The notes under the pieces are model-generated. The model had not been told where the DNA came from and made no database searches. It worked only from the letters and a program-made list of their open reading frames with translations. A stretch of 64,000 nucleotides of DNA from a virus (taxonomy: Duplodnaviria; Heunggongvirae; Uroviricota; Caudoviricetes): positions 131,216 through 195,215 of IMG/VR virus record IMGVR_UViG_3300049049_000146. One strand, written 5' to 3'. How positions within the stretch are numbered: position 1 is the first letter of the stretch; every line of letters starts with the position of its first letter. Positions 1 to 64,000 of this stretch are shown here, piece after piece. A program made the translations under genes and the position numbers.

Positions 1-298
1 TCGGCTCCTTCAGGAGCACGCGAATCACGATGCAGTTGATGTCTTTGGTCTGAGTGTCTTCCCAGACCTTCGACTTCACTTTACACTTGTACCCAGCAGC
101 GAGAATTTCCTTCTTGATGCGGGCACGAAGCGCAGTGTTCTCCTCGGGAGTCAGAGGCTTCTTTCCGAGCTTCTGGTAGGGCCACATCGTCCCGATGACG
201 CAGACCCTACCCTCCTTCGCGTAGCCTCCGCTGTAGATCAGTAGGTCAGCCTCCTCTATGATGTCAACGACATCCGGAGGGATAATCGCTTCGAGCAT
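1..298 (-). CDS. hypothetical protein, partial (runs off window start)
   Basis: Open frame MLEAIIPPDVVDII...; ATG overlaps the TGA of the upstream gene (ATGA). Confidence 0.6.
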   Translation of the reverse strand, partial: MLEAIIPPDVVDIIEEADLLIYSGGYAKEGRVCVIGTMWPYQKLGKKPLTPEENTALRARIKKEILAAGYKCKVKSKVWEDTQTKDINCIVIRVLLKEP

Positions 299-570
299 CA
301 GTCGGCCAGCTGTTCAGTCAGCACAAACCTACGTGAAATCAGGTCTTCCTGCTCGGTCGTGAGTTCGTCACTCATCTGACAGATGCAGCCATACCTATTC
401 ACAAGAACGTACTCGGCACCGAGTGCTTCACACGATTCGCGACATTCCGCTACAGTCCGGTCAGGCTCGTCAGCGTAGTGGTCACCGATGACCACCGCGG
501 CAGCTACTAGCGATGCCAGCCCAACCATAACAGAAATGATCACGAGACGTTCTTTTTCCATCGAGCGCAT
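298..570 (-). CDS. small membrane protein with Cys-rich periplasmic domain
   Basis: Hydrophobic N-terminus LVIISVMVGLASLVAAAVV, then CxxxC...GCIC. Confidence 0.6.
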   Translation of the reverse strand: MRSMEKERLVIISVMVGLASLVAAAVVIGDHYADEPDRTVAECRESCEALGAEYVLVNRYGCICQMSDELTTEQEDLISRRFVLTEQLAD

Positions 571-581
571 TTTACAGTCGC

Positions 582-1370
582 TTACTCGTCCTCGTATCGA
601 CGCCGCGTGGCGTACGCACAATACGAGATGATTTCCTCGTCGGAAAGCAAATCACCGTAGAACGTCTTCAGGAATTTCGAGGCACGCTCGAAGCTGACCT
701 TCTGATAGATCTGGTGACCGAAGCGAGCGTCGAGCGCAGCTTCGACGATGTAACGTCGATCGTGCTTGACCGGGGGAACCGGGGTGCCCGTGCAGGGCTT
801 CGGGTTGTTGTACCGGCCGTACCCGTATTCCTTCTCCGGAACAAGCTCACCGCGCAGGAGCTTTTTGTGCTTCTCGACCTGCTCCTCGATGTACTCGGCG
901 GTCTTCTCGCTGTACTCGTCGGTGTCGCGCCACTCGTGGTGGCGGTCGTTCTCGAACGAATCAGGGTTCATTCCGATGGCCTTCAGCAGGCCATGGAAGT
1001 ACGCGAAGAAGGTGCGGGCATCCTCCTTACCCAGAAGCGGGTAAATCCAGGACTGGCTGCCGAAGAACGGATTTTTCTCGTTGCCGGGCTCGTACCAATG
1101 CTCGTTCGCCTTCATCGCTTCGATGGTCTCTTCGGGAACCATCTCAGGAACCCAGCGCATCATCTTGCGAACGATCTTCTTCGCCTCCTCGGATCCGTGA
1201 TCGGCCGAGTGATACGAGAGACTACGCACCGCTTCCGTGACTGCTCGAACCAGCTGCTCGTTGCGCTGCTCAGCGCCGGCCAGGCGCCCCTCAAGTTCCG
1301 CCAGCGTTGCCGGCTTCACTTCCTTCGGAAGCTTCGGCTGCGGCTTCGTCTTTCGTTCCTTCATCGCCAT
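582..1370 (-). CDS. hypothetical protein
   Basis: Long ORF with phage-like codon use; GAGG RBS before MAMKERK. Confidence 0.7.
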   Translation of the reverse strand: MAMKERKTKPQPKLPKEVKPATLAELEGRLAGAEQRNEQLVRAVTEAVRSLSYHSADHGSEEAKKIVRKMMRWVPEMVPEETIEAMKANEHWYEPGNEKNPFFGSQSWIYPLLGKEDARTFFAYFHGLLKAIGMNPDSFENDRHHEWRDTDEYSEKTAEYIEEQVEKHKKLLRGELVPEKEYGYGRYNNPKPCTGTPVPPVKHDRRYIVEAALDARFGHQIYQKVSFERASKFLKTFYGDLLSDEEIISYCAYATRRRYEDE

Positions 1371-1542
1371 GTGCCCACCTCTCATCGAATTCCGGCTGCT
1401 TCCAGTATTTGCAGTACATTATCGCCTTACCGAGCAGCCGAGCATCCTCGACGGTCAGGCGTTCTCCCAGCTGTCTTTCAAGCTCACACAGCACATCGTA
1501 GGTGGCGCCAAGAGCACGCTCCCACTTGTTCTCAGCACTCAC
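1291..1542 (-). CDS. hypothetical protein
   Basis: ATGA-coupled to the Nudix gene; overlaps the next gene by about 80 nt. Confidence 0.5.
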   Translation of the reverse strand: MSAENKWERALGATYDVLCELERQLGERLTVEDARLLGKAIMYCKYWKQPEFDERWAHGDEGTKDEAAAEASEGSEAGNAGGT

Positions 1543-1952
1543 GGAATCATGCCCCGGTCACGAGCATCCTTGATGATTCGAGCATGGTCGAAGCAAAGTA
1601 CGTGGGTCGCAAGCACGACGTCAGGATAGACGAGGGTCACGGTCTTCGCGTCATCTCCCGCCCGGGGAATCTCACGGCAGATTCCAACGAAGGCAAACGA
1701 GATTACGTGCTTACGGGGATCGCGTGCCGGGTCGTCGTAATACCCGAGGAACTGAAGCGTATCGAGCTTCACGTTCAATTCCTCACGAATCTCGCGGTGA
1801 GCGGCGTGCTCAACCTGCTCACCCACATCGATGAATCCACCAGGGAGCGCGTAACCCAAGGGAGGATACTTTCGCTCGATGACTGCAATTCGTGAAGTCG
1901 GTGCGTGATATACGACGACATCGACTGCGACCTTAGGAGTCTCTGCGTTCAC
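1539..1952 (-). CDS. Nudix hydrolase (ADP-ribose pyrophosphatase-like)
   Basis: Nudix box ALPGGFIDVGEQVEHAAHREIREE; P.RDPR.H motif and AGDDA typical of ADPRase/NrtR-type Nudix. Confidence 0.9.
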   Translation of the reverse strand: MNAETPKVAVDVVVYHAPTSRIAVIERKYPPLGYALPGGFIDVGEQVEHAAHREIREELNVKLDTLQFLGYYDDPARDPRKHVISFAFVGICREIPRAGDDAKTVTLVYPDVVLATHVLCFDHARIIKDARDRGMIP

Positions 1953-2161
1953 GACGTCTCTCCAGAATTCTCAGGGGTCTCCGACTCGACACCAGAAACC
2001 CACGCTTCGGTGTTGTCGTCGAATAGCACTCGGTATCTCATCCCGAGCGACATTCTGAGCGCGGTGTCTCGAAGCACTCCGACCTTACCGACCAGGTTAG
2101 CGGCCCGCGGAGACCCGGCATTCGTAACCCGAACGCGGGAACCTACTGCGTAGGTCTTCAC
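1949..2161 (-). CDS. small hypothetical protein (SH3/KOW-like beta barrel)
   Basis: VGSRVRV...VGKVGV...YRVLFDD pattern; tiling. Confidence 0.55.
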   Translation of the reverse strand: MKTYAVGSRVRVTNAGSPRAANLVGKVGVLRDTALRMSLGMRYRVLFDDNTEAWVSGVESETPENSGETS

Positions 2162-2343
2162 GACAATCTCCAGAACTGGAATGCGCGACCGAACAGGTGA
2201 AGGGTGATCGTGAGGAGCTTGTCACCCTGCGGGTCGTCGTGGTCGATCCGAAACAGGAACATCCTAGCAGGCGTCCACGTCTTGATCTGATATCCGGTCT
2301 TGCGCCAAATCCAGTGCTTGTACCAGAGAGTCTCTTTCGCCAT
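2158..2343 (-). CDS. hypothetical protein
   Basis: GTGA-coupled to the next ORF. Confidence 0.55.
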   Translation of the reverse strand: MAKETLWYKHWIWRKTGYQIKTWTPARMFLFRIDHDDPQGDKLLTITLHLFGRAFQFWRLS

Positions 2344-2354
2344 TCGCCCCTCTT

Positions 2355-2390
2355 AAAACGAGAAAGGGCGACGAGTTTCCCCGCCGCCCT
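2355..2390 (-). terminator. intrinsic terminator after rIIB
   Basis: Minus strand AGGGCGGCG-GGGAAAC-TCGTCGCCCT followed by TTCTCGTTTT. Confidence 0.7.
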
Positions 2391-2395
2391 CTCAA

Positions 2396-3586
2396 TCAGT
2401 CGTCCGACGCTTCGTTGCCGATCAGCTTGCGATTCTCGGCGTCCTCCTGGATAAGCTCGTGAAGCTCATCCTTGGTCATCCGAGAGCCGCGCTTCTCGTT
2501 CTCCAGGATGCCGCGACGCACGGCCAGGCCGATGAGCGTCTCCTTGCTCATCTCATCGAAGGGCACACGCTGGAGAGCCATCGTGCGCACCACGATATCC
2601 TTGCCGAGGAATCGCGCCTCGTTCGTCGAGAGGAAGAATCCGGCGTACGTCGCCTCGCGGCAGATATCGTCACGATTCATCGCAGCGAACTTCTCCATTC
2701 GCGCTTCGAGCGTGCCGTGCTCCTGCCGGATGATGTACTCCTTCTCCTCCTCGCGATAATCGCTCTCGACCTCCTCGAAATCGTCCTCGCCGGTCATCTC
2801 CGAATCGTCGTAGACCGGACGTGACAGATCCTCGGTGCCGCTGTAGACCGAGACGACCTCGTACTGGCAGGTACGAAGCTTCTGCGCGTCGTGATTCGGG
2901 ACCGAGACGGCGTCTCGCGGATTCACCTTGAGCAGCACGACGACGCCGTCCGAGCCAGCCCAGTTACGGGCGTAGCTCAGCGTGCCGACGTGGAGACCAG
3001 CACCGCAGCTGTTGCTGCGATTGTCGTCCACCTGCTCACGCGGCATCGAGACGGTCGTACCGACCTTCTGAAGCACGGTGCCGGTGTGCTTGTCGTAGAA
3101 ATCCCTGCGGAGACCCTTGTACCCGAGGAAGCACCCGTCGTTGGTCAGCGGGAACTTACCCTTGTCAAGGAAATCGAAAAGCGCCTTCGCGCTCTCGATG
3201 CTCGGATTCTCCGACAGGTTCACCGCAAATCGAACGAAGCCCTCGTACGGAAGGTTTCGCTCGTACAGCTGAACGATGCGGTCGGTCAACGAGTTGTGCA
3301 TCGGACGGCCCTTCACGAGCACCTGGCCGTCCTTCACCTCGATATCGCGGATGCCGAACTTGTCCAGCGTCTTGTTGAGCACATTGACACGTGTCTCGCT
3401 GACGAGGCGCTCAAGCTCGGCGCAGCGCGCCTCTTCCTGTTCGTCGGTCTCGTTCTCCGGCGAACGCATCAGCTTGCTGATCTGTGCGTAATTCCGGTGG
3501 TCATCAGTGACCGCGTGGTGCTTACCGCGAAGGACGAGAGAAATCATCCCTCCGGCGAAATGGAAACCTACCAAGCCCTTAGCCAT
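2396..3586 (-). CDS. rIIB: rIIB-like protector from prophage-induced early lysis
   Basis: FLGYKG...VSMPREQVDDNRSNSCGAGLHVG...VNPRDAVSVP..QKLRTCQYEV core; directly downstream of rIIA. Confidence 0.9.
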   Translation of the reverse strand: MAKGLVGFHFAGGMISLVLRGKHHAVTDDHRNYAQISKLMRSPENETDEQEEARCAELERLVSETRVNVLNKTLDKFGIRDIEVKDGQVLVKGRPMHNSLTDRIVQLYERNLPYEGFVRFAVNLSENPSIESAKALFDFLDKGKFPLTNDGCFLGYKGLRRDFYDKHTGTVLQKVGTTVSMPREQVDDNRSNSCGAGLHVGTLSYARNWAGSDGVVVLLKVNPRDAVSVPNHDAQKLRTCQYEVVSVYSGTEDLSRPVYDDSEMTGEDDFEEVESDYREEEKEYIIRQEHGTLEARMEKFAAMNRDDICREATYAGFFLSTNEARFLGKDIVVRTMALQRVPFDEMSKETLIGLAVRRGILENEKRGSRMTKDELHELIQEDAENRKLIGNEASDD

Positions 3587-3596
3587 TCGATCCTCC

Positions 3597-5837
3597 TCAC
3601 ACGGCCTTCTTCTTGACGATTGCGTAGCCTTCGGCCTTCAGCATGTGCATCTTGTCCATGAACGTGACGTACTTGATGATCTTTTCCTGAGCGTGCTTCT
3701 TCTCGACGTGCTCAAGCGAGAACACGAGCATCGGATAACGCTCGATGATCGGCAGGAAGATATCGTGCTTCAGATCGACCGGTCGATCCCACGTGAGAGT
3801 GAAGTGATTGACGTGCCACTGCTTCAGCGCTGCGAGGTAACCAAGCTTCGCCTTCTTCAGCGCCAGGCGATTCAGCTGGTCCATGTACTTCGTGATGAAC
3901 GAATCCTTCGGCAGCTTCTTCGCCAACGACACGAGAGCGTCGAAGGCACGCGTCGGGAAATTGTACATCACGTCGCTGTACGGACGAACAATCGCGTCGG
4001 TGTCGTAACGATCCAGGTCGTGCTTATAGAAGCGGTGCGCCCGGCGCAGGTCAGCGTCCTCTTCCCACGTCTCCCAGATCTGCTCGCGAATCCACTCGCC
4101 AAGCTCGTACCATTCACCGTGCTCACGGAACTTCTTCAGGTCGGCGGTCCTGATTCCGTAGACCGGCGTCGGGTCGTCGTCATCCATTTCACGAAGCTTA
4201 CGAAGCGCTTCGATATCGTGGCCGAGGGCATTCGCCTTGAGTTCGCCGACATGTCCGGTATTCACCGGATTCCAGTGGCGAAGCTCGACGTAGATACCAC
4301 CACCGTCGAGATCGATATCCACGGGCACCCAGGACTGATCGGACGAACCACCGCCACGCTTGTACTGGAAGCACTTCGCACGCACACCGGAGAGAGCGCT
4401 GCGGCGGCCACCGGGACCACCACCGCCACCGATGCGCTTGTAGACGAGCTTCGGAATCTGCGACGCCGGCTTGAGGTAGGTCTCATCGAAGCCCATCGCC
4501 TCGATGAAATCCTTCTTCAATTCGTCACTCTGGCACGAGACCAGGTAAACGTAATCGTCGTCCTGGTAGACGAGCGACGAAGCGTCGTCGTCAACACTGC
4601 GCAGATTCTTGATGTACGTGGAAATCCGCTGCTCAGCGCCAGGGAAATCCGCGTAGTAGAGAGCGACGCCGTCCTCGGGGACGATCTTATCGACCTGCTG
4701 GTACGAAACCTTGCGCTTCGTCGAGGAGCTACGACGACGGCCCGCCTTTTCGGTGACCGTCATCTTCTTGATCACGGTACCCTTCGGCACCGAAATCTGC
4801 GGCGTGACCTTCTGCCCGTTCCACTCGGGAACGATCTTCAGGTCCTTCAGCGACGTGGTCGAAATGAGCGACCACATCTTCATGCGAGCGTCCCAGAGAT
4901 TCTTCGCTCCGGTGATCTGCGACGTAACGTGATCCACGATTTCGTCGTAGATCTGGTCGAGGCGCTCGGAGATCGACTGAATCGAATACTTCGTCCAGCT
5001 GATCGACTCACGAGACGGCGTCATCTGGAATGCCCCGAGCGGGAATTCCACGTGGACGCACAGCTTCATCACCTGACGAGCGTTCTCCGAGAACTGCTCC
5101 TGGTCGACCAGGGGATACTCGACGTTCCCCATGATCGCGAGCGACTCGTGAGAGCCGCGGTCTCGGATGATTCGCCAGCCCTTACCTTCCAGGTAAGCCT
5201 CGGGAGGCTCACGCCAGGTGAAGTCCCCGATACCGCCCTTGACGATCGGGCGAACAGCGAAGGGGGCGAGCGCCGCCTCAGCCGCATTCTGGAACTTCCG
5301 GAAATCGGCCGGCTTGACCGCGAAGAAAACTTCGAGGCCATTCGCCTCGTCCGTCTCCTCCTGGGCCACACGAACGAAGTCGGGTGTGCCGTCCTCGTCG
5401 ACGACGTTTGCGTACGTCGTCTTCATCCCGTCGAAATACGAGATGACCGTCCAGCTTTGCGTGTAAGCGAACGGCGTCTTCGAGCCGAGACCGAAACAAC
5501 CGGTCTGCGTATTCGTGTTACGCTTGGTCGACTTGAAGTACGACTTGTAGATCCCGAACATGTCCTCGTCCGACAGTCCGGTTCCGAAATCGCGAATCCG
5601 GAAAGTCGGGTCGAGATGATTCGGTAGCTGCACGATGAACTGCGTTTCGGGATTTCCTGCAGCAACGTGCGAGTCAGCAGCGTTACACGCTAGCTCACGG
5701 ACAATGGCCTTTTCCTTGTCCGAGTACATTCCGGAGGACAGCGTGTCGAACGCGAACGCGTTCATCTCAGCGCTGTACGCTTCCTTCTTGAATCCACCGC
5801 TGGATTCGACCTTCGAACTATTGACCTTTACCTGCAT
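3597..5837 (-). CDS. rIIA: rIIA-like protein (GHKL/HATPase N-terminus)
   Basis: LSSGMYSDK..AIVRELACNAADSH, IRDFGTGL, STK, GCFGLGSKTPFAYT, NGLEV. Confidence 0.92.
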   Translation of the reverse strand: MQVKVNSSKVESSGGFKKEAYSAEMNAFAFDTLSSGMYSDKEKAIVRELACNAADSHVAAGNPETQFIVQLPNHLDPTFRIRDFGTGLSDEDMFGIYKSYFKSTKRNTNTQTGCFGLGSKTPFAYTQSWTVISYFDGMKTTYANVVDEDGTPDFVRVAQEETDEANGLEVFFAVKPADFRKFQNAAEAALAPFAVRPIVKGGIGDFTWREPPEAYLEGKGWRIIRDRGSHESLAIMGNVEYPLVDQEQFSENARQVMKLCVHVEFPLGAFQMTPSRESISWTKYSIQSISERLDQIYDEIVDHVTSQITGAKNLWDARMKMWSLISTTSLKDLKIVPEWNGQKVTPQISVPKGTVIKKMTVTEKAGRRRSSSTKRKVSYQQVDKIVPEDGVALYYADFPGAEQRISTYIKNLRSVDDDASSLVYQDDDYVYLVSCQSDELKKDFIEAMGFDETYLKPASQIPKLVYKRIGGGGGPGGRRSALSGVRAKCFQYKRGGGSSDQSWVPVDIDLDGGGIYVELRHWNPVNTGHVGELKANALGHDIEALRKLREMDDDDPTPVYGIRTADLKKFREHGEWYELGEWIREQIWETWEEDADLRRAHRFYKHDLDRYDTDAIVRPYSDVMYNFPTRAFDALVSLAKKLPKDSFITKYMDQLNRLALKKAKLGYLAALKQWHVNHFTLTWDRPVDLKHDIFLPIIERYPMLVFSLEHVEKKHAQEKIIKYVTFMDKMHMLKAEGYAIVKKKAV

Positions 5838-5881
5838 CGTAGCCTGTCCCTACCCGGCGAAGCTGCCGGAAGCTCCCTAAC

Positions 5882-5898
5882 TAGTATCGTTGGACTTT
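5882..5898 (-). promoter_or_regulatory. class A promoter-like motif (AAAGTCYRHCGATRVTA), copy 1
   Basis: Minus strand AAAGTCCAACGATACTA, intergenic, upstream of rIIA. Confidence 0.75.
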
Positions 5899-5921
5899 GG
5901 CCTATGTATCGAGCACGCAGG

Positions 5922-6161
5922 TCACGTCACCTCGATAACAGTTACACGCGTACCTCTGCGCTTCGGGCGCATCTCCCGAACACGCTTGGCGGCGTTCTTC
6001 GCGCCTTCCTTGGTCTGGAACCAGAAGGTTACGTCGCGGGTGCCATCGAAGCAGTAGCCGTGGCCGTCAGCGCTACGACGAACGACCTTGGCAATTCGGT
6101 CGTCATAGCTGTGATCGTAACCTGGGTACGTGACTGAGACGGTGTAGTACGGGTATTTCAC
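5922..6161 (-). CDS. hypothetical protein
   Basis: GTG start overlapping the upstream TGA. Confidence 0.6.
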   Translation of the reverse strand: MKYPYYTVSVTYPGYDHSYDDRIAKVVRRSADGHGYCFDGTRDVTFWFQTKEGAKNAAKRVREMRPKRRGTRVTVIEVT

Positions 6162-6406
6162 TTGACTTCCTCCACTGCAACGGCCTCCCACACGTGGGTG
6201 CGCAATTCCACACGGTGCTTCTTGCCGTCAGGACCCTTGACAAAAAGAATGAGCGGATCAGGCGTTGCGTCGTCGGCCCATTGCTCCGCAACAGTCGTTA
6301 CGAGACTGAGCAACCACGTCTTCGGCGGCGCGACATTCGGCTTCTCAGGCTCAGCGTCCTTTGCCTGCCAGACCTTCCAGGTCTTCTTGCGCGTGGTCTT
6401 CTTCAT
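6158..6406 (-). CDS. hypothetical protein
   Basis: ATGA tiling. Confidence 0.6.
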   Translation of the reverse strand: MKKTTRKKTWKVWQAKDAEPEKPNVAPPKTWLLSLVTTVAEQWADDATPDPLILFVKGPDGKKHRVELRTHVWEAVAVEEVK

Positions 6407-6678
6407 CGCAGTTCCTTCGTGCTGTCGAAGATCATCACGCCCTCGCCTTCGACCTCAAATCCAATGAGCGTCGAGCAGGGGTCAACCGTCTTCTCCCCGA
6501 TGACAGTATCGTTGAACGTCTCGCAGAAGCGGAACTTGTCGGACATCTTGAACGGTTCATTTCGAACGATTCGGACGTCGCGCCACTCACGCAGCTGTGA
6601 TTCCTCAGGGCAATAGTAAACCTGGTCCTCGTGACGGAACCAGTACCAGCCCTGCTTGAAGTCGATGTCTATGGCCAT
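6403..6678 (-). CDS. hypothetical protein
   Basis: Tiling. Confidence 0.6.
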   Translation of the reverse strand: MAIDIDFKQGWYWFRHEDQVYYCPEESQLREWRDVRIVRNEPFKMSDKFRFCETFNDTVIGEKTVDPCSTLIGFEVEGEGVMIFDSTKELR

Positions 6679-6903
6679 TTAACACCCCAGCGGGACCCAG
6701 CACCAGTCGTCAGCAGCAAGGTCCTCTTCGGTCAGCTGCATTGGGAGGGGAGCCCCGTTATCCTTTGCGGTGAGGTCCCACTTCTGAATGACGTACGAAT
6801 TGTCTGCGCGCAGGTAGACCAATCGCTTGCCCTCCCAGGCCCTGCGCGTCCACATCATGTAGCCGTCCGCAAGGCACTGAGCCCACGTGAGATTGTTCAT
6901 CAC
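6679..6903 (-). CDS. DUF2829 / Tad2-like (Thoeris anti-defence 2-like) protein
   Basis: L.DG....RRAWEGKRLVYL N-terminus and EDLAADDWCWV C-terminus match the recalled family pattern R.GWNGK...YL / D..A.DW. Confidence 0.55.
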   Translation of the reverse strand: MMNNLTWAQCLADGYMMWTRRAWEGKRLVYLRADNSYVIQKWDLTAKDNGAPLPMQLTEEDLAADDWCWVPLGC

Positions 6904-7088
6904 AGGGCCCGTACCTTTCCGATGATTTCAATCTCCACAGGCAGATCGAGAATCTTCGACGGGATTTCTGCCCGCTGGCTCGCGTTTTCGAGACCGATGA
7001 TGACCTTATCATCGAGTCGTTCGACCGATACGATCGTATCCACGCGATCGAACAGCAGACCAAGCTCTACGTCGACTTCGTCACCCAT
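6900..7088 (-). CDS. hypothetical protein
   Basis: Tiling. Confidence 0.55.
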   Translation of the reverse strand: MGDEVDVELGLLFDRVDTIVSVERLDDKVIIGLENASQRAEIPSKILDLPVEIEIIGKVRAL

Positions 7089-7563
7089 TTCGCTTCTCCT
7101 TGAGGAATTCCTTCACAGCAGTCACTGCGGCAGCCAAATCCTGGCCACCCTTGATTCTGCCCTGCAATTCCCTAAGCTCGCCGATCTTGTCTCCGGGAGC
7201 GGTCGTATAGGGCGCTCGGTGGCGATCGTGGGCGTCCACGACCTGGTCGAGTAGCATCTTCATGATGCGATTCTCCCAGGCGAGGGAGCCGTCGAATGCA
7301 TCATCCTTCGCTACATCAAGCTCGGTCGAGAGACCGATGACAGCGTCCACGAGATTCGTAGGCGTGGGAAGCTGACCTCCCGAAATGTCGATCCAGAGAT
7401 CGAGCTTCTCGGGCGAAAGGTTAACAGGCTCCTCGCCGAGCAAGGGCCCCTCGATCACGCAGTTATTGTCGAGGGCAGCGCGAGCCATTGCAGCAAGCGC
7501 CTGCTTACGCGATTCGTGAGCAAAGGCGCGCAGCCTGTACGCACGGTAACTGCTGGGCTTCAT
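7081..7563 (-). CDS. hypothetical protein
   Basis: Tiling. Confidence 0.6.
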   Translation of the reverse strand: MKPSSYRAYRLRAFAHESRKQALAAMARAALDNNCVIEGPLLGEEPVNLSPEKLDLWIDISGGQLPTPTNLVDAVIGLSTELDVAKDDAFDGSLAWENRIMKMLLDQVVDAHDRHRAPYTTAPGDKIGELRELQGRIKGGQDLAAAVTAVKEFLKEKRNG

Positions 7564-7967
7564 CGCATCTGCTCCGGGCCCGACGACCCTTGCCGAACAA
7601 TCAATGCCCAGTAAGCACGGTCGAGCTTTGCGTACTTCTCGACCAGAGCGCGAAGGCCCTCAGGAAGCTGAATCGGGTCGACCTTCACGAGCCAGCGAAA
7701 CATCAGGTGAATCTGGCGGTCGCCATCTTCCATCAGATGCTTCATCCCGTAATGGTCGGAATCCCAGCGCTTCTCGATTTCGTCCTCAGCGCCTTCCGGT
7801 GCTACCTGGCCGAACTCATATCCATGATAGGCAGCGTAGATGCGCTTGTACGCCCGGACATGCGCCAGGACCGAATTCGGAAGCAGTTCCTCATTCATGT
7901 TCAGAATGAGGTCCTTGATGGTAGAGCGCACCTCAGAACGTTCACTGGCGATGTTAGCGTTGGTCAC
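7560..7967 (-). CDS. hypothetical protein
   Basis: GTGA tiling. Confidence 0.6.
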   Translation of the reverse strand: MTNANIASERSEVRSTIKDLILNMNEELLPNSVLAHVRAYKRIYAAYHGYEFGQVAPEGAEDEIEKRWDSDHYGMKHLMEDGDRQIHLMFRWLVKVDPIQLPEGLRALVEKYAKLDRAYWALIVRQGSSGPEQMR

Positions 7968-8716
7968 TGCGCCACCATTTCCCGAAGCTGCTCGACGCCG
8001 ATCTTCGCGGCGTGAGACTTTACAGAAATGACACCGAGCCGAACCGCAAGCTCCGCGAGTTCCTTCTTCTTGAGCTTCTTCACGTCGATCTGCTCGATGC
8101 GCGGCGTCTCCACCGGGGGCAAGTCAAACAGCTGACACGCACGCTTGTACATTTCCTCATCAGCGAAGAAGAGGAAATCGTGCTGGACGTCAAGCCAGCC
8201 ACAGTAGCGTGCGTCGATGTCGTCACCGAGCTTGTCGAATCCCTCGACGACGTGAGGGTCACGCTTGCAGTTCCCGCCGAACTGGTGGGACATGAGCGAG
8301 CGAATCATTTCCTCGACCTTCGCCTCGGCACCAGTCGGCGCGATGACGAAGACAGGAACCGTCTTCGCCGGAGGAAGCATCTTGCGCTCTGCACCGCGGC
8401 GCATGTGCGACTGACGCAGGTAGTGGAGTTTGCGCTCCATCGGCGAAAGCGTGAACACGAACGTGCTCAGCTGACCGTCCTGACGCATCAGCGCCATATT
8501 GTGGAATGCGATATTGAGGGCGCCGCCCTCGTATTCGGCAGCCCCCATGTAGACAGGCACTCCGAGGAATTCGATGATCTCCCACTGCTTGGAGTTCAAC
8601 CCCAGCTGCCCTCCGCCGAACACGCGGTGCGCAGGAATAGCTCCGACGTTGACCTTCTCACTCGGGGGCTGGAACGTCTGAAGGAGATAGCACTTCGATT
8701 CCGGAAAGATGCGCAT
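7964..8716 (-). CDS. hypothetical protein with C-terminal Rho_N/HeH-like module
   Basis: C-terminus VKKLKKKELAELAVRLGV...KIGVEQLREMV. Confidence 0.65.
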   Translation of the reverse strand: MRIFPESKCYLLQTFQPPSEKVNVGAIPAHRVFGGGQLGLNSKQWEIIEFLGVPVYMGAAEYEGGALNIAFHNMALMRQDGQLSTFVFTLSPMERKLHYLRQSHMRRGAERKMLPPAKTVPVFVIAPTGAEAKVEEMIRSLMSHQFGGNCKRDPHVVEGFDKLGDDIDARYCGWLDVQHDFLFFADEEMYKRACQLFDLPPVETPRIEQIDVKKLKKKELAELAVRLGVISVKSHAAKIGVEQLREMVAQ

Positions 8717-8758
8717 TGTAAACACCTGCGTATGAGACTTGGGAAGTACGGGAAATTG

Positions 8759-9145
8759 ATGCACCTAGACCGAGTCGCGCTCGGCAAGGGCTACGTCGAC
8801 CGATTCACTTTCTTCGAGTTCAAGCCAATCGGCGGCGTGATCTTGAACATCTTCAACACCGTCGAACAGGACCGTTTCCACACGCATGCATTCGATGCGA
8901 TTTCGGTCATGCTGCGCGGCGAATACTTGGAAGAAATACAGGACGAGGCAGGAACGCGTACCCGATTGAGGAAATCAGATATCACATTCCTGCCTCGCGA
9001 GTTGAATCACCGTTTGATGAGGTCCACCCCGAACGCAGTGTCCATCACGTTCATGGGTCCGTGGAAATCCACGTGGACTGAATGGTTCCCTGGAGGGAAG
9101 AGGCGAACACTCAGCTGGGGACGCCAGGCTTCCCGCGCCGCTTGA
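8759..9145 (+). CDS. cupin-fold protein
   Basis: DRFHTHAFDAISVMLRGEYLEE ... FLPRELNHRL (H-x-H, E, H metal ligands); fills the gap between minus-strand genes. Confidence 0.75.
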   Translation: MHLDRVALGKGYVDRFTFFEFKPIGGVILNIFNTVEQDRFHTHAFDAISVMLRGEYLEEIQDEAGTRTRLRKSDITFLPRELNHRLMRSTPNAVSITFMGPWKSTWTEWFPGGKRRTLSWGRQASRAA

Positions 9146-9407
9146 GTCGCTTCTGCTCCTCCGTCGTCGGCGGTCTCGGTCCTGCCTGTTCGGTGGGATC
9201 GATGACGGCGACGCTGTCGCCTACCATCGCCATCTGCTTATCGAACTGCTTTTCGATTTGACTGAGCAGTTCCTTGTTCGGCTTCTTACCATTCTCGCCG
9301 AACACGCAGCCCGCACAGAGATCGGCACCGTTCGGCCCGTAAGGGCGCAGTTCACGGCTACCCTTCCCTCCGGGCTGCTTGCACTTACAGCAGTGCCTCT
9401 CAGACAT
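9111..9407 (-). CDS. small Zn-finger-like protein
   Basis: HCCKCK...LRPYGPNGADLCAGC. Confidence 0.6.
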   Translation of the reverse strand: MSERHCCKCKQPGGKGSRELRPYGPNGADLCAGCVFGENGKKPNKELLSQIEKQFDKQMAMVGDSVAVIDPTEQAGPRPPTTEEQKRLKRRGKPGVPS

Positions 9408-10533
9408 ACTCCGTGGCCCCCTTGCGGAGGAGGTACTCCTCGCTGACGCTCTTCAGCTGCACACGCCCACCGCAGCAAAGAGCGCTGCCGCTGACCGGAG
9501 AAATCGCGAAATCCTCCCGCTCGAAGATGGGGCGGAACACGATTCCCTCACGCATGTGCGCCTCCTTGCCGGAGACCGTCTCCTTGCCGCTCGTGTACTC
9601 CTCGATGACTTCCTTCGAGTACGGGCCCCGGTAGAGCACCGGCACACGGGGAATGTCGAGGTCACGGCAATACGAAGTGAGCGTCGCGTCGTTGCAGAAC
9701 TTCCCGGAACCAGGCTCTCCAACGTAGATGTCGAAGATCCGGAATCCGATCGTCTCGTTCTTGCCGACGTTCGCTCCGTAGTTGAGATCCTGGCAGCCAG
9801 CGCCGAAGATTTCCCCGCAGATGAATACGGGAAGGTTGCCCTCGTCTCCGACCAGATTCCAGAATACCCGGTCCATACGCTCTTCGAGCTTGAGCGCCTT
9901 CGCCGTACGGACGTAGAGATTCTTCTCGTTCTCCGGCGCGTCCATCTTGAAGGCAAGGCCCTTCCAGGCCATTCCCTTCGACGACACGACGAGACGACTC
10001 TCATCCTGAGGCTGAAGGCTCTTCGGCATGAGCCCGAAGATTGCGAACGTGCCGTGCACCTTCTCGGTGATGACGATGATTTCGTCGTCCTTGAAGGTGT
10101 CCGGGAAATTCTTCCAGTTCTCCACGTCGTAACGGAGGAGACGACGACCAGTCGCATTGTAGACTGCACCGCTGAAGCCAGCAGGAATGGGCGGCTCGTA
10201 CTTCGTCACTCCAAGAATCTCGGTGACGTCGTCGCCTTCCTTCCAGCCCTCGCGCGCCGGGTAGCAGATTCCCTGACTGAGAACGCCGCGCAGGCGCACC
10301 GCCTTGACGCGATTGAACTCAGGTCCGGCGAGCTTCCCCCCAAGCCCAAGCTCCTCGATGAGAGGCTTAGGACAGAGTGCGCCCTCGGGAATGTACGCAA
10401 CTAGGTCGCCGGTCTTGTAGAGTCCCTTACCGACAACAGCGCGGTACCCGCCGACCTTGGCGCACTCCAGCTTGTCAGCATTCTCATGCGGTCCGATTTC
10501 GATCGGAACCACGCGCACACCGAACGTCGACAT
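9400..10533 (-). CDS. RNA ligase, DRB0094/Rnl5-like family with N-terminal OB fold
   Basis: HENADKLECAKVGGYRAVVGKG OB domain; motif I TEKVHGT; GEIFG, FDI, REGIVFRP, LKSVSEEYLL. Confidence 0.9.
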   Translation of the reverse strand: MSTFGVRVVPIEIGPHENADKLECAKVGGYRAVVGKGLYKTGDLVAYIPEGALCPKPLIEELGLGGKLAGPEFNRVKAVRLRGVLSQGICYPAREGWKEGDDVTEILGVTKYEPPIPAGFSGAVYNATGRRLLRYDVENWKNFPDTFKDDEIIVITEKVHGTFAIFGLMPKSLQPQDESRLVVSSKGMAWKGLAFKMDAPENEKNLYVRTAKALKLEERMDRVFWNLVGDEGNLPVFICGEIFGAGCQDLNYGANVGKNETIGFRIFDIYVGEPGSGKFCNDATLTSYCRDLDIPRVPVLYRGPYSKEVIEEYTSGKETVSGKEAHMREGIVFRPIFEREDFAISPVSGSALCCGGRVQLKSVSEEYLLRKGATEYV

Positions 10534-10814
10534 CAGCGACTCTCCACGAAATAGACGGTGCCTTCCATCATCCCCCACGAGGACGATTCCTGGAACGTGT
10601 ACGTCACCGGCTCCTCGCCTTCCTGAAGCGGACGAGTGAGGTACCAGAGGTCGTCGTCCTTCCAGGTCGCCAGAATGATGTGCTGACCGCGAGGAAGATT
10701 CACCGTCGTCTCACCGCCCCACGTACGGGCCGACTGGTTGTCGGTGCACGACACCAGCAGACTCACCGTGAGCACTGAAAGAACGAATCCGAGAATACCT
10801 ACCTTGAGCTTCAT
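10533..10814 (-). CDS. conserved phage lipoprotein
   Basis: Lipobox LVSC then ARTWGGETTVNLP.GQ....TWKDDDLWYLTRP. Confidence 0.7.
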   Translation of the reverse strand: MKLKVGILGFVLSVLTVSLLVSCTDNQSARTWGGETTVNLPRGQHIILATWKDDDLWYLTRPLQEGEEPVTYTFQESSSWGMMEGTVYFVESR

Positions 10815-11065
10815 TAGTTGATCTCCCTCGACTTCGCGTAATCCCAGAGTGCCATCAATTCGAGGTACTTCGGATACGCTTCATTCTGCGACGGCACTGT
10901 GCCCCGCTCGACAGTTCCCTTCAGTCCATCGATGATGTAGTCCGCGATCTTGATGGCGATGTACGCCTCAGAATTCGCAATACGATGGTTCGCAGCGGCA
11001 TCAACGATGTCAGCCACCGCACGGAGCATGTCGGTCGGAGTGAACTCGAACGCGGGCTTCTTCAT
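10814..11065 (-). CDS. hypothetical protein
   Basis: Tiling. Confidence 0.55.
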   Translation of the reverse strand: MKKPAFEFTPTDMLRAVADIVDAAANHRIANSEAYIAIKIADYIIDGLKGTVERGTVPSQNEAYPKYLELMALWDYAKSREIN

Positions 11066-11081
11066 GCAGAAGCGTTTACAG

Positions 11082-12137
11082 TCAGCGGTACTGTTGTGCC
11101 GCTGCCTTCAGGCGCCTCTCCCGCTCGAATCGAGCGCGCATCCGTCGACGTGCGACGGACTTCTTCCCCTGGTGGGTGTCGTGCATCTTCTTGAAATGCT
11201 GAAGAGCCTCGATGAGGGCCTCTACGTGTCCAGGGTAGAGGAAGAACTCGATCGGCTTCTCACCCGAGCATTGCGCGATGAACGTCGCCGACGTGCCCAT
11301 GAAATAATACTCAGGGTCCTCGTGGGCGATCAGCACGAGCGACGACGAAGAGAAATGATCGTCATCGACACCGACCACTCGAACCGCATCCGGATGCTTC
11401 TCAGCGAATTTGTCGGCAACTTCCATCGCATCGTAGCCGACTTTGTCGCCCATCTTTTTGGCGAATGCATGAGACACGTCGTGAATCTTGGTGTCCCACG
11501 ACTTCTGTCCTTCGGTCTGCTCCTCCTTCGTTGCAGGGCGCTTGCGCTCCTTGCGGCAAAGACGGCAGCGGTCCGTCATGATCATCTTCTTGCCCGTATA
11601 CTGCGACGAGAAGCAATCCCACTTGTGGCGGTGGGGCTTGCTCGGGTCGACGAGCGGGGGCCTATTCCGGTCCCACGCTCTGTCTTGCCGTGCGAGCTTT
11701 GACTCCCGGGCGAGCAGAACCATGATGGCGACCGAAGCACGCTGACGGGCCTCCTCGCTCTCATCTCTCTTACTCGCAATCGAGATGAGGCGGTCCGTGT
11801 TCAGCCTCGTGAAATCACGAAGCTGGAGCTTCTGCTGCTTCTTGCGCACGCCGGGCCCGAGACAATCCTCGATTACCACGTTCGCGGCCCACTCAACCTT
11901 TCCAAACGAAAGAGTCTGACCATGGTCGATAGGCTGGACCTTCTTGAGGTCCGCGACGGGAATCTTCGCCTTCTTCAGGTAATCGCTGGGGATCGTGAAG
12001 AATCGAGTGTCGCCTGTCATGCAGACAACATTCCCGTCCGAATAGCGTGCTCCGATAATGAGCAGCTTGCGGTTCTTCGCGGAGATTACCTCCAACATCT
12101 CCTCCTTCGGGAGGAAATTCATCTGCGTACTCGTCAT
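11082..12137 (-). CDS. hypothetical protein
   Basis: 351-aa ORF, ATGA-coupled. Confidence 0.7.
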   Translation of the reverse strand: MTSTQMNFLPKEEMLEVISAKNRKLLIIGARYSDGNVVCMTGDTRFFTIPSDYLKKAKIPVADLKKVQPIDHGQTLSFGKVEWAANVVIEDCLGPGVRKKQQKLQLRDFTRLNTDRLISIASKRDESEEARQRASVAIMVLLARESKLARQDRAWDRNRPPLVDPSKPHRHKWDCFSSQYTGKKMIMTDRCRLCRKERKRPATKEEQTEGQKSWDTKIHDVSHAFAKKMGDKVGYDAMEVADKFAEKHPDAVRVVGVDDDHFSSSSLVLIAHEDPEYYFMGTSATFIAQCSGEKPIEFFLYPGHVEALIEALQHFKKMHDTHQGKKSVARRRMRARFERERRLKAAAQQYR

Positions 12138-12424
12138 ACGTTCTCCAGAGTCAGGTCGCCACGAAGCGGCTTGGACGCAAGCTCGGCTTCAAGCACCGAG
12201 GCATCCTGGCGGAGCCTATGCCAGTTGCGGAATGCGTCGTAGTACATTTGCATGTACGTAGCACGCTCTTCTTCGGGTGCCGTCCGCGCAGCCTCGTGCG
12301 CATCGACGGTCTCTTTCTCCCAATGAGCAATTCCCAGGGCGACGATCTTCCGAACGACCGCGGAGATATCCTGGGGCGGACGCTTGGCGAGCTTTTCGAC
12401 AAGGGCCTTTTCCTGGTCGTTCAT
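12134..12424 (-). CDS. hypothetical protein
   Basis: Tiling. Confidence 0.6.
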   Translation of the reverse strand: MNDQEKALVEKLAKRPPQDISAVVRKIVALGIAHWEKETVDAHEAARTAPEEERATYMQMYYDAFRNWHRLRQDASVLEAELASKPLRGDLTLENV

Positions 12425-12744
12425 CAGAACGTCCTCTTTTCCTTCGTCAACGCGAAGCGCAGCCGAGCCACCTCGTGGTGGTTCTCGAACGCCTCGTTGT
12501 ACCGGGCCCTCGTCTTCTTCAGCGTCTCCGGGTCGAGGTCTCCGCGCTTGAGATCTTCGAGCGCGTCATGATAGATCTTCGCCCAGTTGTTCTTGGAGAC
12601 GTCGAGCAGGTGGACGAGCACCTTTTCGATTTCATGGGCATGGCGCTTCGACAGAGCCTTGAGAAAGGTCTGCATCGCGTCCTTGGTCTCGGTCTTAGCT
12701 GCGGTCGACATAGAGCCTCCTCTGCCGTCACGTTGACGGCTCAT
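12424..12744 (-). CDS. hypothetical protein
   Basis: Directly downstream of a class A motif. Confidence 0.6.
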   Translation of the reverse strand: MSRQRDGRGGSMSTAAKTETKDAMQTFLKALSKRHAHEIEKVLVHLLDVSKNNWAKIYHDALEDLKRGDLDPETLKKTRARYNEAFENHHEVARLRFALTKEKRTF

Positions 12745-12754
12745 CTCGTTGCTC

Positions 12755-12771
12755 TACTATCGACGGACTTT
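12755..12771 (-). promoter_or_regulatory. class A promoter-like motif, copy 2
   Basis: AAAGTCCGTCGATAGTA. Confidence 0.75.
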
Positions 12772-12773
12772 TG

Positions 12774-13172
12774 CTAAGTATTGCCTATGCCTGGGTCCGT
12801 ACGTCTGCGCTTGGGCGTACGGACCTCGTCGCGAATCTCTTGAAGAACCTGACGCCACTGATAGCCTTCCTGGAAGGCTACGTTCAGGGCATTCTCAATC
12901 AACTCAAGAAAGCGCACATAGTCATCTGGGTCGATGTCCGCCCCGACCATCTGGTGCAAGACCTCCTGGGCCTTGCGCCTATACGATGGGATTTCGAGCG
13001 TAATCTCATCATCCCATTCGTGGCGGTACTTCTTGTCCACAATCCTAAATACCGCCAAAGCACTGCGTATCGTTCTCGATGTCGACGATACGTCAGCGGT
13101 TGAAATATCGCAGCGCGTTGTAAAGCCGACGATTGTAGTCGGCGAAAGTATTGTACCCGTCCAGAAGCTCAT
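12774..13172 (-). CDS. hypothetical protein (true start probably near 13096)
   Basis: ORF track; tiling. Confidence 0.55.
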   Translation of the reverse strand: MSFWTGTILSPTTIVGFTTRCDISTADVSSTSRTIRSALAVFRIVDKKYRHEWDDEITLEIPSYRRKAQEVLHQMVGADIDPDDYVRFLELIENALNVAFQEGYQWRQVLQEIRDEVRTPKRRRTDPGIGNT

Positions 13173-13473
13173 CCCACGTGAGCCACTTCACGTCACCCTC
13201 GTCCACGTCGGGATGAATCTCACCCGTGAATTCGGCAGCAAAGGTCGAGCACACAGTGGTGCGGCACACAGCCTGGAAGACGAGCTTGAGGTTCGAGACT
13301 TCAAGGCCCGTCTCTTCCTTCGCCTCGCGTGCAGCCGCCTGTTCAAGACTCTCGCCGGGCTCGACCTTCCCACCAGGAAGGCCCCAATCCCCGCGGTCAT
13401 CCCGACGCGAAACAGCCAGGACCTTTCCGTCCTTCACGAGGAGAACGCATGCACTCTGAGGCATCTTAGACAT
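13093..13473 (-). CDS. Nudix hydrolase (MutT-like)
   Basis: WGLPGGKVEPGESLEQAAAREAKEETGL. Confidence 0.9.
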   Translation of the reverse strand: MSKMPQSACVLLVKDGKVLAVSRRDDRGDWGLPGGKVEPGESLEQAAAREAKEETGLEVSNLKLVFQAVCRTTVCSTFAAEFTGEIHPDVDEGDVKWLTWDELLDGYNTFADYNRRLYNALRYFNR

Positions 13474-13945
13474 CAGACTCTTCCTTGATGATCTTGTCTC
13501 GAAGTTCCATCCAAAGCTGGCCCAGGCGATTCTTGCCGGACCCATCAGCACCACAGCCCCAGTAATAGTCGGAGGGCGAGTCCTCGACGATCTTCTCACC
13601 CACCGTAGCCATGAGGGCTTCCTTGACTTCCGGATGCTGCTCGGCCTTTGCGGCGAGCGCCTGACGCATCACGTTGTCCTTGATCTTTTCCCAATCCCGA
13701 CGCAGCGGCTTCTTCTTATCCCTGCCCAGCTGTGCTGCGATCTTCGGGTTGTTCGTCTTCCTGATCTCTTCGGCGTAAGCCGGTTCGGTCGTGATGAATT
13801 TCTGCGCCTGGTAGTAAGCTTCCGTAGTCGGGTATCGCTTACCGCCGATTACGACAGCATGACGCGAGAAATTCGAAAAGCAACCGTATTCGCCACGAGT
13901 CGAGTAGAACTTGACCGTCATGCGAGTCTGGGCTGTCCCTTCCAC
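13466..13945 (-). CDS. NADAR/YbiA family protein
   Basis: FYST..EYGCFSNFS, YPTTEAYYQAQKF, DWEKIKDNVM, KAEQH, EDSPSDYYWGCGADGSGKNRLGQLWMELR. Confidence 0.92.
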   Translation of the reverse strand: MEGTAQTRMTVKFYSTRGEYGCFSNFSRHAVVIGGKRYPTTEAYYQAQKFITTEPAYAEEIRKTNNPKIAAQLGRDKKKPLRRDWEKIKDNVMRQALAAKAEQHPEVKEALMATVGEKIVEDSPSDYYWGCGADGSGKNRLGQLWMELRDKIIKEESDV

Positions 13946-14232
13946 ACCTCGGGCTCAGGCTCATCGTCGAGCAGAATTCGGTACAGGTGGTTCACCCCAC
14001 AGGTGACTTCCTCTTTACCGACTCTGACGATGTACGTGCCCTCCGAAGGTGCCTCAAGGATCGTCACGATGGCGAAACCACGCGCCTCGTAAAGACCCTT
14101 CGAGTTCAATCTGACGTATTCGATGTGATGAGCCGGCACGTTCGTCATGTCCGAGTAGCTTACGGACACACGTAGAAGTGCCTTCTTACCGATGTAATCC
14201 GACTTCCAATCCACAGCTGCCATGATCTCCAT
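13918..14232 (-). CDS. hypothetical protein
   Basis: Tiling. Confidence 0.55.
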   Translation of the reverse strand: MEIMAAVDWKSDYIGKKALLRVSVSYSDMTNVPAHHIEYVRLNSKGLYEARGFAIVTILEAPSEGTYIVRVGKEEVTCGVNHLYRILLDDEPEPEVWKGQPRLA

Positions 14233-14233
14233 C

Positions 14234-15001
14234 TCAAACTCCTACCATCTGCTTCCACCGAGCTTCGATCATTTGAACATAGAGGTGCGACGGGAGTCCG
14301 TACGACCCCAAGGAAAAAGCATCGTTAGCTTCAACAAGCAAAGTCGGGTTGCGAATCTTCTCCGGACGCTCCGGGAATTCCGCTACGCCTACGTCAAGCG
14401 AATACGCGGCCTGCTCCATGACCTTCGCCTTACGCACCATGCGCTTGATCGTGTCCCCGTTCGGAAACACGAGGGGGTCTCCCGCATAGTGCCGGACACC
14501 TACGACATCGCCCTTCAGAATGAACACTCTGTATTCCGAAAGGAACTTGATCGCAGAGAGTGCCCACACCTTGAATTCCGGAGGAAGACTGGATGTAGGC
14601 AGCAGGTCCTTGAACTCTCGAATGACACGACCCGTGAAGGCTTTGTGCTCCTCCACAGGCTTGATGAATACCGGACGGAAATCCTTCGACGCGATAGCGT
14701 CGTGGATAGCCTGGAGTGTAGTCTGCCTCGGCGGATGATCCATGAAGTCCTGCCGCAGACAGTACGGGTAGTCGAAGTTCTCCGGAGACCTCACGCCCAG
14801 CTGGTTCAGCGCCTCGCGCACACAGCCGATGCCCCCGGCAACAATGGTCTCCTTCGAGAGTGGGACGGCCCGGCTACGAAGCTCGTTCTCGGTGAACGAG
14901 AGAACTTCATAGCCGCGCATGCGGAATCCGTGAGCGGCAGAGAACGTGTTTTCGTTCAGCCACTCACCGGATTCATTCTTCTGTACGAAGACAGTAGTCA
15001 T
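14234..15001 (-). CDS. ATP-grasp domain protein (DUF4343/R2K-like)
   Basis: PVFIKP...K.FTGRV, SEYRVFI, RHYAGD, AYSLDVG, LVEANDAFSLGSYGL. Confidence 0.85.
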   Translation of the reverse strand: MTTVFVQKNESGEWLNENTFSAAHGFRMRGYEVLSFTENELRSRAVPLSKETIVAGGIGCVREALNQLGVRSPENFDYPYCLRQDFMDHPPRQTTLQAIHDAIASKDFRPVFIKPVEEHKAFTGRVIREFKDLLPTSSLPPEFKVWALSAIKFLSEYRVFILKGDVVGVRHYAGDPLVFPNGDTIKRMVRKAKVMEQAAYSLDVGVAEFPERPEKIRNPTLLVEANDAFSLGSYGLPSHLYVQMIEARWKQMVGV

Positions 15002-15411
15002 TCACCCTGAGCGAGGAAGAACCAGATATCGTTGTCCGTACCGTTCTCAGGAACGATCTCGGTGCGCTCGATGAGTCGAGCAAGCTCGGTCATGAGGATG
15101 TGGTTCGGGATGTTGTACTTCTTGAGGTACTCGCCCTTCAGAAGCTTGAGACTGCACGCCTCGTTGCGCAGCGCAGTCTTGATGGCAATGCGAACAAAGG
15201 CCGGGTCCTGCCCCGGAGCGATAAGACGATCGGCCAGATGCTGAGCATCTTCGAACGTCTTGTACGGACCGTACTCCTTCACCTTGTAGGTGTCCACGTC
15301 AGTCTCTACGGTATCAGCGAGCGTCACCCAGTAAATCTCACCGGCGCGCTCAATGTAAGCCTTACCGTTCGCCCACATTCCATCCATTACCGAAATCCAC
15401 TGCGAAGTCAT
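14998..15411 (-). CDS. hypothetical protein
   Basis: Start moved to MTSQWIS, downstream of a TCTGTAAA motif. Confidence 0.55.
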   Translation of the reverse strand: MTSQWISVMDGMWANGKAYIERAGEIYWVTLADTVETDVDTYKVKEYGPYKTFEDAQHLADRLIAPGQDPAFVRIAIKTALRNEACSLKLLKGEYLKKYNIPNHILMTELARLIERTEIVPENGTDNDIWFFLAQGE

Positions 15412-15481
15412 GAGCCTGAACTGAACTCCTCTCGTGCATTTCTCTTTACAGAGTCGCGAATTCAGGCTATTTACCTCGTAG

Positions 15482-16042
15482 ATGCCTACATACATCTGCG
15501 GGTACGAAGTCACAGATACAGCCTACTCTTATCGGCTGCGTCGGTGGGAATGTCGCCTCACGATCGTCAAAGACCCAATCGGCGACCCGGGCGAAGTCGT
15601 TAGAATTCACGGATTCGGAAGAACGCCAAGCTTGGCTTTCGACCTCGCGTGTGAAGTCCTTCGAGCCCAGGGAAATAGAGCGGGCCTCGACGACGCGAAT
15701 AACAACGTCGCCGAACACCACCCTGAACCCGCTCAGCAGCCCCCAGAGCCGCCGAAGAATCGGCACAGGCTCGATGGGCTAAAAACCAGAGAGCCGTTGA
15801 GGCAGCCTCGATTCACATCCGACGGAGAGCCCGTCGATGACGTTTTCGAGAAGCACTCAATCGACGCCTTCGACAAGATGACCCAGGAGGTCACCTACGA
15901 TAAGAAGACGCGTCGGCGTTCTGGTTCAGTTCCCGAGAAGCACGGGCGCCAGCAGGGTAGCGGACCTAACGGGAAGCGCCGCAGGCGCAAGAAGAAAGGT
16001 CACGGGAAGAAGGGCTACCACAACATGCCGGTGCGCCGCTGA
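15482..16042 (+). CDS. hypothetical protein, possible dsRBD-like N-terminus and basic tail
   Basis: WECRLTI...IHGFGRTPSLAFDLACEVL; C-terminal RRRRKKKGHGKK; occupies a gap between minus-strand genes. Confidence 0.55.
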   Translation: MPTYICGYEVTDTAYSYRLRRWECRLTIVKDPIGDPGEVVRIHGFGRTPSLAFDLACEVLRAQGNRAGLDDANNNVAEHHPEPAQQPPEPPKNRHRLDGLKTREPLRQPRFTSDGEPVDDVFEKHSIDAFDKMTQEVTYDKKTRRRSGSVPEKHGRQQGSGPNGKRRRRKKKGHGKKGYHNMPVRR

Positions 16043-16460
16043 CCTCGCGGAGTCGCTGTTCGATGACGTCAGCGATTGTCCTGAGCCGCTTCATGTCTTC
16101 ACGAAGCTGGTCAAGTGTGATCGTCAGGTCGGTGCGCGGCCCAGGGATCTTGCTCGCTGCTTCGATGATCGCAGAGACCTGGCGCACCTTGGCCTTCTCG
16201 CGGTAATTCCCGCGATGCGGCTCAAACACCTCAACGGCAGGAGGCGGAGGAGGCGGCCCCTTCCAGAAGTTGGAGGCAATCTTCTTGATGCCGGACCAGG
16301 CCCAATTGATCATGTACGCCCAGTACAAGATCGCAAATCCAATCCCGAACGGGTTGTTCAGGAGGACAATCAACGGCCTTCCCAGGTCCACCCAAAGGAT
16401 GAACGTTGAGAGCAGCAACGACCACCCTACCAAGTTGGTAGCTTTCTGCATCGTCGACAT
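15966..16460 (-). CDS. membrane protein
   Basis: Two TM segments, polyproline linker, coiled-coil end. Confidence 0.65.
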   Translation of the reverse strand: MSTMQKATNLVGWSLLLSTFILWVDLGRPLIVLLNNPFGIGFAILYWAYMINWAWSGIKKIASNFWKGPPPPPPAVEVFEPHRGNYREKAKVRQVSAIIEAASKIPGPRTDLTITLDQLREDMKRLRTIADVIEQRLREVSGAPACCGSPSSRDLSSCACGASR

Positions 16461-16476
16461 ATTATCGTCAGACTTT
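16460..16476 (-). promoter_or_regulatory. class A promoter-like motif, copy 3
   Basis: AAAGTCTGACGATAATA abutting the ATG. Confidence 0.65.
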
Positions 16477-16764
16477 GGTAGCGGTCGCTCTCAAGTTACG
16501 CAGGACATCCTGAAGACCTGCGCGCCATCCCTTAGCAAACTCTTCCGACTCGAATGGTAGGTCGTTCTGGAGCATCTGCTCCACCTCTTCAATCGCTCGG
16601 TTGAGTCCGTTCGTATAACCCTCGGCACGTCCGTAGAGCTTCGCTCGCGCCCAATCCATATCCTGGCGGGAGCGAGCGAAGTCCTCGAACGTCTCGCCGC
16701 GGCCGAGAGCTTCGATCATATCATCGAGCGAAAGCTCGGGGCCCTTGGCGTGAGACGACATCAC
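16468..16764 (-). CDS. hypothetical protein
   Basis: ATGA-coupled to the Thg1 gene. Confidence 0.6.
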   Translation of the reverse strand: MMSSHAKGPELSLDDMIEALGRGETFEDFARSRQDMDWARAKLYGRAEGYTNGLNRAIEEVEQMLQNDLPFESEEFAKGWRAGLQDVLRNLRATATKV

Positions 16765-17510
16765 TCCTCCTCAACTTCGAGGTAGCGGTTGACGTACTCG
16801 CGGTTCTCCGTGAAGATCGGAGGATTGTTATCCACGACCCAACGGGTGCGCGAAACCTTCCCCTCACTACCCACGCCGTCGACTTCGTACGTCTCCTTCA
16901 CGATGCAGCGACCACGCTTGAGGTGCGCGGGCAAATCGTTCCAGTTACGTCCCTTCTGGAAGCACATCTCCTGAAGCTGCGGGTTGTTCTTCAGGTGACA
17001 TTCCTTGTGCGAATACAAGGAACGGGCGAGCATCTGGACCGAGTTGCGGGTCCAGTCCTGCTGCCTCCAGATGAAGTAGTTGCAAACCTCGGCCTCCGGC
17101 AGCACGAATACACGGCTGTCGAAGGTCGCGATGCGGGTCTCACCGAACAGCTTCGCAGACCCGTCGGTGAACACAGTCGACGCAACAGCGGCGCTGATGC
17201 TGACCATCTTCTGGATCTGGTTGTCGAACCACGCCTGGGTCGAGAACTTCTTGTACGGGTGCAGAAGGATGCTGATTTCGTCACTCTGGACGAAAGCAAA
17301 CTGCGCGGTCTGAAGCTCCTTACAGAGAGCCAGCGCAGTAACGTTCATGACGTCCTGCAATTCCTCGCTGAACGGCTGCAGGCCGCGGGTGTACGTGTGG
17401 AAAGCTCGGCCGTCCACGCGAATGATCGTGGGCATGCGCCCAGGAAGAACCGAGCGGAACGCCCGCTCGTATCCCTTCATACGATCGCCGAGAGAATCCT
17501 TTTCAGTCAT
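16761..17510 (-). CDS. thg1: tRNA(His) guanylyltransferase / Thg1-like protein (3'-5' polymerase)
   Basis: LGDRMKGYE, IIRVDGRAFHTYT, FVQSDEISILL, FDSRVF, YFIWRQQDWTRNS. Confidence 0.93.
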   Translation of the reverse strand: MTEKDSLGDRMKGYERAFRSVLPGRMPTIIRVDGRAFHTYTRGLQPFSEELQDVMNVTALALCKELQTAQFAFVQSDEISILLHPYKKFSTQAWFDNQIQKMVSISAAVASTVFTDGSAKLFGETRIATFDSRVFVLPEAEVCNYFIWRQQDWTRNSVQMLARSLYSHKECHLKNNPQLQEMCFQKGRNWNDLPAHLKRGRCIVKETYEVDGVGSEGKVSRTRWVVDNNPPIFTENREYVNRYLEVEEE

Positions 17511-18481
17511 ACGAACTCCCAGTGCCTAATGAGTTGGGGTTGAGCCAAAACCATCGACTCGCAAAGATACGTCACGATTTGAGTCGAAGCAAAGTAACTA
17601 ACAGCGTGCCGTACTTCGTACTTTCGCTCGAAGATAGAAACCAGGTTCTGACCGCGAAGAGCGAAGAACTCCATCGGAGCGAGGGTATCGGTGAAGTAGA
17701 TCATCCGCCCCTCGAACATGACCTGCATCTTGTTCTCGTCGTGGACAAGCTCCTTATGGATGCCCATCCCTGCTACGACGCAGGCGACATTGGTCGCCTG
17801 AGACAGAAGCTTCGCCATCAAATGAGCGAAGCCACGCGGGCGCGCAGTGTCCGTTGTATGCTGCGTGCTTAGGCCGAAGTTAGTAGCTCCGGCACGAAGA
17901 AGAGAGACGAAGATCTTGTCTTCCTTCTTCGCAAGCTCCTGGTTGTTATTGTGGAGCGCGAGGTACAGAGCCTCTGTTGGGTTAAACCCATACGCCAGTA
18001 TCTCGCGGTCGTCCATGAAGGATTCGACGTAGATCATGAACTCGTCCGGGTACACTGAACCGGCTGTGTAATTCGGACGAATCGTAGGAGTGCCGTCAAC
18101 GTGCGCGACTATAGTCGACGACACAGTATCCAGCCCTCGCAGAGGAACAGCGCCGATCTCACCCTTTGTCAGGGCACGGACGTACGAAAGTGCTCGTGCA
18201 ACACCACCCGTGTACTTCGCGTAACGACATGCGTTATCGAACGCCTCGATGCGACGGGAAGCCAATGTGGTCTGGTAATCAGGAACATACCTAACCGCAT
18301 CGCCGCCACACGTGCACGTACGCCCGGTACGACTTCCTTCAGCCGGAATTGAGCACGCCCGACACACGTCAAGCGCTACCCATTCATTGCCGTCACCACA
18401 GTTCGGATTTGCACACGAAGGCCCCATGACGCCTTCGTAGAAATCCGGGTGCTTACATACTGGGCACTGCATTCTCTTCAA
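17507..18481 (-). CDS. hypothetical protein with N-terminal Zn ribbon
   Basis: CPVC...YEG..GPSCANPNC; second CxxC...CxC cluster. Confidence 0.65.
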   Translation of the reverse strand: MKRMQCPVCKHPDFYEGVMGPSCANPNCGDGNEWVALDVCRACSIPAEGSRTGRTCTCGGDAVRYVPDYQTTLASRRIEAFDNACRYAKYTGGVARALSYVRALTKGEIGAVPLRGLDTVSSTIVAHVDGTPTIRPNYTAGSVYPDEFMIYVESFMDDREILAYGFNPTEALYLALHNNNQELAKKEDKIFVSLLRAGATNFGLSTQHTTDTARPRGFAHLMAKLLSQATNVACVVAGMGIHKELVHDENKMQVMFEGRMIYFTDTLAPMEFFALRGQNLVSIFERKYEVRHAVSYFASTQIVTYLCESMVLAQPQLIRHWEFV

Positions 18482-18719
18482 GCTCCTGCCTGAGGCGACG
18501 AATTTCAGCGATTAGCGCTGCAATATCCTCAGGAGCACTGGCAATGAGGTTTGCCATACCTGCTCCATGCACAAGGTCGGTACTGGTACAGTAAGTGAGA
18601 GCAATCGCTTCACCACCGTTGTCTCGGACAGCACCGCTGTGTTGAGTGCGCTTCTCCGCTACCCAGGGTAATCCGATGCCCACCGTCCATCGAGCTTCAA
18701 TGTCGTCGATGTCGAGCAT
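18453..18719 (-). CDS. hypothetical protein (Ead/Ea22-like tail)
   Basis: ANLIASAPEDIAALIAEIRRLR common phage motif. Confidence 0.6.
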   Translation of the reverse strand: MLDIDDIEARWTVGIGLPWVAEKRTQHSGAVRDNGGEAIALTYCTSTDLVHGAGMANLIASAPEDIAALIAEIRRLRQELEENAVPSM

Positions 18720-18720
18720 G

Positions 18721-18921
18721 TCACACCCTGTCGTAATCCAAGCCAAGGTCGTTGAGAATGTCCTCGAACTCTTCATCGGACACACCGTGCGGCCAAACGA
18801 CGATGCTGTCCGCGCTCACATTATTGGCGGAGTAATCAAAGCCAATAGTGTTTGCGTTCTCTTCGGCCCAGATAGCTGGGTCCTCGCCGTGAGTCCATAT
18901 GCAGTACATCGAAGACATCAT
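18721..18921 (-). CDS. hypothetical acidic protein
   Basis: Tiling. Confidence 0.5.
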   Translation of the reverse strand: MMSSMYCIWTHGEDPAIWAEENANTIGFDYSANNVSADSIVVWPHGVSDEEFEDILNDLGLDYDRV

Positions 18922-19202
18922 TTCCCCTGAGACTGAGAGTACACGCTGTCGCCCACGTGTGCAGTAGCTCTTACAGAGTCGACCTGATTCTGAGCCGCAG
19001 AATCCACTGCGGCTCGCCAAGAGTCGTAGCAGTCGGAGACGAAACGGCACACGAGATCCGTGGCTTCGTGTTCGCTCATCGAATAATGAGAGGCGACGTA
19101 CGCAACGACGTCGTCAATCTTCACTCGAAACGGCCTCCGTTCGCTCACTGTTCTCAGCCTCCGAGCTTCTGAAGGTGGGCGGTCACGGTCGCCATGATCC
19201 AC
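18918..19202 (-). CDS. hypothetical protein
   Basis: Tiling; start uncertain. Confidence 0.45.
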   Translation of the reverse strand: MDHGDRDRPPSEARRLRTVSERRPFRVKIDDVVAYVASHYSMSEHEATDLVCRFVSDCYDSWRAAVDSAAQNQVDSVRATAHVGDSVYSQSQGK

Positions 19203-19396
19203 GCCTCACGAATCTTCGCCGGCAAGTCCTGCCACTCAGGCATCGGATTCCCCTGGAAATTCTTACCCGCCGTCACCGACGCGTAAGCGTAGTACAGGTC
19301 GCGGGCCTGAGTGTTAATAGACGTTGGCTCGCTCGGCGCCTCGGCGATGTGAGCGAAACGACCATCATACGCTGGGAGACTATTCATCGACTTCAT
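19154..19396 (-). CDS. hypothetical protein
   Basis: Y..Y...TAGKNFQGNPMPEWQDLPAKIREAW pattern seen in phage proteins. Confidence 0.6.
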   Translation of the reverse strand: MKSMNSLPAYDGRFAHIAEAPSEPTSINTQARDLYYAYASVTAGKNFQGNPMPEWQDLPAKIREAWIMATVTAHLQKLGG

Positions 19397-19890
19397 GTGA
19401 ACTCCGGGGAATTTCGGTACTCAAGCCGAAGGGCTCGAATGTAGAGTGCGAGTCTTGCGCGAACGTACCGCATTGTCAAAGCATTACGTGCCATTTGACC
19501 TACGGTTTCGTCCCTGTTCTTCCTAAGGTCGTACTCAGCGACCTCAGCGTAGTGAATTGCTACACCGTATGAAGGCGAAGAGAAGTAGTCGGAACGACTG
19601 ATTGGCGTAAATGCCTCGCTGACGAGTTCGCGACAGGTGCGCCAATTCCCGCGTGCAGCAAAGTACGTAGCGATGCGCATCATGGAATCGAACATCTCCC
19701 GGCTGATAGCGAGAGGATGCGCAGATTCATCGATCGTAGCCACACGGGGCTTCAGTTTGTGTCTCGGCAACTTTCCCGTGAACATGAACTTGAAGAGGAT
19801 GGTCTTCTGCTCTTCAGTCAGATTACGGAAATCGATAGCCGGGGCTTCTTCCTTGGCCACCGGAACCGACAATGACTTCTTACGCGCCAT
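19393..19890 (-). CDS. hypothetical protein
   Basis: Tiling. Confidence 0.6.
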   Translation of the reverse strand: MARKKSLSVPVAKEEAPAIDFRNLTEEQKTILFKFMFTGKLPRHKLKPRVATIDESAHPLAISREMFDSMMRIATYFAARGNWRTCRELVSEAFTPISRSDYFSSPSYGVAIHYAEVAEYDLRKNRDETVGQMARNALTMRYVRARLALYIRALRLEYRNSPEFT

Positions 19891-19892
19891 GC

Positions 19893-20201
19893 TCAATCCA
19901 TCTGGTAGAAGACGGTCGCGTCCCAGCCCCGGGCGCGAAGCAGGTCGCACATCGCCTCAGCGCACCGGAGGCGCTTAGAGGCCATACCCACGGGAGGAGT
20001 GATCTTGATGCACTTACGACCAAGCCATTTGCTGGAGTGGGCGTCAGGAAGGAGGCGTTCGACCTTCTTACTCCAGCGAATGCCGGAGAGGACGACGTAA
20101 TCTGCGCTACACGACCCGCCGTCAGGAACCTGCTCGGCAGCTGCCTTACCGGCCGCAACGGCGTCCCTCATGTCCATCGCCAACTTATCGTAGTCAATCA
20201 T
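19893..20201 (-). CDS. hypothetical protein
   Basis: DGGSCSADY...YQMD; ATGA tiling. Confidence 0.6.
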   Translation of the reverse strand: MIDYDKLAMDMRDAVAAGKAAAEQVPDGGSCSADYVVLSGIRWSKKVERLLPDAHSSKWLGRKCIKITPPVGMASKRLRCAEAMCDLLRARGWDATVFYQMD

Positions 20202-20464
20202 CGCGCAAGCCTCGGGTTCATCGGCACGTCGCCGCCGCGACGGCTGATCGTGACCTTGTTCGACTTCTCATTGTAGGTGAGGAGCACCCGACCACCACGG
20301 GGCCCGTACGCTACGTACAGGCACCCCTTGGTGTCCTCCATCCAATCAAGGTCGCTCTTCGGGCGCGAGCGCGAGAGGGACTTCGACTCAGCGGCCTTCG
20401 GGAATTCCTGGAAGATCCGGTCGAACACGTCGGCGATCTTCATCGTCTTGATCTTCTTGGCCAT
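20198..20464 (-). CDS. hypothetical protein
   Basis: Starts 10 nt after a TCTGTAAA motif. Confidence 0.55.
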   Translation of the reverse strand: MAKKIKTMKIADVFDRIFQEFPKAAESKSLSRSRPKSDLDWMEDTKGCLYVAYGPRGGRVLLTYNEKSNKVTISRRGGDVPMNPRLAR

Positions 20465-20489
20465 AAGCCGTCCTTTACAGAAAAAGGGC

Positions 20490-20525
20490 AAAAGAAAAGG
20501 CTGGTCGCCGTCAGACGCCAGCCTT
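20490..20525 (-). terminator. intrinsic terminator
   Basis: AAGGCTGG...CCAGCCTT followed by TTCTTTT. Confidence 0.7.
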
Positions 20526-20534
20526 GTCTAGGAC

Positions 20535-20921
20535 TCAGTTGTAGTCGATGCGGCCAACAGGCAGGCCCATGCGCTCCGCAGCGTTGCGAAGCAGATGAGC
20601 CAATTCCATCGAGATGTCGCTGTACTCGTCCCCGTACACCGCGACGACGTTGTCTTCATCGACATTGAAGACGGGCTCTTTGCTGTTTCGGTACTCGGTG
20701 TCGGTAAGCTCGCGGTTGATTCGCTCGCGCTGCTCTCTGGTCACAGCGAAGCTTCCGCAGCTACCACGACTCCAAAGCTCATCGCCTATGTAGCCGTCCT
20801 GAAGCTCGTACTTCGAGATGAAGGCAGCGACCTGAGCGTCCTCAAGGACCTGGCGCGGAATCCAGTAGACGACGCTGCTACTGTTGGTGATGAATCCGAT
20901 GTTGATGGTGACTCGCTTCAT
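20535..20921 (-). CDS. conserved phage protein with ITNSSS motif
   Basis: IGFITNSSS resembles the (R)xxFVTNSSS family N-terminus. Confidence 0.65.
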   Translation of the reverse strand: MKRVTINIGFITNSSSVVYWIPRQVLEDAQVAAFISKYELQDGYIGDELWSRGSCGSFAVTREQRERINRELTDTEYRNSKEPVFNVDEDNVVAVYGDEYSDISMELAHLLRNAAERMGLPVGRIDYN

Positions 20922-21106
20922 TTGTCATCCTCCTCGTCGGACCTAGCATCGGCGGACTTTGCAAAGGAATCCGTAGTTGGCTTCATGACCCAACTATCTC
21001 CGTGATCCTTGCAACCGAAAGTCACCCAGGCAGCGCCGACCTCAGTCAGCCAGCAACCGCAGGGGTAATACTCGCCTTCCATCTCAAGAGGCTTCGGCTT
21101 AGGCAC
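20918..21106 (-). CDS. hypothetical protein
   Basis: Tiling. Confidence 0.5.
   Translation of the reverse strand: MPKPKPLEMEGEYYPCGCWLTEVGAAWVTFGCKDHGDSWVMKPTTDSFAKSADARSDEEDDK
20944..20960 (-). promoter_or_regulatory. class A promoter-like motif, copy 4
   Basis: AAAGTCCGCCGATGCTA followed by GAGGAGG RBS of the 20921 gene. Confidence 0.75.
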
Positions 21107-21323
21107 TGACCGTCTCCACGGGCTGAGCAGTCCTGAACCAGAGCTTGCCGTCGCGCTCCATCAAATCGCCAATGACTCTACGGTTCCCCTTCATCGTGCG
21201 CTCGATATTGCCGTAGTAGCCCGCGATATGAAGAATCACCTCGCCCTTCAAGGTGTTCACAATAGCAACACCCCTTACTGGGTCGTACGATTCGATGTAT
21301 CCCTCAACGACTTCTTGGCTCAT
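21099..21323 (-). CDS. small OB/cold-shock-like protein
   Basis: GYIESYDPVRGVAIV...VILHI pattern. Confidence 0.5.
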   Translation of the reverse strand: MSQEVVEGYIESYDPVRGVAIVNTLKGEVILHIAGYYGNIERTMKGNRRVIGDLMERDGKLWFRTAQPVETVSA

Positions 21324-22012
21324 GGCTGAAACTCCTCGAATTCCTTCAGGGCGGCCTCAAGCTCAGCGGGGGCTTCCCTGAGCTTCTTCTTGCGGGACTT
21401 GAGATGCTCTTCCTGAGCAGCCGCGTAAGCGACCTCGGTTTCAGCATTAGACGCGTCAACGGCCTCCTGGAAGGCCGGGACCTCGTTGCCCCAGCTGGTC
21501 CAGCCCTCGCGCAACGAGCGGGCAAAGAATTCGACGTACGGGCCCTTCGAGCGCGCCTCAATCAAGTCATAGAAGCACGCTGGCTTCCCCGAGTGCTTGA
21601 TTTTGCCGTCGTCCTTCTTGACGTGCTCTGCATCGAGATGGCTCGGAAGGTTTCTCAGGTCCGTGTAGACGGACGGATCCTTCCCCTTTCCGCGGACGCC
21701 GAAGAGCATAAGCTCGTGCTTGCCGCGGAAGTATTGGCCGATGCCGATCTTGGGCTTCGTCCAGACGACGTTGGTCACGTATCTGAAGCCCAGCTGGTCG
21801 AGGAGCCAAAGACCGTGCTGGAGGAACGTGTTGGTCACCCACATGTAACAGTGGGCGTTCTCCGCTGGCGTCCACAAACCGGAGCCGCGGATAACGTCTG
21901 GCATATCCTGCGTCTTCAGAAGAGGATAGTGCCTATCCGCTCCGCGCTTGATTTTGCCACCGCCCCGCTCGTTCCACGGCGGGTCCAGCATTAGAGTGCG
22001 AAATTCAGTCAT
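21320..22012 (-). CDS. MT-A70 family N6-adenine methyltransferase
   Basis: FRTLMLDPPW, CYMWVTN, GFRY...VWTK, G.GQYFRG.HE..LFG..G, HSGKP..FYDLIE, YVEFFAR. Confidence 0.92.
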   Translation of the reverse strand: MTEFRTLMLDPPWNERGGGKIKRGADRHYPLLKTQDMPDVIRGSGLWTPAENAHCYMWVTNTFLQHGLWLLDQLGFRYVTNVVWTKPKIGIGQYFRGKHELMLFGVRGKGKDPSVYTDLRNLPSHLDAEHVKKDDGKIKHSGKPACFYDLIEARSKGPYVEFFARSLREGWTSWGNEVPAFQEAVDASNAETEVAYAAAQEEHLKSRKKKLREAPAELEAALKEFEEFQP

Positions 22013-22782
22013 ACACGCACCGCTTTCACGAATGCGCTTTTACAGACAACAAAGAAGTCCGTACTGACCGAATCACGGTGTTGGAACAGCGGAGTGGTCT
22101 CAACGAAATAACCCATGTCCGCTGGTCGCCCGACCATGTAGATCTCGTCAGCGTCAAGCACCTGCGTGCCTGGGGCTCGATAGAAATCGGAGTACACAGG
22201 GATCCTACCTGCGTACCCATCGAACATCGTTCCCAGATGACCCTGCTCGATCTCATCGGGGTCGGTCGGCGCAACATAGCTGAATTCGCTACGCTTATCC
22301 TGAAGGATGTCCGAACCGACCGAAGAGACAATCAACGCGCCAGGGAGTGCCCCGAGATCGTTGATCAGATGCTCAGCCATCGCAGTGAGCACCGGAACGT
22401 TAAAAGGTTCAGGGTGCATCACGATCGTGTTCATGCCAGCAAGCTTACGAATCTCGCGAATCGCCACTTCGTCTTCGGCGTAAACAAGAGACGAAAGAAC
22501 AAGGTCGAATTCGCGTGAGTTCCTTGGCGCCATGCTCTTGAAGAAAGCACTGGCTGGCCACGAGATCTTCGGAGCGATTCTCGCGTACGTATGCGAAGTG
22601 TACGTCGAGAATATCTTCCGAGCGAGGCTCGTTTCCTGCGCCTGCTTCTGCAAGCGAATGACTGACCACGGATTGTCGTCGTAGTAGTCGCCAGCGAACT
22701 GACAGGAGGGGTTGGAGCACCCCTCCACGTGCGTCATACCCACATAGTTACATGGGCTTCCACAGGAAGTACAGGTTGGCAT
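22009..22782 (-). CDS. Zn-ribbon protein with possible major-capsid (gp23-like) C-terminal fragment
   Basis: LIVSS...GHLGTMFDGYAGRIPVYSDFY...EIYMVG resembles the T4-like capsid G.L.G...VY.D.Y...VG segment. Confidence 0.5.
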   Translation of the reverse strand: MPTCTSCGSPCNYVGMTHVEGCSNPSCQFAGDYYDDNPWSVIRLQKQAQETSLARKIFSTYTSHTYARIAPKISWPASAFFKSMAPRNSREFDLVLSSLVYAEDEVAIREIRKLAGMNTIVMHPEPFNVPVLTAMAEHLINDLGALPGALIVSSVGSDILQDKRSEFSYVAPTDPDEIEQGHLGTMFDGYAGRIPVYSDFYRAPGTQVLDADEIYMVGRPADMGYFVETTPLFQHRDSVSTDFFVVCKSAFVKAVRV

Positions 22783-23052
22783 TTAGTAACTCGTCCAGTG
22801 GTGGTCTGGGTTCAGCAAAAGAAAGCGCATGAGACTCATCTCATGCCCAAGAATCCAAAGCGTGTCCTCACGCTTCGAATACTGCTTCTTCACCTCATCC
22901 ATGTACGCATCCATCACGTACACGGTGTAGCGGTGAGCGTGAGGTTCCGCCGCGGAAAGGATCCGCCTCGTCTGCTCCGTGTTCATCTGGAACAAACTGA
23001 ATTCCTGAGACGAACGGTCACCCGAGGCGAATAGATGGAGGTTCGTGCTCAC
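22783..23052 (-). CDS. hypothetical protein
   Basis: Tiling. Confidence 0.55.
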   Translation of the reverse strand: MSTNLHLFASGDRSSQEFSLFQMNTEQTRRILSAAEPHAHRYTVYVMDAYMDEVKKQYSKREDTLWILGHEMSLMRFLLLNPDHHWTSY

Positions 23053-23435
23053 TTCTTACTCCGAGCGTAGGCAAGGGCGTCCTTCCAGCCCTCCGCAGAC
23101 GCAGGGAAGCGGGCAGACGGGCTCGGTGCGTATTCGTCAGAGATCGGCTTCTTGTCCGTGAAATGCGGGTCGATGTTCTTCCACTTCACCGCTGCAATGG
23201 CCGGGACGTGGAGGTACACGAGAACCTTCGTGCCCTCGTACGCGCAGCGCGAACAATTCGGGTACCGCACCTTCATGATGAGGTGGTAGCCCTCCTGGAC
23301 GACGTCGAGAACCTTGTAGTTCTTCGCGTCAGGAGTCTCAGGCGTATAGCTATAGCTTGAGGTGTGCCAGGCGCTGCCCTTAGTCGCCTTACCACTGGTG
23401 CAGTTCGGGTCGCCGTCCTTATGATGACAGGTCAT
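23049..23435 (-). CDS. hypothetical protein
   Basis: YPNCSRCAYEGTKVLVY, DPHF, SPSARFP..EGW. Confidence 0.65.
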   Translation of the reverse strand: MTCHHKDGDPNCTSGKATKGSAWHTSSYSYTPETPDAKNYKVLDVVQEGYHLIMKVRYPNCSRCAYEGTKVLVYLHVPAIAAVKWKNIDPHFTDKKPISDEYAPSPSARFPASAEGWKDALAYARSKK

Positions 23436-23602
23436 TACCACTTCTCCCCGCGGTAGCCGCCGATGCTGAAGAACACGATGCCGCCCACCATCAGGCCGCC
23501 TGCCATCACCCACATGGGGTGGTGAACATCCAGATGTCCAATCCAGCCGATGACGGCCAGAAGAACGCCAGAGCCCAGAATGTACTGTCCCACACGCAGC
23601 AT
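23435..23602 (-). CDS. small two-TM membrane protein (not in ORF track)
   Basis: MLRVGQYILGSGVLLAVIGW...GGIVFFSIGGYRGEKW*, TAATG overlap with the next gene. Confidence 0.6.
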   Translation of the reverse strand: MLRVGQYILGSGVLLAVIGWIGHLDVHHPMWVMAGGLMVGGIVFFSIGGYRGEKW

Positions 23603-23610
23603 CGCAAACC

Positions 23611-25296
23611 TCACTTCATCGTCAGAGTACAGACTCCGAGACCACGAACGTAACCCAGCTTACCAGCAATACGGGTAAGCTTCATGTCATCCGACAATGC
23701 CTTGTCCTCGACGACCTTCATCTGCGCCGAACCGATCTTCGAGGAGAAAAGCTCCAGCTTCTCGTCCTCAACCATCGACACGCAGACACCCGAATCGAGC
23801 ACCACGAAATTGATCGTGGGGATCGTAATGTCGTTCGTCACGCGGATGTCGTACTTCAAGTAATCCTGGTCGAAGCGGAAGACGAAGCGATCGTACTTGC
23901 CCTGCTTCGCGCCGATTACCATCAGCACACCACGGTCGAACTTGGCGTCGGTAATCTTGTAGCCGTCAAGCTCGGGGATACGAACCTGATAGCTCGCTTT
24001 CGAGCGAGGGAACACAGAGATGTACGTCGAGCCCAGCATGTTCTGGGTGACCACCCCCTGCCAGAGGTGCGACGAGTTCTCCATGACCGAAGCCACGACG
24101 TGCGTGCCTACGATCACCTCATTCGTCTCGGTGAGCACAAGCTCAAGAATGTTGTCACGGTTACGAAGGTACACACGACCCTCGTACTCCATGATTTCAT
24201 CCGCACGCAGCGAATGCTTGAGCCCCTTCCGCGCCAGCGCATCATCGATCATGACGACGTCGCCCTGGAGCCAGCACACGATCGGCTTCTGGCCAATCGG
24301 AGTTCTAGCGACGCTCACGAGCGGGCGGATCGCACCGATATAGTTCTGCCCATTCGGGGAGAAAACCCCATCGTCGGTCTGGACGATATCGCCGTGGGCG
24401 CTGTAGTGGTAGCCACGAATCACTGCGGCCATCGTGAACAGCACCTTGACGTCGAGCGACGCGCTGACCGCGCTGCGCACCGTCGGGGCGATGATGTTCG
24501 CCTTCGCCTGAAGGTCGGTCGGCGGAGCGAGGCGCTTGCCGTCTTCAAGTACCGCACGGTACCAGTCGCGGTAAACCTGGGGAATCACGTCGACAGGGTA
24601 CGCAGCGGAAGGTACGCCGACGTCTTTGTTGAAGACGGAAATGCCCTTCTGCATGCGCTCGTCGAGCGTCTTCACCTGAGGGTGCTTGCCCTTGTACGGG
24701 TGAATTCCGACGAACATCTGGAAGGAAATGATCGCGAAGGAGAACCAGTCAGAAAGCTCGCTGAAGTCTCCGATCGCCGTCTTCCAGTCTCGAACCGACG
24801 GCATGATAGCCGTCGCAGGGAAATGCTTCGTCTGGTACGAATCGACGTCGATGAAATACGCCTCGTCAAATCGCTTGCTGACAAGGCAGTTCATCTCGTT
24901 CATGTCGACGACAAGCACCTGAGAGCGATGAATGTTCTTCACGCTCTCCTGCATTCGGCGCACGAGATTCAGGATGGTCGAGTGGTCCAGACCTTCACGC
25001 TCGCGAAATGCCCGAGGAAACAGCTGGCACAGCGTGTACGTGTCGGTGACAAAGCGCATCGCATACCCGACGGCCTTGCCCTTCTCGTCGAGGAGAATCT
25101 CCTGAGGACGGATGACGTTCTGATCCTGGATTGCGGCGAGTTCGTTGAACTTCGCCTCCGGGATCATCTTCTTCGGGTCGTTGTAGATCTTGTACGCCTT
25201 ACCGCCCTTGCGATAGACGTCGCCCTCACCACCGGAAGCAACGAAATCAGTCTTGCCTAGACTGACCGTGCCTCCGCCCTTCACGGTGACCTTCAT
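23611..25296 (-). CDS. Ser/Thr protein kinase-like protein (YegI/TerY-P-associated type)
   Basis: GGEGDVY, AYKIY, VVDMNEMNCLV, FIDVDSYQ, SDWFSFAIISFQMFVGIHPYKG; beta-rich C-terminal domain. Confidence 0.88.
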   Translation of the reverse strand: MKVTVKGGGTVSLGKTDFVASGGEGDVYRKGGKAYKIYNDPKKMIPEAKFNELAAIQDQNVIRPQEILLDEKGKAVGYAMRFVTDTYTLCQLFPRAFREREGLDHSTILNLVRRMQESVKNIHRSQVLVVDMNEMNCLVSKRFDEAYFIDVDSYQTKHFPATAIMPSVRDWKTAIGDFSELSDWFSFAIISFQMFVGIHPYKGKHPQVKTLDERMQKGISVFNKDVGVPSAAYPVDVIPQVYRDWYRAVLEDGKRLAPPTDLQAKANIIAPTVRSAVSASLDVKVLFTMAAVIRGYHYSAHGDIVQTDDGVFSPNGQNYIGAIRPLVSVARTPIGQKPIVCWLQGDVVMIDDALARKGLKHSLRADEIMEYEGRVYLRNRDNILELVLTETNEVIVGTHVVASVMENSSHLWQGVVTQNMLGSTYISVFPRSKASYQVRIPELDGYKITDAKFDRGVLMVIGAKQGKYDRFVFRFDQDYLKYDIRVTNDITIPTINFVVLDSGVCVSMVEDEKLELFSSKIGSAQMKVVEDKALSDDMKLTRIAGKLGYVRGLGVCTLTMK

Positions 25297-25299
25297 AGA

Positions 25300-26376
25300 T
25301 CAACCTCCGACGACACTGGCCGCGTGGTCGAGAGCCTTGGTCATACCTTCGACCGAGTGCTCGTACCACGTCGTCTCAACTTGCTTTCCGTCCTTGTGAA
25401 TGACGAGCTTCACCGGAGCATGATTGCGTCCCCACTCCACATCGACAGACCACCCGGTGTCCTGCATCCGGCCCTTCTCGTTGCGAGGACGCTCCAAGAG
25501 CCTCTTGCAGACCCTACCATCATCGAACTTTTCGGTGGGGTGCCAGGTATCGTGGCACTGGCCAATGCTCAAGCTGTACTCTTCATGCTTGAACGGAGCG
25601 ACATTCGCACGCTGCATCACGTACAAGAAGATGGGATTGGTCTCCTTGTACTCCTGCCACTTCCGTTCCCACTCGTCCTGACGCGCCTTGTGTTCAGCAC
25701 GGCGTTTGGCTTCCGCCTCGTCAATCCATTCGCCGATCTTCACGAACTTACCGCCTTCGAGACGGAAAGTCTTCGTCGCCACGACGACCTTCTCTTCGTC
25801 TTCGTCGGTAAATTCCGTGTAATCCTTGCCGGCGATATCTCCCTTGGAGCGCGCCTCGGACGTGGTAATCGTGCCGTCCCGCCGAACGTAAGGACGCACC
25901 CCGTCCGAGTCGATGAATTCATCACCCTCGAATTCGACCTGAGGCCAGCACTTCCCCATCGGGTCGGAGAAGTCGTAGAATCGGAACTCGTAGGGACAGG
26001 CCCAAATGCAACCGTCCACAACGAGCAGCTGGTGTTCCTCCTCGAAAGAGTAATCGACCCAGCAGAAACCGACGCCGTCCTCTGCCTCCTTCGGGAGGTG
26101 GTCTCGACGCTTGCCCGTGTCAAGCTCAATGACCGTCTGGCCCTGGTAATCAGCGCCGCAGACCAGGTAGTCGTGGCCGTTCGGATGGCCCTCGATGAAA
26201 AGGAAAGGGAACGACGAATAGTTCCGCTGTACCTCAGCGATAACCCGGTCACCCTCCTTCACCACACCCTTGGTGTAATTCCAGCAGCCAGGCTTCGTCG
26301 CGATTGACGTTACGGACAGCGTGTACTTCCCGCTGTCGCTCGTCTCGGTCTTATAGGGCTTTTCTTCAGACATCAC
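25300..26376 (-). CDS. hypothetical protein between PP2C and kinase
   Basis: 358-aa ORF; DGCIWACPYEFRFYDFSDP. Confidence 0.7.
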   Translation of the reverse strand: MMSEEKPYKTETSDSGKYTLSVTSIATKPGCWNYTKGVVKEGDRVIAEVQRNYSSFPFLFIEGHPNGHDYLVCGADYQGQTVIELDTGKRRDHLPKEAEDGVGFCWVDYSFEEEHQLLVVDGCIWACPYEFRFYDFSDPMGKCWPQVEFEGDEFIDSDGVRPYVRRDGTITTSEARSKGDIAGKDYTEFTDEDEEKVVVATKTFRLEGGKFVKIGEWIDEAEAKRRAEHKARQDEWERKWQEYKETNPIFLYVMQRANVAPFKHEEYSLSIGQCHDTWHPTEKFDDGRVCKRLLERPRNEKGRMQDTGWSVDVEWGRNHAPVKLVIHKDGKQVETTWYEHSVEGMTKALDHAASVVGG

Positions 26377-27243
26377 TCACCCACCCAGGTAAATCGCTGC
26401 GACCGAGAAATCGTCCGTGTGAATCCACCCCTGCTCCTCGCACTCCTTCGTCAGGAAGCGCTTGGCGCGGCGGACCATGAATTCACCAGTCGGATTCTTC
26501 ACGTCCATAAGGCGGTCGATGACCTTATGAACAACGACCGGGTCCTTCGTCTCTTTCATCTGAAAAGACTCGGCGCCATCGGAACACGCAAGCGCCAGGT
26601 CGTAATCATTCTTGTCGAATTCGAAAGCCAAGGGCTTCGTCCCGACCTCCATCGTGACAGTGTTCCACTGCCCCGATTCGCTTCCGTAGAAGGACACGTC
26701 ACGCCGCCCGTTCTCGCTGAAAGCGAGGTACGAAGCGCGTCGGCCTTCATGGAGGGAATAGCTGGCGTACGCCGGAGCGCCCATCATGAACTGGACGGCG
26801 AGCAGGTCGAAATCGCGCGTCTTCTTATTCCGAAGGGCGATGACACCGTCCCCGGAAATCCAGGCGCGGATGACCTTCTCAGACGAGTCGTGCATGAGGG
26901 CCACGACAGTCGCATCGAGGCAATTCGGACGGTCAACGCTAGCGTACGGGAACATCTGGCTGGCCCGGACCGCCATTTCGTTGAGAGTGCGCTCTGCATC
27001 CTCGGTCATACGGAGCCCGCCTGAGGCGCGGAAGCTCGGCATGTAATCGACCAGAGCATGAGCCAGCAAGCGGGCACCGATGTCAGTATTCGGCGAGCCC
27101 GAGCATCCGTCGCAGACGACCGCAATCTCGATCTCGCGGTCAGCCAACTTGGACGTACCCGTAAGGGCGTAATCCTGGCAGTAGTTGTGAGTAGCACCAA
27201 TCTGGTAGAAGCTATCGACGCCCATATCAATCCTCGTCATCAA
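26377..27243 (-). CDS. PP2C-like phosphatase (YegK type)
   Basis: HNYCQDYA, VVCDGCSG, GARL, DATVV, GDG, CSDG, DDFSVA. Confidence 0.88.
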   Translation of the reverse strand: MMTRIDMGVDSFYQIGATHNYCQDYALTGTSKLADREIEIAVVCDGCSGSPNTDIGARLLAHALVDYMPSFRASGGLRMTEDAERTLNEMAVRASQMFPYASVDRPNCLDATVVALMHDSSEKVIRAWISGDGVIALRNKKTRDFDLLAVQFMMGAPAYASYSLHEGRRASYLAFSENGRRDVSFYGSESGQWNTVTMEVGTKPLAFEFDKNDYDLALACSDGAESFQMKETKDPVVVHKVIDRLMDVKNPTGEFMVRRAKRFLTKECEEQGWIHTDDFSVAAIYLGG

Positions 27244-27538
27244 GAAGAGCAGTCGTCTGACGCATCATCGTCCAGCGAGTATTGCCGTTCTTGTCAACGA
27301 CACGGGTTCCCTTGACGAATTCGACGCCGGGAACTTCCTTGTACTTGCGGCTCTGGAATTGTTCCTGGTCAATGACCAGGTAGCCGTGCTCGTCGATCGT
27401 GAGGCCGGCTGCACGTGCCTTATCAAGCTCACGCTGCCGGTGACGCTCATCGAGCTTCTCGGCGTACCGAATAACCTTCGCGCCTGCCTTCCGAAGCTTG
27501 TACCCGAACTTCCGAAGCTCCTCCGTTAAAAGGCTCAT
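27227..27538 (-). CDS. hypothetical protein
   Basis: Tiling. Confidence 0.55.
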   Translation of the reverse strand: MSLLTEELRKFGYKLRKAGAKVIRYAEKLDERHRQRELDKARAAGLTIDEHGYLVIDQEQFQSRKYKEVPGVEFVKGTRVVDKNGNTRWTMMRQTTALLDDED

Positions 27539-27963
27539 CGGTCAACCCACTCGTAACCCTTCGGGGGCTTCGGCCAGGGCTTTTCGAGATGCGTACCAGC
27601 GAGACGAACGCTGGACCAATCATGCAGGTCGAACAGCGGCTTGATCGGAAGAACGCCGATGAGAGGGTGAATCACGCAGTTATGCAGGAGCCACCACGAC
27701 ATGTGACGAACCTGATTCAGGCCCTTCGCTCGAAGCCGCCACGCCTCGGTACGGTATCGAAACCGCTCGTACGACGTCTTCTGATTGAACTTCTTGGGAT
27801 CAGGCCACCACTGCTTCCTGCCGGCGTCGCGTGCTGCGAAGAACTTCCGAAGCTCTTCCTTGTCCTGATCCTTCAACTGCCTGAAGGACTGCGCGGCCGT
27901 CTTCGGATCCTTGAGCGTCTCGGCCTTGCGATCGAACTCGCCCTCATCCGGATCAAGGAACAT
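27535..27963 (-). CDS. hypothetical protein
   Basis: WWLLHNCVIHPLIGVLP...HDWS motif. Confidence 0.6.
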   Translation of the reverse strand: MFLDPDEGEFDRKAETLKDPKTAAQSFRQLKDQDKEELRKFFAARDAGRKQWWPDPKKFNQKTSYERFRYRTEAWRLRAKGLNQVRHMSWWLLHNCVIHPLIGVLPIKPLFDLHDWSSVRLAGTHLEKPWPKPPKGYEWVDR

Positions 27964-28207
27964 TTCCGCCTCCCATCTTCTTGCGAACTTCCTCTAGACG
28001 TTCCTGAACGGTAGGATCGTCGAGAACAGCAAACACATTCGTCGTTCTGATGTAGTAGAGCGCGTCTTCCGTATTGAGGTAGCCCTTGTTGTCGTCGAGC
28101 ATCCTAAGCTTTCGCTCAAGGATATCCAGCAACGATGAACAGGCACGAATTACCGCACGCTCAGGCGAATCATCTTCTTCAGGCATGCAACTCCGAGATG
28201 ACATCAA
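27953..28207 (-). CDS. hypothetical protein
   Basis: Tiling. Confidence 0.5.
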   Translation of the reverse strand: MMSSRSCMPEEDDSPERAVIRACSSLLDILERKLRMLDDNKGYLNTEDALYYIRTTNVFAVLDDPTVQERLEEVRKKMGGGNVP

Positions 28208-28499
28208 TTGCCATCACGACAACCCCAGCTGGTAGGCCGAATGGCGATGGGCCGCGAAGCAAGTAAGTCACGCGAACGACGAACCAACGTCCGGTGTACT
28301 GTTGAGTATCTGGGTCGAATTCGTCGAGAGCCAGACACTGACCCACCGCGTATGGTGGGTCCTTATCGTCGGCCCGAATCTCGAACTTCTTCTCACCAGA
28401 CCAAACAGCATTGAAGAATTGTGGCCAGGTCTTCAATTCGTGGGTGGTGATTGCGTTGTCGACCCACTTACGGCGTGATGTTGGGCAAGCGAACGTCAT
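28179..28499 (-). CDS. DUF3850 / ASCH-like domain protein
   Basis: HELKTWPQFFNAVWSGEKKFEIR.DD..YAVGQ.L.L.E..P....YTGR. Confidence 0.8.
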   Translation of the reverse strand: MTFACPTSRRKWVDNAITTHELKTWPQFFNAVWSGEKKFEIRADDKDPPYAVGQCLALDEFDPDTQQYTGRWFVVRVTYLLRGPSPFGLPAGVVVMAIDVISELHA

Positions 28500-28756
28500 T
28501 TCTTCTTGTTCCAGGATTCGAGGTAGAACTTCTTGTCCCGCTCCGGGCAGTGCTCGTCGCAGTACGCGAACATATCGTCCGGGTGCCACCACGTGGCAGG
28601 CTTGCCGCAGCTGGGCTCATGGACGCGGTGCCCGCCAGAGCCACACTTCCAGTGGCCGGCGCAGGTCGGCGGGAAGTATTCCCCGTCATCGCCGTAGTCA
28701 TACTCCTTCCGGATTTCCTCAGGAGCATCATCGAAGGCCGGGCAACGGTCCATCAT
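28496..28756 (-). CDS. small Cys-rich protein
   Basis: CAG...C...CGKPA...YCDEHCP. Confidence 0.55.
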   Translation of the reverse strand: MMDRCPAFDDAPEEIRKEYDYGDDGEYFPPTCAGHWKCGSGGHRVHEPSCGKPATWWHPDDMFAYCDEHCPERDKKFYLESWNKKK

Positions 28757-29295
28757 TTCTTGACCTTCTTCTCTTTCTTCGCACGCATCGTAGCGAGACG
28801 CTTCATTTCGGAAGGGTACTTAGCTGCGAGATTGCGAAGCTCGTTGATTTCCTTCGCTGCCTGCTCGTCACGCTTCTTCTTGTAGGCGTCCTTGCGCTTC
28901 TTCTTGGCGACGGCTTCGGCTTCAAGCTCCTCGGCCGTCATATCCCGAAAGCCGTGGATGCTGAGCCGGATGCGGGAACTCGCATTGCAGCTACAATCGT
29001 TGTCTCCGTAGCCGGAGTCAAGCTCACAGGAGAACAGCAGCGCGGCATCAACAGTGACGTTGCTGATGGGGTACTTACGACCCTTCACCCATTCACGAAT
29101 CTCGGCAACAGCTTCTGCAAGCTCATCCTCAACACTATCACTGAACGCGAGCGCATTGAGGATAGTCGAAGCCAAGAACTGCTCATCGACAGTGTAGACA
29201 CGGATGTCAATCCGCTCCGGAATCTGCACATACCAGGTACGGCAGTAATTGACCGTGTTTCCTGTTCTCGACGTCACTTCTCGATCGCTGTACAT
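28753..29295 (-). CDS. hypothetical protein
   Basis: Tiling; basic coiled-coil tail. Confidence 0.6.
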   Translation of the reverse strand: MYSDREVTSRTGNTVNYCRTWYVQIPERIDIRVYTVDEQFLASTILNALAFSDSVEDELAEAVAEIREWVKGRKYPISNVTVDAALLFSCELDSGYGDNDCSCNASSRIRLSIHGFRDMTAEELEAEAVAKKKRKDAYKKKRDEQAAKEINELRNLAAKYPSEMKRLATMRAKKEKKVKK

Positions 29296-29304
29296 ACCGT
29301 CCTC

Positions 29305-29343
29305 AAAACAAGAAAGGCCCGCCAGGTTTCCCTGACGAGCCTC
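29305..29343 (-). terminator. intrinsic terminator
   Basis: AGGCTCGTCAGG-GAAA-CCTGGCGGGCCT followed by TTCTTGTTTT. Confidence 0.75.
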
Positions 29344-29354
29344 TCTTTACCGAA

Positions 29355-29501
29355 TCACTTCTTCTCGCGCAGCTTGATTTCGAGTTCCTTGTCGCCCAGC
29401 TGCGCCTTCACTGCCCCTCGGCTACTCGAAAACCTGAGGTGTCCGAAGTACCAGGCAGCGACCAGTCCTACGACGACGAGGATTCCGATAAGCTCGAACA
29501 T
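29355..29501 (-). CDS. 48-aa single-TM protein coupled to the vWA gene (not in ORF track)
   Basis: MFELIGILVVVGLVAAWYFG...; ATGA overlap. Confidence 0.55.
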   Translation of the reverse strand: MFELIGILVVVGLVAAWYFGHLRFSSSRGAVKAQLGDKELEIKLREKK

Positions 29502-30244
29502 CAGAAGCTCAGCGACTGCGAGGGGCCACCGGTTCCGAGCGCCTGCGACTGTGCCGAGATCGACTTGCTGACGAACTCAGCGAGCTTCGCCAGGGTCTTC
29601 GAATCGGCCTTGTCGATCTCCACGTACTGCGTGAAGCCTGCCTCGCTCTTGAACGCCTGGAGGTACGACGACAGCTTCGGGTCCTGGACGTTCACGCCGA
29701 TGAGCACCGACACGACCGACTCGACCACCTCGGACTGCGTCAGGTCCTTCAGGGCGCGAGCGACCGACTGCGCGTTCATCGTCGAGCGATTGTCGTCACC
29801 GTCGGTCACGACGAACAGAATCGCGTTGACGCTGTAGTCGTTGTCGGTGAGATCCTTCGCGTAGTGGCGAATCGACTCGATCATGTTGTGAGCGCCGTCG
29901 AACATCGCCGTCATGCCGCCGACCGAGAGGGCGGAGGCATACGAATCGACGTTGCACTCAGAGAGCGGCTTGAACCCGTGAATCTCCTTGACGTCGTTGG
30001 CGAACTGCGCACAACGCATCATCAGGTTGTCAGCACGAGGGCTGTGGCGGCAGGAGCGCACGATCTCCTGAGTTGCCTTGTTGATGTCACTCTCGAACGG
30101 GGTGACCGAACTGGACGCGTCCAGCGAAATTCCGACGAGCGTGTACTCACTCGCCTGGAGGTCGTTGATGCGAGTCGCAGAGAATCCATAGGGCGAGCCC
30201 TGGATCTTGCGCTCTTCAAGGGAATCATCATTCAACAGCGGCAT
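29501..30244 (-). CDS. vWA domain protein (TerY/YegL-like)
   Basis: MIDAS LDASSSV, GGMTAMFDG, FVVTDGDDNRS. Confidence 0.85.
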   Translation of the reverse strand: MPLLNDDSLEERKIQGSPYGFSATRINDLQASEYTLVGISLDASSSVTPFESDINKATQEIVRSCRHSPRADNLMMRCAQFANDVKEIHGFKPLSECNVDSYASALSVGGMTAMFDGAHNMIESIRHYAKDLTDNDYSVNAILFVVTDGDDNRSTMNAQSVARALKDLTQSEVVESVVSVLIGVNVQDPKLSSYLQAFKSEAGFTQYVEIDKADSKTLAKLAEFVSKSISAQSQALGTGGPSQSLSF

Positions 30245-30264
30245 TCGTATCTCCTCTTCTCGAA

Positions 30265-30588
30265 CTAATTGACGTCTTCAGGCTTCTTTGCCTTGAACAT
30301 TGCCTCGGTCAGTTCACGATTTAGTTGCAGGGAAGCGTCCGTGAACGCCTTTGCGACTTCTGGATTCTCGAACGCGATTTCAAGAATCGCGGCGGCGGCA
30401 GAAATCACGGCCAAGCAATGGCCGTCCTTCCCCTTTCTCGCGAACCTCTCCATGAGATCGTCGACCAGCTGAATTGCTGCGTCGATAATCTCTTTGTCCT
30501 CTTCGGGGCTGAGGCCGCCCTTCCAGTCGTCGAACTTGCGGCTCTTCATCTCACGCTCCCTGAGAATGGGGTGCTGACCGGCCCGCAT
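30265..30588 (-). CDS. hypothetical protein
   Basis: Between pncA and vWA. Confidence 0.55.
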   Translation of the reverse strand: MRAGQHPILREREMKSRKFDDWKGGLSPEEDKEIIDAAIQLVDDLMERFARKGKDGHCLAVISAAAAILEIAFENPEVAKAFTDASLQLNRELTEAMFKAKKPEDVN

Positions 30589-30607
30589 CAGTCAGCACCC
30601 CTCCCCG

Positions 30608-31414
30608 TTACGCCAGGAAATCGGTCGTCGTGGTCGTCTTCATGCCCTGCTTGGTCAGGTCACGGACGAATGCCTCACCGTACTGCTCGAAGCTACCCAC
30701 GTTGCTCGACGCGTCGGTCAGCAGGTGGATCTTCTCGACGTACTGAGGCTTCGAGAAGTTGCTGACGATATCACGGACGGTGTTCGCCAGGCAGTGCGAA
30801 AGCGCCTCGCCAGCGACGAGGATGACGTCCGCGTTCTCCAGCGTGTTGATGAACCGCGTGTTCACCTGCGTCGCGGGGTCCTCCGGGTCCGGAACCTCCG
30901 CCTTGACCGCCGAGAAGTGCTCGGTCCAGGGATTCGAGCCCTTGGTGACGAAATCGGCCAGAGCGTAGCGCTCCTCCCATGCGTGCACCGCCGCCGAGAA
31001 CTCCGGGAACACGTTGTGGCCCTCGTCGCCGATGAGGCAGTGGTACGGCCAGATCACGTGCGGGTAGCGGTTCGTCGCCTCCAGGGCTCGAAGGTACGAA
31101 AGCGAGCGCTTGTACGCGCCGGGCTGCGTCGTCGTCCAGGCTCCCGCCTCGACGTCCTTCGCGGTGATCATCGTGAACGGATTCGGGTGACGACCACTCG
31201 AATCCTTCCACCACATCGGGTGCGAGATGTCCACCTTGCGGTGCGAATCCAGCGTGATGTGAATGTCGTTCAGCTTGTTCTTGAGGCGATGAACCATCTT
31301 CGCCAGACGCTTCATGTCCTCCTCGGCGCCCTTCACGTAGAGCGAGCCGTTCGGATTGCAGAAGTCGTTCTGCGGGTCGATGACAACGAGTTCAATCTTA
31401 GCAGCCATTCTCAA
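30608..31414 (-). CDS. pncA: nicotinamidase / cysteine hydrolase (PncA)
   Basis: VIDPQNDFC..GSLYV.GA, TLDSH...ISH, WPYHC..G..G, KG, GEALSHCLANT (catalytic Cys). Confidence 0.85.
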   Translation of the reverse strand: MRMAAKIELVVIDPQNDFCNPNGSLYVKGAEEDMKRLAKMVHRLKNKLNDIHITLDSHRKVDISHPMWWKDSSGRHPNPFTMITAKDVEAGAWTTTQPGAYKRSLSYLRALEATNRYPHVIWPYHCLIGDEGHNVFPEFSAAVHAWEERYALADFVTKGSNPWTEHFSAVKAEVPDPEDPATQVNTRFINTLENADVILVAGEALSHCLANTVRDIVSNFSKPQYVEKIHLLTDASSNVGSFEQYGEAFVRDLTKQGMKTTTTTDFLA

Positions 31415-31905
31415 CCTTCCTTCATTCTGAGCCAGACACCTTCGTAGCTCACGATCTGTTTGACGAGCCTCGAACCCTGCACCTCGAAAGAGGGCACGTA
31501 CTCATTGCAGCCATACTCCTGAGGATCCTTGCCGAATCGAAGTGCACGCTCGTGCCACCGATTCAGGTACTCCTCAGGAGGGGCTTCGCTCAGGAACACG
31601 GCAACAGAATCGTATGCCGGGTATTCCCTACCATCCGCAGTAGTCCGCATGCGCCCAGGAGTCACCCAGATCGAAGCGGGGCGGAACGTCCCGTGGTCAT
31701 CGGGCTTCTGGACGACCGCCCGTTCGACGAATTCCTTCTCAGCGTCGTCTGCCTCATCCAGAAAGTAGTCGAGGCATTCGAAGCCGACAGAGCATTCACC
31801 GATCTGCCCGGTCATGAATGCAACGAGATTACGCTCGAAATTCCCTGCGTACTCACTCGTGTCGACGATGAAAATGAATTCGTCGGCGGGCGGCTTATAC
31901 ATCAC
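31411..31905 (-). CDS. hypothetical protein
   Basis: IVDTSEYAGNFERNLVAFMTG; tiling. Confidence 0.6.
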   Translation of the reverse strand: MMYKPPADEFIFIVDTSEYAGNFERNLVAFMTGQIGECSVGFECLDYFLDEADDAEKEFVERAVVQKPDDHGTFRPASIWVTPGRMRTTADGREYPAYDSVAVFLSEAPPEEYLNRWHERALRFGKDPQEYGCNEYVPSFEVQGSRLVKQIVSYEGVWLRMKEG

Positions 31906-32138
31906 GCACCATCAACGTCGTTGAGGTGAATCTCCGTGCTGCCAGCGGCGACGCGAACACCATCAGTGCCGACGTGGCGGACGTCGATGCGGTCGACACC
32001 GGACATGATCCGGATATCGCCTGCCGTCGACACGTGCACCTCGCAACGGCGTCCGTCACGTGCGCACCAACTGATGATGGCGATATCGCCCTTCTGATTC
32101 TTGTCGCGATTGATTTCCATGCTTCCCTTAAAGGACAC
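31902..32138 (-). CDS. hypothetical protein
   Basis: Tiling. Confidence 0.5.
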   Translation of the reverse strand: MSFKGSMEINRDKNQKGDIAIISWCARDGRRCEVHVSTAGDIRIMSGVDRIDVRHVGTDGVRVAAGSTEIHLNDVDGA

Positions 32139-33507
32139 GAAGAATGACGCGGTCCTTCTTCGTCTTTACATAGTTGTGGTCCGCGAACGCGCACTGGAGG
32201 TAGTGCGAATCGTGGGGCACAGCGCACTGCGTGAGGTACTTGCAATTGTTCATGCAAGCCTTGTGGTGCGGGTAAGCCGCCCCATCGAGCTTCGTCCAGA
32301 CGTACTGGAAGTCAGACTCGAAGATGCTGTGCTCCCGCTTGTACTTCAGCGCACGCTCAAGCGAGTCCTTGACGGAACTCGCAACGTGCTCCTCGATTTC
32401 CTCAGCGGAGAGATCGACGCGGTCCTTCCAATACGAACGCGTCTCCTCTACGATTTCCGCCTCCGACCGATTGTCCGGCTCGAACGGCTCGAAGGAGCTA
32501 TGCGAAACATAGCCCTTGTCGTCGACGTAACAGGAGAAGAGCCCTTCCTGACGTACGGCGTACCGCGTGTCAACGCCAGGGATCTTCATGCTGAGGAAAT
32601 AGGGCAGGAGCCCCTCCGAGAAGGCGAAACGAAATCCCGCCTTCTGCTGCGCCGACATGATTGCGTAGGGCAGGGCACTCTGGTACGTGTGCTTCGACAT
32701 CACGCCAGAGAATCCACCACGACCGACGGGGTAGTAAGCGAGAAGCACGATGTTCAGATCGCGCAGACCCACAGACGCTAGCTCGTCGAGCGACTGAGCC
32801 ACCCGGTCGTCGGCAATCACGTGCACGTTCATGAGGACGTGCTTTGCGAGCTTCGCCCGCCACGTATCGTAGACCTCACGGAAATACGCGGGGCCCTTGA
32901 ATGCATGGTACGTCAACGCAACGCCGCCACAATATTCGTTGGTCGCCTTGATGACGTCCTCCCGAACAATGTGGCCCGCGGTCGTGTAGTTCGGGACGGT
33001 GCCCTTCTCACGGGTGTAGGAAAGGAACCACGGGAAATCAGGGTGCGCGGTCGGCTCGCCGCCGCCGAACGCAATCTGATACGGCGCGTGCTTCAGCGTG
33101 AAGATGCGCTCCAGAAGTTCACGGGAAGCGTGCTTCCCCGCAGTCGTCGAAGACTGGTAGCAGTAGTCGCAGCCGAAATTGCACCAGTCCGTGATCTTCA
33201 CGTCCACGGTCTCGGGGCTCGGCGACCAAGCGAAATGACGACGAGCACCCCAGTGGACGTACTCGTCGTCACCCGCACCGCGAAGCTCACGGTCCCAACG
33301 CTTCTCGAACTCTTCCCACCCCTTGGCGTACTCCCGAATACCATGAAGCTTCATGGCAATCATTTCGGGAAGCGTGTCCAAGCCATAGCCGTGACGCCCC
33401 TTCTCAGGAACGTCGGTCACGCGGACCAGGGTCCCGCTCTTCGGGTCGAACGTCGACTGGTAGAATACGTACCCGTCGAATTCATTCTTCATCTGTCGCA
33501 TGTTCAA
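32128..33507 (-). CDS. radical SAM protein
   Basis: VKITDWCNFGCDYCYQ (CxxxCxxC), QIAFGGGEPT.HP, PNYTT.G, PVGRG. Confidence 0.9.
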   Translation of the reverse strand: MNMRQMKNEFDGYVFYQSTFDPKSGTLVRVTDVPEKGRHGYGLDTLPEMIAMKLHGIREYAKGWEEFEKRWDRELRGAGDDEYVHWGARRHFAWSPSPETVDVKITDWCNFGCDYCYQSSTTAGKHASRELLERIFTLKHAPYQIAFGGGEPTAHPDFPWFLSYTREKGTVPNYTTAGHIVREDVIKATNEYCGGVALTYHAFKGPAYFREVYDTWRAKLAKHVLMNVHVIADDRVAQSLDELASVGLRDLNIVLLAYYPVGRGGFSGVMSKHTYQSALPYAIMSAQQKAGFRFAFSEGLLPYFLSMKIPGVDTRYAVRQEGLFSCYVDDKGYVSHSSFEPFEPDNRSEAEIVEETRSYWKDRVDLSAEEIEEHVASSVKDSLERALKYKREHSIFESDFQYVWTKLDGAAYPHHKACMNNCKYLTQCAVPHDSHYLQCAFADHNYVKTKKDRVILRVL

Positions 33508-34013
33508 CCTGCAGGGCCATCGACGCCGCAGACACGATCACTGAGACCGAAATCGAAGCGGCACGAATAGCGGTAGCGCCCGTCCGTCGGGCAATCACTG
33601 TCATCCTCGCAGTGCGCCGTGCAGCCCGACACGGTGATGCAGATCGTGGAATCGCACTGCGGACCGGACGTGCAGCTATTGCCAACCTCGTAGCACTGAC
33701 CCATCCAGCAAGCGTGGCTCGCCGGACAATCCGCAGCGACGCTGCACCCGGCGTCGGTCGTCCCGGCGTCCGTGCCGGCGTCGACCATTTCAACCATTCC
33801 CGAATCGGTACCGGCATCCTCGGTACCCGAGTCCTGACCGCCATCCTCCTCGATCACCGCGTCAGGGACGTCCACCTGGGCGTCGTCCAGCGGCATCGCC
33901 GCGTCGTCCGTACCGCCATCAGCGGTCGTCAGGTCGGGCCCAAGGGCCGAGAGATCGTACATGCAGCCGACACAGAAGACGGCCACCAAAAGGCTTAGCC
34001 TCGTCATTTTCAC
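33504..34013 (-). CDS. myxobacterial-type lipoprotein with DAG repeats and Cys-rich domain
   Basis: Lipobox VGC; repeated DGG/DAG/DSG; C...ADC.....C..GQC repeats. Confidence 0.75.
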   Translation of the reverse strand: MKMTRLSLLVAVFCVGCMYDLSALGPDLTTADGGTDDAAMPLDDAQVDVPDAVIEEDGGQDSGTEDAGTDSGMVEMVDAGTDAGTTDAGCSVAADCPASHACWMGQCYEVGNSCTSGPQCDSTICITVSGCTAHCEDDSDCPTDGRYRYSCRFDFGLSDRVCGVDGPAG

Positions 34014-34765
34014 AGCCCTCCAAACTCGAAGGCGAAGGAGACACCGGCAGCGACTGCCAGAGCACTCGTGACACCGATCATCACGTTCGTTGCGAGAGAC
34101 AGCGAATCGACGTTGCTGATTTCACCAGGCGTGCATCCCGAAGGCGTCAGACCACAACCCGAAGCCAGCTGATGGTACTGTGCATCCGCAACAGCACCCA
34201 GCGAAATCGTGGTGACGAGGGAAAGAATCGTCGCGACACCAAAGGACGTCGTCCAGACGAACTGAAATCCCTGGGGAGGCGGCGGAGGAATTTCCTCGAC
34301 AGGCGGCTCCGGATCCGGCACGACCTCCGGCTCAGGCTCAGGAGCCACCTCGGGCTCCGGTTCCGGCTCGGGCTGCGTCTCGGGAGGCGGAGCCAGACTC
34401 TCCAGGAGCGACGTCATCGTTCCGATTCGCGTCTGGACATCGACGCGGTCATCGGAATTCGGAAGCTCACGGAGATAGCGACGGAAAGCAGCCACACCGC
34501 GGTGAAGATTATCGACATCGTGCGTCGTATCGTACGCTCGCTGGTAGCAGAGACCGATGTTGTACAGAAGCTCGGGAGCGAAGACGAGAGTGAAGCTTCG
34601 CTCGAAGTGCTGAGCGCAGTCGAGCCAGCGGCTCGTACGGAACGCCAGAGCGCCCTGCTCGTAGTGCAATCGAGCTTCCTCGATGCTCGCATCATCAGTC
34701 GCCTGCTGTGCCAGGGCTGTGCACGGCAGCAAGAACAGAACGAACACGAAAACTAGAGAACGCAT
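34010..34765 (-). CDS. myxobacterial-type TPR membrane protein
   Basis: Signal peptide; EEAR.HYEQG..AF; PELLYNIGLCY; A..AFRRYL; PE-rich linker; C-terminal TMs with GC...GC. Confidence 0.8.
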   Translation of the reverse strand: MRSLVFVFVLFLLPCTALAQQATDDASIEEARLHYEQGALAFRTSRWLDCAQHFERSFTLVFAPELLYNIGLCYQRAYDTTHDVDNLHRGVAAFRRYLRELPNSDDRVDVQTRIGTMTSLLESLAPPPETQPEPEPEPEVAPEPEPEVVPDPEPPVEEIPPPPPQGFQFVWTTSFGVATILSLVTTISLGAVADAQYHQLASGCGLTPSGCTPGEISNVDSLSLATNVMIGVTSALAVAAGVSFAFEFGGL

Positions 34766-34803
34766 AGGGACCTCCTGAGGCCACCCGGCCTCCTCATGAA
34801 CCC

Positions 34804-34820
34804 TAGCATCGTTGGACTTT
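34804..34820 (-). promoter_or_regulatory. class A promoter-like motif, copy 5
   Basis: AAAGTCCAACGATGCTA upstream of the TPR gene. Confidence 0.75.
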
Positions 34821-34830
34821 GCCCTATGTT

Positions 34831-35217
34831 TCAGCGCACACCGCGATGGTGTAAACACACCCACCCGTTACGGCCGCCTTGCACGAGAACAACAACGCCA
34901 CCTTCAACTTCGCACTCAGACTTTCGGATCTCGTCGAACAGAATCAGGCCGAAGAAAACGATGAGCGTCGCAATGAGCAAGAACATAGCCGAAGCAATCT
35001 TCGCCCGCTGCGTGCGGGAAGTGCTGTCGACCCCAATCTGCTCGATTGCACTGTCGATCTCAGCCTTCTCTGCTGAAGGTTGAGTCCACTTCTGCTTGGA
35101 TTCTCCGAGCGGGTGCACGACGCGCAGGGCGCGCTTACTTGCCTTGCGATACATTGGCGCTCCTAATTGCCGTCGAGGAAACCGCCAGCAGTTCAGCGCG
35201 GGTCTGCGGCACCGCAA
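34831..35217 (-). CDS. small membrane protein
   Basis: TM then ECEVEGGVVV....GWVC. Confidence 0.55.
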   Translation of the reverse strand: MRCRRPALNCWRFPRRQLGAPMYRKASKRALRVVHPLGESKQKWTQPSAEKAEIDSAIEQIGVDSTSRTQRAKIASAMFLLIATLIVFFGLILFDEIRKSECEVEGGVVVLVQGGRNGWVCLHHRGVR

Positions 35218-35725
35218 CGACGTTCACCGGCCTCACAGGAACCGACTGAAGGTCCTGAAGAACGCCCTTGTGAATTCGCGGCCAGACGTGAAACTTCGCG
35301 TCGAGAGCCTCGATACCATCAATACCGTAATTGTCGACGGCACGCTGGTACGTATCGATGCCCATGTGGAAGTGCAGCTGAGAAACGCAGCAGCGACGGA
35401 GGAGCTTGATTTTGTCGATGAATAAGCTCTCCTTCGTCACGATGACAGGAGCGTACCCACGGAACTGATCGAGGCGCTGGAAAATCTCGTCCTTCGTCAG
35501 ATCCTCCTTGTCGACACGCGACGCAGAGATTTCGAAGAACTTCGCGCTGCCCCAGCGATCGATCTGAATCGAATCGTAGATGTGACGGTGACCGTCGTGG
35601 AGTGGATTGAACGACCCGGGCACCACATGCAGGTCGAAGAACGCGGTGTCGTTCAGCGGGTGCAAATCGTACCCACCGACCCAAATTCCTGTATCAGACA
35701 AGGTAGCCTCCTTCGACAAGCTCAA
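35135..35725 (-). CDS. HxGH nucleotidyltransferase, NMN/NaMN adenylyltransferase-like (NadD/Pof1-like)
   Basis: PGSFNPLHDGH, FEIS...VDK, LFIDK, MGIDTYQR, VSSTAIR. Confidence 0.8.
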   Translation of the reverse strand: MSLSKEATLSDTGIWVGGYDLHPLNDTAFFDLHVVPGSFNPLHDGHRHIYDSIQIDRWGSAKFFEISASRVDKEDLTKDEIFQRLDQFRGYAPVIVTKESLFIDKIKLLRRCCVSQLHFHMGIDTYQRAVDNYGIDGIEALDAKFHVWPRIHKGVLQDLQSVPVRPVNVVAVPQTRAELLAVSSTAIRSANVSQGK

Positions 35726-36287
35726 GGCAGAGCTTACTAGGAATACCGGTGACCAGACTCAACGCAACCTCACTGACCATGCGGTCTTGAGCGAGGCGGT
35801 TGCGAAAAACATTCGGGGCCGTGTGCTCGTGCTCTTCGAGCTTGTCAAGACGAAGCTGCCACGCCTTGTCTGCCGTGGCGATCCATGCACGATTACCACC
35901 TCTGCGGTACCGAGCAGACGTGATTGCGCCGGTTACTGCCACCAGACTCACGTCGCGTCCAGCCGTGGCCTTCGACAAGGCACGGAGCATGAACTTGACA
36001 CGCTCAGGAGAAACGGCAGGAGCCATCTCCGCCTCGACGTAGGTGTCATGGTCCAGGTTTGCCTTGAGGAAGCGAAACATCGCCTCCTCTGAGTAAAGAA
36101 CCTGGATCTCGTCCACCACACGGCTCGCGCCTGGAGCAGAAATGAGGCTCGTGAACCATGCACCACAGCCGGTGATGACCGCGCTAATCTTCGGCCCCTT
36201 GTAATTCGCAACCACACGAGCGTGGCTGAAATCGTGAGGGTCGTTAGCGAGGTCAGCTAGGATCTCATCCTCGGTCATCGTCGTCAT
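35694..36287 (-). CDS. CinA C-terminal / PncC-like (NMN deamidase fold) protein
   Basis: ITGCG...LISAPGASR.....V.YS.EA...FL, AVSPE....M, VAVTG, RG.NRAWIA; adjacent to the NadD-like gene. Confidence 0.65.
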   Translation of the reverse strand: MTTMTEDEILADLANDPHDFSHARVVANYKGPKISAVITGCGAWFTSLISAPGASRVVDEIQVLYSEEAMFRFLKANLDHDTYVEAEMAPAVSPERVKFMLRALSKATAGRDVSLVAVTGAITSARYRRGGNRAWIATADKAWQLRLDKLEEHEHTAPNVFRNRLAQDRMVSEVALSLVTGIPSKLCLELVEGGYLV

Positions 36288-36657
36288 GGCTATTAGTATC
36301 GACGGACTTTTCAGGACGGGCCATATCCCACAGTGGGAAACCCGCGTCAGCGAACTGCTTCTGAAGCTCGTGGAACTTCTTTACCTGCTCACAGTGCTCA
36401 AGAGAGAAAGCTGAATGCCACAACCGAGCGTATTCAGACGCCATGCCCGCGAGCATAGTCGTCAGGAATTGAAGCTGTCGATGATCAAGCTTCATCGCTG
36501 CTTCCATCGCGGCGTTCGTCGCCTTCGCGTAGTTGCCTGCCTTCAGACCTTCACGGAAGTCGTTGAACGTGCTGTCCACCGCGTCCATGTCGATCGTCTC
36601 GGTCTCCCCGTCAGCGTTGCGCTGGATGAGGATCTTGTTCCCGGTCACGTTGAACAT
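36265..36657 (-). CDS. hypothetical protein
   Basis: Tiling. Confidence 0.6.
   Translation of the reverse strand: MFNVTGNKILIQRNADGETETIDMDAVDSTFNDFREGLKAGNYAKATNAAMEAAMKLDHRQLQFLTTMLAGMASEYARLWHSAFSLEHCEQVKKFHELQKQFADAGFPLWDMARPEKSVDTNSHDDDDRG
36294..36310 (-). promoter_or_regulatory. class A promoter-like motif, copy 6
   Basis: AAAGTCCGTCGATACTA, 6 nt before the ATG at 36287. Confidence 0.75.
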
Positions 36658-36658
36658 G

Positions 36659-37186
36659 TTACCGCCTCTTGTAGTGAGTCACAGTGAGGCCAGGCTGATA
36701 CGGATGCTTATCCGTGCTGGCGACCATGAAGCGAAGAAACGAAATCTCGGGAAAGCGCACTAACGTTCCGTCGTCCGGCACGTCATCAGGTACGTTCGTG
36801 AGCCAGATCTCGTCGGCGATCCTCATCGCCTCGGCGTACATCCGAGCGCCACCAATAACCCACGCCGTGTCGTAGAACGCGCCGGGGGTGCTGGTGGTCA
36901 TATTGTACCCGCGGGCGGCTTTCAGGGCCTCGTCGAGGGTGCGTACGGCGCACACGGTCTTGTAGTTCTCGGGCTTGGACGTAACGACGATCGGGTATCG
37001 ATACGGAAGCGGGCTCTTGATCGACTCCCAGGTATTTCGCCCCATGATGATGGGCGAATACATCGTCTTCTCCTTGAAGAACTTCAGATCTCCAGGATAG
37101 CGCCAGGGCAGATCGTTCCCCTTACCGATCACCCTATTACGGCCGACAGCCGCGATCAGCTTAACGGTTAGAGGGTTGCTAAACAT
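36659..37186 (-). CDS. folA: dihydrofolate reductase
   Basis: LIAAVGRNRVIGKGNDLPWRYPGDLKFFKEKT, IMGRNTWES, WVIGGARMY. Confidence 0.93.
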   Translation of the reverse strand: MFSNPLTVKLIAAVGRNRVIGKGNDLPWRYPGDLKFFKEKTMYSPIIMGRNTWESIKSPLPYRYPIVVTSKPENYKTVCAVRTLDEALKAARGYNMTTSTPGAFYDTAWVIGGARMYAEAMRIADEIWLTNVPDDVPDDGTLVRFPEISFLRFMVASTDKHPYQPGLTVTHYKRR

Positions 37187-37541
37187 CGGTCTTCGTCGCC
37201 GCATGAATGAGGTCGAGCATCTTCTGCGCGTCCTCACGAGCTTTCTGAAGAGTCTCGGGAGGAATTGTTGCAGCGTGCCCCAGCGCGAAACCACGCTGGC
37301 TCAGAATCATGAGCGTAATGTGATTCAGCACGTTCTGCTCAAGGAACGCCACCTTGTGGCGAAGATCCTCATGCGCAAGCCGAAGAGACTCATGGCTGTC
37401 GCAAAGGCCACGCACTTCCCAGTAATCCCACGTCTTCTTCCCACGCAGGCGGCTGACGTAGTCCCGTCCGTACGTGCGATCGATCGGGATGATCGTGAAC
37501 GTCGAATATCTGCTCTTCTCGTCGTCGATTCCGTTGCCCAT
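37179..37541 (-). CDS. hypothetical protein
   Basis: Tiling. Confidence 0.55.
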   Translation of the reverse strand: MGNGIDDEKSRYSTFTIIPIDRTYGRDYVSRLRGKKTWDYWEVRGLCDSHESLRLAHEDLRHKVAFLEQNVLNHITLMILSQRGFALGHAATIPPETLQKAREDAQKMLDLIHAATKTDV

Positions 37542-38156
37542 TCAATCCATGCCCTTCGTGCGCTGAGTCATTGCCTCGCCCCATTCCTGCATCCTCTTCG
37601 CGACTTCATCGATCTCTTCGTCGGAAAGAGTTCTCACCTGCGAGGGTTTGCTGGCGAGGACGGGTTTCTTCAGGTCTTCCTGCTCTTCGCGTATGCGCGC
37701 TCGTCCTTTGGCGTACGATTCCCAGCGCGCAGTCTCGTGGTCGAATTGCACGCCAAGGTGCGCCCGCTGCACAGCGGAGACAAGAAGCTGAATCTCCTGA
37801 TTCACAGCGCGGTCGTTACGATGCTCCGCGTCACGTACGATGAAAACGCGGGCACCACGTACCTCCGCAAGTCCGTAACCGGGCGGAAGGTCATCAACCT
37901 TGAGCAAGCCAGGAGGCGTCAAGTACCACCTAAACTGCCCCATCGATTGCCCCGCCCTCACGTGAATCTTCCCACGGTCACGGTGAAAGTCGGAGCGAGA
38001 TACCTTCACTTCCACTACATGTGAATTGAAACGGTACCACCCAATCACATCAGGCGTCTCGTGAAGAGCAGTTGTCATCTCCGCGAAAACGACAGAACAA
38101 GAATGCCGGCTGCGGAGCCAACGCACAGCGCGGTCAACGAGATCCTTGTGGTTCAT
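37542..38156 (-). CDS. PD-(D/E)xK nuclease-like protein (MmcB-related)
   Basis: PDVIG...VVEVKVSRSDF.RD..K, WYLTPPGLL....LP.GYGL. Confidence 0.75.
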   Translation of the reverse strand: MNHKDLVDRAVRWLRSRHSCSVVFAEMTTALHETPDVIGWYRFNSHVVEVKVSRSDFHRDRGKIHVRAGQSMGQFRWYLTPPGLLKVDDLPPGYGLAEVRGARVFIVRDAEHRNDRAVNQEIQLLVSAVQRAHLGVQFDHETARWESYAKGRARIREEQEDLKKPVLASKPSQVRTLSDEEIDEVAKRMQEWGEAMTQRTKGMD

Positions 38157-39052
38157 ACCGCGACGTCAGCCTTGATTGCCGGGTGAGGATCGTACCCCAC
38201 CAGCTTGAAATCCTTGTGCGTCAGGTTCTCGATGAATTCATCGATCGTGCAGGTAAGCTGACCAGGATCAAACGGCACCGCAATCTCAAGCCGCGGTGCG
38301 GGGCGCAATGGTCGCATGATCTGCTCGATGGCTGGCTTCATGTGATTCGAATAGAGGTGGACAGACGCCCCGAAGAACACAAGCATTCCCGGCTCGTATC
38401 CAGTCAGGCGGGCCATGATGTGCGTCAACGTCGCGTAACTCGCGATGTTAAATGGCAGCCCAAGGAACACGTCGCAGCTGCGCATGTTGAAGAGCGCATC
38501 GATGTAGGTCTTTCCATCAACCTCACGGGTCGAGAACTGGAAAGAATAGTGGCAAGGCGGCAGCGCCACGTCGGCAACATGTGCGGGGTCCCACGCGTTC
38601 ACAAGAATGCGACGAGACATGCGGTTGTGCCGAAGGAGTTCGAGAGCAGCCGAAATCTGGTCAGTCCCGTCCTTACGAGGAGAGCCGTACAAGCCACCAA
38701 AGTTGCGCCAATTGTGGCCGTACACAGGCCCTAAATCGCCCTCTGGTCGGCCGTACTTGTCGCACTGTTCCTTGGTAGCCCACTCGTCCCAGATGGTCAC
38801 GCCACGAGCCTGAAGATCCTTCACGTTCGTCGAGCCACGGAGCATCCAAAGCAACTCCTCGACGACTCCCTTGAAGAAAACCTTCTTCGTGGTGAGAAGC
38901 GGGAATCCCTTCTGAAGGTCAACCTTGATCATCTGACCCCAGGTGTCGTAAGTACCGACCCCCGTACGGTCCTTCTTCTCCACGCCGAAGTTCAAGCAAG
39001 AACGAACGACGTCGATGTACTGCGTCTCCCAGGTCTCAAAATCATCACTCAT
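38153..39052 (-). CDS. thyA: thymidylate synthase
   Basis: DRTGVGT, FPLLTTKKV, ELLWMLRG, IWDEW, LGPVYG, ALPPCH, RSCDVFLGLPFNIASY, HLYSNH; no intron seen. Confidence 0.95.
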   Translation of the reverse strand: MSDDFETWETQYIDVVRSCLNFGVEKKDRTGVGTYDTWGQMIKVDLQKGFPLLTTKKVFFKGVVEELLWMLRGSTNVKDLQARGVTIWDEWATKEQCDKYGRPEGDLGPVYGHNWRNFGGLYGSPRKDGTDQISAALELLRHNRMSRRILVNAWDPAHVADVALPPCHYSFQFSTREVDGKTYIDALFNMRSCDVFLGLPFNIASYATLTHIMARLTGYEPGMLVFFGASVHLYSNHMKPAIEQIMRPLRPAPRLEIAVPFDPGQLTCTIDEFIENLTHKDFKLVGYDPHPAIKADVAV

Positions 39053-39711
39053 TGCATTCCTCTTACTTGGCTGAGTCGGGGCTCGGCAACACCAGTACCG
39101 TACACCCACGTGAAAACGTCTAGAGTCGTTCCGGGAAGTTGGCAGACCCTGATCCCGTACGACCCAAGCTCTACACCGTTCCCCATGATGTCCCACCCTT
39201 CACGAGTGGACACAACCTCAAGATTCTCGACAGGGATATACTTCAAGAAGAAGTCCCGCGCCTTCCGAATCACACGCCGCAAACGATCGTTAAGGAACGC
39301 TTCAGAAGCTTCAAGGTGGTACGGCTCGAACAACTCCACCTTCATGAATTGCTTCTGATGGACTTGGTCAATGGCGTCATCCCGGAAACAGGGCGAGATT
39401 GCCACGTACGATCGCGGAGTGCTCTCCGTCCCAAGGCCCAGAATACCTCGCAGGGTCACGTGCAGGAATGACTGCTCAGCAGATCCCACAAGCGCGTTCT
39501 GAAAGTTGCGGCCGTCCTCAATCACCCCGTACGGGGCCCTGGTTGCCGGCAGCGTGATAGCGACGACATTCGTCGGTACAGCCCAAGGAACCTCTACGTA
39601 TTCGAAGCCTTCGCTCGTATACCATTCGAGCGCGGCCGAGAGCGTGCTCCAGTCAATCGGATGAAGCGGGGCATTCGCGAGCGGATTACGCTTAACCGCG
39701 CGTTCCGTCAC
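39049..39711 (-). CDS. class II aminoacyl-tRNA synthetase-like minimal catalytic core (SerRS-like)
   Basis: Motif 1 GFEYVEVPW; SAEQ (TxE-like); motif 2 SPCFRDD...HQKQFMKVEL; ELGSY; motif 3 YGTGVAEPR; no N-terminal coiled-coil arm. Confidence 0.78.
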   Translation of the reverse strand: MTERAVKRNPLANAPLHPIDWSTLSAALEWYTSEGFEYVEVPWAVPTNVVAITLPATRAPYGVIEDGRNFQNALVGSAEQSFLHVTLRGILGLGTESTPRSYVAISPCFRDDAIDQVHQKQFMKVELFEPYHLEASEAFLNDRLRRVIRKARDFFLKYIPVENLEVVSTREGWDIMGNGVELGSYGIRVCQLPGTTLDVFTWVYGTGVAEPRLSQVRGMQ

Positions 39712-39937
39712 GGAACGCCTCCTTGGTAAGGTCGCTCATCTTCTTGAGGTCCTCCATCGAAACTCCGTACTTCAGCTGAGCGCAGTGCTCAAGCGCGCCG
39801 TACAGGTCTGCAAGTTCGCAAAGCGCGAGAATCGTAACTCCCTGCTGCTCGGCGTCCTCAAGCTCTTCAAGTTCCTCGCGAATCTTGGACGATTGCCCGA
39901 GCACGCCTTTTGGGATCTGTCGAGTGTGGTAACCCAT
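39692..39937 (-). CDS. MazG-like / all-alpha NTP pyrophosphohydrolase-like protein
   Basis: KIREELEELEDA...CELADLYGALE. Confidence 0.65.
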   Translation of the reverse strand: MGYHTRQIPKGVLGQSSKIREELEELEDAEQQGVTILALCELADLYGALEHCAQLKYGVSMEDLKKMSDLTKEAFRDGTRG

Positions 39938-39943
39938 GATTCC

Positions 39944-40243
39944 TCACTTGTGGTCGGAAGTACAGTCTTTACGGTTGCAGTAGACACAAACGCCGTTGAT
40001 CTGGTCCTCCCAGAACGAAGGCATCACGGACTTCATGTGCCTACTAATTGCCTTGAACTGCTCGTTGACCTCTAGTGCCTCGGCAACTCCGGCGTCGTAC
40101 CCCTGCTGGTAGACATTCTCCAACACATCGGCGAGCATGTTGATCCACTGCTCTGTGCGCTGGTCGTTGCCTGTGTGGCAGACGTGCTCGAATTCCTCTA
40201 GGTAGGCGCGTGCAATTTGCACGAAGTGTTCACGCGTGACCAT
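39944..40243 (-). CDS. hypothetical protein
   Basis: Tiling. Confidence 0.55.
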   Translation of the reverse strand: MVTREHFVQIARAYLEEFEHVCHTGNDQRTEQWINMLADVLENVYQQGYDAGVAEALEVNEQFKAISRHMKSVMPSFWEDQINGVCVYCNRKDCTSDHK

Positions 40244-40745
40244 TGTCCTTCATCTCCTTGACGGCTGCGACCTTCTTCTTGAGCATCGCAACGACTGCCG
40301 GAACGACGACATTCGAGATGTCCGCGCCGCCCTCCAGAAGCTGCTTCACCTGACTGCTGCTCAGGTCGGAAAGGGAGGGGTCCGCAGGAAGGAAAACGGT
40401 CTGGATCTCGGGAGCGAGCTTCTTGTTTTCCTCAGCAAGCTTCAGTTCGTAGGCAGCATCAGTGACGTTGCGGATTCCACGGATGAGCACGGACGCACCG
40501 ATCTCCTGGGCGTAGCGCACCACGTACCCGTCAGTGCTATCGACGGTAACGTTCGGCATCCCTGCAAGGGAGACATTTGCCGAAGTAATGCGCTCGGTCT
40601 CCGAGAATAGCGTCTTCTTGTTCGGATTCGTCGCGACCAGTACACGGACGTGCGAGTACATGCGAGCGCCGATCTTCACGATCGACTTGTGGCCCAGCGT
40701 AAACGGATCGAACGTACCAGCATAGATCGCGATCGACATAGTCAA
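40230..40745 (-). CDS. coaD: phosphopantetheine adenylyltransferase
   Basis: AIYAGTFDPFTLGH, NPNKKTLFS..ER, IRGIRNVTD..YE..LA..N..L...IQTVFL, LSSSQVK. Confidence 0.9.
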   Translation of the reverse strand: MTMSIAIYAGTFDPFTLGHKSIVKIGARMYSHVRVLVATNPNKKTLFSETERITSANVSLAGMPNVTVDSTDGYVVRYAQEIGASVLIRGIRNVTDAAYELKLAEENKKLAPEIQTVFLPADPSLSDLSSSQVKQLLEGGADISNVVVPAVVAMLKKKVAAVKEMKDNGHA

Positions 40746-40975
40746 CTCCTTACATCAAAGAATGAGTCCTGGATGGACTTCAACATCTCAGTCGCTTCTT
40801 CGTCGGAGAAACCGGCCAGAAGCTTCTTGAGTCTCGCGTTCACCTGACGCGTAGAGAATCCCTGCTGCCGCAAACGGTGGCGAAGAAACTCAACCTCGCT
40901 TGGTTCGAGCTTCTCCCTTCCGGTCAGCATCTCGACAAACATCAGCGCTACAAGATGGCGCGTGTCGTGATTCAT
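40742..40975 (-). CDS. hypothetical protein
   Basis: ATGA tiling. Confidence 0.55.
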   Translation of the reverse strand: MNHDTRHLVALMFVEMLTGREKLEPSEVEFLRHRLRQQGFSTRQVNARLKKLLAGFSDEEATEMLKSIQDSFFDVRS

Positions 40976-40992
40976 TTAGCCCTGAAAAGGTT

Positions 40993-41020
40993 GAGGCCCC
41001 GAGATTTCTCTAGGGGCCTC
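40993..41020. terminator. hairpin terminator
   Basis: GAGGCCCC...GGGGCCTC with T tracts nearby on both strands. Confidence 0.6.
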
Positions 41021-41038
41021 TTCCTTTTACAGTTGCTG

Positions 41039-41437
41039 TCACTCAGCGGCGTCAGGTTCGTCCTTCTTGTCACCACCAAGAGGGTCAAGCCAGTGCGTCG
41101 TTGCGGCAAGCTCCTTCAAGACTTCGAATAGATTCTGGAACTGCTTGTCTGCTTCGAGCGTCGACCCCTCAGGTGGGCTGAAGTGATTGTTCGGCAGGTG
41201 CAGGACCTTCGCGAGGTAATCGATCTCCTCGTGCAGGCTCACGTCGTCAAAGACGCGCATGTCAGGGACAGACTTCTGGACACGATTCGCGAGTTGGCGA
41301 GCTTTCTTGGCGAGGCGCTTACGAGCGTTGCGGTACTGTTCGAATTCTTCATAGATCTGCGATGCCTCCCGTTTGATAGTTTCGATCTCATGTACCCGAC
41401 GGAGTCGGGACGCCTTGATCGGAGCACGGCTACCCAT
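41039..41437 (-). CDS. hypothetical protein
   Basis: ORF track. Confidence 0.6.
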   Translation of the reverse strand: MGSRAPIKASRLRRVHEIETIKREASQIYEEFEQYRNARKRLAKKARQLANRVQKSVPDMRVFDDVSLHEEIDYLAKVLHLPNNHFSPPEGSTLEADKQFQNLFEVLKELAATTHWLDPLGGDKKDEPDAAE

Positions 41438-41479
41438 GCTACTAAAATAACGGGTGCGAAACCTATAGCGAATTCGCCG

Positions 41480-41971
41480 CTACTGTTTTCGGAGGAAATG
41501 CCAGTACGCGTCGTCACCGAGCAGCTGGTCGAGTTCGTCGTCCGACAAGTTCACGATCTTGTAGTCTTCCATCACACCAGGGAGACGAGGTACAAGCGTC
41601 GGAGCGAAGCGGTAAATCCGACGTCGGTGCCCACCTACAGTGCGCGCCCAAGCATACTCAGCGTTCAAGCCAGAAGTGAGTAGCAGAGCGCGATCAATCT
41701 TCCAGAAGATGCTGGTCTTCGTTTCGTCGACAATGACGTAACGATATCGTTTCTCTCTGATGTCTCGGATGTCTGGCAGCGCAGGAAGGCCCCGAGCAAC
41801 GGCTTCGGCCTTAGCCGCCTTCATCGCCGACTTAGCGGTAACACCGTGAGCCTCACAATTTGCCCTAGCACTCGCGATAGCGCAGCGAACCGAGCAAGGG
41901 TTCGACCCGTCCGTAAACCTCGAAGAGAATCCACAGACAGGGCACGTGGGCACTGCGCGTGGGGAAGGCAC
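41480..41971 (-). CDS. hypothetical protein with N-terminal CxxC...CxxxC
   Basis: ORF track. Confidence 0.55.
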   Translation of the reverse strand: MPSPRAVPTCPVCGFSSRFTDGSNPCSVRCAIASARANCEAHGVTAKSAMKAAKAEAVARGLPALPDIRDIREKRYRYVIVDETKTSIFWKIDRALLLTSGLNAEYAWARTVGGHRRRIYRFAPTLVPRLPGVMEDYKIVNLSDDELDQLLGDDAYWHFLRKQ

Positions 41972-42123
41972 GTCAGGCGCTCCCTCCGGGGGTCTCCGGG
42001 TGCAGCTTGATTTTTCGGCAGGTGTATCGCCAGTACATCGCCTGCGTGAAACGCGCGACGACCGTGACCGGGAAGATTGCCATGTGAAACAAGAAACGCA
42101 TCATGTCTCGATCCTAATATAAC

Positions 42124-42564
42124 TCAGTTGTGTCCATCGGCTTTCGCGTCGCGAAGCATGAGTATGTGCGCGTCAGCGAGAGCATTCTGCACTTCGCGAG
42201 GAAGCGGGGCAGGCGGAGGAAGCAACTGAGAAAGCTGGTCGTCAAGCAGGCGAAGGAGCGTTAACTCCTTCTCGGTCAGTGCCTCTCCACGAATCTTTCT
42301 GAAATGGAGCGCATCCCGAACCTCGCCGTAACGGTCCATCCATTCCTGGAGTTCCGTACGCTTGTCCTTACGCTTCGGGGCCCGGATGATGTCACGAGAC
42401 ACCCGGAGCGTGTCAAGGATATACGTCTCTGCCTCTACCGTCCTGGCCGTGAAGTGCTCGCGCATTTCCTTGACGGTGTAGACCTTGTCAGCTGTGCGCC
42501 AAAGAGGCGAGTCGTCAGGAAGGTCGGACAGAAACTCAGTGAAGACTGCGAATAAGTCGTTCAT
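42124..42564 (-). CDS. hypothetical protein
   Basis: ORF track. Confidence 0.6.
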   Translation of the reverse strand: MNDLFAVFTEFLSDLPDDSPLWRTADKVYTVKEMREHFTARTVEAETYILDTLRVSRDIIRAPKRKDKRTELQEWMDRYGEVRDALHFRKIRGEALTEKELTLLRLLDDQLSQLLPPPAPLPREVQNALADAHILMLRDAKADGHN

Positions 42565-42580
42565 TGCCAGAATCTCGAAG

Positions 42581-42661
42581 TAGGGACGGAGGGACTCGAA
42601 CCCTCAAAGGTGCGGGGTTTAAATCCGCTGGCTGTGCCTTTCGCCGTTAACCCACGTCCCC
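42581..42661 (-). tRNA. tRNA-Leu(TAA), atypical: short variable loop, enlarged D-loop
   Basis: GGGGACG/CGTCCCT acceptor, A73, loop TTTAAAC, T-arm GAGGG-TTCGAGT-CCCTC. Confidence 0.75.
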
Positions 42662-42665
42662 GTAA

Positions 42666-42971
42666 TTACTGCTTCGCCTTCTCTCGCTTCACAATGACGT
42701 ACGTTCCAAGCCAGGAACCAATCGCCAATGGGATTAGATAAAGCGGATTGTTGACGTAACTCATCACACCCAGCGCCGACAGGAAGTACATCGACGCTGC
42801 GGTATTGGCCGCCTTTACCGGGTTCAACTTCGTAACGTACAGCGTATACAAGGCGTACAGAGCATCCAGAATGATGTACAGAAACATCACCCCGACAGCA
42901 ATGTCAAACCGGAAGGTGGACAACCAAGTCTCTACGAGAGTCCCCATCGCTCCATCAGCACTTTCTGCCAC
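42666..42971 (-). CDS. small multi-TM membrane protein
   Basis: Three hydrophobic segments ending GSWLGTY. Confidence 0.7.
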   Translation of the reverse strand: MAESADGAMGTLVETWLSTFRFDIAVGVMFLYIILDALYALYTLYVTKLNPVKAANTAASMYFLSALGVMSYVNNPLYLIPLAIGSWLGTYVIVKREKAKQ

Positions 42972-43324
42972 AAGCGCTGCGTTTCAGTCTTCGATGGTGG
43001 AACCAACAGCTGAATTACATCGCTCGGCGTAAGCGGGAATTTGAAGCGAATCACGCCGCGGCTTTGCTCTTCACGGTCCAAGGACGTCGAGCAGTCGTAC
43101 TGCAGCCCTGGGCCGTGGATTAAAAGGCTATTCCCCAGCAAGACCTGGATCTCGTCGGAACTACAATGGCTGTAGTCCAGACCCAGTCCTACCGGGGAAT
43201 GCGCGGGGATAGGCTTTACGACAGTGACGGCGACCCGATGCGCAGTGTAGAGCGTAGCCGGGTAGTAATGGACCAACTTGAGTCCATCATACAGGCTGCG
43301 AATACGCTCGGGCACGCCGTCCAT
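42932..43324 (-). CDS. hypothetical protein
   Basis: Tiling. Confidence 0.5.
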   Translation of the reverse strand: MDGVPERIRSLYDGLKLVHYYPATLYTAHRVAVTVVKPIPAHSPVGLGLDYSHCSSDEIQVLLGNSLLIHGPGLQYDCSTSLDREEQSRGVIRFKFPLTPSDVIQLLVPPSKTETQRLWQKVLMERWGLS

Positions 43325-43345
43325 GTCTCTTAGATTAGCTGAGGC

Positions 43346-43534
43346 TCAGCGGAAATCAAACCCACGGAGCGTCGAACGCTCCTTCTTCGCCAGAGACATG
43401 CGGAGCTTTCGCACCGAAGTCTTCCGCGCCGTCGGACGGCAATCACCACCCCAGGGAGGGAGAGCCCCGAATCGAGTCTCGTGCTCGATTGCCTCAGGCA
43501 CGTCCTCATCGTTCTTTTTCTTCTTGTCGCTCAT
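43346..43534 (-). CDS. hypothetical protein
   Basis: ATGA-coupled to pncB. Confidence 0.5.
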   Translation of the reverse strand: MSDKKKKNDEDVPEAIEHETRFGALPPWGGDCRPTARKTSVRKLRMSLAKKERSTLRGFDFR

Positions 43535-44877
43535 ACGCTGTTCTCGATGTCGGATGCGGCTTCGCGAAGATAGTAACTGACGTTCTGAGCGTAGCTCTTG
43601 AACTCAGAAACCCTCTTTACAGCATGCGAGCGGGTATCCTGAAGAGAAGTTCGGTCGATGCTGGGCCTCGGAAGACGATCGCTCATGATCGTGTAGGTCT
43701 TCCCGCTGTTCCTGTACTCGTGAGCGATCGGGTCTCGCTCCGTGTAGTGAAAGAGCGTGTCGGTGACCTTGCCGTCCTCCACGCGCCGAACGACGACCTT
43801 CTCGCCCGGCAAATTCGACTTGCCTCCCTGCTGCACCTTCATCACGGGACGCGAGGGGGCGTTGTCTTCGCCGAATACCTCGACGATCTTGTAGACGAAT
43901 CCGGGGCTGTGGTGCGACGCGACCACCTTCGTGCCCACGCCATACCCGTCGACCGGAACATTCTTCTGCGTGTACAGACGAATCGTCTGCTCGTCCATCT
44001 CGTTCGAGACGAAGATTTTCGTCTCCGAGAATCCCATGATGTCCAGTTGACGCCGGGCAGCGAACACCGTATTCGCGTCCCCGGAATCGATCCGGATAGC
44101 GGACAGCGGAATCCGAAGCTCAAGCGAAGCACGCATCGCATTCGCGACACCCTGCTCGATGTTGTAGGTATCGACGAGGAGCGTGTGCTTCTCGGGGAAC
44201 GCTTGGATGAAATCCTTGAAGGCGTGAAGCTCGCCCTTGACGCCGTCGCCGTAGCTGAGGACGTAGGCGTGAGCCATCGTGCCGGAGATCGGAATTCCGT
44301 AACGACGACCCGCTTCGACGTTCGAAGTAGCGTCGAAGCCACCGATGTACGCCGCGAGAGCGGCATGCACAGCGGCCTCGGGGTCAAGACGTCGCGACCC
44401 GAACTCGATCAGCGTCTTGCGGGGAACCTCGCGACGAATACGCGAAGCAACCGTCGCAACTCGACACATGTGATTCAGCATTCCGCAGATCGGCGTCTCG
44501 ATGAGCTTCACGAGAGCGGCGGGGCCGCGAACCTGCACGGCGGGCACGTTCGGAAGCAGAAGCTCACCGTCCGGAACGACGTGAATATCGAGGTCCGAAA
44601 GACGTGCGTCGTTCCGCAGCCACACCAGGAAGTCAGTGTCAACAATGCGGAAAGCATCCGAAATGTAGTCGACCTCTTCCTTCGTGAAGAGCTTGTCCTG
44701 GTGCCTCGCCACGAAATCGTGGATGGGATTGAACCCGCCCATCAGGATGTAGTTCCACCCCTCAGGGAGCTTCCGGAAAAAGGCTTCCGCAGTAACCTTC
44801 CGGTTGATGTTCCCAGACTTCCAGTGCGCATAGGCCATGGAAATCTGGTACGCATCCGTGTGCAGCGCGCCAATCAT
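43531..44877 (-). CDS. pncB: nicotinate phosphoribosyltransferase
   Basis: LHTDAYQISM, EAFFRKLP, IETP, EFGSRR, GFDATSNV, GTMAH, LVDTY, IRIDSGD, YGVGT, VYK (NAPRTase-type, not NadV SEHS-type). Confidence 0.92.
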   Translation of the reverse strand: MIGALHTDAYQISMAYAHWKSGNINRKVTAEAFFRKLPEGWNYILMGGFNPIHDFVARHQDKLFTKEEVDYISDAFRIVDTDFLVWLRNDARLSDLDIHVVPDGELLLPNVPAVQVRGPAALVKLIETPICGMLNHMCRVATVASRIRREVPRKTLIEFGSRRLDPEAAVHAALAAYIGGFDATSNVEAGRRYGIPISGTMAHAYVLSYGDGVKGELHAFKDFIQAFPEKHTLLVDTYNIEQGVANAMRASLELRIPLSAIRIDSGDANTVFAARRQLDIMGFSETKIFVSNEMDEQTIRLYTQKNVPVDGYGVGTKVVASHHSPGFVYKIVEVFGEDNAPSRPVMKVQQGGKSNLPGEKVVVRRVEDGKVTDTLFHYTERDPIAHEYRNSGKTYTIMSDRLPRPSIDRTSLQDTRSHAVKRVSEFKSYAQNVSYYLREAASDIENSV

Positions 44878-44886
44878 GATGACCTC

Positions 44887-45762
44887 TCAGAAGAACGAAC
44901 GAACCGAATCACGCGACGGGCCCGGAGGGGGCGACGCCTTGTGACGCGAAACACGCTCAGCGTGGTAGGTCTTCTCGATGACCTCCAGCTGGCGCTTCGT
45001 GAACGCCGTGTACCGATCAGCGAATACGGCGAACGAGCCGCATTCCTCACGAGCCGCGAGGACGTTCGACGAATCGTTCAGTTGGGTCACCCACTCGATT
45101 TCCTGGTAGGTGATTCCAAGCTCGCCTTCGTCGGTCTGGCCTGCATCGGGGCCCCAGAGATCGGCCGTGGGGACCGCCTTCACGATCGACTGAGGCACGC
45201 CGAGGTAATCCGAAAGTGCCCAGACCTCGCTCTTGTGGAGGCACACGATCGGGTTGTTGTCGACGGCTCCGTCTCCGCGCTTCTGGTAATATCTGAAAAG
45301 CGCGTCCTCGTCGCGATTGCCGGTGCCGTACACCAGGCCGCTGTGCTTCTTGCCGAAGTAATCGAGAACAGGGGCGCGGAGACAGCTGCGAAGAGCGCCC
45401 TCCTCCGCCCGCTGCTGACTCACACCGGCGAACCTTCCGTTGCCCCACTGCTGCGCGGCCTGCCCGACGATCGACTTGAACGCGTCCTGAAGGTCGATCT
45501 CGTACTCGATGAACTTGAAGCCCTTCGAGCGCATCGCCTCGAAAAGCTCATTCGCACGATCGATCGAATCGCGGCTCGATCCGCAGGGCATCTTTACGCC
45601 TACGGTCAGCGGGAGAGCACGAACGCAGAGCGCAAAGACGAGTGCGCTGTCGACGCCGCCGCTGATTCCAACGACGCCATGCGGGAGGCCAGACGCCTTC
45701 GCCTGGTCCTGAATCCAGCCGACCAGGTGCTGTGTAAGACCCTCGTAATCCTTGATTTCCAT
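44887..45762 (-). CDS. nadE: NH3-dependent NAD+ synthetase
   Basis: VVGISGGVDSA, GTGNRDE, Y.K.GDG..D..PI..LHKSEV..L..YLGVP..I....PTADLW...QTDE.ELG.TY. Confidence 0.93.
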   Translation of the reverse strand: MEIKDYEGLTQHLVGWIQDQAKASGLPHGVVGISGGVDSALVFALCVRALPLTVGVKMPCGSSRDSIDRANELFEAMRSKGFKFIEYEIDLQDAFKSIVGQAAQQWGNGRFAGVSQQRAEEGALRSCLRAPVLDYFGKKHSGLVYGTGNRDEDALFRYYQKRGDGAVDNNPIVCLHKSEVWALSDYLGVPQSIVKAVPTADLWGPDAGQTDEGELGITYQEIEWVTQLNDSSNVLAAREECGSFAVFADRYTAFTKRQLEVIEKTYHAERVSRHKASPPPGPSRDSVRSFF

Positions 45763-45763
45763 C

Positions 45764-46099
45764 TCACTCCTCCTTCTTATCGACGAGCAACGTAGCGTGG
45801 TCCGTTCTAATCATCCCGATCTCGCGCACTCCACACTTCTCACAGATCGGAATGTCGTCGCCGGCACCGTCGGGCGCGACCCACAACCGAACGTCCGTCG
45901 GAGTCAGCGGGTGATTGCCCCGAATGTGGCGAACAGTTCCAGTGAATTCGACGAAGCTGCCGACGACCTTCGGCTGCACTCCGGCGATCGAATACGTTCC
46001 AGGCTCCTGCGCCTTGAAGAACTTCACGTAGACGCGGCTGCCCTTCTGGATATAGTCGGACGGAGGCGTCTCGCCCTTCGGGGTGACGTTGATCGTCAT
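45764..46099 (-). CDS. hypothetical protein
   Basis: Tiling. Confidence 0.55.
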   Translation of the reverse strand: MTINVTPKGETPPSDYIQKGSRVYVKFFKAQEPGTYSIAGVQPKVVGSFVEFTGTVRHIRGNHPLTPTDVRLWVAPDGAGDDIPICEKCGVREIGMIRTDHATLLVDKKEE

Positions 46100-46620
46100 C
46101 ACCAGTCTCCCATGAGGTAGTGCATCGTGCTGGCGTAGCCAATCATCGTCACGCCGCAGTCGGGGCAGGGCCCGTGATATCGAGGCCAACGCTTCCGGAT
46201 CTCGCTAACATCGAGACCCTTGGCGGCCTCTTCGTCGAACTTCACGGGAAGGTTGGCGTGCTTGCAGAATTTCGATTTGTCGACGAGGCCGCGCTTCGCC
46301 AACCAATCGATGACGGCAACCTTCTGCTCGCCGTTGAGAACACGGGGAGGCGGCTCACGATAGCTAGCGGAAAAGCTACCACCACGAATAGTGATGAGGT
46401 CGGCGGGGTCAGCGAAGCACATCAAATTCAACCATCCGACCCACATCTCCTTGATTCGAGGATCGATCGCCGTCGCTTCGTACAGTGCGTCAAGCTCCTC
46501 GTACGTAGGACAGGGAATGTCCATCAGAAGCTGAGAACAGTCGTACTCAAACCAGATGCGACTGATTTCGTCGGCCATCCACTGCTTCTTGAGACCTTCG
46601 AGCTTTTCCTGAAGAGACAT
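46099..46620 (-). CDS. hypothetical protein
   Basis: Ends LDVSEIRKRWPRYHGPCPDCG....YAS..HYLMGDW. Confidence 0.65.
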   Translation of the reverse strand: MSLQEKLEGLKKQWMADEISRIWFEYDCSQLLMDIPCPTYEELDALYEATAIDPRIKEMWVGWLNLMCFADPADLITIRGGSFSASYREPPPRVLNGEQKVAVIDWLAKRGLVDKSKFCKHANLPVKFDEEAAKGLDVSEIRKRWPRYHGPCPDCGVTMIGYASTMHYLMGDW

Positions 46621-47207
46621 CACGATTCCTTTACGGTCTCCTTCGCGGCCCTCACGTCCATCTCGTCGCACCAATCGAACACTTCCTGAGAAGCGTTCCA
46701 GAACGCCGAGATGAGGGCCTGAGGAAGCTCGTTCGCCGAATTCAGCGCCTGCACGACGGCACGGCCCTGTTCTGCGTACTTGCGAATCTTCCAGGTCTCC
46801 CACCCCGGAGGGCAGCGGACCAGGTCACGCATGTTGTCGGTCTTATCTGCGCACTTCACGAGCTTCGCAGGGTAGCTCTTATGCGGTGCACTCTTGACCT
46901 GCATGAGGCGCTGGGCCTCGCGGTCGAGGGTGGGGTCGTCCGTGCATTCCTGGACGATTCCAAGAACACGATCGCCGAACTTGAAACGAAGCTCCTCGGG
47001 AGTCGTCTTCGTGTCTTCGAGAGTATCGTGAAGCACCGCTGCGATCAGGACGTCTTCGTCGTTGATGCCGATCTCGCAGAGAATCTGCGCTACCGCCAAC
47101 GGGTGAACGACATACGGGATCGTGGTGCGGTTCGCTGCCTTACGCTTCTGATCCTTATGCCGCAGCACAGCAAAAGAACAAGCACTGATGAATCGAGAAC
47201 TGGTCAT
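46620..47207 (-). CDS. HD-domain small alarmone hydrolase (Mesh1/SpoT-HD-like)
   Basis: H..QKRK...PYVVHP..VA.IL, AAVLHDTLEDT, IVQECTDD, AKLVK.ADK.DN.RD. Confidence 0.88.
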   Translation of the reverse strand: MTSSRFISACSFAVLRHKDQKRKAANRTTIPYVVHPLAVAQILCEIGINDEDVLIAAVLHDTLEDTKTTPEELRFKFGDRVLGIVQECTDDPTLDREAQRLMQVKSAPHKSYPAKLVKCADKTDNMRDLVRCPPGWETWKIRKYAEQGRAVVQALNSANELPQALISAFWNASQEVFDWCDEMDVRAAKETVKES

Positions 47208-47224
47208 TGTTTTCCTTTGCCCCT

Positions 47225-47241
47225 TAGCATCGGCGGACTTT
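47225..47241 (-). promoter_or_regulatory. class A promoter-like motif, copy 7
   Basis: AAAGTCCGCCGATGCTA upstream of the HD gene. Confidence 0.75.
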
Positions 47242-47257
47242 GGCCCTTAAAGCGAAC

Positions 47258-47285
47258 GAGCCCGCTGAACTCAATCAGCGGGCTC
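47258..47285. terminator. hairpin terminator after HNH
   Basis: 11-bp stem GAGCCCGCTGA/TCAGCGGGCTC. Confidence 0.6.
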
Positions 47286-47288
47286 ATT

Positions 47289-47876
47289 CTAGTAGCTGAC
47301 CTGTCCGGCTCCCGACCACTCGACCCACGGGATCCAGGGCTCAGGGAGACGTGTTGCCCAGATCACACGAGCGCCGATGGTTGGGAGATTCGTCGGGCGC
47401 GCAGGCTTACGTCGAAGCCTCATGCCCGCTTCCTCAGGCGTCCTGTCGCCCTTGCGTTCGTTGCAAGGGTAGCAAGACGTCACGATGTTTTCCCAAACCG
47501 TCTTACCGCCGTGTGATCGTGGCTTGACGTGGTCGTAGTTGAGCTTCGTCATCGGGAGCTTCGTGCCACAGTATTGGCACTCGAACCCGTCACGAGCCAT
47601 TACGTTGAATCGGCTGAACTTGATTCCATTCGACTTGGATGCAGCCTTCTTGATCGGATGCAGCAACCGAATGACTGCCGGCATCTTGATCGTCGTGCTG
47701 GGAGAGCGAATGTCGATGTCGTACTCAGACACGACTTCAGCCCTCTCATCGAAAACGAGGATGATTGCTCTCTTCCAGCTTACGATCCCGTGCGGTCGGT
47801 AAGAGCGGTCAAGAACCAACGTCCTCTGGTACACAGGTGCATTTGTTTCTGTGGCTTCCGAGGACATCATGACCAT
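47289..47876 (-). CDS. HNH endonuclease (McrA-like)
   Basis: LVLDRSY.P, FSRFNVMARDGFECQYCG, DHVKPRSHGG...WENIVTSCYPCNERKG.RTP. Confidence 0.9.
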   Translation of the reverse strand: MVMMSSEATETNAPVYQRTLVLDRSYRPHGIVSWKRAIILVFDERAEVVSEYDIDIRSPSTTIKMPAVIRLLHPIKKAASKSNGIKFSRFNVMARDGFECQYCGTKLPMTKLNYDHVKPRSHGGKTVWENIVTSCYPCNERKGDRTPEEAGMRLRRKPARPTNLPTIGARVIWATRLPEPWIPWVEWSGAGQVSY

Positions 47877-47885
47877 GCTCCTACA

Positions 47886-48305
47886 TCAGAGATATATCTT
47901 TGGCTTGTGCGTAATAAGGGTGATGAAATGGTACGCGGGCGTTTCTCCGAGCTTGCCCTCGTGAATTCGCTCGGAAGGCTCCAACCCGCGCAGGAAAAAA
48001 GTGGCTCGCGCCCGATTGATGTCAGACTCCTTGGGAGCCTGCATCTTCCCATCACTGTCCCGGAAGACAGCTACATGGTAGCTGACCTGCTTGTTGTCTT
48101 CAACGTCGCCCTTCACCTTGACGGGGTTGAGTGCAACCATGACGGTCGTCGGGTGCCCCTTCAGGCGGAACTTCGAGAAGATCTTCTCACGGACTTCCTG
48201 CTCGCCGAGCGGAAGCCATTCGTCGGTCAACTCAGCAGGCGCGAGCCCCTCAAGGCACTCGCCCACCCAGTCGCCATCAGCATCGATGGGCCAAAGTGCC
48301 GTCAT
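47886..48305 (-). CDS. hypothetical protein
   Basis: ORF track. Confidence 0.6.
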   Translation of the reverse strand: MTALWPIDADGDWVGECLEGLAPAELTDEWLPLGEQEVREKIFSKFRLKGHPTTVMVALNPVKVKGDVEDNKQVSYHVAVFRDSDGKMQAPKESDINRARATFFLRGLEPSERIHEGKLGETPAYHFITLITHKPKIYL

Positions 48306-48308
48306 GAC

Positions 48309-48596
48309 TCACTCCTCGTCGCCCTTCGTAAGCTCATCAATACGAACGATCGCCAGACCGTGCACACGAACAATCTTCGCCTTAGCGCGGTCACGAGCGT
48401 CGCGAAGAAGCTGCTTCGCCCACTTTGGTCCCAGCGTGCCGGTGTAGAACGGCTGCAGGTACGCAATGATCTCATCAACGTTACCCGCAAGAATCATGTC
48501 GGTAAGCTCGGTAACCGCCTGCTCGTCGCCAGGAATGCTCCCGCCGAGGCTAAGGCCATCACTACCAGTGCCCAGGGTGCGCTCTCCATCAGCCAT
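48309..48596 (-). CDS. hypothetical protein
   Basis: AAGGAG RBS before MADGE. Confidence 0.6.
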   Translation of the reverse strand: MADGERTLGTGSDGLSLGGSIPGDEQAVTELTDMILAGNVDEIIAYLQPFYTGTLGPKWAKQLLRDARDRAKAKIVRVHGLAIVRIDELTKGDEE

Positions 48597-48623
48597 TGAA
48601 TTTCTCCTTGAGACTACGAACCA

Positions 48624-48709
48624 TGGGAAAGGTGGGAATCGAACCCACACGCCCCTTCCGGGGCAACGGATTTTGAATCCGTCGCGTCTGCCTGTTCCGC
48701 CACGTTCCC
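48624..48709 (-). tRNA. tRNA-Leu(CAA)
   Basis: GGGAACG/CTTTCCC acceptor, ACGGA-TTCAAAA-TCCGT, long variable arm, canonical T-arm. Confidence 0.92.
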
Positions 48710-48762
48710 GAGGTGAAGGAATATGACCTATCCCATTGAAAGGTCAACCCTTCTTTACAGAC

Positions 48763-49332
48763 TTAGAAAGAGTCGTCGTCGTTTTGATCGTACGGACAAT
48801 GACGACCTGAATTTCTCGGCTCTCCGTCGCGAATCTGCGGACAGTGCTTCCAGAAGCATTCACCATCACGTCCAGCGTGACAGCGTGCTTCTACCGAGTC
48901 TTTCTTCACATGCGGGATCTTGCACTCGTTAAAAGACCTCAACCGCTGAATGGGCGCGGTTACAGGCGATTCACATGAGCGAAGCAATTCCTGGAGCGAC
49001 TGAAGGATCGTTTTGGAGACCGCACCATCTGCTGCTCGGATTACCCGACGCAGTTGCTCCGCGTACATGAATGCGTCGTCGCCACGAATGAATACGCCAG
49101 GCCAGTCGTCTCCGAAGGACATCACGCCGGTCTCGGGGCGGTTAGAAACGAATCCCTCAGGGGCTTCGCACTTCATGCCGCCGCAGCGACTACAGACGTC
49201 ACCGTATCCGGTGCCGTAGCCCGAGAATCCCGACCCCTGACATTCGATACAGGGATACATGTTCTCGTCGCAGAAATCACAGCCGACGAAGCGCTCAACG
49301 CCGTGATCCGGGCATTTCTTCTCGTCGCTCAT
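48763..49332 (-). CDS. hypothetical Cys-rich protein
   Basis: CxxC pairs; FGDDWPGVFIRGD.A motif. Confidence 0.6.
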   Translation of the reverse strand: MSDEKKCPDHGVERFVGCDFCDENMYPCIECQGSGFSGYGTGYGDVCSRCGGMKCEAPEGFVSNRPETGVMSFGDDWPGVFIRGDDAFMYAEQLRRVIRAADGAVSKTILQSLQELLRSCESPVTAPIQRLRSFNECKIPHVKKDSVEARCHAGRDGECFWKHCPQIRDGEPRNSGRHCPYDQNDDDSF

Positions 49333-49344
49333 ACGTGCCTTTTA

Positions 49345-49383
49345 CAAAACAGAAAAGGCGCCCCAGCTTTCGCCAGAGCGCCT
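49345..49383 (-). terminator. intrinsic terminator ending the TROVE unit
   Basis: AGGCGCTCTGGC-GAAA-GCTGGGGCGCCT followed by TTTCTGTTTT. Confidence 0.75.
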
Positions 49384-49392
49384 CTTCCTTGA

Positions 49393-49620
49393 TTAGTCGT
49401 CGTTCCGAAGAAGGCGGTCCGCCATCTCATCGGATATCTGAAAAGGATCAGAAGGAGCTTCGGGTTCCGAATTCCAATCGGGGCCTAACAGACTTTCCAT
49501 TCGACGGTAGAAGTCGCGCCGCGACTTATAGGCATGGTACCTAGTCAGGGCGGCGCGACAGAGCCATCCAAGAAGGAACGAAAGAACCAGCGCGAGACAC
49601 GCTACTGCGTTGCTACTCAC
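49393..49620 (-). CDS. small single-TM protein coupled to the TROVE gene
   Basis: N-terminal TM; GTGA overlap. Confidence 0.55.
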   Translation of the reverse strand: MSSNAVACLALVLSFLLGWLCRAALTRYHAYKSRRDFYRRMESLLGPDWNSEPEAPSDPFQISDEMADRLLRNDD

Positions 49621-51311
49621 TCAGCAGTCGCCTCTTCCTCCGCGGCCACCTTCATGACCGGAGGAGCAGAGAACTCGATCTTCTCGATCTCTTCGACCCA
49701 GAACTTCGCGTCCTTCTGCTTGACGAAATTCTCGATTACCGGCCACACGGCGTCGCTGAATCCGCCGATGTTCAGAATCGAGCCAGCCTGGTCGGCTGCC
49801 TGCGTAGTGGAGTTCGGGCTGATGTCGATGTTGATCAGCTTGGCGTTCGGGTTGCGGGAGCGGATCTGCTGCCAGAGCGCCTCCTTACCCGTCGTCAGCT
49901 GACGCTGACCGAAACCATAGCCCGTGTAGTACGAGCGATCTGCCCACGACTCGTTGTCCGAGATGAACAGAACGACGTCTGCCTTGTTGCCCGACTTCAC
50001 GATGTGGTCGAGAGCGAGCGACAGGTTCGTTCCACCGCCACCGAACTTACGAAGCTTGTTCGCGTTCGTCATGACGGAGTCACGCGGCTCCGGACGGTAA
50101 TTCGTGTGAAGCTGGGTATCCACAGGAATTACGTGAGCGTGACGGCTCGTACGGAGAATCGACGCCGCCACGAGGGCCGCGACATCCACGTACGTCATCT
50201 TCGAGGTCGCCGTACCACGGTTACCCGTGACCGGAGAACCCATCGAACCGGAGACGTCCGGGAAGACCCAAACCTCTCCATCGAGTGCCGGCACATTCTT
50301 CGTCGCGATTTCCATCGCGTCGTGGAGCGCGTCGATCAGCGGACGCGGAATATCCGCGCTGTCCTTCGTCATGGTGTACGCCATGAACAGCTGGTACGGG
50401 AACGCCTTGGCGCGGGCGATCTCCTCGGCGTTGCTGAGCTTCGCCGCCAGCTTCTTCACAACCTCCTTATCCTTCAGCACGCCGTGGCGCGCAAAGGTAT
50501 TGAGGTTCATCCTGACGAAGTGCCAGCCGCCATTCAGAGCGATCTCAGTCCACTGCGCAGTTCCGAGGTCCAGAGCCGTGAGCATCTGGAACGGCACCTT
50601 CGGAACAGGAGCGTTCTTCGGATCCTTCTTGAATGCCTCGAACTCGCGAACGAGGGGCGGCAGATTCTCGTTGGTCTCCCAACCCTTCTTCTCCAGAAGG
50701 TAATCGTAGAGCGCCGACTTCTGCTTATCCGAGCCGCTCTTCGGGTGCGCCAGCTTCATGAGGTCAACGAGCGAGGGGCTCTGACCCACGGAGCTACGGA
50801 AGATCGCGTGAGCGTTGTGCGACTCGAACCAGCTGGAGACGAGATTCTTGCCCGAGGTACCGAGGGACTTACGCCCCATCTGACCCGAGCGCACGATCTG
50901 GACGAAGTTCTTCACCATCTTCGCGTTGTCACACGCGATCGGGAAGACCGCCTGGAGCGTACGACGAGCGACCTCGTCGCCTGCACCCGCGCGAGCGAAA
51001 AGCATCGCGCAGAGCATGGCCGGCGTATCCTTCATGAAGGCGCTCTGACGAGCGTAGACCGCAAGCTTTCCGAGGAAAGCCGAGTCCACCTTCTGAGCGT
51101 GCTCCATGACCTGCTTCAGCTGGTCTTCAGCCGAGGTGTAGAACGTATTCGAGAACGTGCCGGTGCACGCCAGCTGCGCGAGCGCAGCCTTGCTCTCGAA
51201 CTTGAACGCTACACCACCCGCAGCGTTGCGAGTGACAGCGCCGCTCGCATCCACAGCCGCACGCGGCTTCTTCCCACGACCCGCTGAACCGAACAGATTC
51301 TTGTTTGCCAT
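49617..51311 (-). CDS. rsr: Ro60/Rsr (TROVE + vWA) RNA-binding protein
   Basis: N.AGG.AF, LAQLACTG.F..TFY, KLAVYAR, KDTP, RSGQMGRKSLG, FVRMNLNTFARHG, FPYQL, PDVSGSM, VL.ISDNESW; AGGAGG RBS at true start MANKNLF. Confidence 0.93.
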   Translation of the reverse strand: MANKNLFGSAGRGKKPRAAVDASGAVTRNAAGGVAFKFESKAALAQLACTGTFSNTFYTSAEDQLKQVMEHAQKVDSAFLGKLAVYARQSAFMKDTPAMLCAMLFARAGAGDEVARRTLQAVFPIACDNAKMVKNFVQIVRSGQMGRKSLGTSGKNLVSSWFESHNAHAIFRSSVGQSPSLVDLMKLAHPKSGSDKQKSALYDYLLEKKGWETNENLPPLVREFEAFKKDPKNAPVPKVPFQMLTALDLGTAQWTEIALNGGWHFVRMNLNTFARHGVLKDKEVVKKLAAKLSNAEEIARAKAFPYQLFMAYTMTKDSADIPRPLIDALHDAMEIATKNVPALDGEVWVFPDVSGSMGSPVTGNRGTATSKMTYVDVAALVAASILRTSRHAHVIPVDTQLHTNYRPEPRDSVMTNANKLRKFGGGGTNLSLALDHIVKSGNKADVVLFISDNESWADRSYYTGYGFGQRQLTTGKEALWQQIRSRNPNAKLINIDISPNSTTQAADQAGSILNIGGFSDAVWPVIENFVKQKDAKFWVEEIEKIEFSAPPVMKVAAEEEATAE

Positions 51312-51350
51312 AACGAACCTCCTGACAGAGACATTCAGGTAAGAGAATTT

Positions 51351-51451
51351 GAAGGGCACGCCCCTAGTGGGATTCGAACCCACACCACTCGTACTAAGCT
51401 CTCTTGTTAGAGAACGCGCTTCCCTAGCGACCCGGGGCCTCCGTGCCATTC
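51351..51451 (-). ncRNA. anticodon-less tRNA-like RNA with extended acceptor helix (Y-RNA candidate)
   Basis: GAATGGCAC..GCCCC/GGGGC-GTGCCCTTC; D-like CGCT-AGGGA-AGCG; GTTCTCT-AACA-AGAGAGC; T-arm GTGGG-TTCGAAT-CCCAC. Confidence 0.65.
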
Positions 51452-51482
51452 GGTGCATCCGCAACCTGCGAGAGCGACCCAC

Positions 51483-51579
51483 ACCCCTACTTGAATTCGT
51501 TCGGGTAGCAGGTGTACTGAGTGCCTTTTACGGTGATCGGCTCCGTTTTTCCGATGTTCTGCCCTTGAACTATAGGGGC
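51483..51579 (-). ncRNA. degenerate tRNA-like element
   Basis: GCCCCTA/TAGGGGT, TA, D-arm GTTC-AAGGGCA-GAAC, ATCGG/CCGAT stem with 10-nt loop; no recognisable T-arm. Confidence 0.4.
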
Positions 51580-51588
51580 TGAGAAAGC

Positions 51589-51653
51589 CTGGCGACAGAA
51601 AATGATGTGAGGGGTATCGGTTGCAGTGATGTACTCACATCGGCATTCGCCAG
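51589..51653 (-). ncRNA. minimal Y RNA (YrlB-like)
   Basis: CTGGCGA/TCGCCAG and GATGTGAG/CTCACATC stems; GGCGAATG matches the recalled Rsr-binding GNCGAAN0-1G motif; internal loop resembles that of the YrlA candidate. Confidence 0.75.
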
Positions 51654-51662
51654 AGAAAAAGT

Positions 51663-51798
51663 GCGGCAACAGAAGGTGATGAGTTTAGTTTTACGCGCTC
51701 TACCAGGCTGAGCTATCCCCTGATAAAGCCAGGGGAGCAGGATTTGAACCTGCGACCTCGTCCTCCCAATGGATGTAAACCCATCGAGCATTTGCCGC
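51663..51798 (-). ncRNA. yrlA: YrlA-type Y RNA (circularly permuted tRNA mimic)
   Basis: Terminal stems GCGGCAA/TTGCCGC and GATGGGTTTA/TAAACTCATC enclose T-arm (GCAGG-TTCAAAT-CCTGC), loop-closed acceptor (TCCCCTG-GCTTTAT-CAGGGGA) and D-arm (GCTC-AGCCTGGTA-GAGC), in T-AS-D order. Confidence 0.88.
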
Positions 51799-51804
51799 GA
51801 AGCC

Positions 51805-51821
51805 TACTATCGTCGGACTTT
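51805..51821 (-). promoter_or_regulatory. class A promoter-like motif, copy 8
   Basis: AAAGTCCGACGATAGTA, 6 nt before the YrlA 5' stem. Confidence 0.8.
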
Positions 51822-51908
51822 GCAGTCGACGTGCCACCAAGAAACGCAGGCGTTTCGTGGAAGGCGGGGAGTGTAGCCTATCTTCTTGGATAGGCAAGCG
51901 GATAAACA

Positions 51909-52208
51909 CTATCCGCTAGTATCAATGCGCTCGACGACGTCTTCGTAGAGAGCGCGCACCGTGAGGGCACCGAGGGTTAGATCGTCCGGAGACGACTCGA
52001 CCAGGCCACGATACTGGTGGTCGAAGAAGCCGTAGAACGCGTCGCGTGCCTCCTCGTACGTCTTGCCGTACGTAAAGATGCTGTAGCGCGAAGCAGTGAG
52101 GATGTGGTCGCCCTCACCCGTGACCTCGTATCGAGCGACTAGCTTGCCGGATACGAGCACGTATACACGGTCCCCGTATGGGATCCTATCGAACGAAACA
52201 CTGTCCAT
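51909..52208 (-). CDS. hypothetical protein (HicB-like TYGKTYEEA segment)
   Basis: IFTYGKTYEEARDAF. Confidence 0.55.
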   Translation of the reverse strand: MDSVSFDRIPYGDRVYVLVSGKLVARYEVTGEGDHILTASRYSIFTYGKTYEEARDAFYGFFDHQYRGLVESSPDDLTLGALTVRALYEDVVERIDTSG

Positions 52209-52212
52209 CGGA

Positions 52213-52281
52213 TTTGGGGCGCGGGATTCGAACCCGCATTTGCGTGCATGCAGCGCCGTCCTACCGTTGAACGAGCCCCGA
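52213..52281 (-). pseudogene. degenerate tRNA-like element (possible Cys GCA)
   Basis: Good D-arm GTTC/GGAC and T-arm GCGGG-TTCGAAT-CCCGC; anticodon arm only 3 bp around CTGCATGCA; acceptor mismatch. Confidence 0.5.
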
Positions 52282-52408
52282 CAGATGAGCCGCTAAGCAC
52301 ATCTGCTTGCTTTCTTTCCCGCCGTCAGTGGTCTTCCCCACAGCCAACCTCACATTCGGGTGAGGTGCCCTATCCCGTACGTCCGGCCGGGCCGCACAGG
52401 CAGGTTAG

Positions 52409-52482
52409 CGTCCCCGGGAGGATTTGAACCTCCGACCTGCGGTTTAGGAAACCGCTGCTCTATCCTGCTGAGCTACGGGAAC
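52409..52482 (-). tRNA. tRNA-Arg(CCT)
   Basis: GCGGT-TTCCTAA-ACCGC, canonical cloverleaf. Confidence 0.93.
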
Positions 52483-52489
52483 ACTGCGG

Positions 52490-52960
52490 TCACGTCGCAA
52501 TCTGGTACACGTGCAACGTGTGTGCGTGAAGACGCCTACCGCCATGAAGCCTAATGGCCAGCGCAGCCGTAGAAGGAATCAACGCCACACTGAAGCACCG
52601 CTGGAAACGCCCATCGAACATTCGAACACCTACAGGGATGTAAGACGTACCTCTAGAAGAGGTAATCTCCAGTACGGTGGGCTCTGCGTCACCAGTCAGT
52701 GTCTCGAACAACTCGATCAGGTAGGGTCCGCCGTCAGTATGCACAAATTCGGTTTCATGCGTACTCACGCAGAGTAGATCCAGATCCTCATCTCTATAAC
52801 CATTAAGATGGAGTAAGGATCGCGTTGCCGCTCGCGTGCGCGAGACAAAGTCACTCTGTGCCGGAAGAGTAGAGGCAAACGCAAGAGAAGGCGTAGCTAC
52901 CGTGAAAGGCAGAAGGGCCAGGACCCGATTGAACGTTGAACGCTTCATGGAGACTCCCAT
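52490..52960 (-). CDS. hypothetical protein with Tat-like N-terminus
   Basis: MKRSTFNRVLALLPFTVATPSLAFA. Confidence 0.5.
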   Translation of the reverse strand: MGVSMKRSTFNRVLALLPFTVATPSLAFASTLPAQSDFVSRTRAATRSLLHLNGYRDEDLDLLCVSTHETEFVHTDGGPYLIELFETLTGDAEPTVLEITSSRGTSYIPVGVRMFDGRFQRCFSVALIPSTAALAIRLHGGRRLHAHTLHVYQIAT

Positions 52961-52970
52961 TCAAATTCAG

Positions 52971-53270
52971 TTACCATGCTAGACCATCCTTCAACCGATC
53001 TAGCGTCTTCTTCGAGTAGGTGAATTTGTCTCGCGACCAACCTTCACTTGCCGGGTACTCTCGGATGAATCGAATGATCTGATTCTCCTCAAAGGTGAAT
53101 CGGGTCTCACGATTCCTTCCGTACCTGACCCAGGAGTTGTCTTCCTGATTGAAGCCGTTCAGGGCCCACAACCGGGAAAGCTCGGCCTTGATTTTCGTCT
53201 TGAACGCTTCGGTGCGAAACGCCATGTGAACCTCAGAGCAAGGGCAGGTGCCCGACGAAGGGGGCAGCAA
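52971..53270 (-). CDS. hypothetical protein (start probably near 53225)
   Basis: ORF track. Confidence 0.5.
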   Translation of the reverse strand: MLPPSSGTCPCSEVHMAFRTEAFKTKIKAELSRLWALNGFNQEDNSWVRYGRNRETRFTFEENQIIRFIREYPASEGWSRDKFTYSKKTLDRLKDGLAW

Positions 53271-53601
53271 CGTCCTTAGGCATCGGCTGAAGCCCGAGTA
53301 CCGTTACAGTGTTCGGCTCTACGTGATTTCTACCTTCGTCGACTACCACGGAGGCAAAGTACCAGTGCTTATCAAGCTGGTCTTTTACCGCGAGTAGCTC
53401 TTCGAGGTTCTTAGCCTTCAACACGATCTTGGCGTAGCTGGTGACCTCCCATTCCTCTACCCACTTGACGTGGTCCGTCGACCCTTTCTTGTCGACGAGG
53501 CGTAGAGCGAGGTGCACTCCGTGACCGACCTGCGCCGCAATCTTTCCCTTCGGCATACCTAGATCGGTACGCACGATGATGTATTGAACGATTTCGGACA
53601 T
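53233..53601 (-). CDS. pth2: peptidyl-tRNA hydrolase type 2
   Basis: QYIIVRTDLGMPKGKIAAQVGH, KIVLK, V.DEGRN.V.PNTVTVLG. Confidence 0.92.
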   Translation of the reverse strand: MSEIVQYIIVRTDLGMPKGKIAAQVGHGVHLALRLVDKKGSTDHVKWVEEWEVTSYAKIVLKAKNLEELLAVKDQLDKHWYFASVVVDEGRNHVEPNTVTVLGLQPMPKDVAAPFVGHLPLL

Positions 53602-53604
53602 AGC

Positions 53605-53970
53605 TCAGCAGTTCGTCAGCTTCGGTCCCTGCTCGCGCAGGCGACGAGGTTCCCACTTCTCACGAAGTTCAAGGTACCTCTTGTACTCGCGCTGCTCTTC
53701 CTCGCGGTCGGCTTCGCGCTTGTCCGCGTACCACTCGTCGACCCACTCCTGGAAAGGAAGATCGAGCTTCCTCATTTCCTGGAGATCGAAGACGTGGACA
53801 TCGAGGCTTGCCTTGTCCTCCGCATTGAGCTTCTTCGGCAGGTCGTGCCGCCAGAAATCGCAGATGTACTGGTTACAGTGCATCTCGGCCTCGGCCATAA
53901 TCGTCTCCTCATCATCAGAAGAGACAGCAAATTCACCGTGGGTGAACATGATGAAACGGGAGTGACCCAT
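53605..53970 (-). CDS. hypothetical protein
   Basis: Ends with the EYKRYLELREKWE phage motif. Confidence 0.6.
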   Translation of the reverse strand: MGHSRFIMFTHGEFAVSSDDEETIMAEAEMHCNQYICDFWRHDLPKKLNAEDKASLDVHVFDLQEMRKLDLPFQEWVDEWYADKREADREEEQREYKRYLELREKWEPRRLREQGPKLTNC

Positions 53971-54074
53971 AGCTATTACCTCCGGAAAAACTCAAACAAG
54001 GTCCAGGCAACGTAGGCTGTGATTGTCAAAGTCATGCCGACTAGACCGGCAGCCAACGCTAATGTCTCGACCAT

Positions 54075-54147
54075 TGGACGCGACAGGATTTGAACCTGCG
54101 ACCCCCGGCTTGCAAAGCCAGTGCTCTCCCAGCTGAGCTACGCGCCC
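54075..54147 (-). tRNA. tRNA-Ala(TGC)
   Basis: Canonical, G3:U70, A73. Confidence 0.94.
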
Positions 54148-54341
54148 TTAGACTTCCACTTCTGTGCGAGTTCCTTGAGAGGCTTTGTGAGCCTGTGCTC
54201 TTCAAGCATCTTTACAATGTGGCCCATACCCTTCGAATGCTTATTCGCTTCCGAGTAAGCCTTCTGAAGGCTCCCGTGTCTTTTCTTCGACCGGGCGCCG
54301 CACATCGCGGCTGTACAGTACCAAACCCACATCTCACGCAC
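54138..54341 (-). CDS. hypothetical protein
   Basis: Tiling. Confidence 0.5.
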   Translation of the reverse strand: MREMWVWYCTAAMCGARSKKRHGSLQKAYSEANKHSKGMGHIVKMLEEHRLTKPLKELAQKWKSKGA

Positions 54342-54603
54342 CCATTATCGTCTTTACAATCTGTCTCCACTCCTCCATCGACACGAAGATTAGGTCTCCT
54401 TCTTCATGTCTTACCCAACCACCGGCCTCGCGAGCCAGGGCTAGGAGAGAAGCCATTTCCGGATAGCCGATGTTTTGTAGCATGGCCTTTCCGGTAATGC
54501 AACGCCACAAAGCGAATTCCCACCCCATGACCCAATCTTCATTGTGGACACGGCGGCAAAGGGAACGCACCTCAGACATCAAGGCTTCGCGTGGTGGCAA
54601 CAT
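54334..54603 (-). CDS. hypothetical protein
   Basis: WVMGWEFALW...LAREAGGWV. Confidence 0.6.
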   Translation of the reverse strand: MLPPREALMSEVRSLCRRVHNEDWVMGWEFALWRCITGKAMLQNIGYPEMASLLALAREAGGWVRHEEGDLIFVSMEEWRQIVKTIMGA

Positions 54604-54769
54604 TATTCTTCGGAAGCGTCAGAACGAAGCCTGCAGCGGCAGTAGTGACTGTCGAAGGTCTCATCGGGTGCACAATGAGAAATTGAGCAGGCAGGACGGG
54701 CAACAGGCGCCGGAGCGCATGCCGCGAGAGCTAGCACGAAAAGAATCACGTATCTCATGTCTATCCTCT

Positions 54770-55039
54770 TTACGCTTGATCGTCATCAGACGGACGTAAA
54801 CCTGAGGACAGACCTTTGAAACTTCCACCGATTGCGTCGGCAATCGCTTCCCACATCGACTCCATATCCCTGGCGTCGATGTCTACGAGAGTCTCGTCGT
54901 ACTCATGTACGTCGTCCTCTAGCCGAGCGACGACTTCGTCAAGCTGTGTTTGGTCAAAGTTCGAGCAATTCACATTCGGACACCAGACTGTGGTGAATCC
55001 GACTGATGCTTCTGGGTCTCCGCAGACTGGGCAACTCAT
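54770..55039 (-). CDS. hypothetical protein with N-terminal Zn ribbon
   Basis: CPVCG....SVGFTTVWCPNVNC. Confidence 0.6.
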   Translation of the reverse strand: MSCPVCGDPEASVGFTTVWCPNVNCSNFDQTQLDEVVARLEDDVHEYDETLVDIDARDMESMWEAIADAIGGSFKGLSSGLRPSDDDQA

Positions 55040-55368
55040 TGTAACAACTCGACTCGGTGATCTTCAGCGATAGGCCGAAGTTCGTTTCGGACGACTGCCG
55101 AAATAATCCGGTCGAAGGTGTCCTTTGAAAAATCGCCGTCAGGGAAATCCCTGTAGCTCGAACCTTCTAAGTTTCCTGCGTACCCTGCTAGGTACAGCGA
55201 GTTATCTGGGCGCGTCCGAGCGACGAGGATGTATTTGGCCGTCTGAGTGTTGAAACTGAGACGGACTATCGCATCCTCGTCGCTCCGGTACACATTGAGA
55301 AATCCTTGCGACGGCACGATCGGCCGAAGCCAATCGCGCAGGGTCATCTCAATCTGAGCGGAGATCAT
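55036..55368 (-). CDS. hypothetical protein
   Basis: YRDFPDGDFSKDTFDRI motif; ATGA tiling. Confidence 0.6.
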   Translation of the reverse strand: MISAQIEMTLRDWLRPIVPSQGFLNVYRSDEDAIVRLSFNTQTAKYILVARTRPDNSLYLAGYAGNLEGSSYRDFPDGDFSKDTFDRIISAVVRNELRPIAEDHRVELLQ

Positions 55369-55393
55369 CCACTCAGGTATAGCTCACGATTCG

Positions 55394-56653
55394 TCAGTGG
55401 AGAAGGCTCTTGATGTCGTCGTGCGAAGGAACGTGAGACACGTCGCCAACGACCGACACGACCATCGGTGCCGCAAGCGTGCGCTCGATGGCGTCCTTCA
55501 CCGCCCGCGACGTCACCTTGCGGATGTCACGAATAGCATCCTCGACGGGACGAACGTATCCATGTGCTCGGAAGCTGTGGGGCATTCTCTGCGCACGAAG
55601 CTGCGTCGACTCCATACCCATCAGGATTCGAGCACACAGCTGATTCTTGGCGCGGTCGATTTCCTTCTCGGTGAGGTCGTCCTTGAGTCGCTTCATCTGC
55701 GTCAGCGCCGCCTCGAAGAACTGTCCAGCGTTCTCAGGCGCCAGACCGCCAGTGATGTGAATCGCGCCAGCGTTGTACCCGGGCCAATAGCTGCTGCCCA
55801 CGTCGTAGACGAGACCACGACGCTCGCGGATTTCCATGAAGAGACGGGAAGTGAAGCCGCCACCGAGAATCGAATTCATGACGGTGGTCGAGTACAGGTC
55901 CGGATCCTTGACCGAAACCGACGGGAAACCGATGACGACGGCCAGCTGTTCGAGTTCCGGTCTGCTCTCCAGCACGAAGTCAGGACGAGCACTGGGAGGC
56001 ATGAAGCTCATGTCAGTCACGGGCTTCATGTCAGAGAATCGGGAGCGCACCATTGCGACGAACGCATCGTGCTCGATCTTTCCCGAAGCGGCGACGACGA
56101 AATTCTCGCTGCCGTAGTTGTCTCTCGTGAACTCGATCAGGTCCTCACGAGAGAGATTGAGCACCGTGTCTACGTCACCAAGCACCGAGCGGCCGATGGG
56201 GTGGCCATCGAACATCGTCTCGTGGCAATTAGCGTAGGCGACGTGGTGCGGCTGGTCGTTGTACTGACTGATCTCCTGAGCGACGACCTGGCGCTCCCTC
56301 TCAAGCTCTTCCTGAGGATACGTCGGGTTCAGGATGATGTCGGCCATGATATCGACGGCCAACTCAGCATCAGCAGCGAGGACCGAGTAGACGTACGCCG
56401 TCTCCTCCTCGGAGGTCATCGCGTTGAGGCTACCACCGACGTTCTCGATGGCCTCAGTGATCTGGTCGAACGTGCGCTTCGTCGTGCCCTTGTGGACCAT
56501 GTGCTCATTCAAATGAGCCACACCACTCTTGCCGGGCCTCTCATGCATCGTCCCGCGGTCGAACCACCCACCGATGAATACGCTCTCGACGTGAGGGATC
56601 GTATCGGTGAGGACGATGATGCCGTTATCAAGACGGGAAAGCTTGGTACTCAT
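55394..56653 (-). CDS. M16 family zinc metallopeptidase (pitrilysin/MPP-beta-like)
   Basis: GVAHLNEHMVHKGT (HxxEH), NAMTSEE, ERERQVVAQE, GGGFTSRLF.EIRERRGLVY. Confidence 0.93.
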   Translation of the reverse strand: MSTKLSRLDNGIIVLTDTIPHVESVFIGGWFDRGTMHERPGKSGVAHLNEHMVHKGTTKRTFDQITEAIENVGGSLNAMTSEEETAYVYSVLAADAELAVDIMADIILNPTYPQEELERERQVVAQEISQYNDQPHHVAYANCHETMFDGHPIGRSVLGDVDTVLNLSREDLIEFTRDNYGSENFVVAASGKIEHDAFVAMVRSRFSDMKPVTDMSFMPPSARPDFVLESRPELEQLAVVIGFPSVSVKDPDLYSTTVMNSILGGGFTSRLFMEIRERRGLVYDVGSSYWPGYNAGAIHITGGLAPENAGQFFEAALTQMKRLKDDLTEKEIDRAKNQLCARILMGMESTQLRAQRMPHSFRAHGYVRPVEDAIRDIRKVTSRAVKDAIERTLAAPMVVSVVGDVSHVPSHDDIKSLLH

Positions 56654-56704
56654 GTATCCTTTGCATCGAACGGAAAGGGGAGCCGAGTGCTCCGCTGGCC
56701 TTCT

Positions 56705-56721
56705 TAGTATCGACGGACTTT
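56705..56721 (-). promoter_or_regulatory. class A promoter-like motif, copy 9
   Basis: AAAGTCCGTCGATACTA upstream of the M16 gene. Confidence 0.75.
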
Positions 56722-56724
56722 TCC

Positions 56725-57015
56725 TCAGAAAGGCGCGTTCGTCGCGACCATGTGTTCGTGATCTTCCTCAAGGAAACACGCCCACAAGTCCTTTGACGTG
56801 CCGTCGTCTACGTCGGTAATGACGATCGCACGCGCTTCCTCTTCAGTTACGGGTGAGATTACGATGCCGTCCTCGGTTCCGTCGCCGAGGTCATCCATCG
56901 AGCACCCGTAGTCACGAAAGAGAACGGTCAAGACGACGTCAGGAGACGCCGCCTTGATCCACCACTCGTACGCTCCGTCATCGACTTTGAATAGGCTCAG
57001 GCTCGCCGTGGACAT
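56725..57015 (-). CDS. hypothetical acidic protein
   Basis: Tiling. Confidence 0.55.
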   Translation of the reverse strand: MSTASLSLFKVDDGAYEWWIKAASPDVVLTVLFRDYGCSMDDLGDGTEDGIVISPVTEEEARAIVITDVDDGTSKDLWACFLEEDHEHMVATNAPF

Positions 57016-57286
57016 CGACTTCTCCTGCAAGGAAGCGTTTCATGCGCTGAAGATGCTCATTCAGCGCGATGACGTTCTTTACAGAAGCGCAGGCAGCCCC
57101 GAGGGGCTCGGCACGCTCGGCGTACAGGACAAGCGTCTCAGGAGGGGAAACCTCTCCGGTTTCCTCATCGAAATCCGCAGTCACGTCAGCGGTAATGGAA
57201 ACGTAACGTGAAGGACGCGAATCACTGAAAACAAGAAGAGAGGTCCCGTCGGGACCTTCCGAGATCGAACACTTGAATTCAGACAT
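56978..57286 (-). CDS. hypothetical protein
   Basis: Start moved to MSEFKCS, just after the tRNA-like RNA. Confidence 0.55.
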   Translation of the reverse strand: MSEFKCSISEGPDGTSLLVFSDSRPSRYVSITADVTADFDEETGEVSPPETLVLYAERAEPLGAACASVKNVIALNEHLQRMKRFLAGEVDVHGEPEPIQSR

Positions 57287-57289
57287 TGA

Positions 57290-57405
57290 GGCCGACTCCT
57301 TGGATTCGAACCAAGCCCATCTTCCGGTTCGTAACAAACGGTCCTAAGTTCTAGGCAGCCAGCATGGCTGGCTCTTCGGAAGTGCTCACCTGGAGCCGAG
57401 TCGGC
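57290..57405 (-). ncRNA. 116-nt multi-hairpin tRNA-like RNA
   Basis: 8-bp GCCGACTC/GAGTCGGC, D-like GCTC-CAGGT-GAGC, T-arm CTTGG-TTCGAAT-CCAAG, several short hairpins between them, no 7-nt U33 anticodon loop. Confidence 0.7.
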
Positions 57406-57408
57406 ACG

Positions 57409-57834
57409 TTACACTTCCCACATACGCTCGCGGACGATCTCGATTAAGTCATCGAGAATTTCCGTGTGCGCCTGGGCCTTGATTGCCTCTTCAAACTTCC
57501 GGGAGCCAACTGCACGCTGCTCCTGCTTCTGCGCCGTCTTCTTCATCTTCTGAAGACGAGTGAGGAACTCCTTACGCATGCGTGTCGTTGCGAAGAAGTC
57601 GATCTCGAACTCGTGCGCAACGACCGCACGAACCAGCACGAGATTGTCCTTCGAGAAGATGACACTGACATGGTCGCCTCGCTGAGGGGGACGACGCAGA
57701 CCGTCTGAATGCCAAACGGTCCCGTCAAAGTCGAACTTCTCCATTCCGATACGAACAACGCCACGAAGCGTAGCGGAGTTGTATTTCGAAACGATGCCCT
57801 TCTTCGCGATCGTCTTCACATCGATGTGGTTCAC
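57409..57834 (-). CDS. hypothetical protein with OB/cold-shock-like N-terminus
   Basis: GIVSKYNS...GVVRI...P.RGDHVSV. Confidence 0.6.
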   Translation of the reverse strand: MNHIDVKTIAKKGIVSKYNSATLRGVVRIGMEKFDFDGTVWHSDGLRRPPQRGDHVSVIFSKDNLVLVRAVVAHEFEIDFFATTRMRKEFLTRLQKMKKTAQKQEQRAVGSRKFEEAIKAQAHTEILDDLIEIVRERMWEV

Positions 57835-58421
57835 AGGAATTCCTCCGCCTTATCGCCGTAACGCTCCTTCACCTTCGCTACCCAAGCCTGATTCTTGACC
57901 TTGAACATGAAGGGAGGAGTCCATTTCTTGTTCGAGGGGATCTTGCAGACAACACCCTCGAACGTCTGCCCGGGAAACTCACCAGATCGGATCTGGGACT
58001 CGATCTCCTTGTTGAAGTTCCCCTGGTGGATGAGCTTAGCCGCGTCAGGAAACAGATCGATGAAATCGCGCACATCAAGCAGACCCTGCTTGTACACGTC
58101 GACATCGATCAGCTTGACCACGTGGGGCTCATCCTCGTGCAGACCCGCAAACGAATTCGGTCCGTAGAATTCGAAGAAACAGGTGACCTTCTGCCACCGC
58201 TGCTTTTCGAAAATCGGCGCAAGCGCATCCGTCTGTTCGTGGATGAGCTTGATTGCCTCTCCGAGCAGACTATCGGGGCCGATCAGAACCTTACGCGACC
58301 CGAATTTGTCGAACCCCTTCTTGCGGGTCCACTCAGCACGAATATTTGAACCGTCGAGCTTTTCGAACATGTAGCAGGGGCCGTAGCGGCAATCCCTACT
58401 AATCGTCGGATACTGCTTCAT
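57831..58421 (-). CDS. minimal ATP-dependent RNA ligase (Rnl2-like adenylation domain)
   Basis: Motif I FEKLDGSNIR; FGSR; FFEFYG; IDV; EGVVCK; FKVK. Confidence 0.8.
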   Translation of the reverse strand: MKQYPTISRDCRYGPCYMFEKLDGSNIRAEWTRKKGFDKFGSRKVLIGPDSLLGEAIKLIHEQTDALAPIFEKQRWQKVTCFFEFYGPNSFAGLHEDEPHVVKLIDVDVYKQGLLDVRDFIDLFPDAAKLIHQGNFNKEIESQIRSGEFPGQTFEGVVCKIPSNKKWTPPFMFKVKNQAWVAKVKERYGDKAEEFL

Positions 58422-58800
58422 CTGAACTCACTGACGGATCGCCATTCTCAGCGATCCACTTCTCTTCTGCCCGAGCACAGTATTGTGAGCAGCCGCGGTC
58501 GCAGACCGCGCCTTCATTCGGGCACTCAGATTCCAGGTCAGGACGAGTGGGCGGGATCTTGAACGTCGCAATAAACTCATCGAAGCAACGCTCACAGATG
58601 TCGAACTCCCACTTCGTCATATCACGGGGCGAGGGCCAACCCCACGTCTTACGTACCGCGAGGTACGAGTAATCGCTGGCGTGCGGCTTATACCCCTCTG
58701 CCATCTCGTAAGGGTTACAGGGCTTAGCGCAGCGATTGCAGATGACCTCGTCGATGACCGTCTCCTCAACGGTCTTCGTAACCTTGTGCGTCTTCAGCAT
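58399..58800 (-). CDS. hypothetical Zn-binding protein
   Basis: ICNRC...FDICERCF. Confidence 0.6.
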   Translation of the reverse strand: MLKTHKVTKTVEETVIDEVICNRCAKPCNPYEMAEGYKPHASDYSYLAVRKTWGWPSPRDMTKWEFDICERCFDEFIATFKIPPTRPDLESECPNEGAVCDRGCSQYCARAEEKWIAENGDPSVSSDEAVSDD

Positions 58801-58801
58801 C

Positions 58802-59233
58802 TCACATCTCCTTCAGGCGATCGTCGATCTCGACCCGAAGCTGCGGAATGCAAACATACGGGTCGGATTCATTGTGGTCCATGATGATCCACTTGATATC
58901 GGCTTTCTTGTTACGCCGATAGAAGCGAACCGCCTCGTGAGAGGTCGGACGGATCAAGGGACCTTTGGCACGATGTTGAAATTGAGATGCGGTTACATCG
59001 ACGATATGCCCTTCATACTCGCACCAGTAGTGACACCACCACCTGCGCTTGTAGAATACCTGACCTTCTACGGCAGAAAGCCGCAGACCGTGGTGACGGC
59101 GTGCGGCATCCTTGAGGAGAAACGAGCCGATGCCGCAGGCACCAGAAAGGTTACTGCGGCATACGTACTCGATCTCAATGTCCCAGAGGGTCTGGTTGAC
59201 GGCTCGGGCGACCCGAGCCACCTGATCAATCAC
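58802..59233 (-). CDS. hypothetical protein (transglutaminase-like C/H/D triad possible)
   Basis: GACGIGS...CHYWCE...IVDVTASQF. Confidence 0.55.
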   Translation of the reverse strand: MIDQVARVARAVNQTLWDIEIEYVCRSNLSGACGIGSFLLKDAARRHHGLRLSAVEGQVFYKRRWWCHYWCEYEGHIVDVTASQFQHRAKGPLIRPTSHEAVRFYRRNKKADIKWIIMDHNESDPYVCIPQLRVEIDDRLKEM

Positions 59234-60300
59234 GAGCGTTCGACCTCATAGAGGAATTTCGTGCCGCCGATGAGCTTACGATTGCTCGACGTGCTCTGGA
59301 TGAACACATCGAAATCAGCGATGGAGCCCTCACCCGGCTTCACATCACCGCGGCTGCCGTAGGGCAGGCCAATCATATCTCGCGCCTTGTCACCCGAGAA
59401 CATGTCTCCGGTGCGCTTGTTCACGAGAATGACTTCCTTGCGCTCCTGCACAGTCTCACGCTTGGTGAACTGGTAAAAGCCGCGCCCCTTCTGGAAGCGA
59501 GCGCCATTGGCCTCAACGAAATCCTTGATCGAGCAGTCCTTGTCGACTTCGAGGACCTGGAATCGACCCGGAGGAACAGCTGCAAGGTCGCTGGGCTTGA
59601 AGTCAACGAGCGGCTTGTCAGAGCCGAGCAGCGTCCCGTACATCTCCACGAGCGAACGGGAAACACGGCCGCTCTCAAGCACGTGGTCCACGTGCTTCTT
59701 GAACTGCTCAGGCGTCGTCTGCTTGTAGACGACAGCCATGATCAGCTGAACGACATCGGCGAACTGATTCAGCCGGAGATGGAAGCCGCCAGTGCGCTTC
59801 GCACACTCACGGTAGAAATTCGTCGACTCGTGGTAGTTCAACGCCTGAACGGCGTAAACCTGGATCTTCGACTCGGTGAGGAGATCCAGTTCATTTCGCC
59901 AGTCGAGGCGCTTGTCGTTCTGCGGGTACGACGGGCCGTGCGGATTCGAGTCGCCGATCATCACGAGGACGCGAGGAACACCTGCACGCCACGTGAGACG
60001 ACGAGCCTCGTGAAGCACAAGCTCGTAGCACTCATCCATGTCGCCGCCCGAAGTATTCGGGGTGTCCCGAATAAACTTGGCAATCTGGTCAACGTTGCTC
60101 GACAGATCGAGCATGCGGATGACGTAATTGCCCCGCGGCGGGGCATCGCAATAATCGCCGTGGGCGATGACACCGATGCGGAGGTCCGGGACGTCCTTGA
60201 AAAGGCGCCTGGTTGTCTCTTCGACCGTGCGGCGAACCTGCGCAATGCAGGCGCTCATCGAGCCAGTCGTATCGAACGAGAAGACGATGTCAGCTGCCAT
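59230..60300 (-). CDS. vWA domain protein with conserved C-terminal domain
   Basis: DIVFSFDTTGSM, GVIAHGDYCD, GGD.DECYELVL, VMIGD..PH; C-terminal KGRGFYQFTK.E.VQ..KEV, VFIQSTS.NRKL. Confidence 0.85.
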   Translation of the reverse strand: MAADIVFSFDTTGSMSACIAQVRRTVEETTRRLFKDVPDLRIGVIAHGDYCDAPPRGNYVIRMLDLSSNVDQIAKFIRDTPNTSGGDMDECYELVLHEARRLTWRAGVPRVLVMIGDSNPHGPSYPQNDKRLDWRNELDLLTESKIQVYAVQALNYHESTNFYRECAKRTGGFHLRLNQFADVVQLIMAVVYKQTTPEQFKKHVDHVLESGRVSRSLVEMYGTLLGSDKPLVDFKPSDLAAVPPGRFQVLEVDKDCSIKDFVEANGARFQKGRGFYQFTKRETVQERKEVILVNKRTGDMFSGDKARDMIGLPYGSRGDVKPGEGSIADFDVFIQSTSSNRKLIGGTKFLYEVERS

Positions 60301-60571
60301 GGACGGTCTCCTCAGAAGCCTCCGAGTCGGCCATCAAACCCGCTGCGCATTCCTGGCAGAGGTAAATGCAGTCCTCGTCGCCTCCGTAAACCGCCTTGTC
60401 GTGGTCGATGCGCTTCTCGCAGCACTCGCACGTAACGCGGTAAAGACCCTTCTCTTCTTCAAGAATGTCGCGGAGACGATGGAAGATGTAATCAGGGCCA
60501 TACTCAAAAGCATAGCCAATGATGCGGGAGATGTAGTATTGCTTCGTGTGCTTAACGGGTCGACGTGCCAT
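60290..60571 (-). CDS. hypothetical protein
   Basis: CECC...LCQEC; tiling. Confidence 0.55.
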   Translation of the reverse strand: MARRPVKHTKQYYISRIIGYAFEYGPDYIFHRLRDILEEEKGLYRVTCECCEKRIDHDKAVYGGDEDCIYLCQECAAGLMADSEASEETVHGS

Positions 60572-60584
60572 TGGAGAACCTCCA

Positions 60585-60656
60585 AGCCCTTGCCGGGATT
60601 TGAACCCGGGGCCTCTCCCTTACCAAGGGAGTGCTCTACCCCTGAGCTACAAGGGC
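60585..60656 (-). tRNA. tRNA-Thr(GGT)
   Basis: CTCCC-TTGGTAA-GGGAG, canonical. Confidence 0.93.
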
Positions 60657-60839
60657 GTGTTCGCTATTTTCTTCGCGCCACCAAATCGCGTTCTTCCAGT
60701 CTTCGCCCTGAGCGTCGAGGAAGTTGCCGATGTAGCGCTGGAGTTCTTTCTTGTTCTCTGCGATGCTCGCGGGGACGGTTGTAGTTGTGTGCTTCTTACG
60801 GTCGTAGTAATCGGTGAATTCCACCGTAAATGTCAGCAT
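60636..60839 (-). CDS. hypothetical protein
   Basis: RBS GGAG; 3' end overlaps the tRNA-Thr 5' end. Confidence 0.5.
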   Translation of the reverse strand: MLTFTVEFTDYYDRKKHTTTTVPASIAENKKELQRYIGNFLDAQGEDWKNAIWWREENSEHALVAQG

Positions 60840-60882
60840 AAGTCTGCATCTCCTAGATAACAGCTGAGTATGAGAACTTTCA

Positions 60883-60971
<89 letters not shown>

Positions 60972-60981
60972 CGGCTCCAAC

Positions 60982-60998
60982 TACTATCGTCGGACTTT
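60982..60998 (-). promoter_or_regulatory. class A promoter-like motif, copy 10
   Basis: AAAGTCCGACGATAGTA, 10 nt before tRNA-Ser(GCT). Confidence 0.78.
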
Positions 60999-61004
60999 CA
61001 GACA

Positions 61005-61091
61005 CAGAGGGAGTGGGATTCGAACCCACGGTACTCGGGAGAGTACGCCGCACTTCCAATGCGGTGCCTTAGACCACTCGGCCACCCCTCT
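61005..61091 (-). tRNA. tRNA-Ser(GGA)
   Basis: CCGCA-TTGGAAG-TGCGG, long variable arm, G73. Confidence 0.93.
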
Positions 61092-61097
61092 AGAGAA

Positions 61098-61325
61098 CTA
61101 CCTGCCGCGCTTGGAAGGCATGTTTGCCTGCCACTGACTCGGCGTAACGTGAACCACACCCGTGTTCGTGTCTAGAATTTCGACACGCCCTGTCTTCCGA
61201 TCGTTGCGGTAAACAACAACGTAACCCTTATCAGAGTCCGCCTCTTCGATGGTCTTTGCGACCTTCTCTCCATTGAGGTAGACGACGTAACGATCCATCT
61301 TGTCTTTACCGGAGTTGATCTTCAT
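61098..61325 (-). CDS. hypothetical protein
   Basis: VYLNGEKV...IEEADSDKGYVV..R. Confidence 0.6.
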   Translation of the reverse strand: MKINSGKDKMDRYVVYLNGEKVAKTIEEADSDKGYVVVYRNDRKTGRVEILDTNTGVVHVTPSQWQANMPSKRGR

Positions 61326-61389
61326 CTCAGGGCCCTCCCGGATTACATAGTCGTTTACAGAACGGGTTATCTACCGACACAGGTCGAAA

Positions 61390-62556
61390 ATGCGCACAGA
61401 CATTCAACTCAGACTTCTGCGAGTAGCGAAGAAGATTGAACTTCTTCGTCGAATTGCGCTCACGACGAAGGAGCCCGAAGGATTTGGGGATGTCGCAAAG
61501 CGAGTCGGTCTTGAGCCGACGCTCCTCAAGCTTCGTGGCGAAATCTTCAAGGCCCTGAAGCAGACGTTTGCGGGCGAAGATGAAAGCAAGAAGCAGGTTT
61601 TCGACACGGCCGTTGACCTTCTGCGTAAGGTCGTGGACGACCGTGGAAACTTGAAGGACCCGAACGCCCCTCGTCAGCTTCAGCAGCTGGTAAAGGGCAC
61701 GGGCGGCCAGGCGCTAGACCCAGCTGTACGAAATGCCCTTCTGGCATTTGCCATCGCCTCGTTCCGCGCGATGCTGATGACCGGCCTTATGCGCGGTCAG
61801 CCTAGCGAGGAAAACAAGGAGGCGATCGAGCAGCACAGGCAGGGCTTCGGGGATGCCATGAAGGTCATCCTGAAGAACATCAGCCAGGCGAAGAAAGCCC
61901 CTCCCGTAGGTGCTCCTAGCGGCACGTTCAGCGAGCCGGGGAAGGCGGCCCCAGAGAAGCCGAAGGACAGCACCCAGAACGAAGCAGTGAAGAATCAGAT
62001 CGGTGAGCTTGAGTCGAGCATGAAGGGAATCATGCTGGAGCTTGAGCGCATCCTTCTCGACCGCGCCCAGAAGGCATTCGGTGCGGACCCGTTCACTGCC
62101 GCCCTGAAGTCGAATATCAAGGCGTTCCTCGCAAAGGGAACCGTGCACCAAGCACTCAACCGCGACAACGACTTCTATCAGGACGCTCTTCACATGAGCC
62201 ACGGAGATCAGGAATTCGATCTCGGCTCGATGCTCGGGGACGCCAACAAGAAGAAGGTCTACGCCGCGTACCGCTCATTCATCATGGCGGCACGTGCGCT
62301 TGGAATGGTGCAGTACCTCTACCGCAACCCCAAGCTCGTGGTGCTCTCCCCTGAGAAGTCGAAGGAAATCCTCGACAAGGCGGAGATGATTCTGAAGAAT
62401 CGTCGAGAGAAGGTAATCTCGTCGCTTCAGGGAATCGCACCAAGCGCACCAAAGAAGAAGCCTGTGCCCCAGGCTCCGACTGAGCAGCCGAAGCCAAAGA
62501 GCACAGGCCCGTCGCCCGCGGTCGCGCCTCCGGTTCCGAAGGGCGTATTCAGCTAA
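61390..62556 (+). CDS. helical hypothetical protein, possibly virion-internal/late
   Basis: 388-aa plus-strand ORF with strong codon bias; N-terminus LLRVAKKI; Pro/Lys-rich linkers. Confidence 0.75.
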   Translation: MRTDIQLRLLRVAKKIELLRRIALTTKEPEGFGDVAKRVGLEPTLLKLRGEIFKALKQTFAGEDESKKQVFDTAVDLLRKVVDDRGNLKDPNAPRQLQQLVKGTGGQALDPAVRNALLAFAIASFRAMLMTGLMRGQPSEENKEAIEQHRQGFGDAMKVILKNISQAKKAPPVGAPSGTFSEPGKAAPEKPKDSTQNEAVKNQIGELESSMKGIMLELERILLDRAQKAFGADPFTAALKSNIKAFLAKGTVHQALNRDNDFYQDALHMSHGDQEFDLGSMLGDANKKKVYAAYRSFIMAARALGMVQYLYRNPKLVVLSPEKSKEILDKAEMILKNRREKVISSLQGIAPSAPKKKPVPQAPTEQPKPKSTGPSPAVAPPVPKGVFS

Positions 62557-62591
62557 CAGATACTCGAATGAGTATTTGAGCCCTACTAGGG

Positions 62592-62960
62592 CTAGCGTGC
62601 CTTCGTAAACCGCTCTTCAATGGAGATTTCGCGCATCTTCTTGATGCGCTCCTCCAACTCGGCGCGGCACTTCCTACCCTCCTCCAGGAGGGCACGTGCC
62701 TCCTCGCGGGTGAGAATTCTCGGCTTCCAGTCCGGATCCCGCTGCTCTTTCTTGGGAGCGACCGGTCGTGAAGGCGAAAGCCGCTTCGCGCCCAGCTTCG
62801 ACAGCGACTTACGAAGGTGCTCTTCGTAGTAGTACGCCATGTCGTGAAGCTGCTGAGGGGAAAGCGCGTCTCCGTCAGTTCTATCGACCGCTGCAATCAG
62901 CTGGTCGAAGAGCTTCATGATCCGAGAGTAGCGCTTGAATCCGTCTTGCTTGCCTGCCAT
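62592..62960 (-). CDS. hypothetical protein
   Basis: Starts about 8 nt after TCTGTAAA. Confidence 0.6.
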   Translation of the reverse strand: MAGKQDGFKRYSRIMKLFDQLIAAVDRTDGDALSPQQLHDMAYYYEEHLRKSLSKLGAKRLSPSRPVAPKKEQRDPDWKPRILTREEARALLEEGRKCRAELEERIKKMREISIEERFTKAR

Positions 62961-62975
62961 GCAGGCATTTTACAG

Positions 62976-63047
62976 AGCGGCTGGTGGGACTTGAACCCAC
63001 GACATTCTCGTTGGCAACGAGATGTTCTACCACTGAACTACAGCCGC
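62976..63047 (-). tRNA. tRNA-Gly(GCC)
   Basis: TCTCG-TTGCCAA-CGAGA, U73. Confidence 0.94.
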
Positions 63048-63144
63048 GAATCGCCAGTGAGTTCCTAGCCTACTGTGTTCCCACTTTTCGGTGGAGTAGG
63101 GGTCTCTATTTCCCGATCCCTCCCTGGCGAAAACGGAGGGGAGA

Positions 63145-63217
63145 TGGACGCGAGCGGGATCGAACCGCTGACCCCCTCGATGCCATCGAGGTGCTCTCCC
63201 AGCTGAGCTACGCGCCC
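63145..63217 (-). tRNA. tRNA-Ala(GGC)
   Basis: Canonical, G3:U70. Confidence 0.94.
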
Positions 63218-63223
63218 GAACAT

Positions 63224-63535
63224 TCAATCGTGCTGCGGACTCCCGTGTGCACGCTTCCCAATGCCACAGACGAGGCAGCTGGGGTTTATCTCTCGGTTAT
63301 GCTCGTCAATCGCGAACACATGATCCGAAGCGTACGGTGCTCGGGTGCCGTGATAGCCACCGAGACTCTGCCCTCCGGTGCGGCGTTCCGCACGAGCACC
63401 GATGCGCTTCCACTTCTTCCTGGAGCGAGCAACGTGCGTCGAGTTACAGCCCGCACCTGGGTCTCTATTTTCCCAGGTGGGTCCGGTCTCCGTCCGCTTC
63501 TTCTCACCCCTACGGTGATTGTCGTGGTTGCTCAA
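63224..63535 (-). CDS. hypothetical protein
   Basis: ORF track. Confidence 0.5.
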   Translation of the reverse strand: MSNHDNHRRGEKKRTETGPTWENRDPGAGCNSTHVARSRKKWKRIGARAERRTGGQSLGGYHGTRAPYASDHVFAIDEHNREINPSCLVCGIGKRAHGSPQHD

Positions 63536-63554
63536 GAGAACCTCCAGGGTCTAG

Positions 63555-63627
63555 AGTGCCAGACTGGAATCGAACCAGTGGAATAACGGGTTGCAACCGT
63601 TACCGATCACCAACGATCACCCGGCAC
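63555..63627 (-). tRNA. tRNA-Cys(GCA)
   Basis: GTGCCGG/CTGGCAC, AACGG-TTGCAAC-CCGTT, U73; slightly unusual D-arm. Confidence 0.8.
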
Positions 63628-63819
63628 ACGTCGGCGTACTGCGAGAGAAATTGTCCACAGGCCGATGGCGAAGCCTAGCGTCGACACAATCAAACACAGC
63701 ACGATAATGTAGGCAGGAACAGGAATCTCGGTCAGTAAATGACCCAACACAATCAGGAGGGCCCCAGCCAGCATCTCACAGCACGCGAGCGCGAAGGTCC
63801 AAGGGCGGATGATTTTCAC
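63607..63819 (-). CDS. small two-TM protein
   Basis: Hydrophobic; GTGA overlap. Confidence 0.55.
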   Translation of the reverse strand: MKIIRPWTFALACCEMLAGALLIVLGHLLTEIPVPAYIIVLCLIVSTLGFAIGLWTISLAVRRRVPGDRW

Positions 63820-64000
63820 TTGACGATGACCTCGTTCACGCGGTAGTCGATGACCGCCTTCTGAAAAGGCGTAGCATTCTCTCTGCGTGCGGAGACGAAT
63901 GCGTCGGCCTTCTCTCGCGAATCGAATGTATCGATCTTCGCGATCACGTCTGTCTGGTTGTTCGAGCGAGAAACAGCGAGAGCAACGACCTCATAGACCT
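63816..64000 (-). CDS. hypothetical protein, partial (5' end outside window)
   Basis: Open frame VYEVVALAVS...VNEVIVK*. Confidence 0.55.
   Translation of the reverse strand, partial: VYEVVALAVSRSNNQTDVIAKIDTFDSREKADAFVSARRENATPFQKAVIDYRVNEVIVK

Follow-up and report, generated by a model that had tools for sequence, protein, structure and literature searches.

A conserved, dispersed gene set predicted to salvage nicotinamide to NAD+ in a jumbo phage and its relatives

Several routes by which phages restore NAD+ have been described. NARP1 consists of Adps and Namat, and NARP2 of Nampt and Nmnat (NadV/NatV in Vibrio phage KVP40), the latter route starting from nicotinamide and PRPP and ending with the adenylylation of a mononucleotide. 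NARP3 combines a PnuC-like transporter with a NadR-like enzyme (PMC13464706), and is an amidated route which depends on imported nicotinamide riboside. Gene sets for deamidated NAD synthesis have also been recorded before in giant phages: Preiss-Handler sets in jumbo phages (“NAD-jumbo phages”) were published in 2024 (PMC11662467), e.g. the pncB-nadD-nadE cluster of Kuafu_71, and Bacillus phage G features an annotated cluster of isochorismatase, NAPRTase, NaMNAT and NAD synthetase genes (gp275, gp277, gp281 and gp283, respectively). The window analysed here, a 64,000-nucleotide stretch of a phage genome, was originally predicted to encode a third, deamidating route distinct from NARP1 and NARP2. 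Given NARP3, the Preiss-Handler jumbo phages and the phage G cluster, the claim that such a route is new has to be abandoned.

A conserved, dispersed NAD-salvage set leading from nicotinamide to NAD+ appears to be present in this jumbo phage and in two or more of its relatives, a reading to which we assign a probability of about 0.6. The phage genome is complete (423,825 bp), and the five open reading frames in question are all present on the minus strand exactly where they had been predicted. They are spread over about 15 kb, inside a region of cofactor and nucleotide metabolism that also contains genes for CoaD, ThyA, DHFR, a radical SAM enzyme and a SpoT-like hydrolase; the bona fide CoaD gene (40230-40745) was absent from the earlier listing. 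Synteny of the complete arrangement extends to two related phage contigs, and comparison with these contigs indicates purifying selection on all five genes (dN/dS 0.05-0.13). Co-retention of the complete set is thereby seen in three related phages, the source phage included.

As to genes of the described systems, no member of the Prs/Adps family was found genome-wide, which extends to the entire genome what had been noted for the window. NAMPT is likewise lacking from the genome, in which PncB is the sole NAPRTase-family gene, and no PnuC was found there; a NadR-type enzyme was detected neither in family scans of the window nor in a genome-wide search with PF01467. Since the genome lacks NAMPT, Prs/Adps and PnuC, the five genes would constitute the only NAD route of this phage. 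They may share with NARP1 the purpose of rebuilding NAD+ from NADase products, but without a Prs/Adps-family or Namat/NAMPT-type gene ADP-ribose would not be reused. Unlike NARP2, the route would be deamidated and require NadE, and it differs from NARP3 in the missing PnuC and NadR, although both would restore NAD+ by a path other than NARP1 or NARP2. The predicted distinction from NARP1 and NARP2 is thus borne out in gene content, but not as novelty. The sets of phage G and the NAD-jumbo phages come closest, with a nicotinamidase-like hydrolase, an NAPRTase, an NH3-type NAD synthetase, an adenylyltransferase and Nudix genes nearby. Here, however, the genes extend over 15 kb rather than being tightly clustered, the PncA-like gene is part of a vWA-like/kinase-like module, and in place of a canonical NadD the adenylyltransferase is a Pof1/NMNAT-like protein obligately paired with a CinA-fold protein devoid of the catalytic dyad. 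Genes for Nudix, NADAR and ADP-ribosyl glycohydrolase proteins are also present in the genome; neither an NAD-dependent ligase nor a macro domain was found in it.

The assignments of PncB and of a single-domain NadE are secure at the level of sequence families, both proteins scoring above curated HMM cut-offs. The two genes form an operon in which nadE (44887..45762) comes first and pncB (43531..44877) begins 9 nt downstream. PncB is of the nicotinate phosphoribosyltransferase type, as proposed, and not a NadV: it scores 341 bits with TIGR01513 (cut-off 297.4) and matches NAPRTase_N (PF17767, E 4.4e-20), with no match to the NAMPT_N and NF006629 models. NadE, a protein of 291 aa with the PP-loop SGGVDS and no glutaminase domain, matches PF02540 (E 3.5e-37) and TIGR00552 (131.5 bits, cut-off 63.65), in agreement with its earlier description as an NH3-dependent enzyme encoded next to pncB. 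Both genes are constrained relative to the related phage contigs (dN/dS 0.10-0.12 for pncB, 0.125 for nadE). The substrate of NadE may be either NaAD, as for an NAD synthetase, or NaMN, as for an NMN synthetase.

The product of 35135..35725 is a candidate NMN and/or NaMN adenylyltransferase, as its motifs and modelled fold suggest. Like the PncA-like and CinA-like proteins, it falls under the curated HMM cut-offs (here that of Pfam), while the GSFNPLHDGH and SSTxIR motifs are invariant among 12 homologues and the nearest folds are those of NadD and NMNAT, in line with the original assignment as an HxGH NadD/Pof1-like enzyme. The best PDB match of its profile is S. aureus NadD (2h29, E 5e-6), and with an AF2 model of pLDDT 82 the top 50 Foldseek matches in the PDB are all NaMN/NMN adenylyltransferases (TM about 0.6). 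The best query TM-score in Swiss-Prot, 0.68, is to a putative NMNAT of S. pombe, which we take to be of Pof1 type. This gene is the genome's sole candidate for the adenylylation step, the only other CTP_transf_like gene being coaD. Its family adjoins NAMPT in six other phage contigs, like an Nmnat of NARP2, which ties the family to adenylylation of pyridine mononucleotides; the transferase itself is not of the NatV/NadM type and lacks a fused Nudix domain. Among IMG/VR relatives, 5 of 8 have NAMPT and none of the 8 has NadE. Because of its operons with NAMPT in NadE-less phages and the structural proximity to the S. pombe protein by query TM-score, the enzyme may prefer NMN over NaMN. This distribution of NadE and NAMPT and the NMN specificity of yeast Pof1 (PMC13191266) speak against assuming that NaMN is used.

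The start of the adenylyltransferase gene is likely at 35701, as in the database homologue, giving an 8-nt overlap with the gene at 35694..36287; the two proteins are always encoded as adjacent or fused partners, and other jumbo phages, with genomes devoid of NadE, have the pair next to NAMPT. The partner has the CinA fold that had been predicted: its match to PF02464 (E 0.0016) lies under the cut-off, all PDB matches of its profile are CinA proteins (2a9s, E 5.6e-4), and structural comparison in the Atlas gives a TM of 0.63-0.70 to CinA proteins and to bacterial fusions of CinA-like and CTP_transf_like domains. Residues equivalent to S48 and Y58 of A. tumefaciens CinA (2A9S), which bind phosphate, are invariant in the family, but the catalytic S31 is replaced by hydrophobic residues and K63 by Met, Leu, Cys, Ser or Thr, and the TGxAGP loop by an Arg-rich RYRRGDNRA motif. 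Mutation of the Ser/Lys dyad abolishes PncC activity (PMC5384747). With the dyad absent, the protein is probably not an NMN deamidase, and the proposed feeding of NMN into the pathway as NaMN by PncC is unlikely. The protein is conserved (dN/dS 0.07-0.09 against the two related contigs) and probably a mononucleotide-binding or regulatory subunit. Around the bacterial fusion genes no NAD genes were found within 8 kb; canonical NadD is also present in 9/10 of the bacterial genomes with such fusions, and CinA in 31/40, a context that counts against the NAD-salvage reading.

The hydrolase encoded at 30608..31414 (266-268 aa) scores 26.6 with PF00857, just under the cut-off of 27. The catalytic triad D11/K156/C206 and the metal site D54/H56/H123 are invariant in 20 homologues, the best PDB matches of its profile are yeast Pnc1 (E 4e-7) and M. 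tuberculosis PncA, and the top five Foldseek matches are nicotinamidases. From these intact residues we infer that it would convert nicotinamide to nicotinate. The proposed PncA identity is thus supported by active site and fold, but not by HMM scores, nor by genomic context: the gene lies 12 kb from nadE-pncB with no conserved link to it. Instead it heads a conserved core of three genes, followed by a vWA-like (~245 aa) and a kinase-like (~561 aa) gene. Beyond the source phage, this order recurs in a 485-kb contig of an unrelated phage and on a bacterial chromosome of 6.9 Mb, with identities of 71-73% for the hydrolase, 48-51% for the vWA-like and 35-47% for the kinase-like protein. The phage copies of the module also have PP2C. 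In the bacterial chromosome the module adjoins an NrtR-type gene (Nudix+WHD_NrtR). NrtR regulators control NAD genes, and this neighbour therefore hints at an NAD link for the hydrolase. The PncA-like gene may nonetheless serve the vWA-like/kinase-like module instead of NAD rebuilding. That it serves as the enzyme heading a signalling or conflict module, with nicotinamide or a similar amide as its substrate for the module's own ends, seems rather doubtful; the shared gene order and the unusually high identity of its 3359 homologues (66-80%, across phages and bacteria) argue for it, but all nicotinamidase residues are intact, and nicotinate, whatever the purpose of its production, would be usable by PncB.

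A route from nicotinamide to NAD+ via nicotinate and NaMN is plausible. The hydrolase would deliver nicotinate, which PncB would join with PRPP to give NaMN, and NadE and the Pof1/NadD-like adenylyltransferase would finish the route, with the CinA-fold protein assisting the latter, more likely by binding a mononucleotide than by deamidating it; PRPP and ATP would come from the host. The original proposal of a deamidating route thus stands as a real, conserved gene set predicted to be capable of carrying nicotinamide to NAD+, minus its PncC step. The last two steps could proceed in the classical Preiss-Handler order (NaMN to NaAD to NAD+) or in that of Francisella (NaMN to NMN to NAD+); the latter comes into question because the best PDB match of NadE is the NMN synthetase of Francisella (3FIU, 98 bits; PMC12143786). 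Where Francisella has given up NadD for a transferase that uses NMN, its NadE serves as an NMN synthetase (PMC3376133). The phage would resemble F. tularensis in NaMN formation by a phosphoribosyltransferase, in its short single-domain NadE and in a putative NMN-type transferase replacing NadD, with the difference that this transferase is Pof1/NadD-like and not a NadM. That NaAD is never formed, NadE yielding NMN for the Pof1-like enzyme and an NMN-binding CinA-fold subunit, is nevertheless improbable: the transferase family appears NMN-linked, but 3FIU leads ordinary short NAD synthetases by little (2e18, 86.7 bits; 3p52, 85.6 bits), and among NCBIfam models those of NAD+ synthase families match best. 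Somewhat less unlikely are two separate modules, nadE-pncB with or without the nicotinamidase, boosting the Preiss-Handler route but leaving the step from NaMN to NaAD to the essential NadD of the host, and the CinA-like/adenylyltransferase pair acting as an NMN-specific recycler. Unrelated genes fill the 8 kb between pair and operon, and the NAMPT operons in NadE-less phages, the S. pombe match and the specificity of Pof1 all fit such a division. Yet NAMPT, NadR and PnuC, which might provide NMN, are all absent from this phage clade, so that an NMN-only enzyme would rely on host NMN; many NMNATs take both substrates, and co-retention of the five genes in three phages fits a single pathway equally well.

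Whatever the order of steps, the set might meet the general cofactor needs of a very large phage, raising NAD+ regardless of NADase immunity in the host. This is a serious possibility, if short of an even chance. In its favour, NARP2 increases NAD+ also where no defence system is present, and the set is embedded among the metabolic genes named above, of which those for CoaD, ThyA and DHFR suggest broad support of metabolism and not an island dedicated to anti-defence. Against it speak the lack of an NAD-dependent ligase and of a macro domain in the genome, the Nudix, NADAR and ADP-ribosyl glycohydrolase genes, which point to conflicts over ADP-ribose, and the fact that the route starts from nicotinamide, the product of NADases. 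A purpose in counter-defence is something we only infer; the likely benefit of the salvage set would be to keep NAD+ available during infection, including after NADases of the SIR2/TIR type have released nicotinamide.

The virus record that contains the window (423,825 bp, with direct terminal repeats and rated 100% complete) is that of a jumbo phage known from metagenomes only. The window has a GC content of about 57%, and its minus strand carries most of the genes. The five open reading frames of the original prediction, encoding NadE, PncB, a CinA-like protein, an adenylyltransferase and a PncA-like hydrolase, are all present where it had placed them. A DNA search with the nadE-pncB region against GenBank phages gave no match. 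Gene order in two related contigs of 81 kb and 150 kb is kept as in the window, i.e. nadE-pncB, coaD, thyA, the CinA-like/transferase pair, and genes for a radical SAM protein, the PncA-like hydrolase, a vWA-like protein and a PP2C; the DHFR gene preceding the pair was detected, among these two contigs, in the 150-kb one only. Relative to these contigs, each of the five genes shows purifying selection (dN/dS 0.05-0.13). Profile searches, which had been suggested as a check of the five assignments, placed PncB and NadE above the cut-offs, and the PncA-like, transferase and CinA-like proteins each below every curated cut-off.

The two former assignments can be regarded as secure at the family level. 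PncB (43531-44877, minus strand) scores 341 bits with TIGR01513, the NAPRTase equivalog model (cut-off 297.4), and matches NAPRTase_N (PF17767, E 4e-20); unlike the phosphoribosyltransferases encoded near the CinA-like/transferase pair in other phages, it matches neither NAMPT_N nor NF006629, and its sequence is assigned to the NAPRTase rather than the NAMPT type. NadE (44887-45762, minus strand; 291 aa), with matches to PF02540 (NAD_synthase, E 3.5e-37) and TIGR00552 (131.5 bits, cut-off 63.65), an SGGVDS PP-loop and no glutaminase domain, is assigned to the single-domain, NH3-dependent NAD synthetase family. Its gene ends 9 nt before the start of pncB, an operon-like arrangement. The best PDB match of NadE is the Francisella NadE/NMN synthetase 3FIU (98 bits), followed by ordinary short NAD synthetases (86-87 bits), and homologues were found in cyanophages, pelagiphages and several megaphages.

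The PncA-like hydrolase (30608-31414, minus strand) scores 26.6 bits with PF00857 (cut-off 27) and 33 bits with NF008623 (cut-off 174). Its catalytic triad D11/K156/C206, aligned with D8, K122 and C167 of Pnc1, and its metal site D54/H56/H123 are invariant in 20 homologues; the motifs TLDSH and WPYHC correspond to 'DWH' and 'WPVHC' of Pnc1, and triad and metal ligands align with their counterparts in both yeast Pnc1 and M. tuberculosis PncA. Pnc1 is the top PDB match of the family profile (E 4e-7), most of the matches after it also being nicotinamidases, and the AlphaFold (AF2) model (pLDDT 77) retrieves A. baumannii PncA and yeast Pnc1 at Foldseek ranks 1-5 (E 6e-11 to 1e-9). On account of the invariant triad and metal site together with these profile and model matches, the protein was accepted as a predicted nicotinamidase-type enzyme. 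Homologues number 3359 at E < 1e-5, with phage-sized and bacterial contigs both represented, and the best 120 of them show 66-80% identity.

The conserved surroundings of this gene lie elsewhere than in NAD metabolism. The order hydrolase, vWA-like protein (~245 aa), kinase-like protein (~561 aa) is shared by the window phage with a 485-kb contig of an unrelated phage and with a bacterial chromosome of 6.9 Mb (window 23611-31414, minus strand; loci L025:8001-12513 and L026:8001-15250). The hydrolase is by far the better conserved, with 71-73% identity to the window protein compared to 48-51% for the vWA-like and 35-47% for the kinase-like protein. A PP2C gene is found near the core in the phage copies, and in the bacterial chromosome the core is adjoined by an NrtR-type gene (Nudix + WHD_NrtR); NrtR regulators control NAD genes. 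Since its conserved neighbours in these settings are not NAD genes, the PncA-like gene may be affiliated with the vWA-like/kinase-like module rather than with the NAD genes of the phage. Whichever module it serves, the product predicted from its sequence would be nicotinate, usable by PncB.

The HxGH adenylyltransferase gene at 35135-35725 (minus strand; ADENYLYLTRANSFERASE) likely starts at 35701, matching the database homologue P0004. The protein contains an (H/T)xGH motif and a C-terminal motif of the ISSTxxR type, and GSFNPLHDGH and SSTxIR (here SSTAIR) are invariant across 12 homologues; its scores with PF01467 (16.7 bits, cut-off 21) and NF000843 (16.5 bits, cut-off 240) are low. Single-sequence PDB searches with this protein and with the CinA-like protein returned nothing useful, so that profiles were required. 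The transferase family profile has its best PDB match in S. aureus NadD (2h29, E 5e-6), with both halves covered, and on pantetheine-phosphate adenylyltransferases (PPATs) its match is confined to the N-terminal motif part. With the AlphaFold model (pLDDT 82, pTM 0.82), the top 50 PDB Foldseek matches are NaMN/NMN adenylyltransferases (TM ~0.6), and the top 30 Swiss-Prot models are NadD entries and a putative NMNAT of S. pombe, presumably a relative of Pof1, with the highest query TM (0.68). Yeast Pof1 is NMN-specific (PMC13191266). By profile and model, the predicted fold is nearer to NadD/NMNAT than to other HIGH-superfamily transferases (PPAT, GCT). The genome has one further CTP_transf_like (PF01467) gene, at 40230-40745 (minus strand), which was overlooked in the original prediction. 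It was considered as the NadD and rejected, because it encodes a genuine pantetheine-phosphate adenylyltransferase, CoaD (TIGR01510, 156 bits, cut-off 103), kept in both related contigs; with a CoaE-like kinase encoded elsewhere in the genome, the final two steps of CoA synthesis may be phage-encoded.

The CinA-like protein (35694-36287, minus strand) has a CinA fold: CinA proteins are the sole PDB matches of its family profile (2a9s of A. tumefaciens, E 5.6e-4), and its Atlas model aligns with CinA proteins at TM 0.63-0.70. PncC activity needs a Ser/Lys dyad, and the S31A and K63A mutants of A. tumefaciens CinA (AtCinA) are inactive (PMC5384747). The HMM alignment pairs K63 with M70, a position with Met, Leu, Cys, Ser or Thr over nine family members, and S31 with I38 or V37, where the family is hydrophobic throughout. 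S55 and Y65, the equivalents of the phosphate-binding residues S48 and Y58 of AtCinA, are invariant, and the gene is not decaying (dN/dS 0.07-0.09). Because the dyad is absent, the protein is probably not an NMN deamidase, and the proposed step in which PncC would feed NMN in as NaMN is probably wrong; from the sequence, binding of a mononucleotide is more likely.

In the window, the CinA-like gene shares 8 nt with the transferase gene; in almost every phage relative examined, the two are neighbours or fused (fused in the phage loci L013, L014, L015, L016 and L018). Fusion, to a protein of ~380-400 aa, is also found in 54 of the 80 bacterial loci (L033-L112), and genomes of at least 203 bacterial species carry the family, mostly those of Chloroflexota, Planctomycetota, Gammaproteobacteria and Trueperaceae. 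Adjacency and fusion link the two proteins into one unit; a complex prediction (score 0.00) gives no verdict either way. A NAMPT-type phosphoribosyltransferase matching NF006629, with a NAMPT_N domain in two cases, directly adjoins the pair or lies within a few kb of it in six further phage contigs, and NadE is absent from all eight IMG/VR records with a transferase relative, two of which are 98-99% complete. The family thus resembles the Nmnat component of a NARP2-like NAMPT route, with NMN as the probable native substrate. In the 149-kb phage of L016, the NAMPT beside the fused pair (L016:6659-9139) is 826 aa long and matches the model in two separated stretches, which points to an additional domain or to inserted sequence, perhaps an intein. 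None of the 80 bacterial loci has NAD genes within 8 kb of the fusion. Bacteria with the fusion have canonical NadD (9 of 10 genomes) and canonical CinA (31 of 40), and NadV-type NAMPT in 2-3 of 40, so that in bacteria the fusion replaces none of these.

Taken together, a deamidated route from nicotinamide to NAD+ in the window phage is plausible, with a probability of roughly 60%. The gene set of the original prediction was confirmed and its interpretation is partly supported, the PncC step being probably mistaken and the conserved affiliation of the PncA-like gene lying elsewhere. Nicotinamide would be converted to nicotinate by the PncA-like enzyme, and nicotinate to NaMN by PncB as its family assignment implies; NadE and the transferase would then lead from NaMN to NAD+ in either order. 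The classical order requires that the transferase accept NaMN. The other order requires amidation of NaMN to NMN by NadE, as in Francisella, where NadD is replaced by an NMN-using transferase, along with a changed function of NadE (PMC3376133). A more specific version of the route, rather unlikely in our estimation, is a hybrid in which PncA and PncB would yield NaMN, a Francisella-like NadE would convert it to NMN, and a Pof1-like transferase, together with a CinA-fold subunit that binds NMN but is catalytically dead, would form NAD+. In this reading, the window clade would have exchanged the NAMPT that neighbours the pair in other jumbo phages for a deamidating front end, possibly to escape a host measure against NAMPT or nicotinamide. 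If true, the hybrid would be undescribed in any virus and would be a fourth NAD+ reconstitution pathway, with the transferase as a new type of phage Nmnat.

The adenylylation step could also be supplied by host NadD. As to purpose, general cofactor support fits the gene set equally well, given that its neighbours include CoaD, ThyA, DHFR, the radical SAM protein and a SpoT-like hydrolase; the purpose originally proposed, rebuilding of NAD+ after immune depletion, is an inference. A demand for NAD+ by a phage NAD-dependent ligase was ruled out, the complete genome being devoid of such a ligase, as it is of NAMPT, PnuC (PF04973) and macro domain genes. The genome carries three Nudix genes, one NADAR gene and one ADP-ribosyl glycohydrolase. 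A stand-alone Nudix protein of 137 aa (1539-1952, minus strand) has its best, though weak, matches in the Nudix half of NadM-type NMNAT/Nudix bifunctional enzymes, in NAD+ diphosphatase and in NtrR (NrtR), an ADPR-responsive repressor, and may act as a pyrophosphatase on ADP-ribose or NAD. A second Nudix gene (168 aa) is clustered with NADAR and R2K-type ATP-grasp genes (13093-15001, minus strand); this NADAR (E 9e-37) also matches riboflavin-intermediate N-glycosidase and anti-phage NADAR models, and NADAR genes have been reported close to phage NAD salvage genes (PMC9503650). The ADP-ribosylglycohydrolase family gene lies far from the window (G000:C1:391223-392092 of the complete genome, minus strand, E 5e-35), and in L007, a 166-kb phage contig, a gene of a homologous family immediately precedes the CinA-like/transferase pair.

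Several other genes of the window were noted. The radical SAM protein (32128-33507, minus strand, 459 aa), kept in related phages, has a prokaryotic viperin model as its best NCBIfam match, far under cut-off (E 8e-11), and an Fe-S oxidoreductase as its best PHROG. A 220-aa protein (39049-39711, minus strand) shows weak matches to class II aminoacyl-tRNA synthetase cores (SerS/PheS-like, E ~1e-3 to 1e-4); in Bacillus phage G, a comparably short protein (~230 aa) annotated as a tRNA synthetase adjoins the NAD cluster. Two further genes encode a stand-alone SpoT/RelA hydrolase-domain protein devoid of a synthetase domain (46620-47207, minus strand) and an HNH endonuclease with an HNH domain like those of IscB and Cas9d (47289-47876, minus strand). 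A 74-aa ORF (6679-6903, minus strand) matches nothing in Pfam or NCBIfam at E <= 0.001, leaving the idea of a Tad2/DUF2829 protein unsupported.

The distinction drawn originally from NARP1 and NARP2, both of which match their original description, holds. NARP1 consists of the Prs-like Adps and the NAMPT-like Namat, and the window phage has neither: the absence of prs/adps from the window extends to the complete genome, in which PF13793 finds no match (a control was positive in all 14 genomes), and the sole PF04095 gene is PncB. With respect to NARP2, the genome encodes a candidate Nmnat only and no NAMPT-type protein. The name NARP3 already denotes the combination of PnuC and NadR (PMC13464706), a PnuC-like transporter and a NadR-like enzyme; the window phage lacks PF04973, and its CTP_transf_like proteins are CoaD and the transferase. 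The claim that a third route had been discovered does not stand, and the deamidated phage route is not a new concept. A 2024 paper counted, among 668 jumbo phages of the gut, 174 that have a full salvage or Preiss-Handler gene set, and named a pncB-nadD-nadE cluster in one of them (PMC11662467). Likewise, Bacillus phage G has, according to its GenBank annotation, genes within 7 kb for a Nudix hydrolase, an isochorismatase hydrolase, a nicotinate phosphoribosyltransferase, a nicotinate-nucleotide adenylyltransferase and an NAD synthetase. A systematic survey of viral NAD systems gives NadV, NadM and NadR only (PMC9503650), the Osterman preprint makes no mention of nicotinate, NadE or PncA, and a late-2026 review covers NARP1 and NARP2 under NAD+ reconstitution and leaves the deamidated route unmentioned. 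The new elements are a non-canonical transferase whose partner is a dead CinA-fold domain and, apparently, the exchange of NAMPT for PncA, PncB and NadE in the clade of the window phage.

Depletion of NAD+ is a common antiphage strategy of bacteria. The experimentally shown phage reconstitution routes, NARP1-3, are all amidated, and the deamidated phage route has so far been described from annotation and one bioinformatic survey only; if shown to restore NAD+ after SIR2/TIR attack, it would be a fourth counter-measure. The locus also reveals a highly conserved nicotinamidase-like enzyme heading a vWA-like/kinase-like module. Both this module and the transferase/CinA-like family are accessible to ordinary enzyme assays, and the latter, an uncharacterised transferase family with a dead CinA-fold partner, may represent an unrecognised Nmnat.

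What the first reader, a model, noticed from the sequence alone, without database searches (positions are those of the whole stretch)
49617..51821. Phage-encoded Ro60/Rsr unit with its own promoter and a tandem array of Y RNAs
Seen in transcription order: class A motif (51805-51821), a YrlA-type RNA (51663-51798) with T-arm, loop-closed acceptor stem and D-arm in permuted order inside long terminal stems, a 65-nt minimal Y RNA (51589-51653), two further tRNA-like elements, the TROVE gene, a small TM gene and a terminator. The two Y RNAs have similar internal loops (GGCRAATGC...GATG / CATCAYYTTCTGT). Established: bacterial Rsr binds Y RNAs, YrlA mimics tRNA, and Y RNA tethers Rsr to PNPase. rsr-yrl often lies near rtcB, and a few phages carry them. 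Inference: a self-contained RNA quality-control or decoy RNP with up to four RNA partners, working with the phage's non-RtcB ligases.
Basis: partly seen in the sequence, partly recalled or inferred. Interest (0 to 1): 0.82.

Follow-up and report, generated by a model that had tools for sequence, protein, structure and literature searches.

The report
Giant phage Ro60 with Y RNAs
A 424-kb phage carries a gene for the ring-shaped RNA-binding protein Ro60/Rsr preceded by two of its partner "Y RNAs", and nine more Y RNA genes sit among the phage's tRNA genes; phage Ro60 with Y RNAs is already known, so this is a well-supported but not new kind of system.

Summary
On the minus strand lie a phage promoter-like motif (51805-51821), a YrlA-type Y RNA (51662-51799), a short Y RNA (51588-51654), a Ro60/Rsr gene (49617-51311), an orphan small ORF and a terminator-like hairpin. 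Rfam's YrlA model matches both RNAs full-length, below its gathering score. A model built from the phage's own copies finds ten Y RNAs in the 424-kb genome, and a motif scan adds an eleventh. Pairing is kept in 93-95% of cells, against 39-50% in slid controls, and 28-29 of 30 pairs show compensatory changes.

Nine of the eleven lie 14-20 kb from rsr, each 1-9 nt from a tRNA gene or another Y RNA. A related 407-kb phage and the cultured Myxococcus phage Mx1 show the same layout.

The two "further tRNA-like elements" lack the Rsr-binding handle. One is a tRNA-shaped RNA, the other is unsupported. "Up to four partners" is therefore the wrong count.

Phage Ro60 with Y RNAs is published (Chen 2014; Thermus phage phiLo 2025). 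Bacterial relatives carry 3-6 tandem Y RNAs beside rsr. This scan has noted Ro60-like genes with partner-RNA arrays in phage tRNA arrays before, on other DNA. Verdict: new member of a known kind, moderate interest.

The parts
51805..51821 (-). Phage promoter-like motif AAAGTCCGACGATAGTA, ending 5 nt before the first Y RNA
   Evidence: 11 copies in the window with up to 3 mismatches (expected 0.13). 43 copies in the genome, all on the gene strand, mostly 20-50 nt before an SD and start codon, and also before tRNA and Y RNA genes.
51662..51799 (-). YrlA-type Y RNA: closing stem plus GGCAAAUGC/CUGUUGCC handle, second stem, then T-arm, loop-closed acceptor-like stem and D-arm
   Evidence: Rfam YrlA 50.4 bits, E 3e-10, full-length. 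R1 123.7 bits, as one of R1's six training sequences. Fold z -2.87. Covariation.
51588..51654 (-). Short Y RNA (handle GGCGAAUGC/CUGUCGCC plus one distal stem, no tRNA-like domain)
   Evidence: Rfam YrlA 24.1 bits, E 0.012, with the tRNA-like part deleted. R1 42.2 bits, E 1e-7; it was not in R1's training set. Fold z -3.7, 0 of 200 shuffles as good.
51483..51582 (-).
   Evidence: No Rfam or R1 hit. Fold z -1.2. No paralogue or relative found.
51351..51451 (-). tRNA-shaped RNA (ARAGORN 51359-51438) with a perfect T-arm, a D-arm, and a 7-bp stem with AACA loop (or an 8-nt loop CU-AACA-AG); the acceptor is extended by a flanking 5-bp helix. Probably a processing handle or an odd tRNA, not a Y RNA.
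   Evidence: ARAGORN tRNA-??? with anticodon aaca. Rfam tRNA 19.2 bits against a cut-off of 29. Fold. R1 matches only the T-arm.
51318..51342 (-). Small hairpin CCUGA-AUGUCUCUG-UCAGG whose 3' arm runs into the rsr Shine-Dalgarno sequence; it carries the handle letters GAAUG...CUGUC
   Evidence: Motif scan. R1 gives only 3.4 bits. Absent from 94 related rsr leaders. Speculative.
49617..51311 (-). Ro60/Rsr gene (564 aa; TROVE HEAT-repeat ring plus vWA domain with MIDAS DVSGS)
   Evidence: Pfam. PHROG 850 at 1.9e-35. PDB phiLo Ro60 at 3e-12 and D. radiodurans Rsr at 2e-10. Model pLDDT 80, best fold matches all Ro60, 2NVO TM 0.74.
49393..49620 (-). Orphan 75-aa ORF with a hydrophobic N-terminal helix; its GTG start overlaps the rsr stop codon
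   Evidence: Translation. No Pfam family. No homologue in 181 fetched loci. Whether it is a real gene is open.
49351..49388 (-). Terminator-like hairpin (17 pairs) followed by a T run

Best explanation
The locus is a phage copy of the Ro60/Rsr - Y RNA ribonucleoprotein system.

Transcription and processing (inferred): one transcript starts at the phage promoter-like motif and runs through a YrlA-type Y RNA, a short Y RNA, a tRNA-shaped element, the rsr mRNA and a small ORF to a terminator. Host tRNA-processing enzymes probably cut the tRNA-shaped element and so free the rsr mRNA from the RNAs.

RNA partners (shown by sequence and covariation): the same phage makes nine more Y RNAs from its tRNA arrays. 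Each lies 1-9 nt from a tRNA gene or another Y RNA, so RNase P and 3' tRNA processing would also define their ends. All eleven share one handle, a 7-bp closing stem with GAAUGC on the 5' side and CUGUC on the 3' side. This is the YrlA handle that Rsr is thought to bind.

Function (inferred from D. radiodurans, Salmonella and Thermus phage phiLo): Rsr binds the handle. The distal module, a permuted tRNA-like domain in seven copies, tethers the ring to host PNPase or other tRNA-recognising proteins, redirecting host RNA decay or quality control during infection.
For: Protein:
- TROVE and vWA_Ro60 domains.
- MIDAS D352/S354/S356 invariant in 16 homologues.
- Sequence hits to phiLo Ro60 and D. radiodurans Rsr.
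- The predicted fold matches only Ro60 structures at the top of the list.

RNAs:
- Full-length Rfam YrlA alignments.
- Model R1, built from six paralogues, finds four further copies that were not used to build it. A motif scan finds an eleventh.
- 20 of 30 pairs are compensatory among six paralogues of one genome.
- In 22 distinct sequences, 94.8% of cells are paired against 39-50% when slid.
- In 125 distinct sequences, 93.0% of cells are paired and 29 of 30 pairs are compensatory.

Layout:
- Map of tRNA and Y RNA junctions.
- The same interleaving is seen in a related 407-kb phage and in cultured phage Mx1.
- Promoter motif statistics.

Precedent:
- YrlA near Ro60 in 254 bacteria and 22 phages; Yrn2-tRNA-Yrn1 polycistron in D. 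radiodurans; RNase P cleavage of M. smegmatis YrlA (PMC4201824).
- phiLo Ro60 binds two upstream Yrl RNAs and forms a complex with host PNPase (PMC12135203).

No PNPase or RNase PH domain is encoded by this phage.
Against: - No expression, processing or binding data exist.
- All copies score below Rfam's gathering threshold for YrlA; the best is 57.8 bits against 69.
- The rsr-proximal YrlA reads GGCAAAUG rather than the published GNCGAA motif, though with a compensating change on the other strand.
- The alignments used for covariation were fitted to the model, which favours the structure.
- The PNPase tether is borrowed from other systems. The host is unknown.
- Nine of the eleven RNAs are unlinked to rsr, so their pairing with Rsr rests on the shared handle alone.
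Confidence: 0.8

Rival explanations
1. The Y RNA paralogues work mainly without Rsr, as tRNA-mimic decoys or sponges for host tRNA-recognising enzymes or tRNA-targeting defence nucleases. Their presence in the same genome as rsr would be only loosely related to what they do.
For: Nine of eleven lie 14-20 kb from rsr inside tRNA arrays. In the 407-kb relative none is beside rsr. The tRNA-like heads differ: most have a class I type D-arm, two have a tRNA-Leu-type D-arm, and one retains an anticodon-arm-like hairpin. The window also holds RNA ligases and Pth2, a tRNA-repair setting.
Against: Every copy, including the four without a full tRNA-like domain (three short, one mid-size), keeps the same handle with compensatory changes in its stem. 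That is the part specific to Rsr-associated RNAs. The same RNA family sits directly beside rsr in about 100 bacterial and metagenomic loci. In most copies the anticodon loop, the target of most tRNA nucleases, is missing.
Confidence: 0.1
2. One reading: the two tRNA-like elements between the short Y RNA and rsr are additional Rsr partners, giving a self-contained four-RNA RNP.
For: They lie in the same transcription unit. Element B has a perfect T-arm and no standard 7-nt anticodon loop. M. smegmatis YrlB also carries a T-arm (PMC4201824).
Against: Neither has the closing-stem handle. R1 with filters off matches only the T-arm of B (11.4 bits) and nothing in A. A folds no better than shuffles. 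No paralogue or homologue was found with which to test covariation.
Confidence: 0.08
3. The elements are decayed or rearranged tRNA genes (debris of the tRNA array) without a function of their own.
For: They contain tRNA pieces, and ARAGORN or Rfam tRNA models partly hit them.
Against: The closing stems and handle are not tRNA parts, yet they covary strongly across paralogues and across distant genomes. The family is conserved in phages whose Rsr proteins are only 42-48% identical.
Confidence: 0.02

Closest known systems
Bacterial and phage YrlA/YrlB Y RNAs with Rsr (Chen et al. 2014, PMC4201824; Rfam RF02553)
   Same: The same handle (CGAAUGC...UGUCG in a closing stem), the same permuted order of T-arm, loop-closed acceptor-like stem and D-arm, and the same strand and neighbourhood as the Ro60 gene for two copies. 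A long tRNA-mimic RNA is paired with a short hairpin RNA. Co-transcription with a tRNA occurs as in D. radiodurans.
   Different: Scores fall below Rfam's gathering cut-off. There are eleven copies for one rsr, nine of them 14-20 kb away and inserted between tRNA genes. The two rsr-linked copies lie upstream of the gene, whereas the closest bacterial relatives carry 3-6 tandem copies downstream. One copy retains a tRNA-Leu-like D-arm and an anticodon-arm-like hairpin. The Salmonella YrlB model (RF02565) does not hit the short RNAs in the window.
Thermus phage phiLo Ro60 with Yrl1 and Yrl2 (PMC12135203; PDB 9KOP, 9L5Y)
   Same: A phage-encoded Ro60 with two Y RNA-like genes directly upstream. 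No phage PNPase, so the host enzyme would be used. The protein is the best PDB sequence match (E 3e-12) and the MIDAS DVSGSM is identical.
   Different: Only about 19% identity in the structural alignment. According to that paper, phiLo's RNAs were identified by a CGAA motif and a stem-bulge-stem shape; no tRNA-like domain and no copies in tRNA arrays are reported there.
Myxococcus phage Mx1 Ro60-like gene (OR576727.2, WNM70118.1)
   Same: The closest cultured-phage protein (47% identity over 98%). It has at least two Y RNAs of the same family inside its tRNA array, about 11 kb from the gene.
   Different: A 170-kb genome. Its Y RNAs are not annotated, and one is annotated as a 40-aa hypothetical protein. 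No Y RNA was detected directly beside its gene (12 bits only).

Membership tests
Ro60/Rsr (TROVE) proteins | TROVE HEAT-repeat domain followed by a vWA domain | tested here: met
   Pfam TROVE 1.9e-6 and vWA_Ro60 7.7e-14, both above their cut-offs. PHROG 850 at 1.9e-35.
Ro60/Rsr (TROVE) proteins | MIDAS motif DxSxS in the vWA domain | tested here: met
   DVSGSM aligns to DVSGSM of phiLo Ro60. D352, S354, G355, S356 and M357 are invariant in 16 homologues.
Ro60/Rsr (TROVE) proteins | Ring-shaped fold like solved Ro60 structures | tested here: met
   AlphaFold model pLDDT 80, pTM 0.75. The top 13 Foldseek matches are all Ro60/Rsr: 2NVO E 1e-17 with TM 0.74, 9KOP with TM 0.72.
Ro60/Rsr (TROVE) proteins | Binds Y RNA and misfolded RNA; assembles with PNPase | not testable with these tools
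   Needs EMSA or pull-down. No PNPase or RNase PH domain is encoded by the phage.
YrlA Y RNAs (Rfam RF02553) | Score at or above Rfam's gathering threshold (69 bits) | tested here: not met
   50.4 bits for 51660-51798; the best copy in the genome scores 57.8 bits. The alignments are full-length (positions 1-114) with E from 3e-10 to 3e-13.
YrlA Y RNAs (Rfam RF02553) | 5' motif GNCGAA(N0-1)G within a closing stem (Chen 2014) | tested here: met
   Eight of eleven copies fit literally, for example GGCGAAUG, GACGAAUG, GCCGAAUG. The copy at 198865 reads GCUGAAUG. The rsr-proximal YrlA reads GGCAAAUG, with the paired base changed from C to U. The copy at 198966 reads ACCGAAUG.
YrlA Y RNAs (Rfam RF02553) | tRNA-like domain: T-arm, loop-closed acceptor-like stem, D-arm | tested here: met
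   Present in seven copies, including 51662-51799. T-stem cells are 98.5-100% paired and acceptor-like stem cells 92-95%, with compensatory changes.
YrlA Y RNAs (Rfam RF02553) | Encoded within about 4 kb of the Ro60 gene on the same strand | tested here: met
   Met for the two copies in the finding (277 and 351 nt upstream). The other nine are on the same strand but 14-20 kb away.
YrlA Y RNAs (Rfam RF02553) | Bound and stabilised by Rsr; tRNA-type modifications | not testable with these tools
   Needs experiments.
YrlB (Rfam RF02565) | Match to the Salmonella YrlB model | tested here: not met
   No hit in 51200-52000 at E up to 10. The short RNA resembles YrlB only in architecture.
tRNA (element at 51359-51438) | Rfam tRNA score of 29 bits or more and a 7-nt anticodon loop | tested here: not met
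   19.2 bits. The loop is 4 nt on a 7-bp stem, or 8 nt on a 5-bp stem.

The most novel reading that the evidence does not exclude
The eleven Y RNAs are not redundant. They would form a panel of adaptors that share one Rsr handle but display different heads: class I tRNA-like, tRNA-Leu-like with a retained anticodon-arm-like hairpin, T-arm only, or a plain hairpin. They would be matured by the tRNA-processing machinery because they are spliced into the tRNA arrays. A single phage Rsr ring could then be programmed for several different host partners or targets during infection. In this phage, a handle-like hairpin over the rsr Shine-Dalgarno sequence might also let free Rsr repress its own translation.
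Probability: 0.12. Interest if true: 0.7.

Novelty: new member of a known kind. Interest (0 to 1): 0.4.

Why it matters
What Ro60 - Y RNA particles do in bacteria is still largely unknown, and what they do for phages is unknown beyond one in vitro study.

This phage lineage offers a dense natural experiment: one Rsr and eleven differentiated Y RNAs whose ends are set by neighbouring tRNA genes. A cultured relative, Mx1 on Myxococcus, carries unannotated Y RNAs in the same layout, so processing, binding and knock-outs could be tested there.

The work also flags an annotation gap. Y RNAs in phage tRNA arrays fall below Rfam's threshold and get called as small proteins or odd tRNAs.

Tried and rejected
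- Megablast of the locus against 50,697 phage records gave no match.
- The two largest collections gave only relatives at or below 50% protein identity. The spacer elements at 51312-51587 therefore could not be tested for covariation. Their only other matches in the genome are T-arm matches to tRNAs.
- Autoregulatory hairpin over the rsr SD (51318-51342). A chance hit at that exact place is unlikely: about 6 chance hits occur per 848 kb of shuffled sequence. But R1 gives it 3.4 bits, and none of 94 related rsr leaders has such a hairpin. It is kept only as speculation.
- Candidate Y-like element at 52283-52362 and a motif hit at genome position 201733. Neither has R1 support or a convincing second stem. 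Both rejected.
- Idea that each Y RNA mimics its neighbouring tRNA. No systematic match was found. Only the copy beside tRNA-Asn had its own neighbour as best match, and two copies have tRNA-Leu-type D-arms though neither lies beside a tRNA-Leu gene.
- Reading element B as a four-base-decoding tRNA (anticodon AACA). A scan for TGTT sites that would join frames within 10 kb on either side gave four candidates. The two inspected need no shift, and the other two were not examined.
- The small TM ORF as part of the module: no homologue in any related locus.
- Supplementary tables of Chen 2014 and the 2020 Annual Review are not held, so the published maximum number of Y RNAs per genome could not be checked.
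Full report
**Setting.** The window is bases 131216-195215 of a 423,825-bp virus record with direct terminal repeats, rated complete. Genes run on the minus strand. PHROGs finds RIIA/RIIB and two RNA ligases. Pfam finds Pth2, NAD-salvage enzymes, an HNH nuclease and thymidylate synthase. ARAGORN finds 38 tRNA genes in the genome, most of them between 180 and 210 kb. It is a giant phage. The closest cultured-phage match for the gene in question is Myxococcus phage Mx1, at 47% identity.

**The protein.** The ORF from ATG 51311 to the stop at 49617 (564 aa) follows a GGAGG seven bases upstream.
- It carries the Pfam TROVE and vWA_Ro60 domains above their cut-offs.
- It matches phage family PHROG 850.
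- It matches the solved Ro60 of Thermus phage phiLo and Rsr of D. radiodurans by sequence, with an identical DVSGSM MIDAS motif. That motif is invariant in 16 homologues.
- An AlphaFold model built on that alignment (pLDDT 80) has only Ro60 structures as its top 13 matches.

The genome has one such gene. It has no RtcB and no RNase PH/PNPase domain.

**The two RNAs in the finding.** Rfam's YrlA model aligns end to end with 51660-51798 (50.4 bits, E 3e-10). With the tRNA-like part deleted, it also aligns with 51586-51653 (24.1 bits, E 0.012). Both are below the curated 69 bits.

The long RNA has these parts, in order:
- a closing stem with GGCAAAUGC on the 5' side and CUGUUGCC on the 3' side;
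- a second stem;
- a T-arm, GCAGG-UUCAAAU-CCUGC;
- an 8-bp stem closed by a small loop;
- a D-arm, GCUC-AGCCUGGUA-GAGC.

The short RNA keeps only the handle and one stem. It folds far better than shuffles (z -3.7).

**More copies.** A whole-genome YrlA scan gave further full-length hits outside the window. I aligned six of them (A2). RNAalifold found 30 pairs, 20 of them with compensatory changes among paralogues of this one genome.

The covariance model built from that alignment (R1) finds ten elements in the genome at E below 2e-7. Four of the ten were not used to build it. A simple handle scan (GAAUG...CUGUC with three flanking pairs) gave 16 hits on the gene strand and 1 on the other, against about 6 for both strands in shuffles. 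It added an eleventh element at 198966-198875, which has a T-arm.

In all there are seven YrlA-type copies, one mid-size copy and three short copies, all on the minus strand between genome positions 182.8 and 203.2 kb.

**Layout.** Only two copies lie beside rsr. The others lie 1-9 nt from a tRNA gene or from each other:
- tRNA-Trp | Y | Y | tRNA-His
- Y | Y | tRNA-Tyr
- Y | Y | tRNA-Asn
- tRNA-Asp | Y
- Y | tRNA-Leu
- promoter motif | tRNA-Gly | Y

Cleavage of the tRNAs by RNase P and the 3' processing enzymes would therefore also release the Y RNAs. That step is inference, with precedent in the D. radiodurans Yrn2-tRNA-Yrn1 precursor and in RNase P cleavage of M. smegmatis YrlA (PMC4201824).

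**Promoter.** AAAGTCCGNCGATAsTA occurs 43 times in the genome with up to 3 mismatches, always on the gene strand. It usually lies 20-50 nt before an SD and start codon, but it also precedes tRNA-Ser, tRNA-Gly and this Y RNA. The copy at 51805-51821 ends 5 nt before the closing stem of the YrlA-type RNA. That RNA could therefore be the 5' end of the primary transcript. No terminator-like site lies between it and rsr. One lies after the small ORF, at 49351-49388.

**Relatives.**
- Six IMG/VR contigs, 80 metagenome contigs and 64 bacterial genomes encode Rsr proteins 36-50% identical to this one.
- R1 finds Y RNAs on the same strand in nearly all of them.
- In bacteria such as Rhizobium, Ensifer, Devosia, Luteolibacter and Nannocystis they form tandem arrays of 3-6 directly after rsr.
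- A 407-kb phage with terminal repeats has at least six, all in its tRNA array 26-32 kb from rsr and abutting tRNA 3' ends.
- Mx1 has at least two in its tRNA array. Neither is annotated, and one overlaps a called 40-aa protein.
- On model-guided alignments, 94.8% of cells are paired in 22 sequences and 93.0% in 125 sequences, against 39-50% when partners are slid. Compensatory changes occur in 28 and 29 of 30 pairs.
- These alignments are fitted to the model, which favours it. The MAFFT/RNAalifold result does not have that bias.

**The spacer elements.** Element B (51359-51438) has a perfect T-arm, a D-arm and a stem-loop that can be read in two ways: 7 bp with an AACA loop, or 5 bp with an 8-nt loop CU-AACA-AG. 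A 5-bp helix formed by the flanks extends its acceptor stem. It has no handle, and R1 matches only its T-arm. I read it as a tRNA-type processing signal that frees the rsr mRNA, or as an unusual tRNA.

Element A (51483-51582) is not supported by any model or by its folding energy.

**Mechanism.**
- Shown: a Ro60 orthologue, and a family of eleven structured RNAs that carry the YrlA handle under purifying selection.
- Inferred from established work: Rsr binds the handle, and the distal module tethers the ring to host PNPase or to tRNA-recognising proteins (D. radiodurans and Salmonella in PMC4201824; phiLo in PMC12135203).
- Open: what the phage gains, and whether the eleven heads have different partners. 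Two copies have a tRNA-Leu-type D-arm, and one of these keeps an anticodon-arm-like hairpin.

**Novelty.** Phage Ro60 with Y RNAs is published for mycobacteriophages, CcrColossus, phage G and phiLo (PMC4201824, PMC12135203). Jumbo-phage TROVE proteins have also been noted (PMC7824862). This scan has already reported Ro60-like genes with multi-copy partner RNAs in phage tRNA arrays on other DNA.

What is added here:
- a clean case that belongs to the canonical YrlA family;
- the copy number of eleven;
- the tRNA-punctuated layout shared with a cultured phage;
- the finding that the closest bacterial relatives carry 3-6 tandem copies.

I did not find these last points in the papers I could read, but I could not check the supplementary tables or the 2020 review.

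Noticed in passing
G000 genome 196861-203171 (beyond the window end; locus L011 1646-7956): Nine further Y RNA genes of the same family are interleaved with tRNA genes, each 1-9 nt from a tRNA or another Y RNA. Three share a 3' flank ACUAAU.
   Followed up: yes
L186 1669-1794 and 2021-2126 (Myxococcus phage Mx1, OR576727.2 45168-45293 and 45520-45625): Two unannotated Y RNAs lie in the tRNA array of a cultured phage. The second starts 2 nt after tRNA-Ile and overlaps the annotated 40-aa hypothetical protein WNM70101.1, which is probably a miscall.
   Followed up: partly
L140 4061-4887, L150 4109-4928 and other bacterial loci (Rhizobium, Ensifer, Devosia, Luteolibacter, Nannocystis): Tandem arrays of 3-6 Y RNA model hits lie directly downstream of rsr, on the same strand. 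That is more than the one or two Y RNAs per species described in the paper I could read.
   Followed up: partly
L011 5426-5580 (genome 200641-200795): This Y RNA contains a stretch closely resembling the 5' half of the phage's own tRNA-Leu(CAA): the acceptor strand, the D-arm and an anticodon-arm-like hairpin with loop CAAAAA. It looks like a permuted tRNA-Leu.
   Followed up: partly
window 51359-51438: The tRNA-shaped element before rsr can be read with an 8-nt anticodon loop CU-AACA-AG (four-base anticodon). The 407-kb relative has a tRNA with anticodon CUGG (L023 2876-2949). The TGTT frame-joining scan gave four candidates; two were inspected and need no shift.
   Followed up: partly
window 51318-51342: The hairpin CCUGA-AUGUCUCUG-UCAGG carries the Y RNA handle letters and overlaps the rsr Shine-Dalgarno sequence. 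It is not found in 94 related leaders.
   Followed up: yes
window 52213-52281 and 52283-52362: ARAGORN calls a 69-nt tRNA-Met that Rfam's tRNA model misses at its threshold. Just upstream is a handle-like GAAUG...CUGUC pair with no model support.
   Followed up: partly
window 2399-5837, 9403-10578, 43534-45762, 53236-53601, 57834-58421: RIIA/RIIB, an Rnl1-like and an Rnl2-like RNA ligase, NAPRTase plus NAD synthase, and peptidyl-tRNA hydrolase Pth2 together form a translation and RNA-repair accessory set around the tRNA region.
   Followed up: no

What the first reader, a model, noticed from the sequence alone, without database searches (positions are those of the whole stretch)
51351..51451. 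Anticodon-less tRNA-shaped RNA with an extended, bulged acceptor helix directly before rsr
Unlike YrlA, the arms are in normal tRNA order: D-like arm, 7-bp stem capped by a 4-nt AACA loop, variable region, perfect GTGGG-TTCGAAT-CCCAC T-arm. The acceptor continues through a 4-nt bulge into a 9-bp helix (GAATGGCAC/GTGCCCTTC), so there is no free aminoacylatable end. Its 5' side reads ACCGAATG, one base off the Rsr-binding GNCGAANG motif. It may be a Y RNA class that attaches the Ro-binding helix at the acceptor rather than the anticodon position, or an elbow decoy.
Basis: partly seen in the sequence, partly recalled or inferred. Interest (0 to 1): 0.72.

Follow-up and report, generated by a model that had tools for sequence, protein, structure and literature searches.

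The report
Non-decoding tRNA-derived RNA before phage rsr
Between its Y RNA genes and its Ro60 (rsr) gene, a 424-kb phage carries a strongly conserved stretch made of two half-decayed copies of a tRNA gene that cannot read codons; it is most likely a tRNA-shaped processing signal or mimic, and the evidence does not show a new kind of Ro-binding Y RNA.

Summary
The cloverleaf is real, on the minus strand at 51438-51359. It has a D-like arm, a 7-bp stem with an AACA tetraloop, a perfect T arm and a leader/trailer helix at 51451-51443 / 51359-51351. That helix is 8 bp plus a U.C mismatch, not 9 bp. The acceptor has only 5 Watson-Crick pairs.

The element is the 3' copy (B) of a tandem pair of tRNA-derived repeats; copy A is 51579-51483. 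A keeps a canonical 5' half and B keeps a canonical 3' half. A's 5' strand pairs 7/7 with B's 3' strand, and this long-range, 221-nt tRNA-like fold is preferred in silico (P 0.98 against 0.0004).

The 246-nt block has 4 differences from a sister phage, against 11.6% divergence at rsr fourfold sites, so it is not a neutral pseudogene. A phage with 91%-identical Rsr lacks the block, and no other homologue turned up.

The genome holds at least 11 canonical Y RNAs interleaved with tRNAs. The element shares only their ACCGAAUG half-site.

Best reading: a lineage-specific, non-decoding tRNA-derived RNA, handled like a tRNA, inside the promoter-YrlA-Y-block-rsr unit. Rsr binding is unproven. A Ro helix at the acceptor position is already known from Yrn1. 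The scan has noted anticodon-less tRNA-shaped RNAs beside Ro60 genes in other genomes.

The parts
51815..51822 (-). Core (CAAAGUCC) of the phage-specific promoter motif heading the unit
   Evidence: CAAAGTCC-N5-GAT(A/G)(C/G)TA occurs 28 times on the minus strand of the genome and once on the plus strand. This copy lies directly 5' of YrlA, and there is no other copy before rsr.
51663..51798 (-). YrlA-type Y RNA (context)
   Evidence: Rfam RF02553 gives 50.4 bits, E 1.5e-9, below the gathering score of 69. Stem 1 is GCGGCAA/UUGCCGC and the T, AS and D arms are present.
51589..51653 (-). Minimal Y RNA (context)
   Evidence: CUGGCGAAUGCC...UUUUCUGUCGCCAG. Stem 1 covaries with L008: U-A becomes C-G.
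51483..51579 (-). Copy A of the tRNA-derived repeat. Canonical 5' half: GCCCCUA, UA, D arm GUUC-AAGGGCA-GAAC. Anticodon-like arm with a 10-nt loop; decayed T region; 3' strand UAGGGGU.
   Evidence: Direct repeat D1 shared with copy B. The 5' half is shared with viral tRNA-Arg and tRNA-Thr genes. Coordinates.
51443..51454 (-). Leader: Y-type half-site ACCGAAUGG (51454-51446) and the 5' strand of the outer helix, GAAUGGCAC (51451-51443)
   Evidence: The same 8-mer ACCGAAUG opens a canonical Y RNA of this genome at 198869-198972.
51359..51438 (-). Copy B, the finding's cloverleaf: GCCCCGG, D-like arm 51429-51417, 7-bp/AACA hairpin 51415-51398, T arm 51383-51367, UAGGGGC plus G at 51366-51359
   Evidence: ARAGORN tRNA-???. 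Rfam tRNA 19.2 bits. MFE of the isolated RNA.
51351..51359 (-). Trailer GUGCCCUUC, the 3' strand of the outer helix (8 bp plus a U.C mismatch)
   Evidence: Inverted repeat I2. The same trailer also complements copy A's D-arm region 9/10 (I1).
51359..51579 (-). Alternative composite tRNA-like RNA of 221 nt: A's 5' half and B's 3' half form a perfect 7-bp acceptor around an insertion of about 150 nt
   Evidence: MFE and ensemble of the 246-nt and 291-nt RNAs: P(A5':B3') 0.98; the same holds in L008. With the insert removed in silico, ARAGORN calls a tRNA-???.
51321..51339 (-). Mini Y-type hairpin CCUGA-AUG-ucu-CUG-UCAGG running into the AGGAGG Shine-Dalgarno of rsr (context)
   Evidence: Two such hairpins in the genome against 0.43 expected per shuffled genome. 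Both halves are invariant in L008, L009 and L010 while the loop varies.
49617..51311 (-). rsr (Ro60 orthologue, 564 aa)
   Evidence: Pfam vWA_Ro60 7.7e-14 and TROVE. Thousands of Ro60 homologues.

Best explanation
The element is the downstream half of a 246-nt, lineage-specific, selectively maintained block (51585-51340) built from two tandem, reciprocally decayed copies of a class I, tRNA-Arg/Thr-like gene. The block cannot decode: neither copy has a 7-nt anticodon loop. It does keep one full set of the tRNA parts that processing enzymes read, namely acceptor, D-loop GG and T loop.

It is transcribed from the phage promoter at 51822 as part of one unit: YrlA, minimal Y RNA, block, rsr, small ORF, terminator. 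I infer that it is folded and cut like a tRNA, by RNase P at a 5' G1 and by 3' trimming after the discriminator at 51359. That would separate the Y RNA part of the transcript from the rsr mRNA and release a stable tRNA mimic. Real tRNAs occupy the same kind of position next to Y RNAs elsewhere in this phage and in its relatives.

The more probable working fold is the 221-nt composite (A 5' half plus B 3' half).

Shown: anatomy, tandem origin, transcription-unit layout, sequence constraint, in-silico fold preference. Inferred: processing, stability, any binding partner.
For: (1) Tandem origin. Repeat D1: CGAAUCCCACUAGGGGCGUG against CGAAUUCAAGUAGGGGUGUG, 123 nt apart.
(2) Complementary decay. 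A keeps GCCCCUA-UA and a canonical D arm with A14, R15, GG and A21; viral tRNA-Arg/Thr genes share this 5' half. B keeps a T arm and 3' strand identical to viral tRNAs. A's T region and B's positions 6-9 and D loop are non-canonical.
(3) A5':B3' pairs 7/7 Watson-Crick. The composite fold is -84.8 kcal/mol against -77.3 for the local fold plus outer helix; P is 0.98 against 0.0004. The result is the same in L008 and in the 291-nt context.
(4) Constraint. There are 4 differences in 246 nt between the window and L008, against 34/293 at rsr fourfold sites (binomial 3e-9). Copy A's 5' half has 0/44 (P 0.004). Real tRNAs show 6/234 and YrlA 13/139. The rsr differences start at nt 54.
(5) One unit. 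The promoter motif occurs only at 51822. No terminator lies before rsr; the next strong one is at 49388-49351, downstream of rsr.
(6) Y RNAs abut tRNAs with spacers of 0-11 nt throughout the tRNA island. A's G1 lies 9 nt after the minimal Y RNA. Relatives have real tRNAs in the same arrays: L097 has YrlA, tRNA-Met, tRNA-Ser, Y, rsr; L095 and L096 have tRNA-Met.
(7) No ORF explanation. The single 1-nt indel breaks the only ORF spanning it.
Against: - There is no covariation. Only two near-identical lineages carry the block; of the 4 changes, 2 keep predicted pairs (A-U to G.U, C-G to U.G), 1 lies in a loop and 1 breaks a pair of the AACA hairpin.
- The A5':B3' match follows from common descent of the two copies and need not be selected.
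- Nearest-neighbour energies ignore co-transcriptional folding, which would favour local structures.
- L010 (Rsr 91%) lacks the whole block, so it is dispensable for Rsr and the Y RNAs.
- Constraint on the whole insertion of about 150 nt is more than a mere cutting signal needs.
- Recent recombination between the two lineages could mimic constraint; rsr divergence is itself patchy.
- Expression and processing are untested.
Confidence: 0.45

Rival explanations
1. First reader's reading. Copy B with its leader/trailer helix is a Y RNA variant, Yrn1-like in layout. It binds the phage Rsr through the 5' strand ACCGAAUGG and presents a tRNA-shaped effector domain in natural arm order.
For: - The 8-mer ACCGAAUG is identical to the 5' motif of a canonical Y RNA of the same genome at 198869-198972. 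Background CGAAUG occurs about once per 2.4 kb in the island.
- It lies on the same strand and in the same unit as rsr.
- The GA of CGA pairs with UC of the trailer, as in canonical Y RNAs.
- Chen et al. note that Ro60 contacts mainly the 5' strand, and that Yrn1 has the Ro helix at the acceptor position (PMC4201824).
- The block is under constraint.
Against: - It lacks stem 1, the YCUGUCG 3' strand, the C after AUG and the UACAU box. All four are present in 11 of 11 Y RNAs of this genome and in relatives.
- There is no Rfam Y RNA hit at E up to 10.
- There is no similar element in 95 rsr loci or 5 phage records.
- It is absent from L010, which keeps YrlA, the minimal Y RNA and rsr.
- The helix has a predicted occupancy of 0.0004 in context, and its stability is ordinary among the leader/trailer pairs of this genome's tRNAs.
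Confidence: 0.2
2. The block is a cis-acting leader of rsr. It would be a structured 5' region with two mutually exclusive folds (local and long-range) that, together with the mini Y-type hairpin on the Shine-Dalgarno, tunes rsr translation or mRNA stability. No stable RNA would be released.
For: - Three competing pairings exist for the same strands: B5':B3', A5':B3', and the trailer with either the leader or A's D arm.
- The whole 246 nt is constrained, including spacers.
- It is contiguous with the mini-Y hairpin and Shine-Dalgarno, which is conserved also in L010.
Against: - L010 expresses the same rsr leader from AAUUCUC onward without the block.
- No pairing between the block and the Shine-Dalgarno or start region was found.
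- Canonical tRNA features (T loop, GG, U8-A9) are not needed for such a switch.
Confidence: 0.15
3. The two copies are decaying tRNA pseudogenes with no function, left in a tRNA island by duplication.
For: - Neither copy is a usable tRNA.
- The block is lineage-specific and absent from L010.
- One substitution breaks a pair in the AACA hairpin.
- The phage has other aberrant tRNA-like calls.
Against: - 4 differences in 246 nt against 11.6% at rsr fourfold sites and 9% in the adjacent YrlA.
- The decay is complementary, not random.
Confidence: 0.1

Closest known systems
YrlA (Rfam RF02553; Chen et al. 2014, PMC4201824)
   Same: A non-decoding RNA with tRNA-type T and D arms, encoded within 4 kb of rsr on the same strand, with a GNCGAAN0-1G-like motif near its 5' side. 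M. smegmatis YrlA is cut by RNase P and receives CCA.
   Different: YrlA has permuted arm order (T, closed acceptor hairpin, D) and its 5' and 3' ends form the Ro-binding stem. Here the arms are in tRNA order, stem 1 and its YCUGUCG strand are missing, and RF02553 does not hit the element.
Deinococcus radiodurans Yrn1 (Chen et al. 2013/2014; PMC4201824, Fig. 2E as described in the text)
   Same: Cloverleaf-like drawing with the Ro-binding helix at the acceptor position, a T arm and an 'anticodon arm' with a too-short loop.
   Different: Yrn1's Ro helix is complete (both strands, protected by Rsr) and Yrn1 lacks a full D arm. No Yrn1 sequence was at hand, so no alignment was made.
b7a-tRNA, band-7-associated tRNA (Burroughs and Aravind 2016, as summarised in bioRxiv 10.1101/312249)
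   Same: A predicted ncRNA that closely resembles a real tRNA in normal order, linked to RNA-repair genes and occasionally encoded next to Rsr.
   Different: The original paper was not available and no b7a-tRNA sequence was compared. No band-7 or RtcB gene lies next to this element.
Stable 'species 1' and 'species 2' RNAs of the phage T4 tRNA cluster (from my own knowledge, not checked here)
   Same: Non-decoding, tRNA-processing-dependent small RNAs encoded among phage tRNA genes, of unknown function.
   Different: No link to Ro60 or Y RNAs, no sequence relation tested, different phage group.
tRNA-like processing signals such as mascRNA at the MALAT1 3' end, and tRNAs co-transcribed with mRNAs (tufB operon) (from my own knowledge)
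   Same: They work the same way: a tRNA-shaped fold recruits RNase P and 3' processing to cut a longer transcript.
   Different: Eukaryotic or cellular examples; no homology; processing here is only inferred.
Canonical tRNA (Rfam RF00005), type Arg/Thr
   Same: Ancestry: the T arm is identical to phage tRNAs, and A's 5' half is shared with viral tRNA-Arg/Thr genes.
   Different: No 7-nt anticodon loop in either copy. 19.2 bits against a gathering score of 29. Defective acceptor in B and no T arm in A.

Membership tests
tRNA (RF00005) | Score at or above Rfam's gathering threshold (29 bits) | tested here: not met
   19.2 bits, E 1.9, at 51438-51359; no match at the gathering threshold.
tRNA (RF00005) | 5-bp anticodon stem with a 7-nt loop carrying U33 and an anticodon | tested here: not met
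   Copy B has a 7-bp stem with the 4-nt loop AACA. Copy A has a 5-bp stem with a 10-nt loop.
tRNA (RF00005) | T arm with a GTTCGAATC-type loop and a D loop with GG | tested here: met
   GUGGG-UUCGAAU-CCCAC. The D-like loop of B is AGGGA; A's D loop is AAGGGCA.
tRNA (RF00005) | 7-bp acceptor stem followed by U8 and A9 | tested here: inconclusive
   B alone has 5 Watson-Crick pairs, one G.U and one G.A, then GU. A5':B3' has 7/7 Watson-Crick pairs, then UA.
YrlA (RF02553) | Match to the covariance model | tested here: not met
   No RF02553 or RF02565 match over 51340-51590 at E up to 10, whereas the neighbouring YrlA scores 50.4 bits.
YrlA (RF02553) | GNCGAAN0-1G motif near the 5' end | tested here: inconclusive
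   ACCGAAUG is one base off the published motif but identical to a canonical paralogue in this genome.
YrlA (RF02553) | 5' and 3' ends paired into the terminal (Ro-binding) stem | tested here: not met
   GCAC 5' of CGA has no complement in the trailer (AAAUUC). Only GA/UC and the distal helix pair.
YrlA (RF02553) | Permuted order: T arm, closed acceptor hairpin, D arm | tested here: not met
   Arms are in tRNA order.
YrlA (RF02553) | Within 4 kb of rsr and on the same strand | tested here: met
   39 nt upstream of the rsr ATG, same strand.
This phage's own Y RNA family (11 copies) | stem 1-(C/U)GAAUGC-stem 2-UACAU ... YCUGUCG-stem 1' | tested here: not met
   Only CGAAUG, followed by G, is present. 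UACAU, CUGUCG and the stem 1 3' strand are absent.
Yrn1-type Y RNA | Binding and protection of the 5'-strand motif by Rsr | not testable with these tools
   Needs EMSA, footprinting or RIP.
b7a-tRNA | Near-canonical tRNA next to a band-7 protein and RtcB, sometimes Rsr | not tested
   No reference sequence or model was available. Known here only from bioRxiv 10.1101/312249.

The most novel reading that the evidence does not exclude
The block would be a new composite Rsr ligand: a 221-nt tRNA-shaped RNA whose enlarged variable region carries a Y-type half-site (ACCGAAUGG). It would switch between a long-range and a local acceptor pairing. Together with the mini Y-type hairpin on the rsr Shine-Dalgarno, it would form an autoregulatory circuit in which Rsr senses tRNA-like folding and sets its own synthesis.
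Probability: 0.12. Interest if true: 0.75.

Novelty: new variant of a known kind. Interest (0 to 1): 0.4.

Why it matters
Ro60/Y RNA particles are poorly understood in bacteria and almost unstudied in phages. This locus shows a phage that packs Y RNAs and tRNAs head to tail, which suggests that tRNA-processing enzymes make the Y RNA ends. At the junction with rsr, in place of a real tRNA, the phage keeps a conserved, non-decoding tRNA relic.

If the relic is processed and stable, it joins the growing list of tRNA-shaped phage RNAs that probably act on tRNA-recognising enzymes or defence nucleases. It would also offer a compact substrate of 250 nt with two alternative acceptors, suited to testing how RNase P chooses sites. 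If it is only a cutting signal, it is an ordinary device in an unusual place.

For the claim as given, a new Y RNA class, the value lies mainly in the negative result and in the pointer to Yrn1 as prior art.

Tried and rejected
- A blastn 'distant' search of the phage collection with 51300-51900 gave no match.
- IMG/VR rsr relatives at 42-48% identity have their Y RNAs downstream of rsr and no such element.
- A metagenome scan with an Rsr alignment gave 80 loci, mostly at 46-50% identity, none carrying the block.
- blastn-short and nhmmer with the 251-nt block against 124 loci and the genome found only T-arm matches.
- Covariance model R1 of copy B plus its helix gave a best foreign hit of 22.7 bits, an ordinary tRNA.
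- I considered an intron-containing or split tRNA and rejected it. The insert of about 150 nt lies in the variable region, is too short for a group I intron, and the anticodon-like loop has 10 nt.
- I considered an attP-type tRNA fragment and rejected it. The phage is a terminally redundant jumbo phage, copy A's 5' half would be unexplained, and no integrase was noticed nearby.
- I considered a protein-coding explanation and rejected it because of the frame-breaking indel.
- A scan for 'composite' tRNA frames in other rsr loci returned L028, L044 and L076. These proved to be artefacts of three tandem YrlA paralogues sharing one acceptor sequence.
- The ARAGORN 'tRNA-Arg' in L094 lies inside a YrlA and is a false call.
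- The other two GCACCGAAUG 10-mers in the genome are not Y RNAs.
- A possible pairing of ACCGA with UCGGU in rsr codons 7-8 was noted, but that sequence encodes the conserved N-terminus, so I gave it no weight.
- The MAFFT/RNAalifold consensus of the minimal Y RNAs recovered only stem 1, so no Y-family covariance model was built.
- The Burroughs and Aravind 2016 paper could not be read.

Full report
Setting. The window is bases 131216-195215 of a 423,825-bp virus record with direct terminal repeats. ARAGORN finds 38 tRNA-type genes in it, 35 of them on the minus strand between 179.8 and 209.8 kb. The finding lies at the downstream end of this island. It sits directly 5' of a 564-aa ORF (51311-49617, minus strand) that matches Pfam vWA_Ro60 and TROVE and has thousands of Ro60/Rsr homologues.

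The observation. On the minus strand ARAGORN reports a 'tRNA-???' at 51438-51359 with a four-base loop, aaca. Rfam's tRNA model gives 19.2 bits, below its gathering score of 29. Reading searches gives this order: ACCGAAUGG at 51454-51446; GAAUGGCAC at 51451-51443; a GGAG bulge; GCCCCGG; GU; CGCU-AGGGA-AGCG; C; GUUCUCU-AACA-AGAGAGC; 12 nt; GUGGG-UUCGAAU-CCCAC; UAGGGGC; then GUGCCCUUC at 51359-51351. Folded alone, the 126-nt RNA adopts exactly this cloverleaf plus outer helix.

The outer helix has 8 pairs and a U.C mismatch. The acceptor has 5 Watson-Crick pairs plus G.U and G.A. Positions 8-9 and the 5-nt D loop are non-canonical. The fold energy is ordinary (z -0.15). The leader/trailer duplex (-8.3 kcal/mol) is matched or exceeded by three of the other 37 tRNA flanks in this genome. 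None of the 38 genes encodes CCA, so the missing CCA is not informative.

Surroundings. A phage-specific promoter motif, CAAAGTCC-N5-GAT(A/G)(C/G)TA, occurs 28 times on the minus strand and once on the plus strand. One copy sits at 51822, immediately before a YrlA-type RNA at 51798-51663 (RF02553, 50.4 bits, E 1.5e-9). A 65-nt minimal Y RNA follows at 51653-51589. No further promoter motif and no terminator-like hairpin precede rsr. The next strong terminator is at 49388-49351, after a small ORF behind rsr. The element therefore lies inside one unit: promoter, YrlA, minimal Y RNA, about 250 nt, rsr.

Y RNAs of this phage. A pattern scan, Rfam and folding show at least 11 Y RNAs on the minus strand of the tRNA island, seven of YrlA size and four minimal. 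All have a closing stem 1 ending in (C/U)GA, then AUGC, stem 2, UACAU, and on the 3' side YCUGUCG plus the stem 1 complement. Relatives share this signature, and stem 1 covaries. These Y RNAs abut tRNAs with spacers of 0-11 nt on either side. Phages with Rsr at 57-61% identity have real tRNAs inside the Y RNA array upstream of rsr: L097 has YrlA, tRNA-Met, tRNA-Ser, Y RNA, rsr; L095 and L096 have tRNA-Met. This close packing suggests, by inference only, that tRNA-processing enzymes generate the Y RNA ends.

Is the element a Y RNA? It shares the hexamer CGAAUG. Its 8-mer ACCGAAUG is identical to that of a canonical paralogue, so being 'one base off' the published motif is not a problem. Everything else is missing: the partner strand of stem 1, the C after AUG, UACAU, and CUGUCG. 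No Rfam Y RNA model touches it at E up to 10. A tRNA-order ncRNA occasionally found next to Rsr, b7a-tRNA, has also been predicted (bioRxiv 10.1101/312249).

A tandem pair. Repeat analysis shows that the element's T-loop, 3' acceptor strand and following GUG recur 123 nt upstream at 16 of 20 positions. That upstream copy A (51579-51483) starts 9 nt after the minimal Y RNA with a canonical tRNA 5' half: GCCCCUA, UA, GUUC-AAGGGCA-GAAC. Many viral tRNA-Arg and tRNA-Thr genes share this 5' half. A stem with a 10-nt loop containing ACG follows. A's T region has decayed. Copy B, the finding, is the reverse case: a perfect T arm and 3' strand, identical to intact viral tRNAs, joined to a non-canonical 5' half.

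A's 5' strand pairs 7/7 with B's 3' strand. In the 246-nt and 291-nt RNAs the minimum-energy structure and 98% of the ensemble use this long-range acceptor, with A's D arm and B's T arm around a branched insertion of about 150 nt. The local cloverleaf with its outer helix is 7.5 kcal/mol worse and has probability 0.0004. The sister phage gives the same result. With the insert removed in silico, ARAGORN calls the outer shell a tRNA with an abnormal loop. The trailer also complements A's D-arm region 9/10, so the outer helix is not its only possible partner.

Constraint and distribution. Contigs encoding a 97%-identical Rsr (L008, L009) carry the whole block with 3 substitutions and 1 single-base indel in 246 nt. 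By comparison, rsr fourfold-degenerate sites differ at 34 of 293, the adjacent YrlA at 13 of 139, and three real tRNAs at 6 of 234. The rsr differences begin at nt 54, so the block is not simply part of a long identical tract. The binomial probability of 4 or fewer changes at the fourfold rate is 3e-9. For the 101-nt element alone it is 4e-4, and for A's 5' half it is 0.004.

The changes give no covariation: two keep predicted pairs through wobble, one is in a loop and one breaks a pair of the AACA hairpin. A phage with 91%-identical Rsr (L010) keeps YrlA and the minimal Y RNA. In place of the block it has an HNH endonuclease gene and 116 unrelated bases. Homology resumes exactly after the element's trailer, at AAUUCUC. 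No other homologue was found by blastn or nhmmer in 124 loci, or by a covariance model of the element in 95 rsr loci and five whole phage records.

Interpretation. The block is tRNA-derived, cannot decode, is maintained by selection in its lineage, and is dispensable in a sister lineage. The complementary retention of A's 5' half and B's 3' half, the constraint on A's 5' half, and A's position 9 nt after a Y RNA (where real tRNAs sit elsewhere) together favour a single composite tRNA-shaped RNA over the isolated cloverleaf. I put this reading at about 0.45, with a tRNA-like cut on either side. An Rsr-binding Y RNA variant is at 0.2, a purely cis-acting rsr leader at 0.15 and a neutral relic at 0.1. 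Processing, stability and any partner are inferences.

Earlier notes of this scan report anticodon-less or composite tRNA-shaped RNAs beside Ro60 genes in other genomes. I treated them as leads. My own scan for composite frames in other rsr loci found only artefacts of tandem YrlA triplets.

Verdict. The structure is real but incompletely described. The 'new Y RNA class' reading is not supported and its architecture has a precedent. What remains is a lineage-specific, conserved, non-decoding tRNA derivative in a phage Ro60/Y RNA operon, which I class as a new variant of a known kind and of moderate interest.

Noticed in passing
window 51321-51339 (minus strand): A mini hairpin, CCUGA-AUG-ucu-CUG-UCAGG, carries both halves of the phage's Y RNA signature and runs into the AGGAGG Shine-Dalgarno of rsr. 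The genome has 2 such hairpins against 0.43 expected per shuffled genome. The halves are invariant in L008, L009 and L010 while the loop varies. It may be an Rsr operator for autoregulation.
   Followed up: partly
G000 196857-203174 (L099 1642-7959) and window 51589-51798: At least 11 Y RNAs (seven of YrlA size, four minimal) are interleaved with tRNAs in the tRNA island, with spacers of 0-11 nt. This suggests that tRNA-processing enzymes make the Y RNA ends.
   Followed up: partly
28 sites on the genome's minus strand, e.g. window 51822, 47242, 34821, 20961, 5899: A phage-specific promoter-like motif, CAAAGTCC-N5-GAT(A/G)(C/G)TA, is strongly strand-biased (28 minus, 1 plus).
   Followed up: partly
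window 52213-52281 (minus strand): An aberrant 'tRNA-Met' is called by ARAGORN only; Rfam gives no tRNA hit at E up to 10. It has a 5-bp acceptor GGGGC/GCCCC, a shortened anticodon region and CAUC/GAUG leader-trailer pairing. ARAGORN does not call it in L008.
   Followed up: partly
window 57290-57405 (minus strand): A 116-nt tRNA-shaped RNA has an 8-bp acceptor, D and T arms, and a closed three-hairpin domain in place of the anticodon arm (z -2.44).
   Followed up: partly
window 42581-42661 (minus strand): An Rfam tRNA hit (42.7 bits) that ARAGORN does not call, with an unusual D and anticodon region.
   Followed up: no
L010 2440-2960: An HNH_3 endonuclease gene plus 116 nt replaces the whole tRNA-derived block in the phage with 91%-identical Rsr. 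The replacement runs from the end of the minimal Y RNA to the start of the rsr leader. It looks like homing-endonuclease traffic in a tRNA/Y RNA array.
   Followed up: partly
L012 2434-2502 and L094 about 1935-2005: A tRNA-like RNA lies between Y RNAs. Its CUCAUAA anticodon loop is conserved and its anticodon stem covaries (AUAGG/CCUAU against AAGGG/CCCUU), but a 6-bp hairpin with a CAG triloop stands in place of the T arm.
   Followed up: partly
L003 4870-4998 (identical in L004): A 129-nt tRNA-order RNA (Rfam tRNA 43.8 bits, z -2.70) has a 61-nt insertion in place of the anticodon loop. It ends 4 nt before the first of several Y RNAs downstream of rsr.
   Followed up: partly
L028 4722-4997, L044 2166-2453, L076 1846-2116: rsr loci recovered from metagenomes contain three tandem YrlA paralogues that share one acceptor-stem sequence, which mimics a 'split tRNA' signal.
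   Followed up: partly
window 50760-50883 (rsr nt 429-552): Divergence between the window and L008 within rsr is patchy: 23 of 75 differences fall in about 125 nt, which hints at mosaic recombination. The neighbouring 189-aa ORF (48763-49332) differs at 38 of 70 fourfold sites.
   Followed up: no
L100 2214-2288, L101 7529-7459, L102 3799-3874: Viral class I tRNAs with acceptor GCCCC(U/C)(A/G), the same T arm as the element, and a CUUAAA(A/C) anticodon loop (anticodon UAA) without a long variable arm.
   Followed up: no
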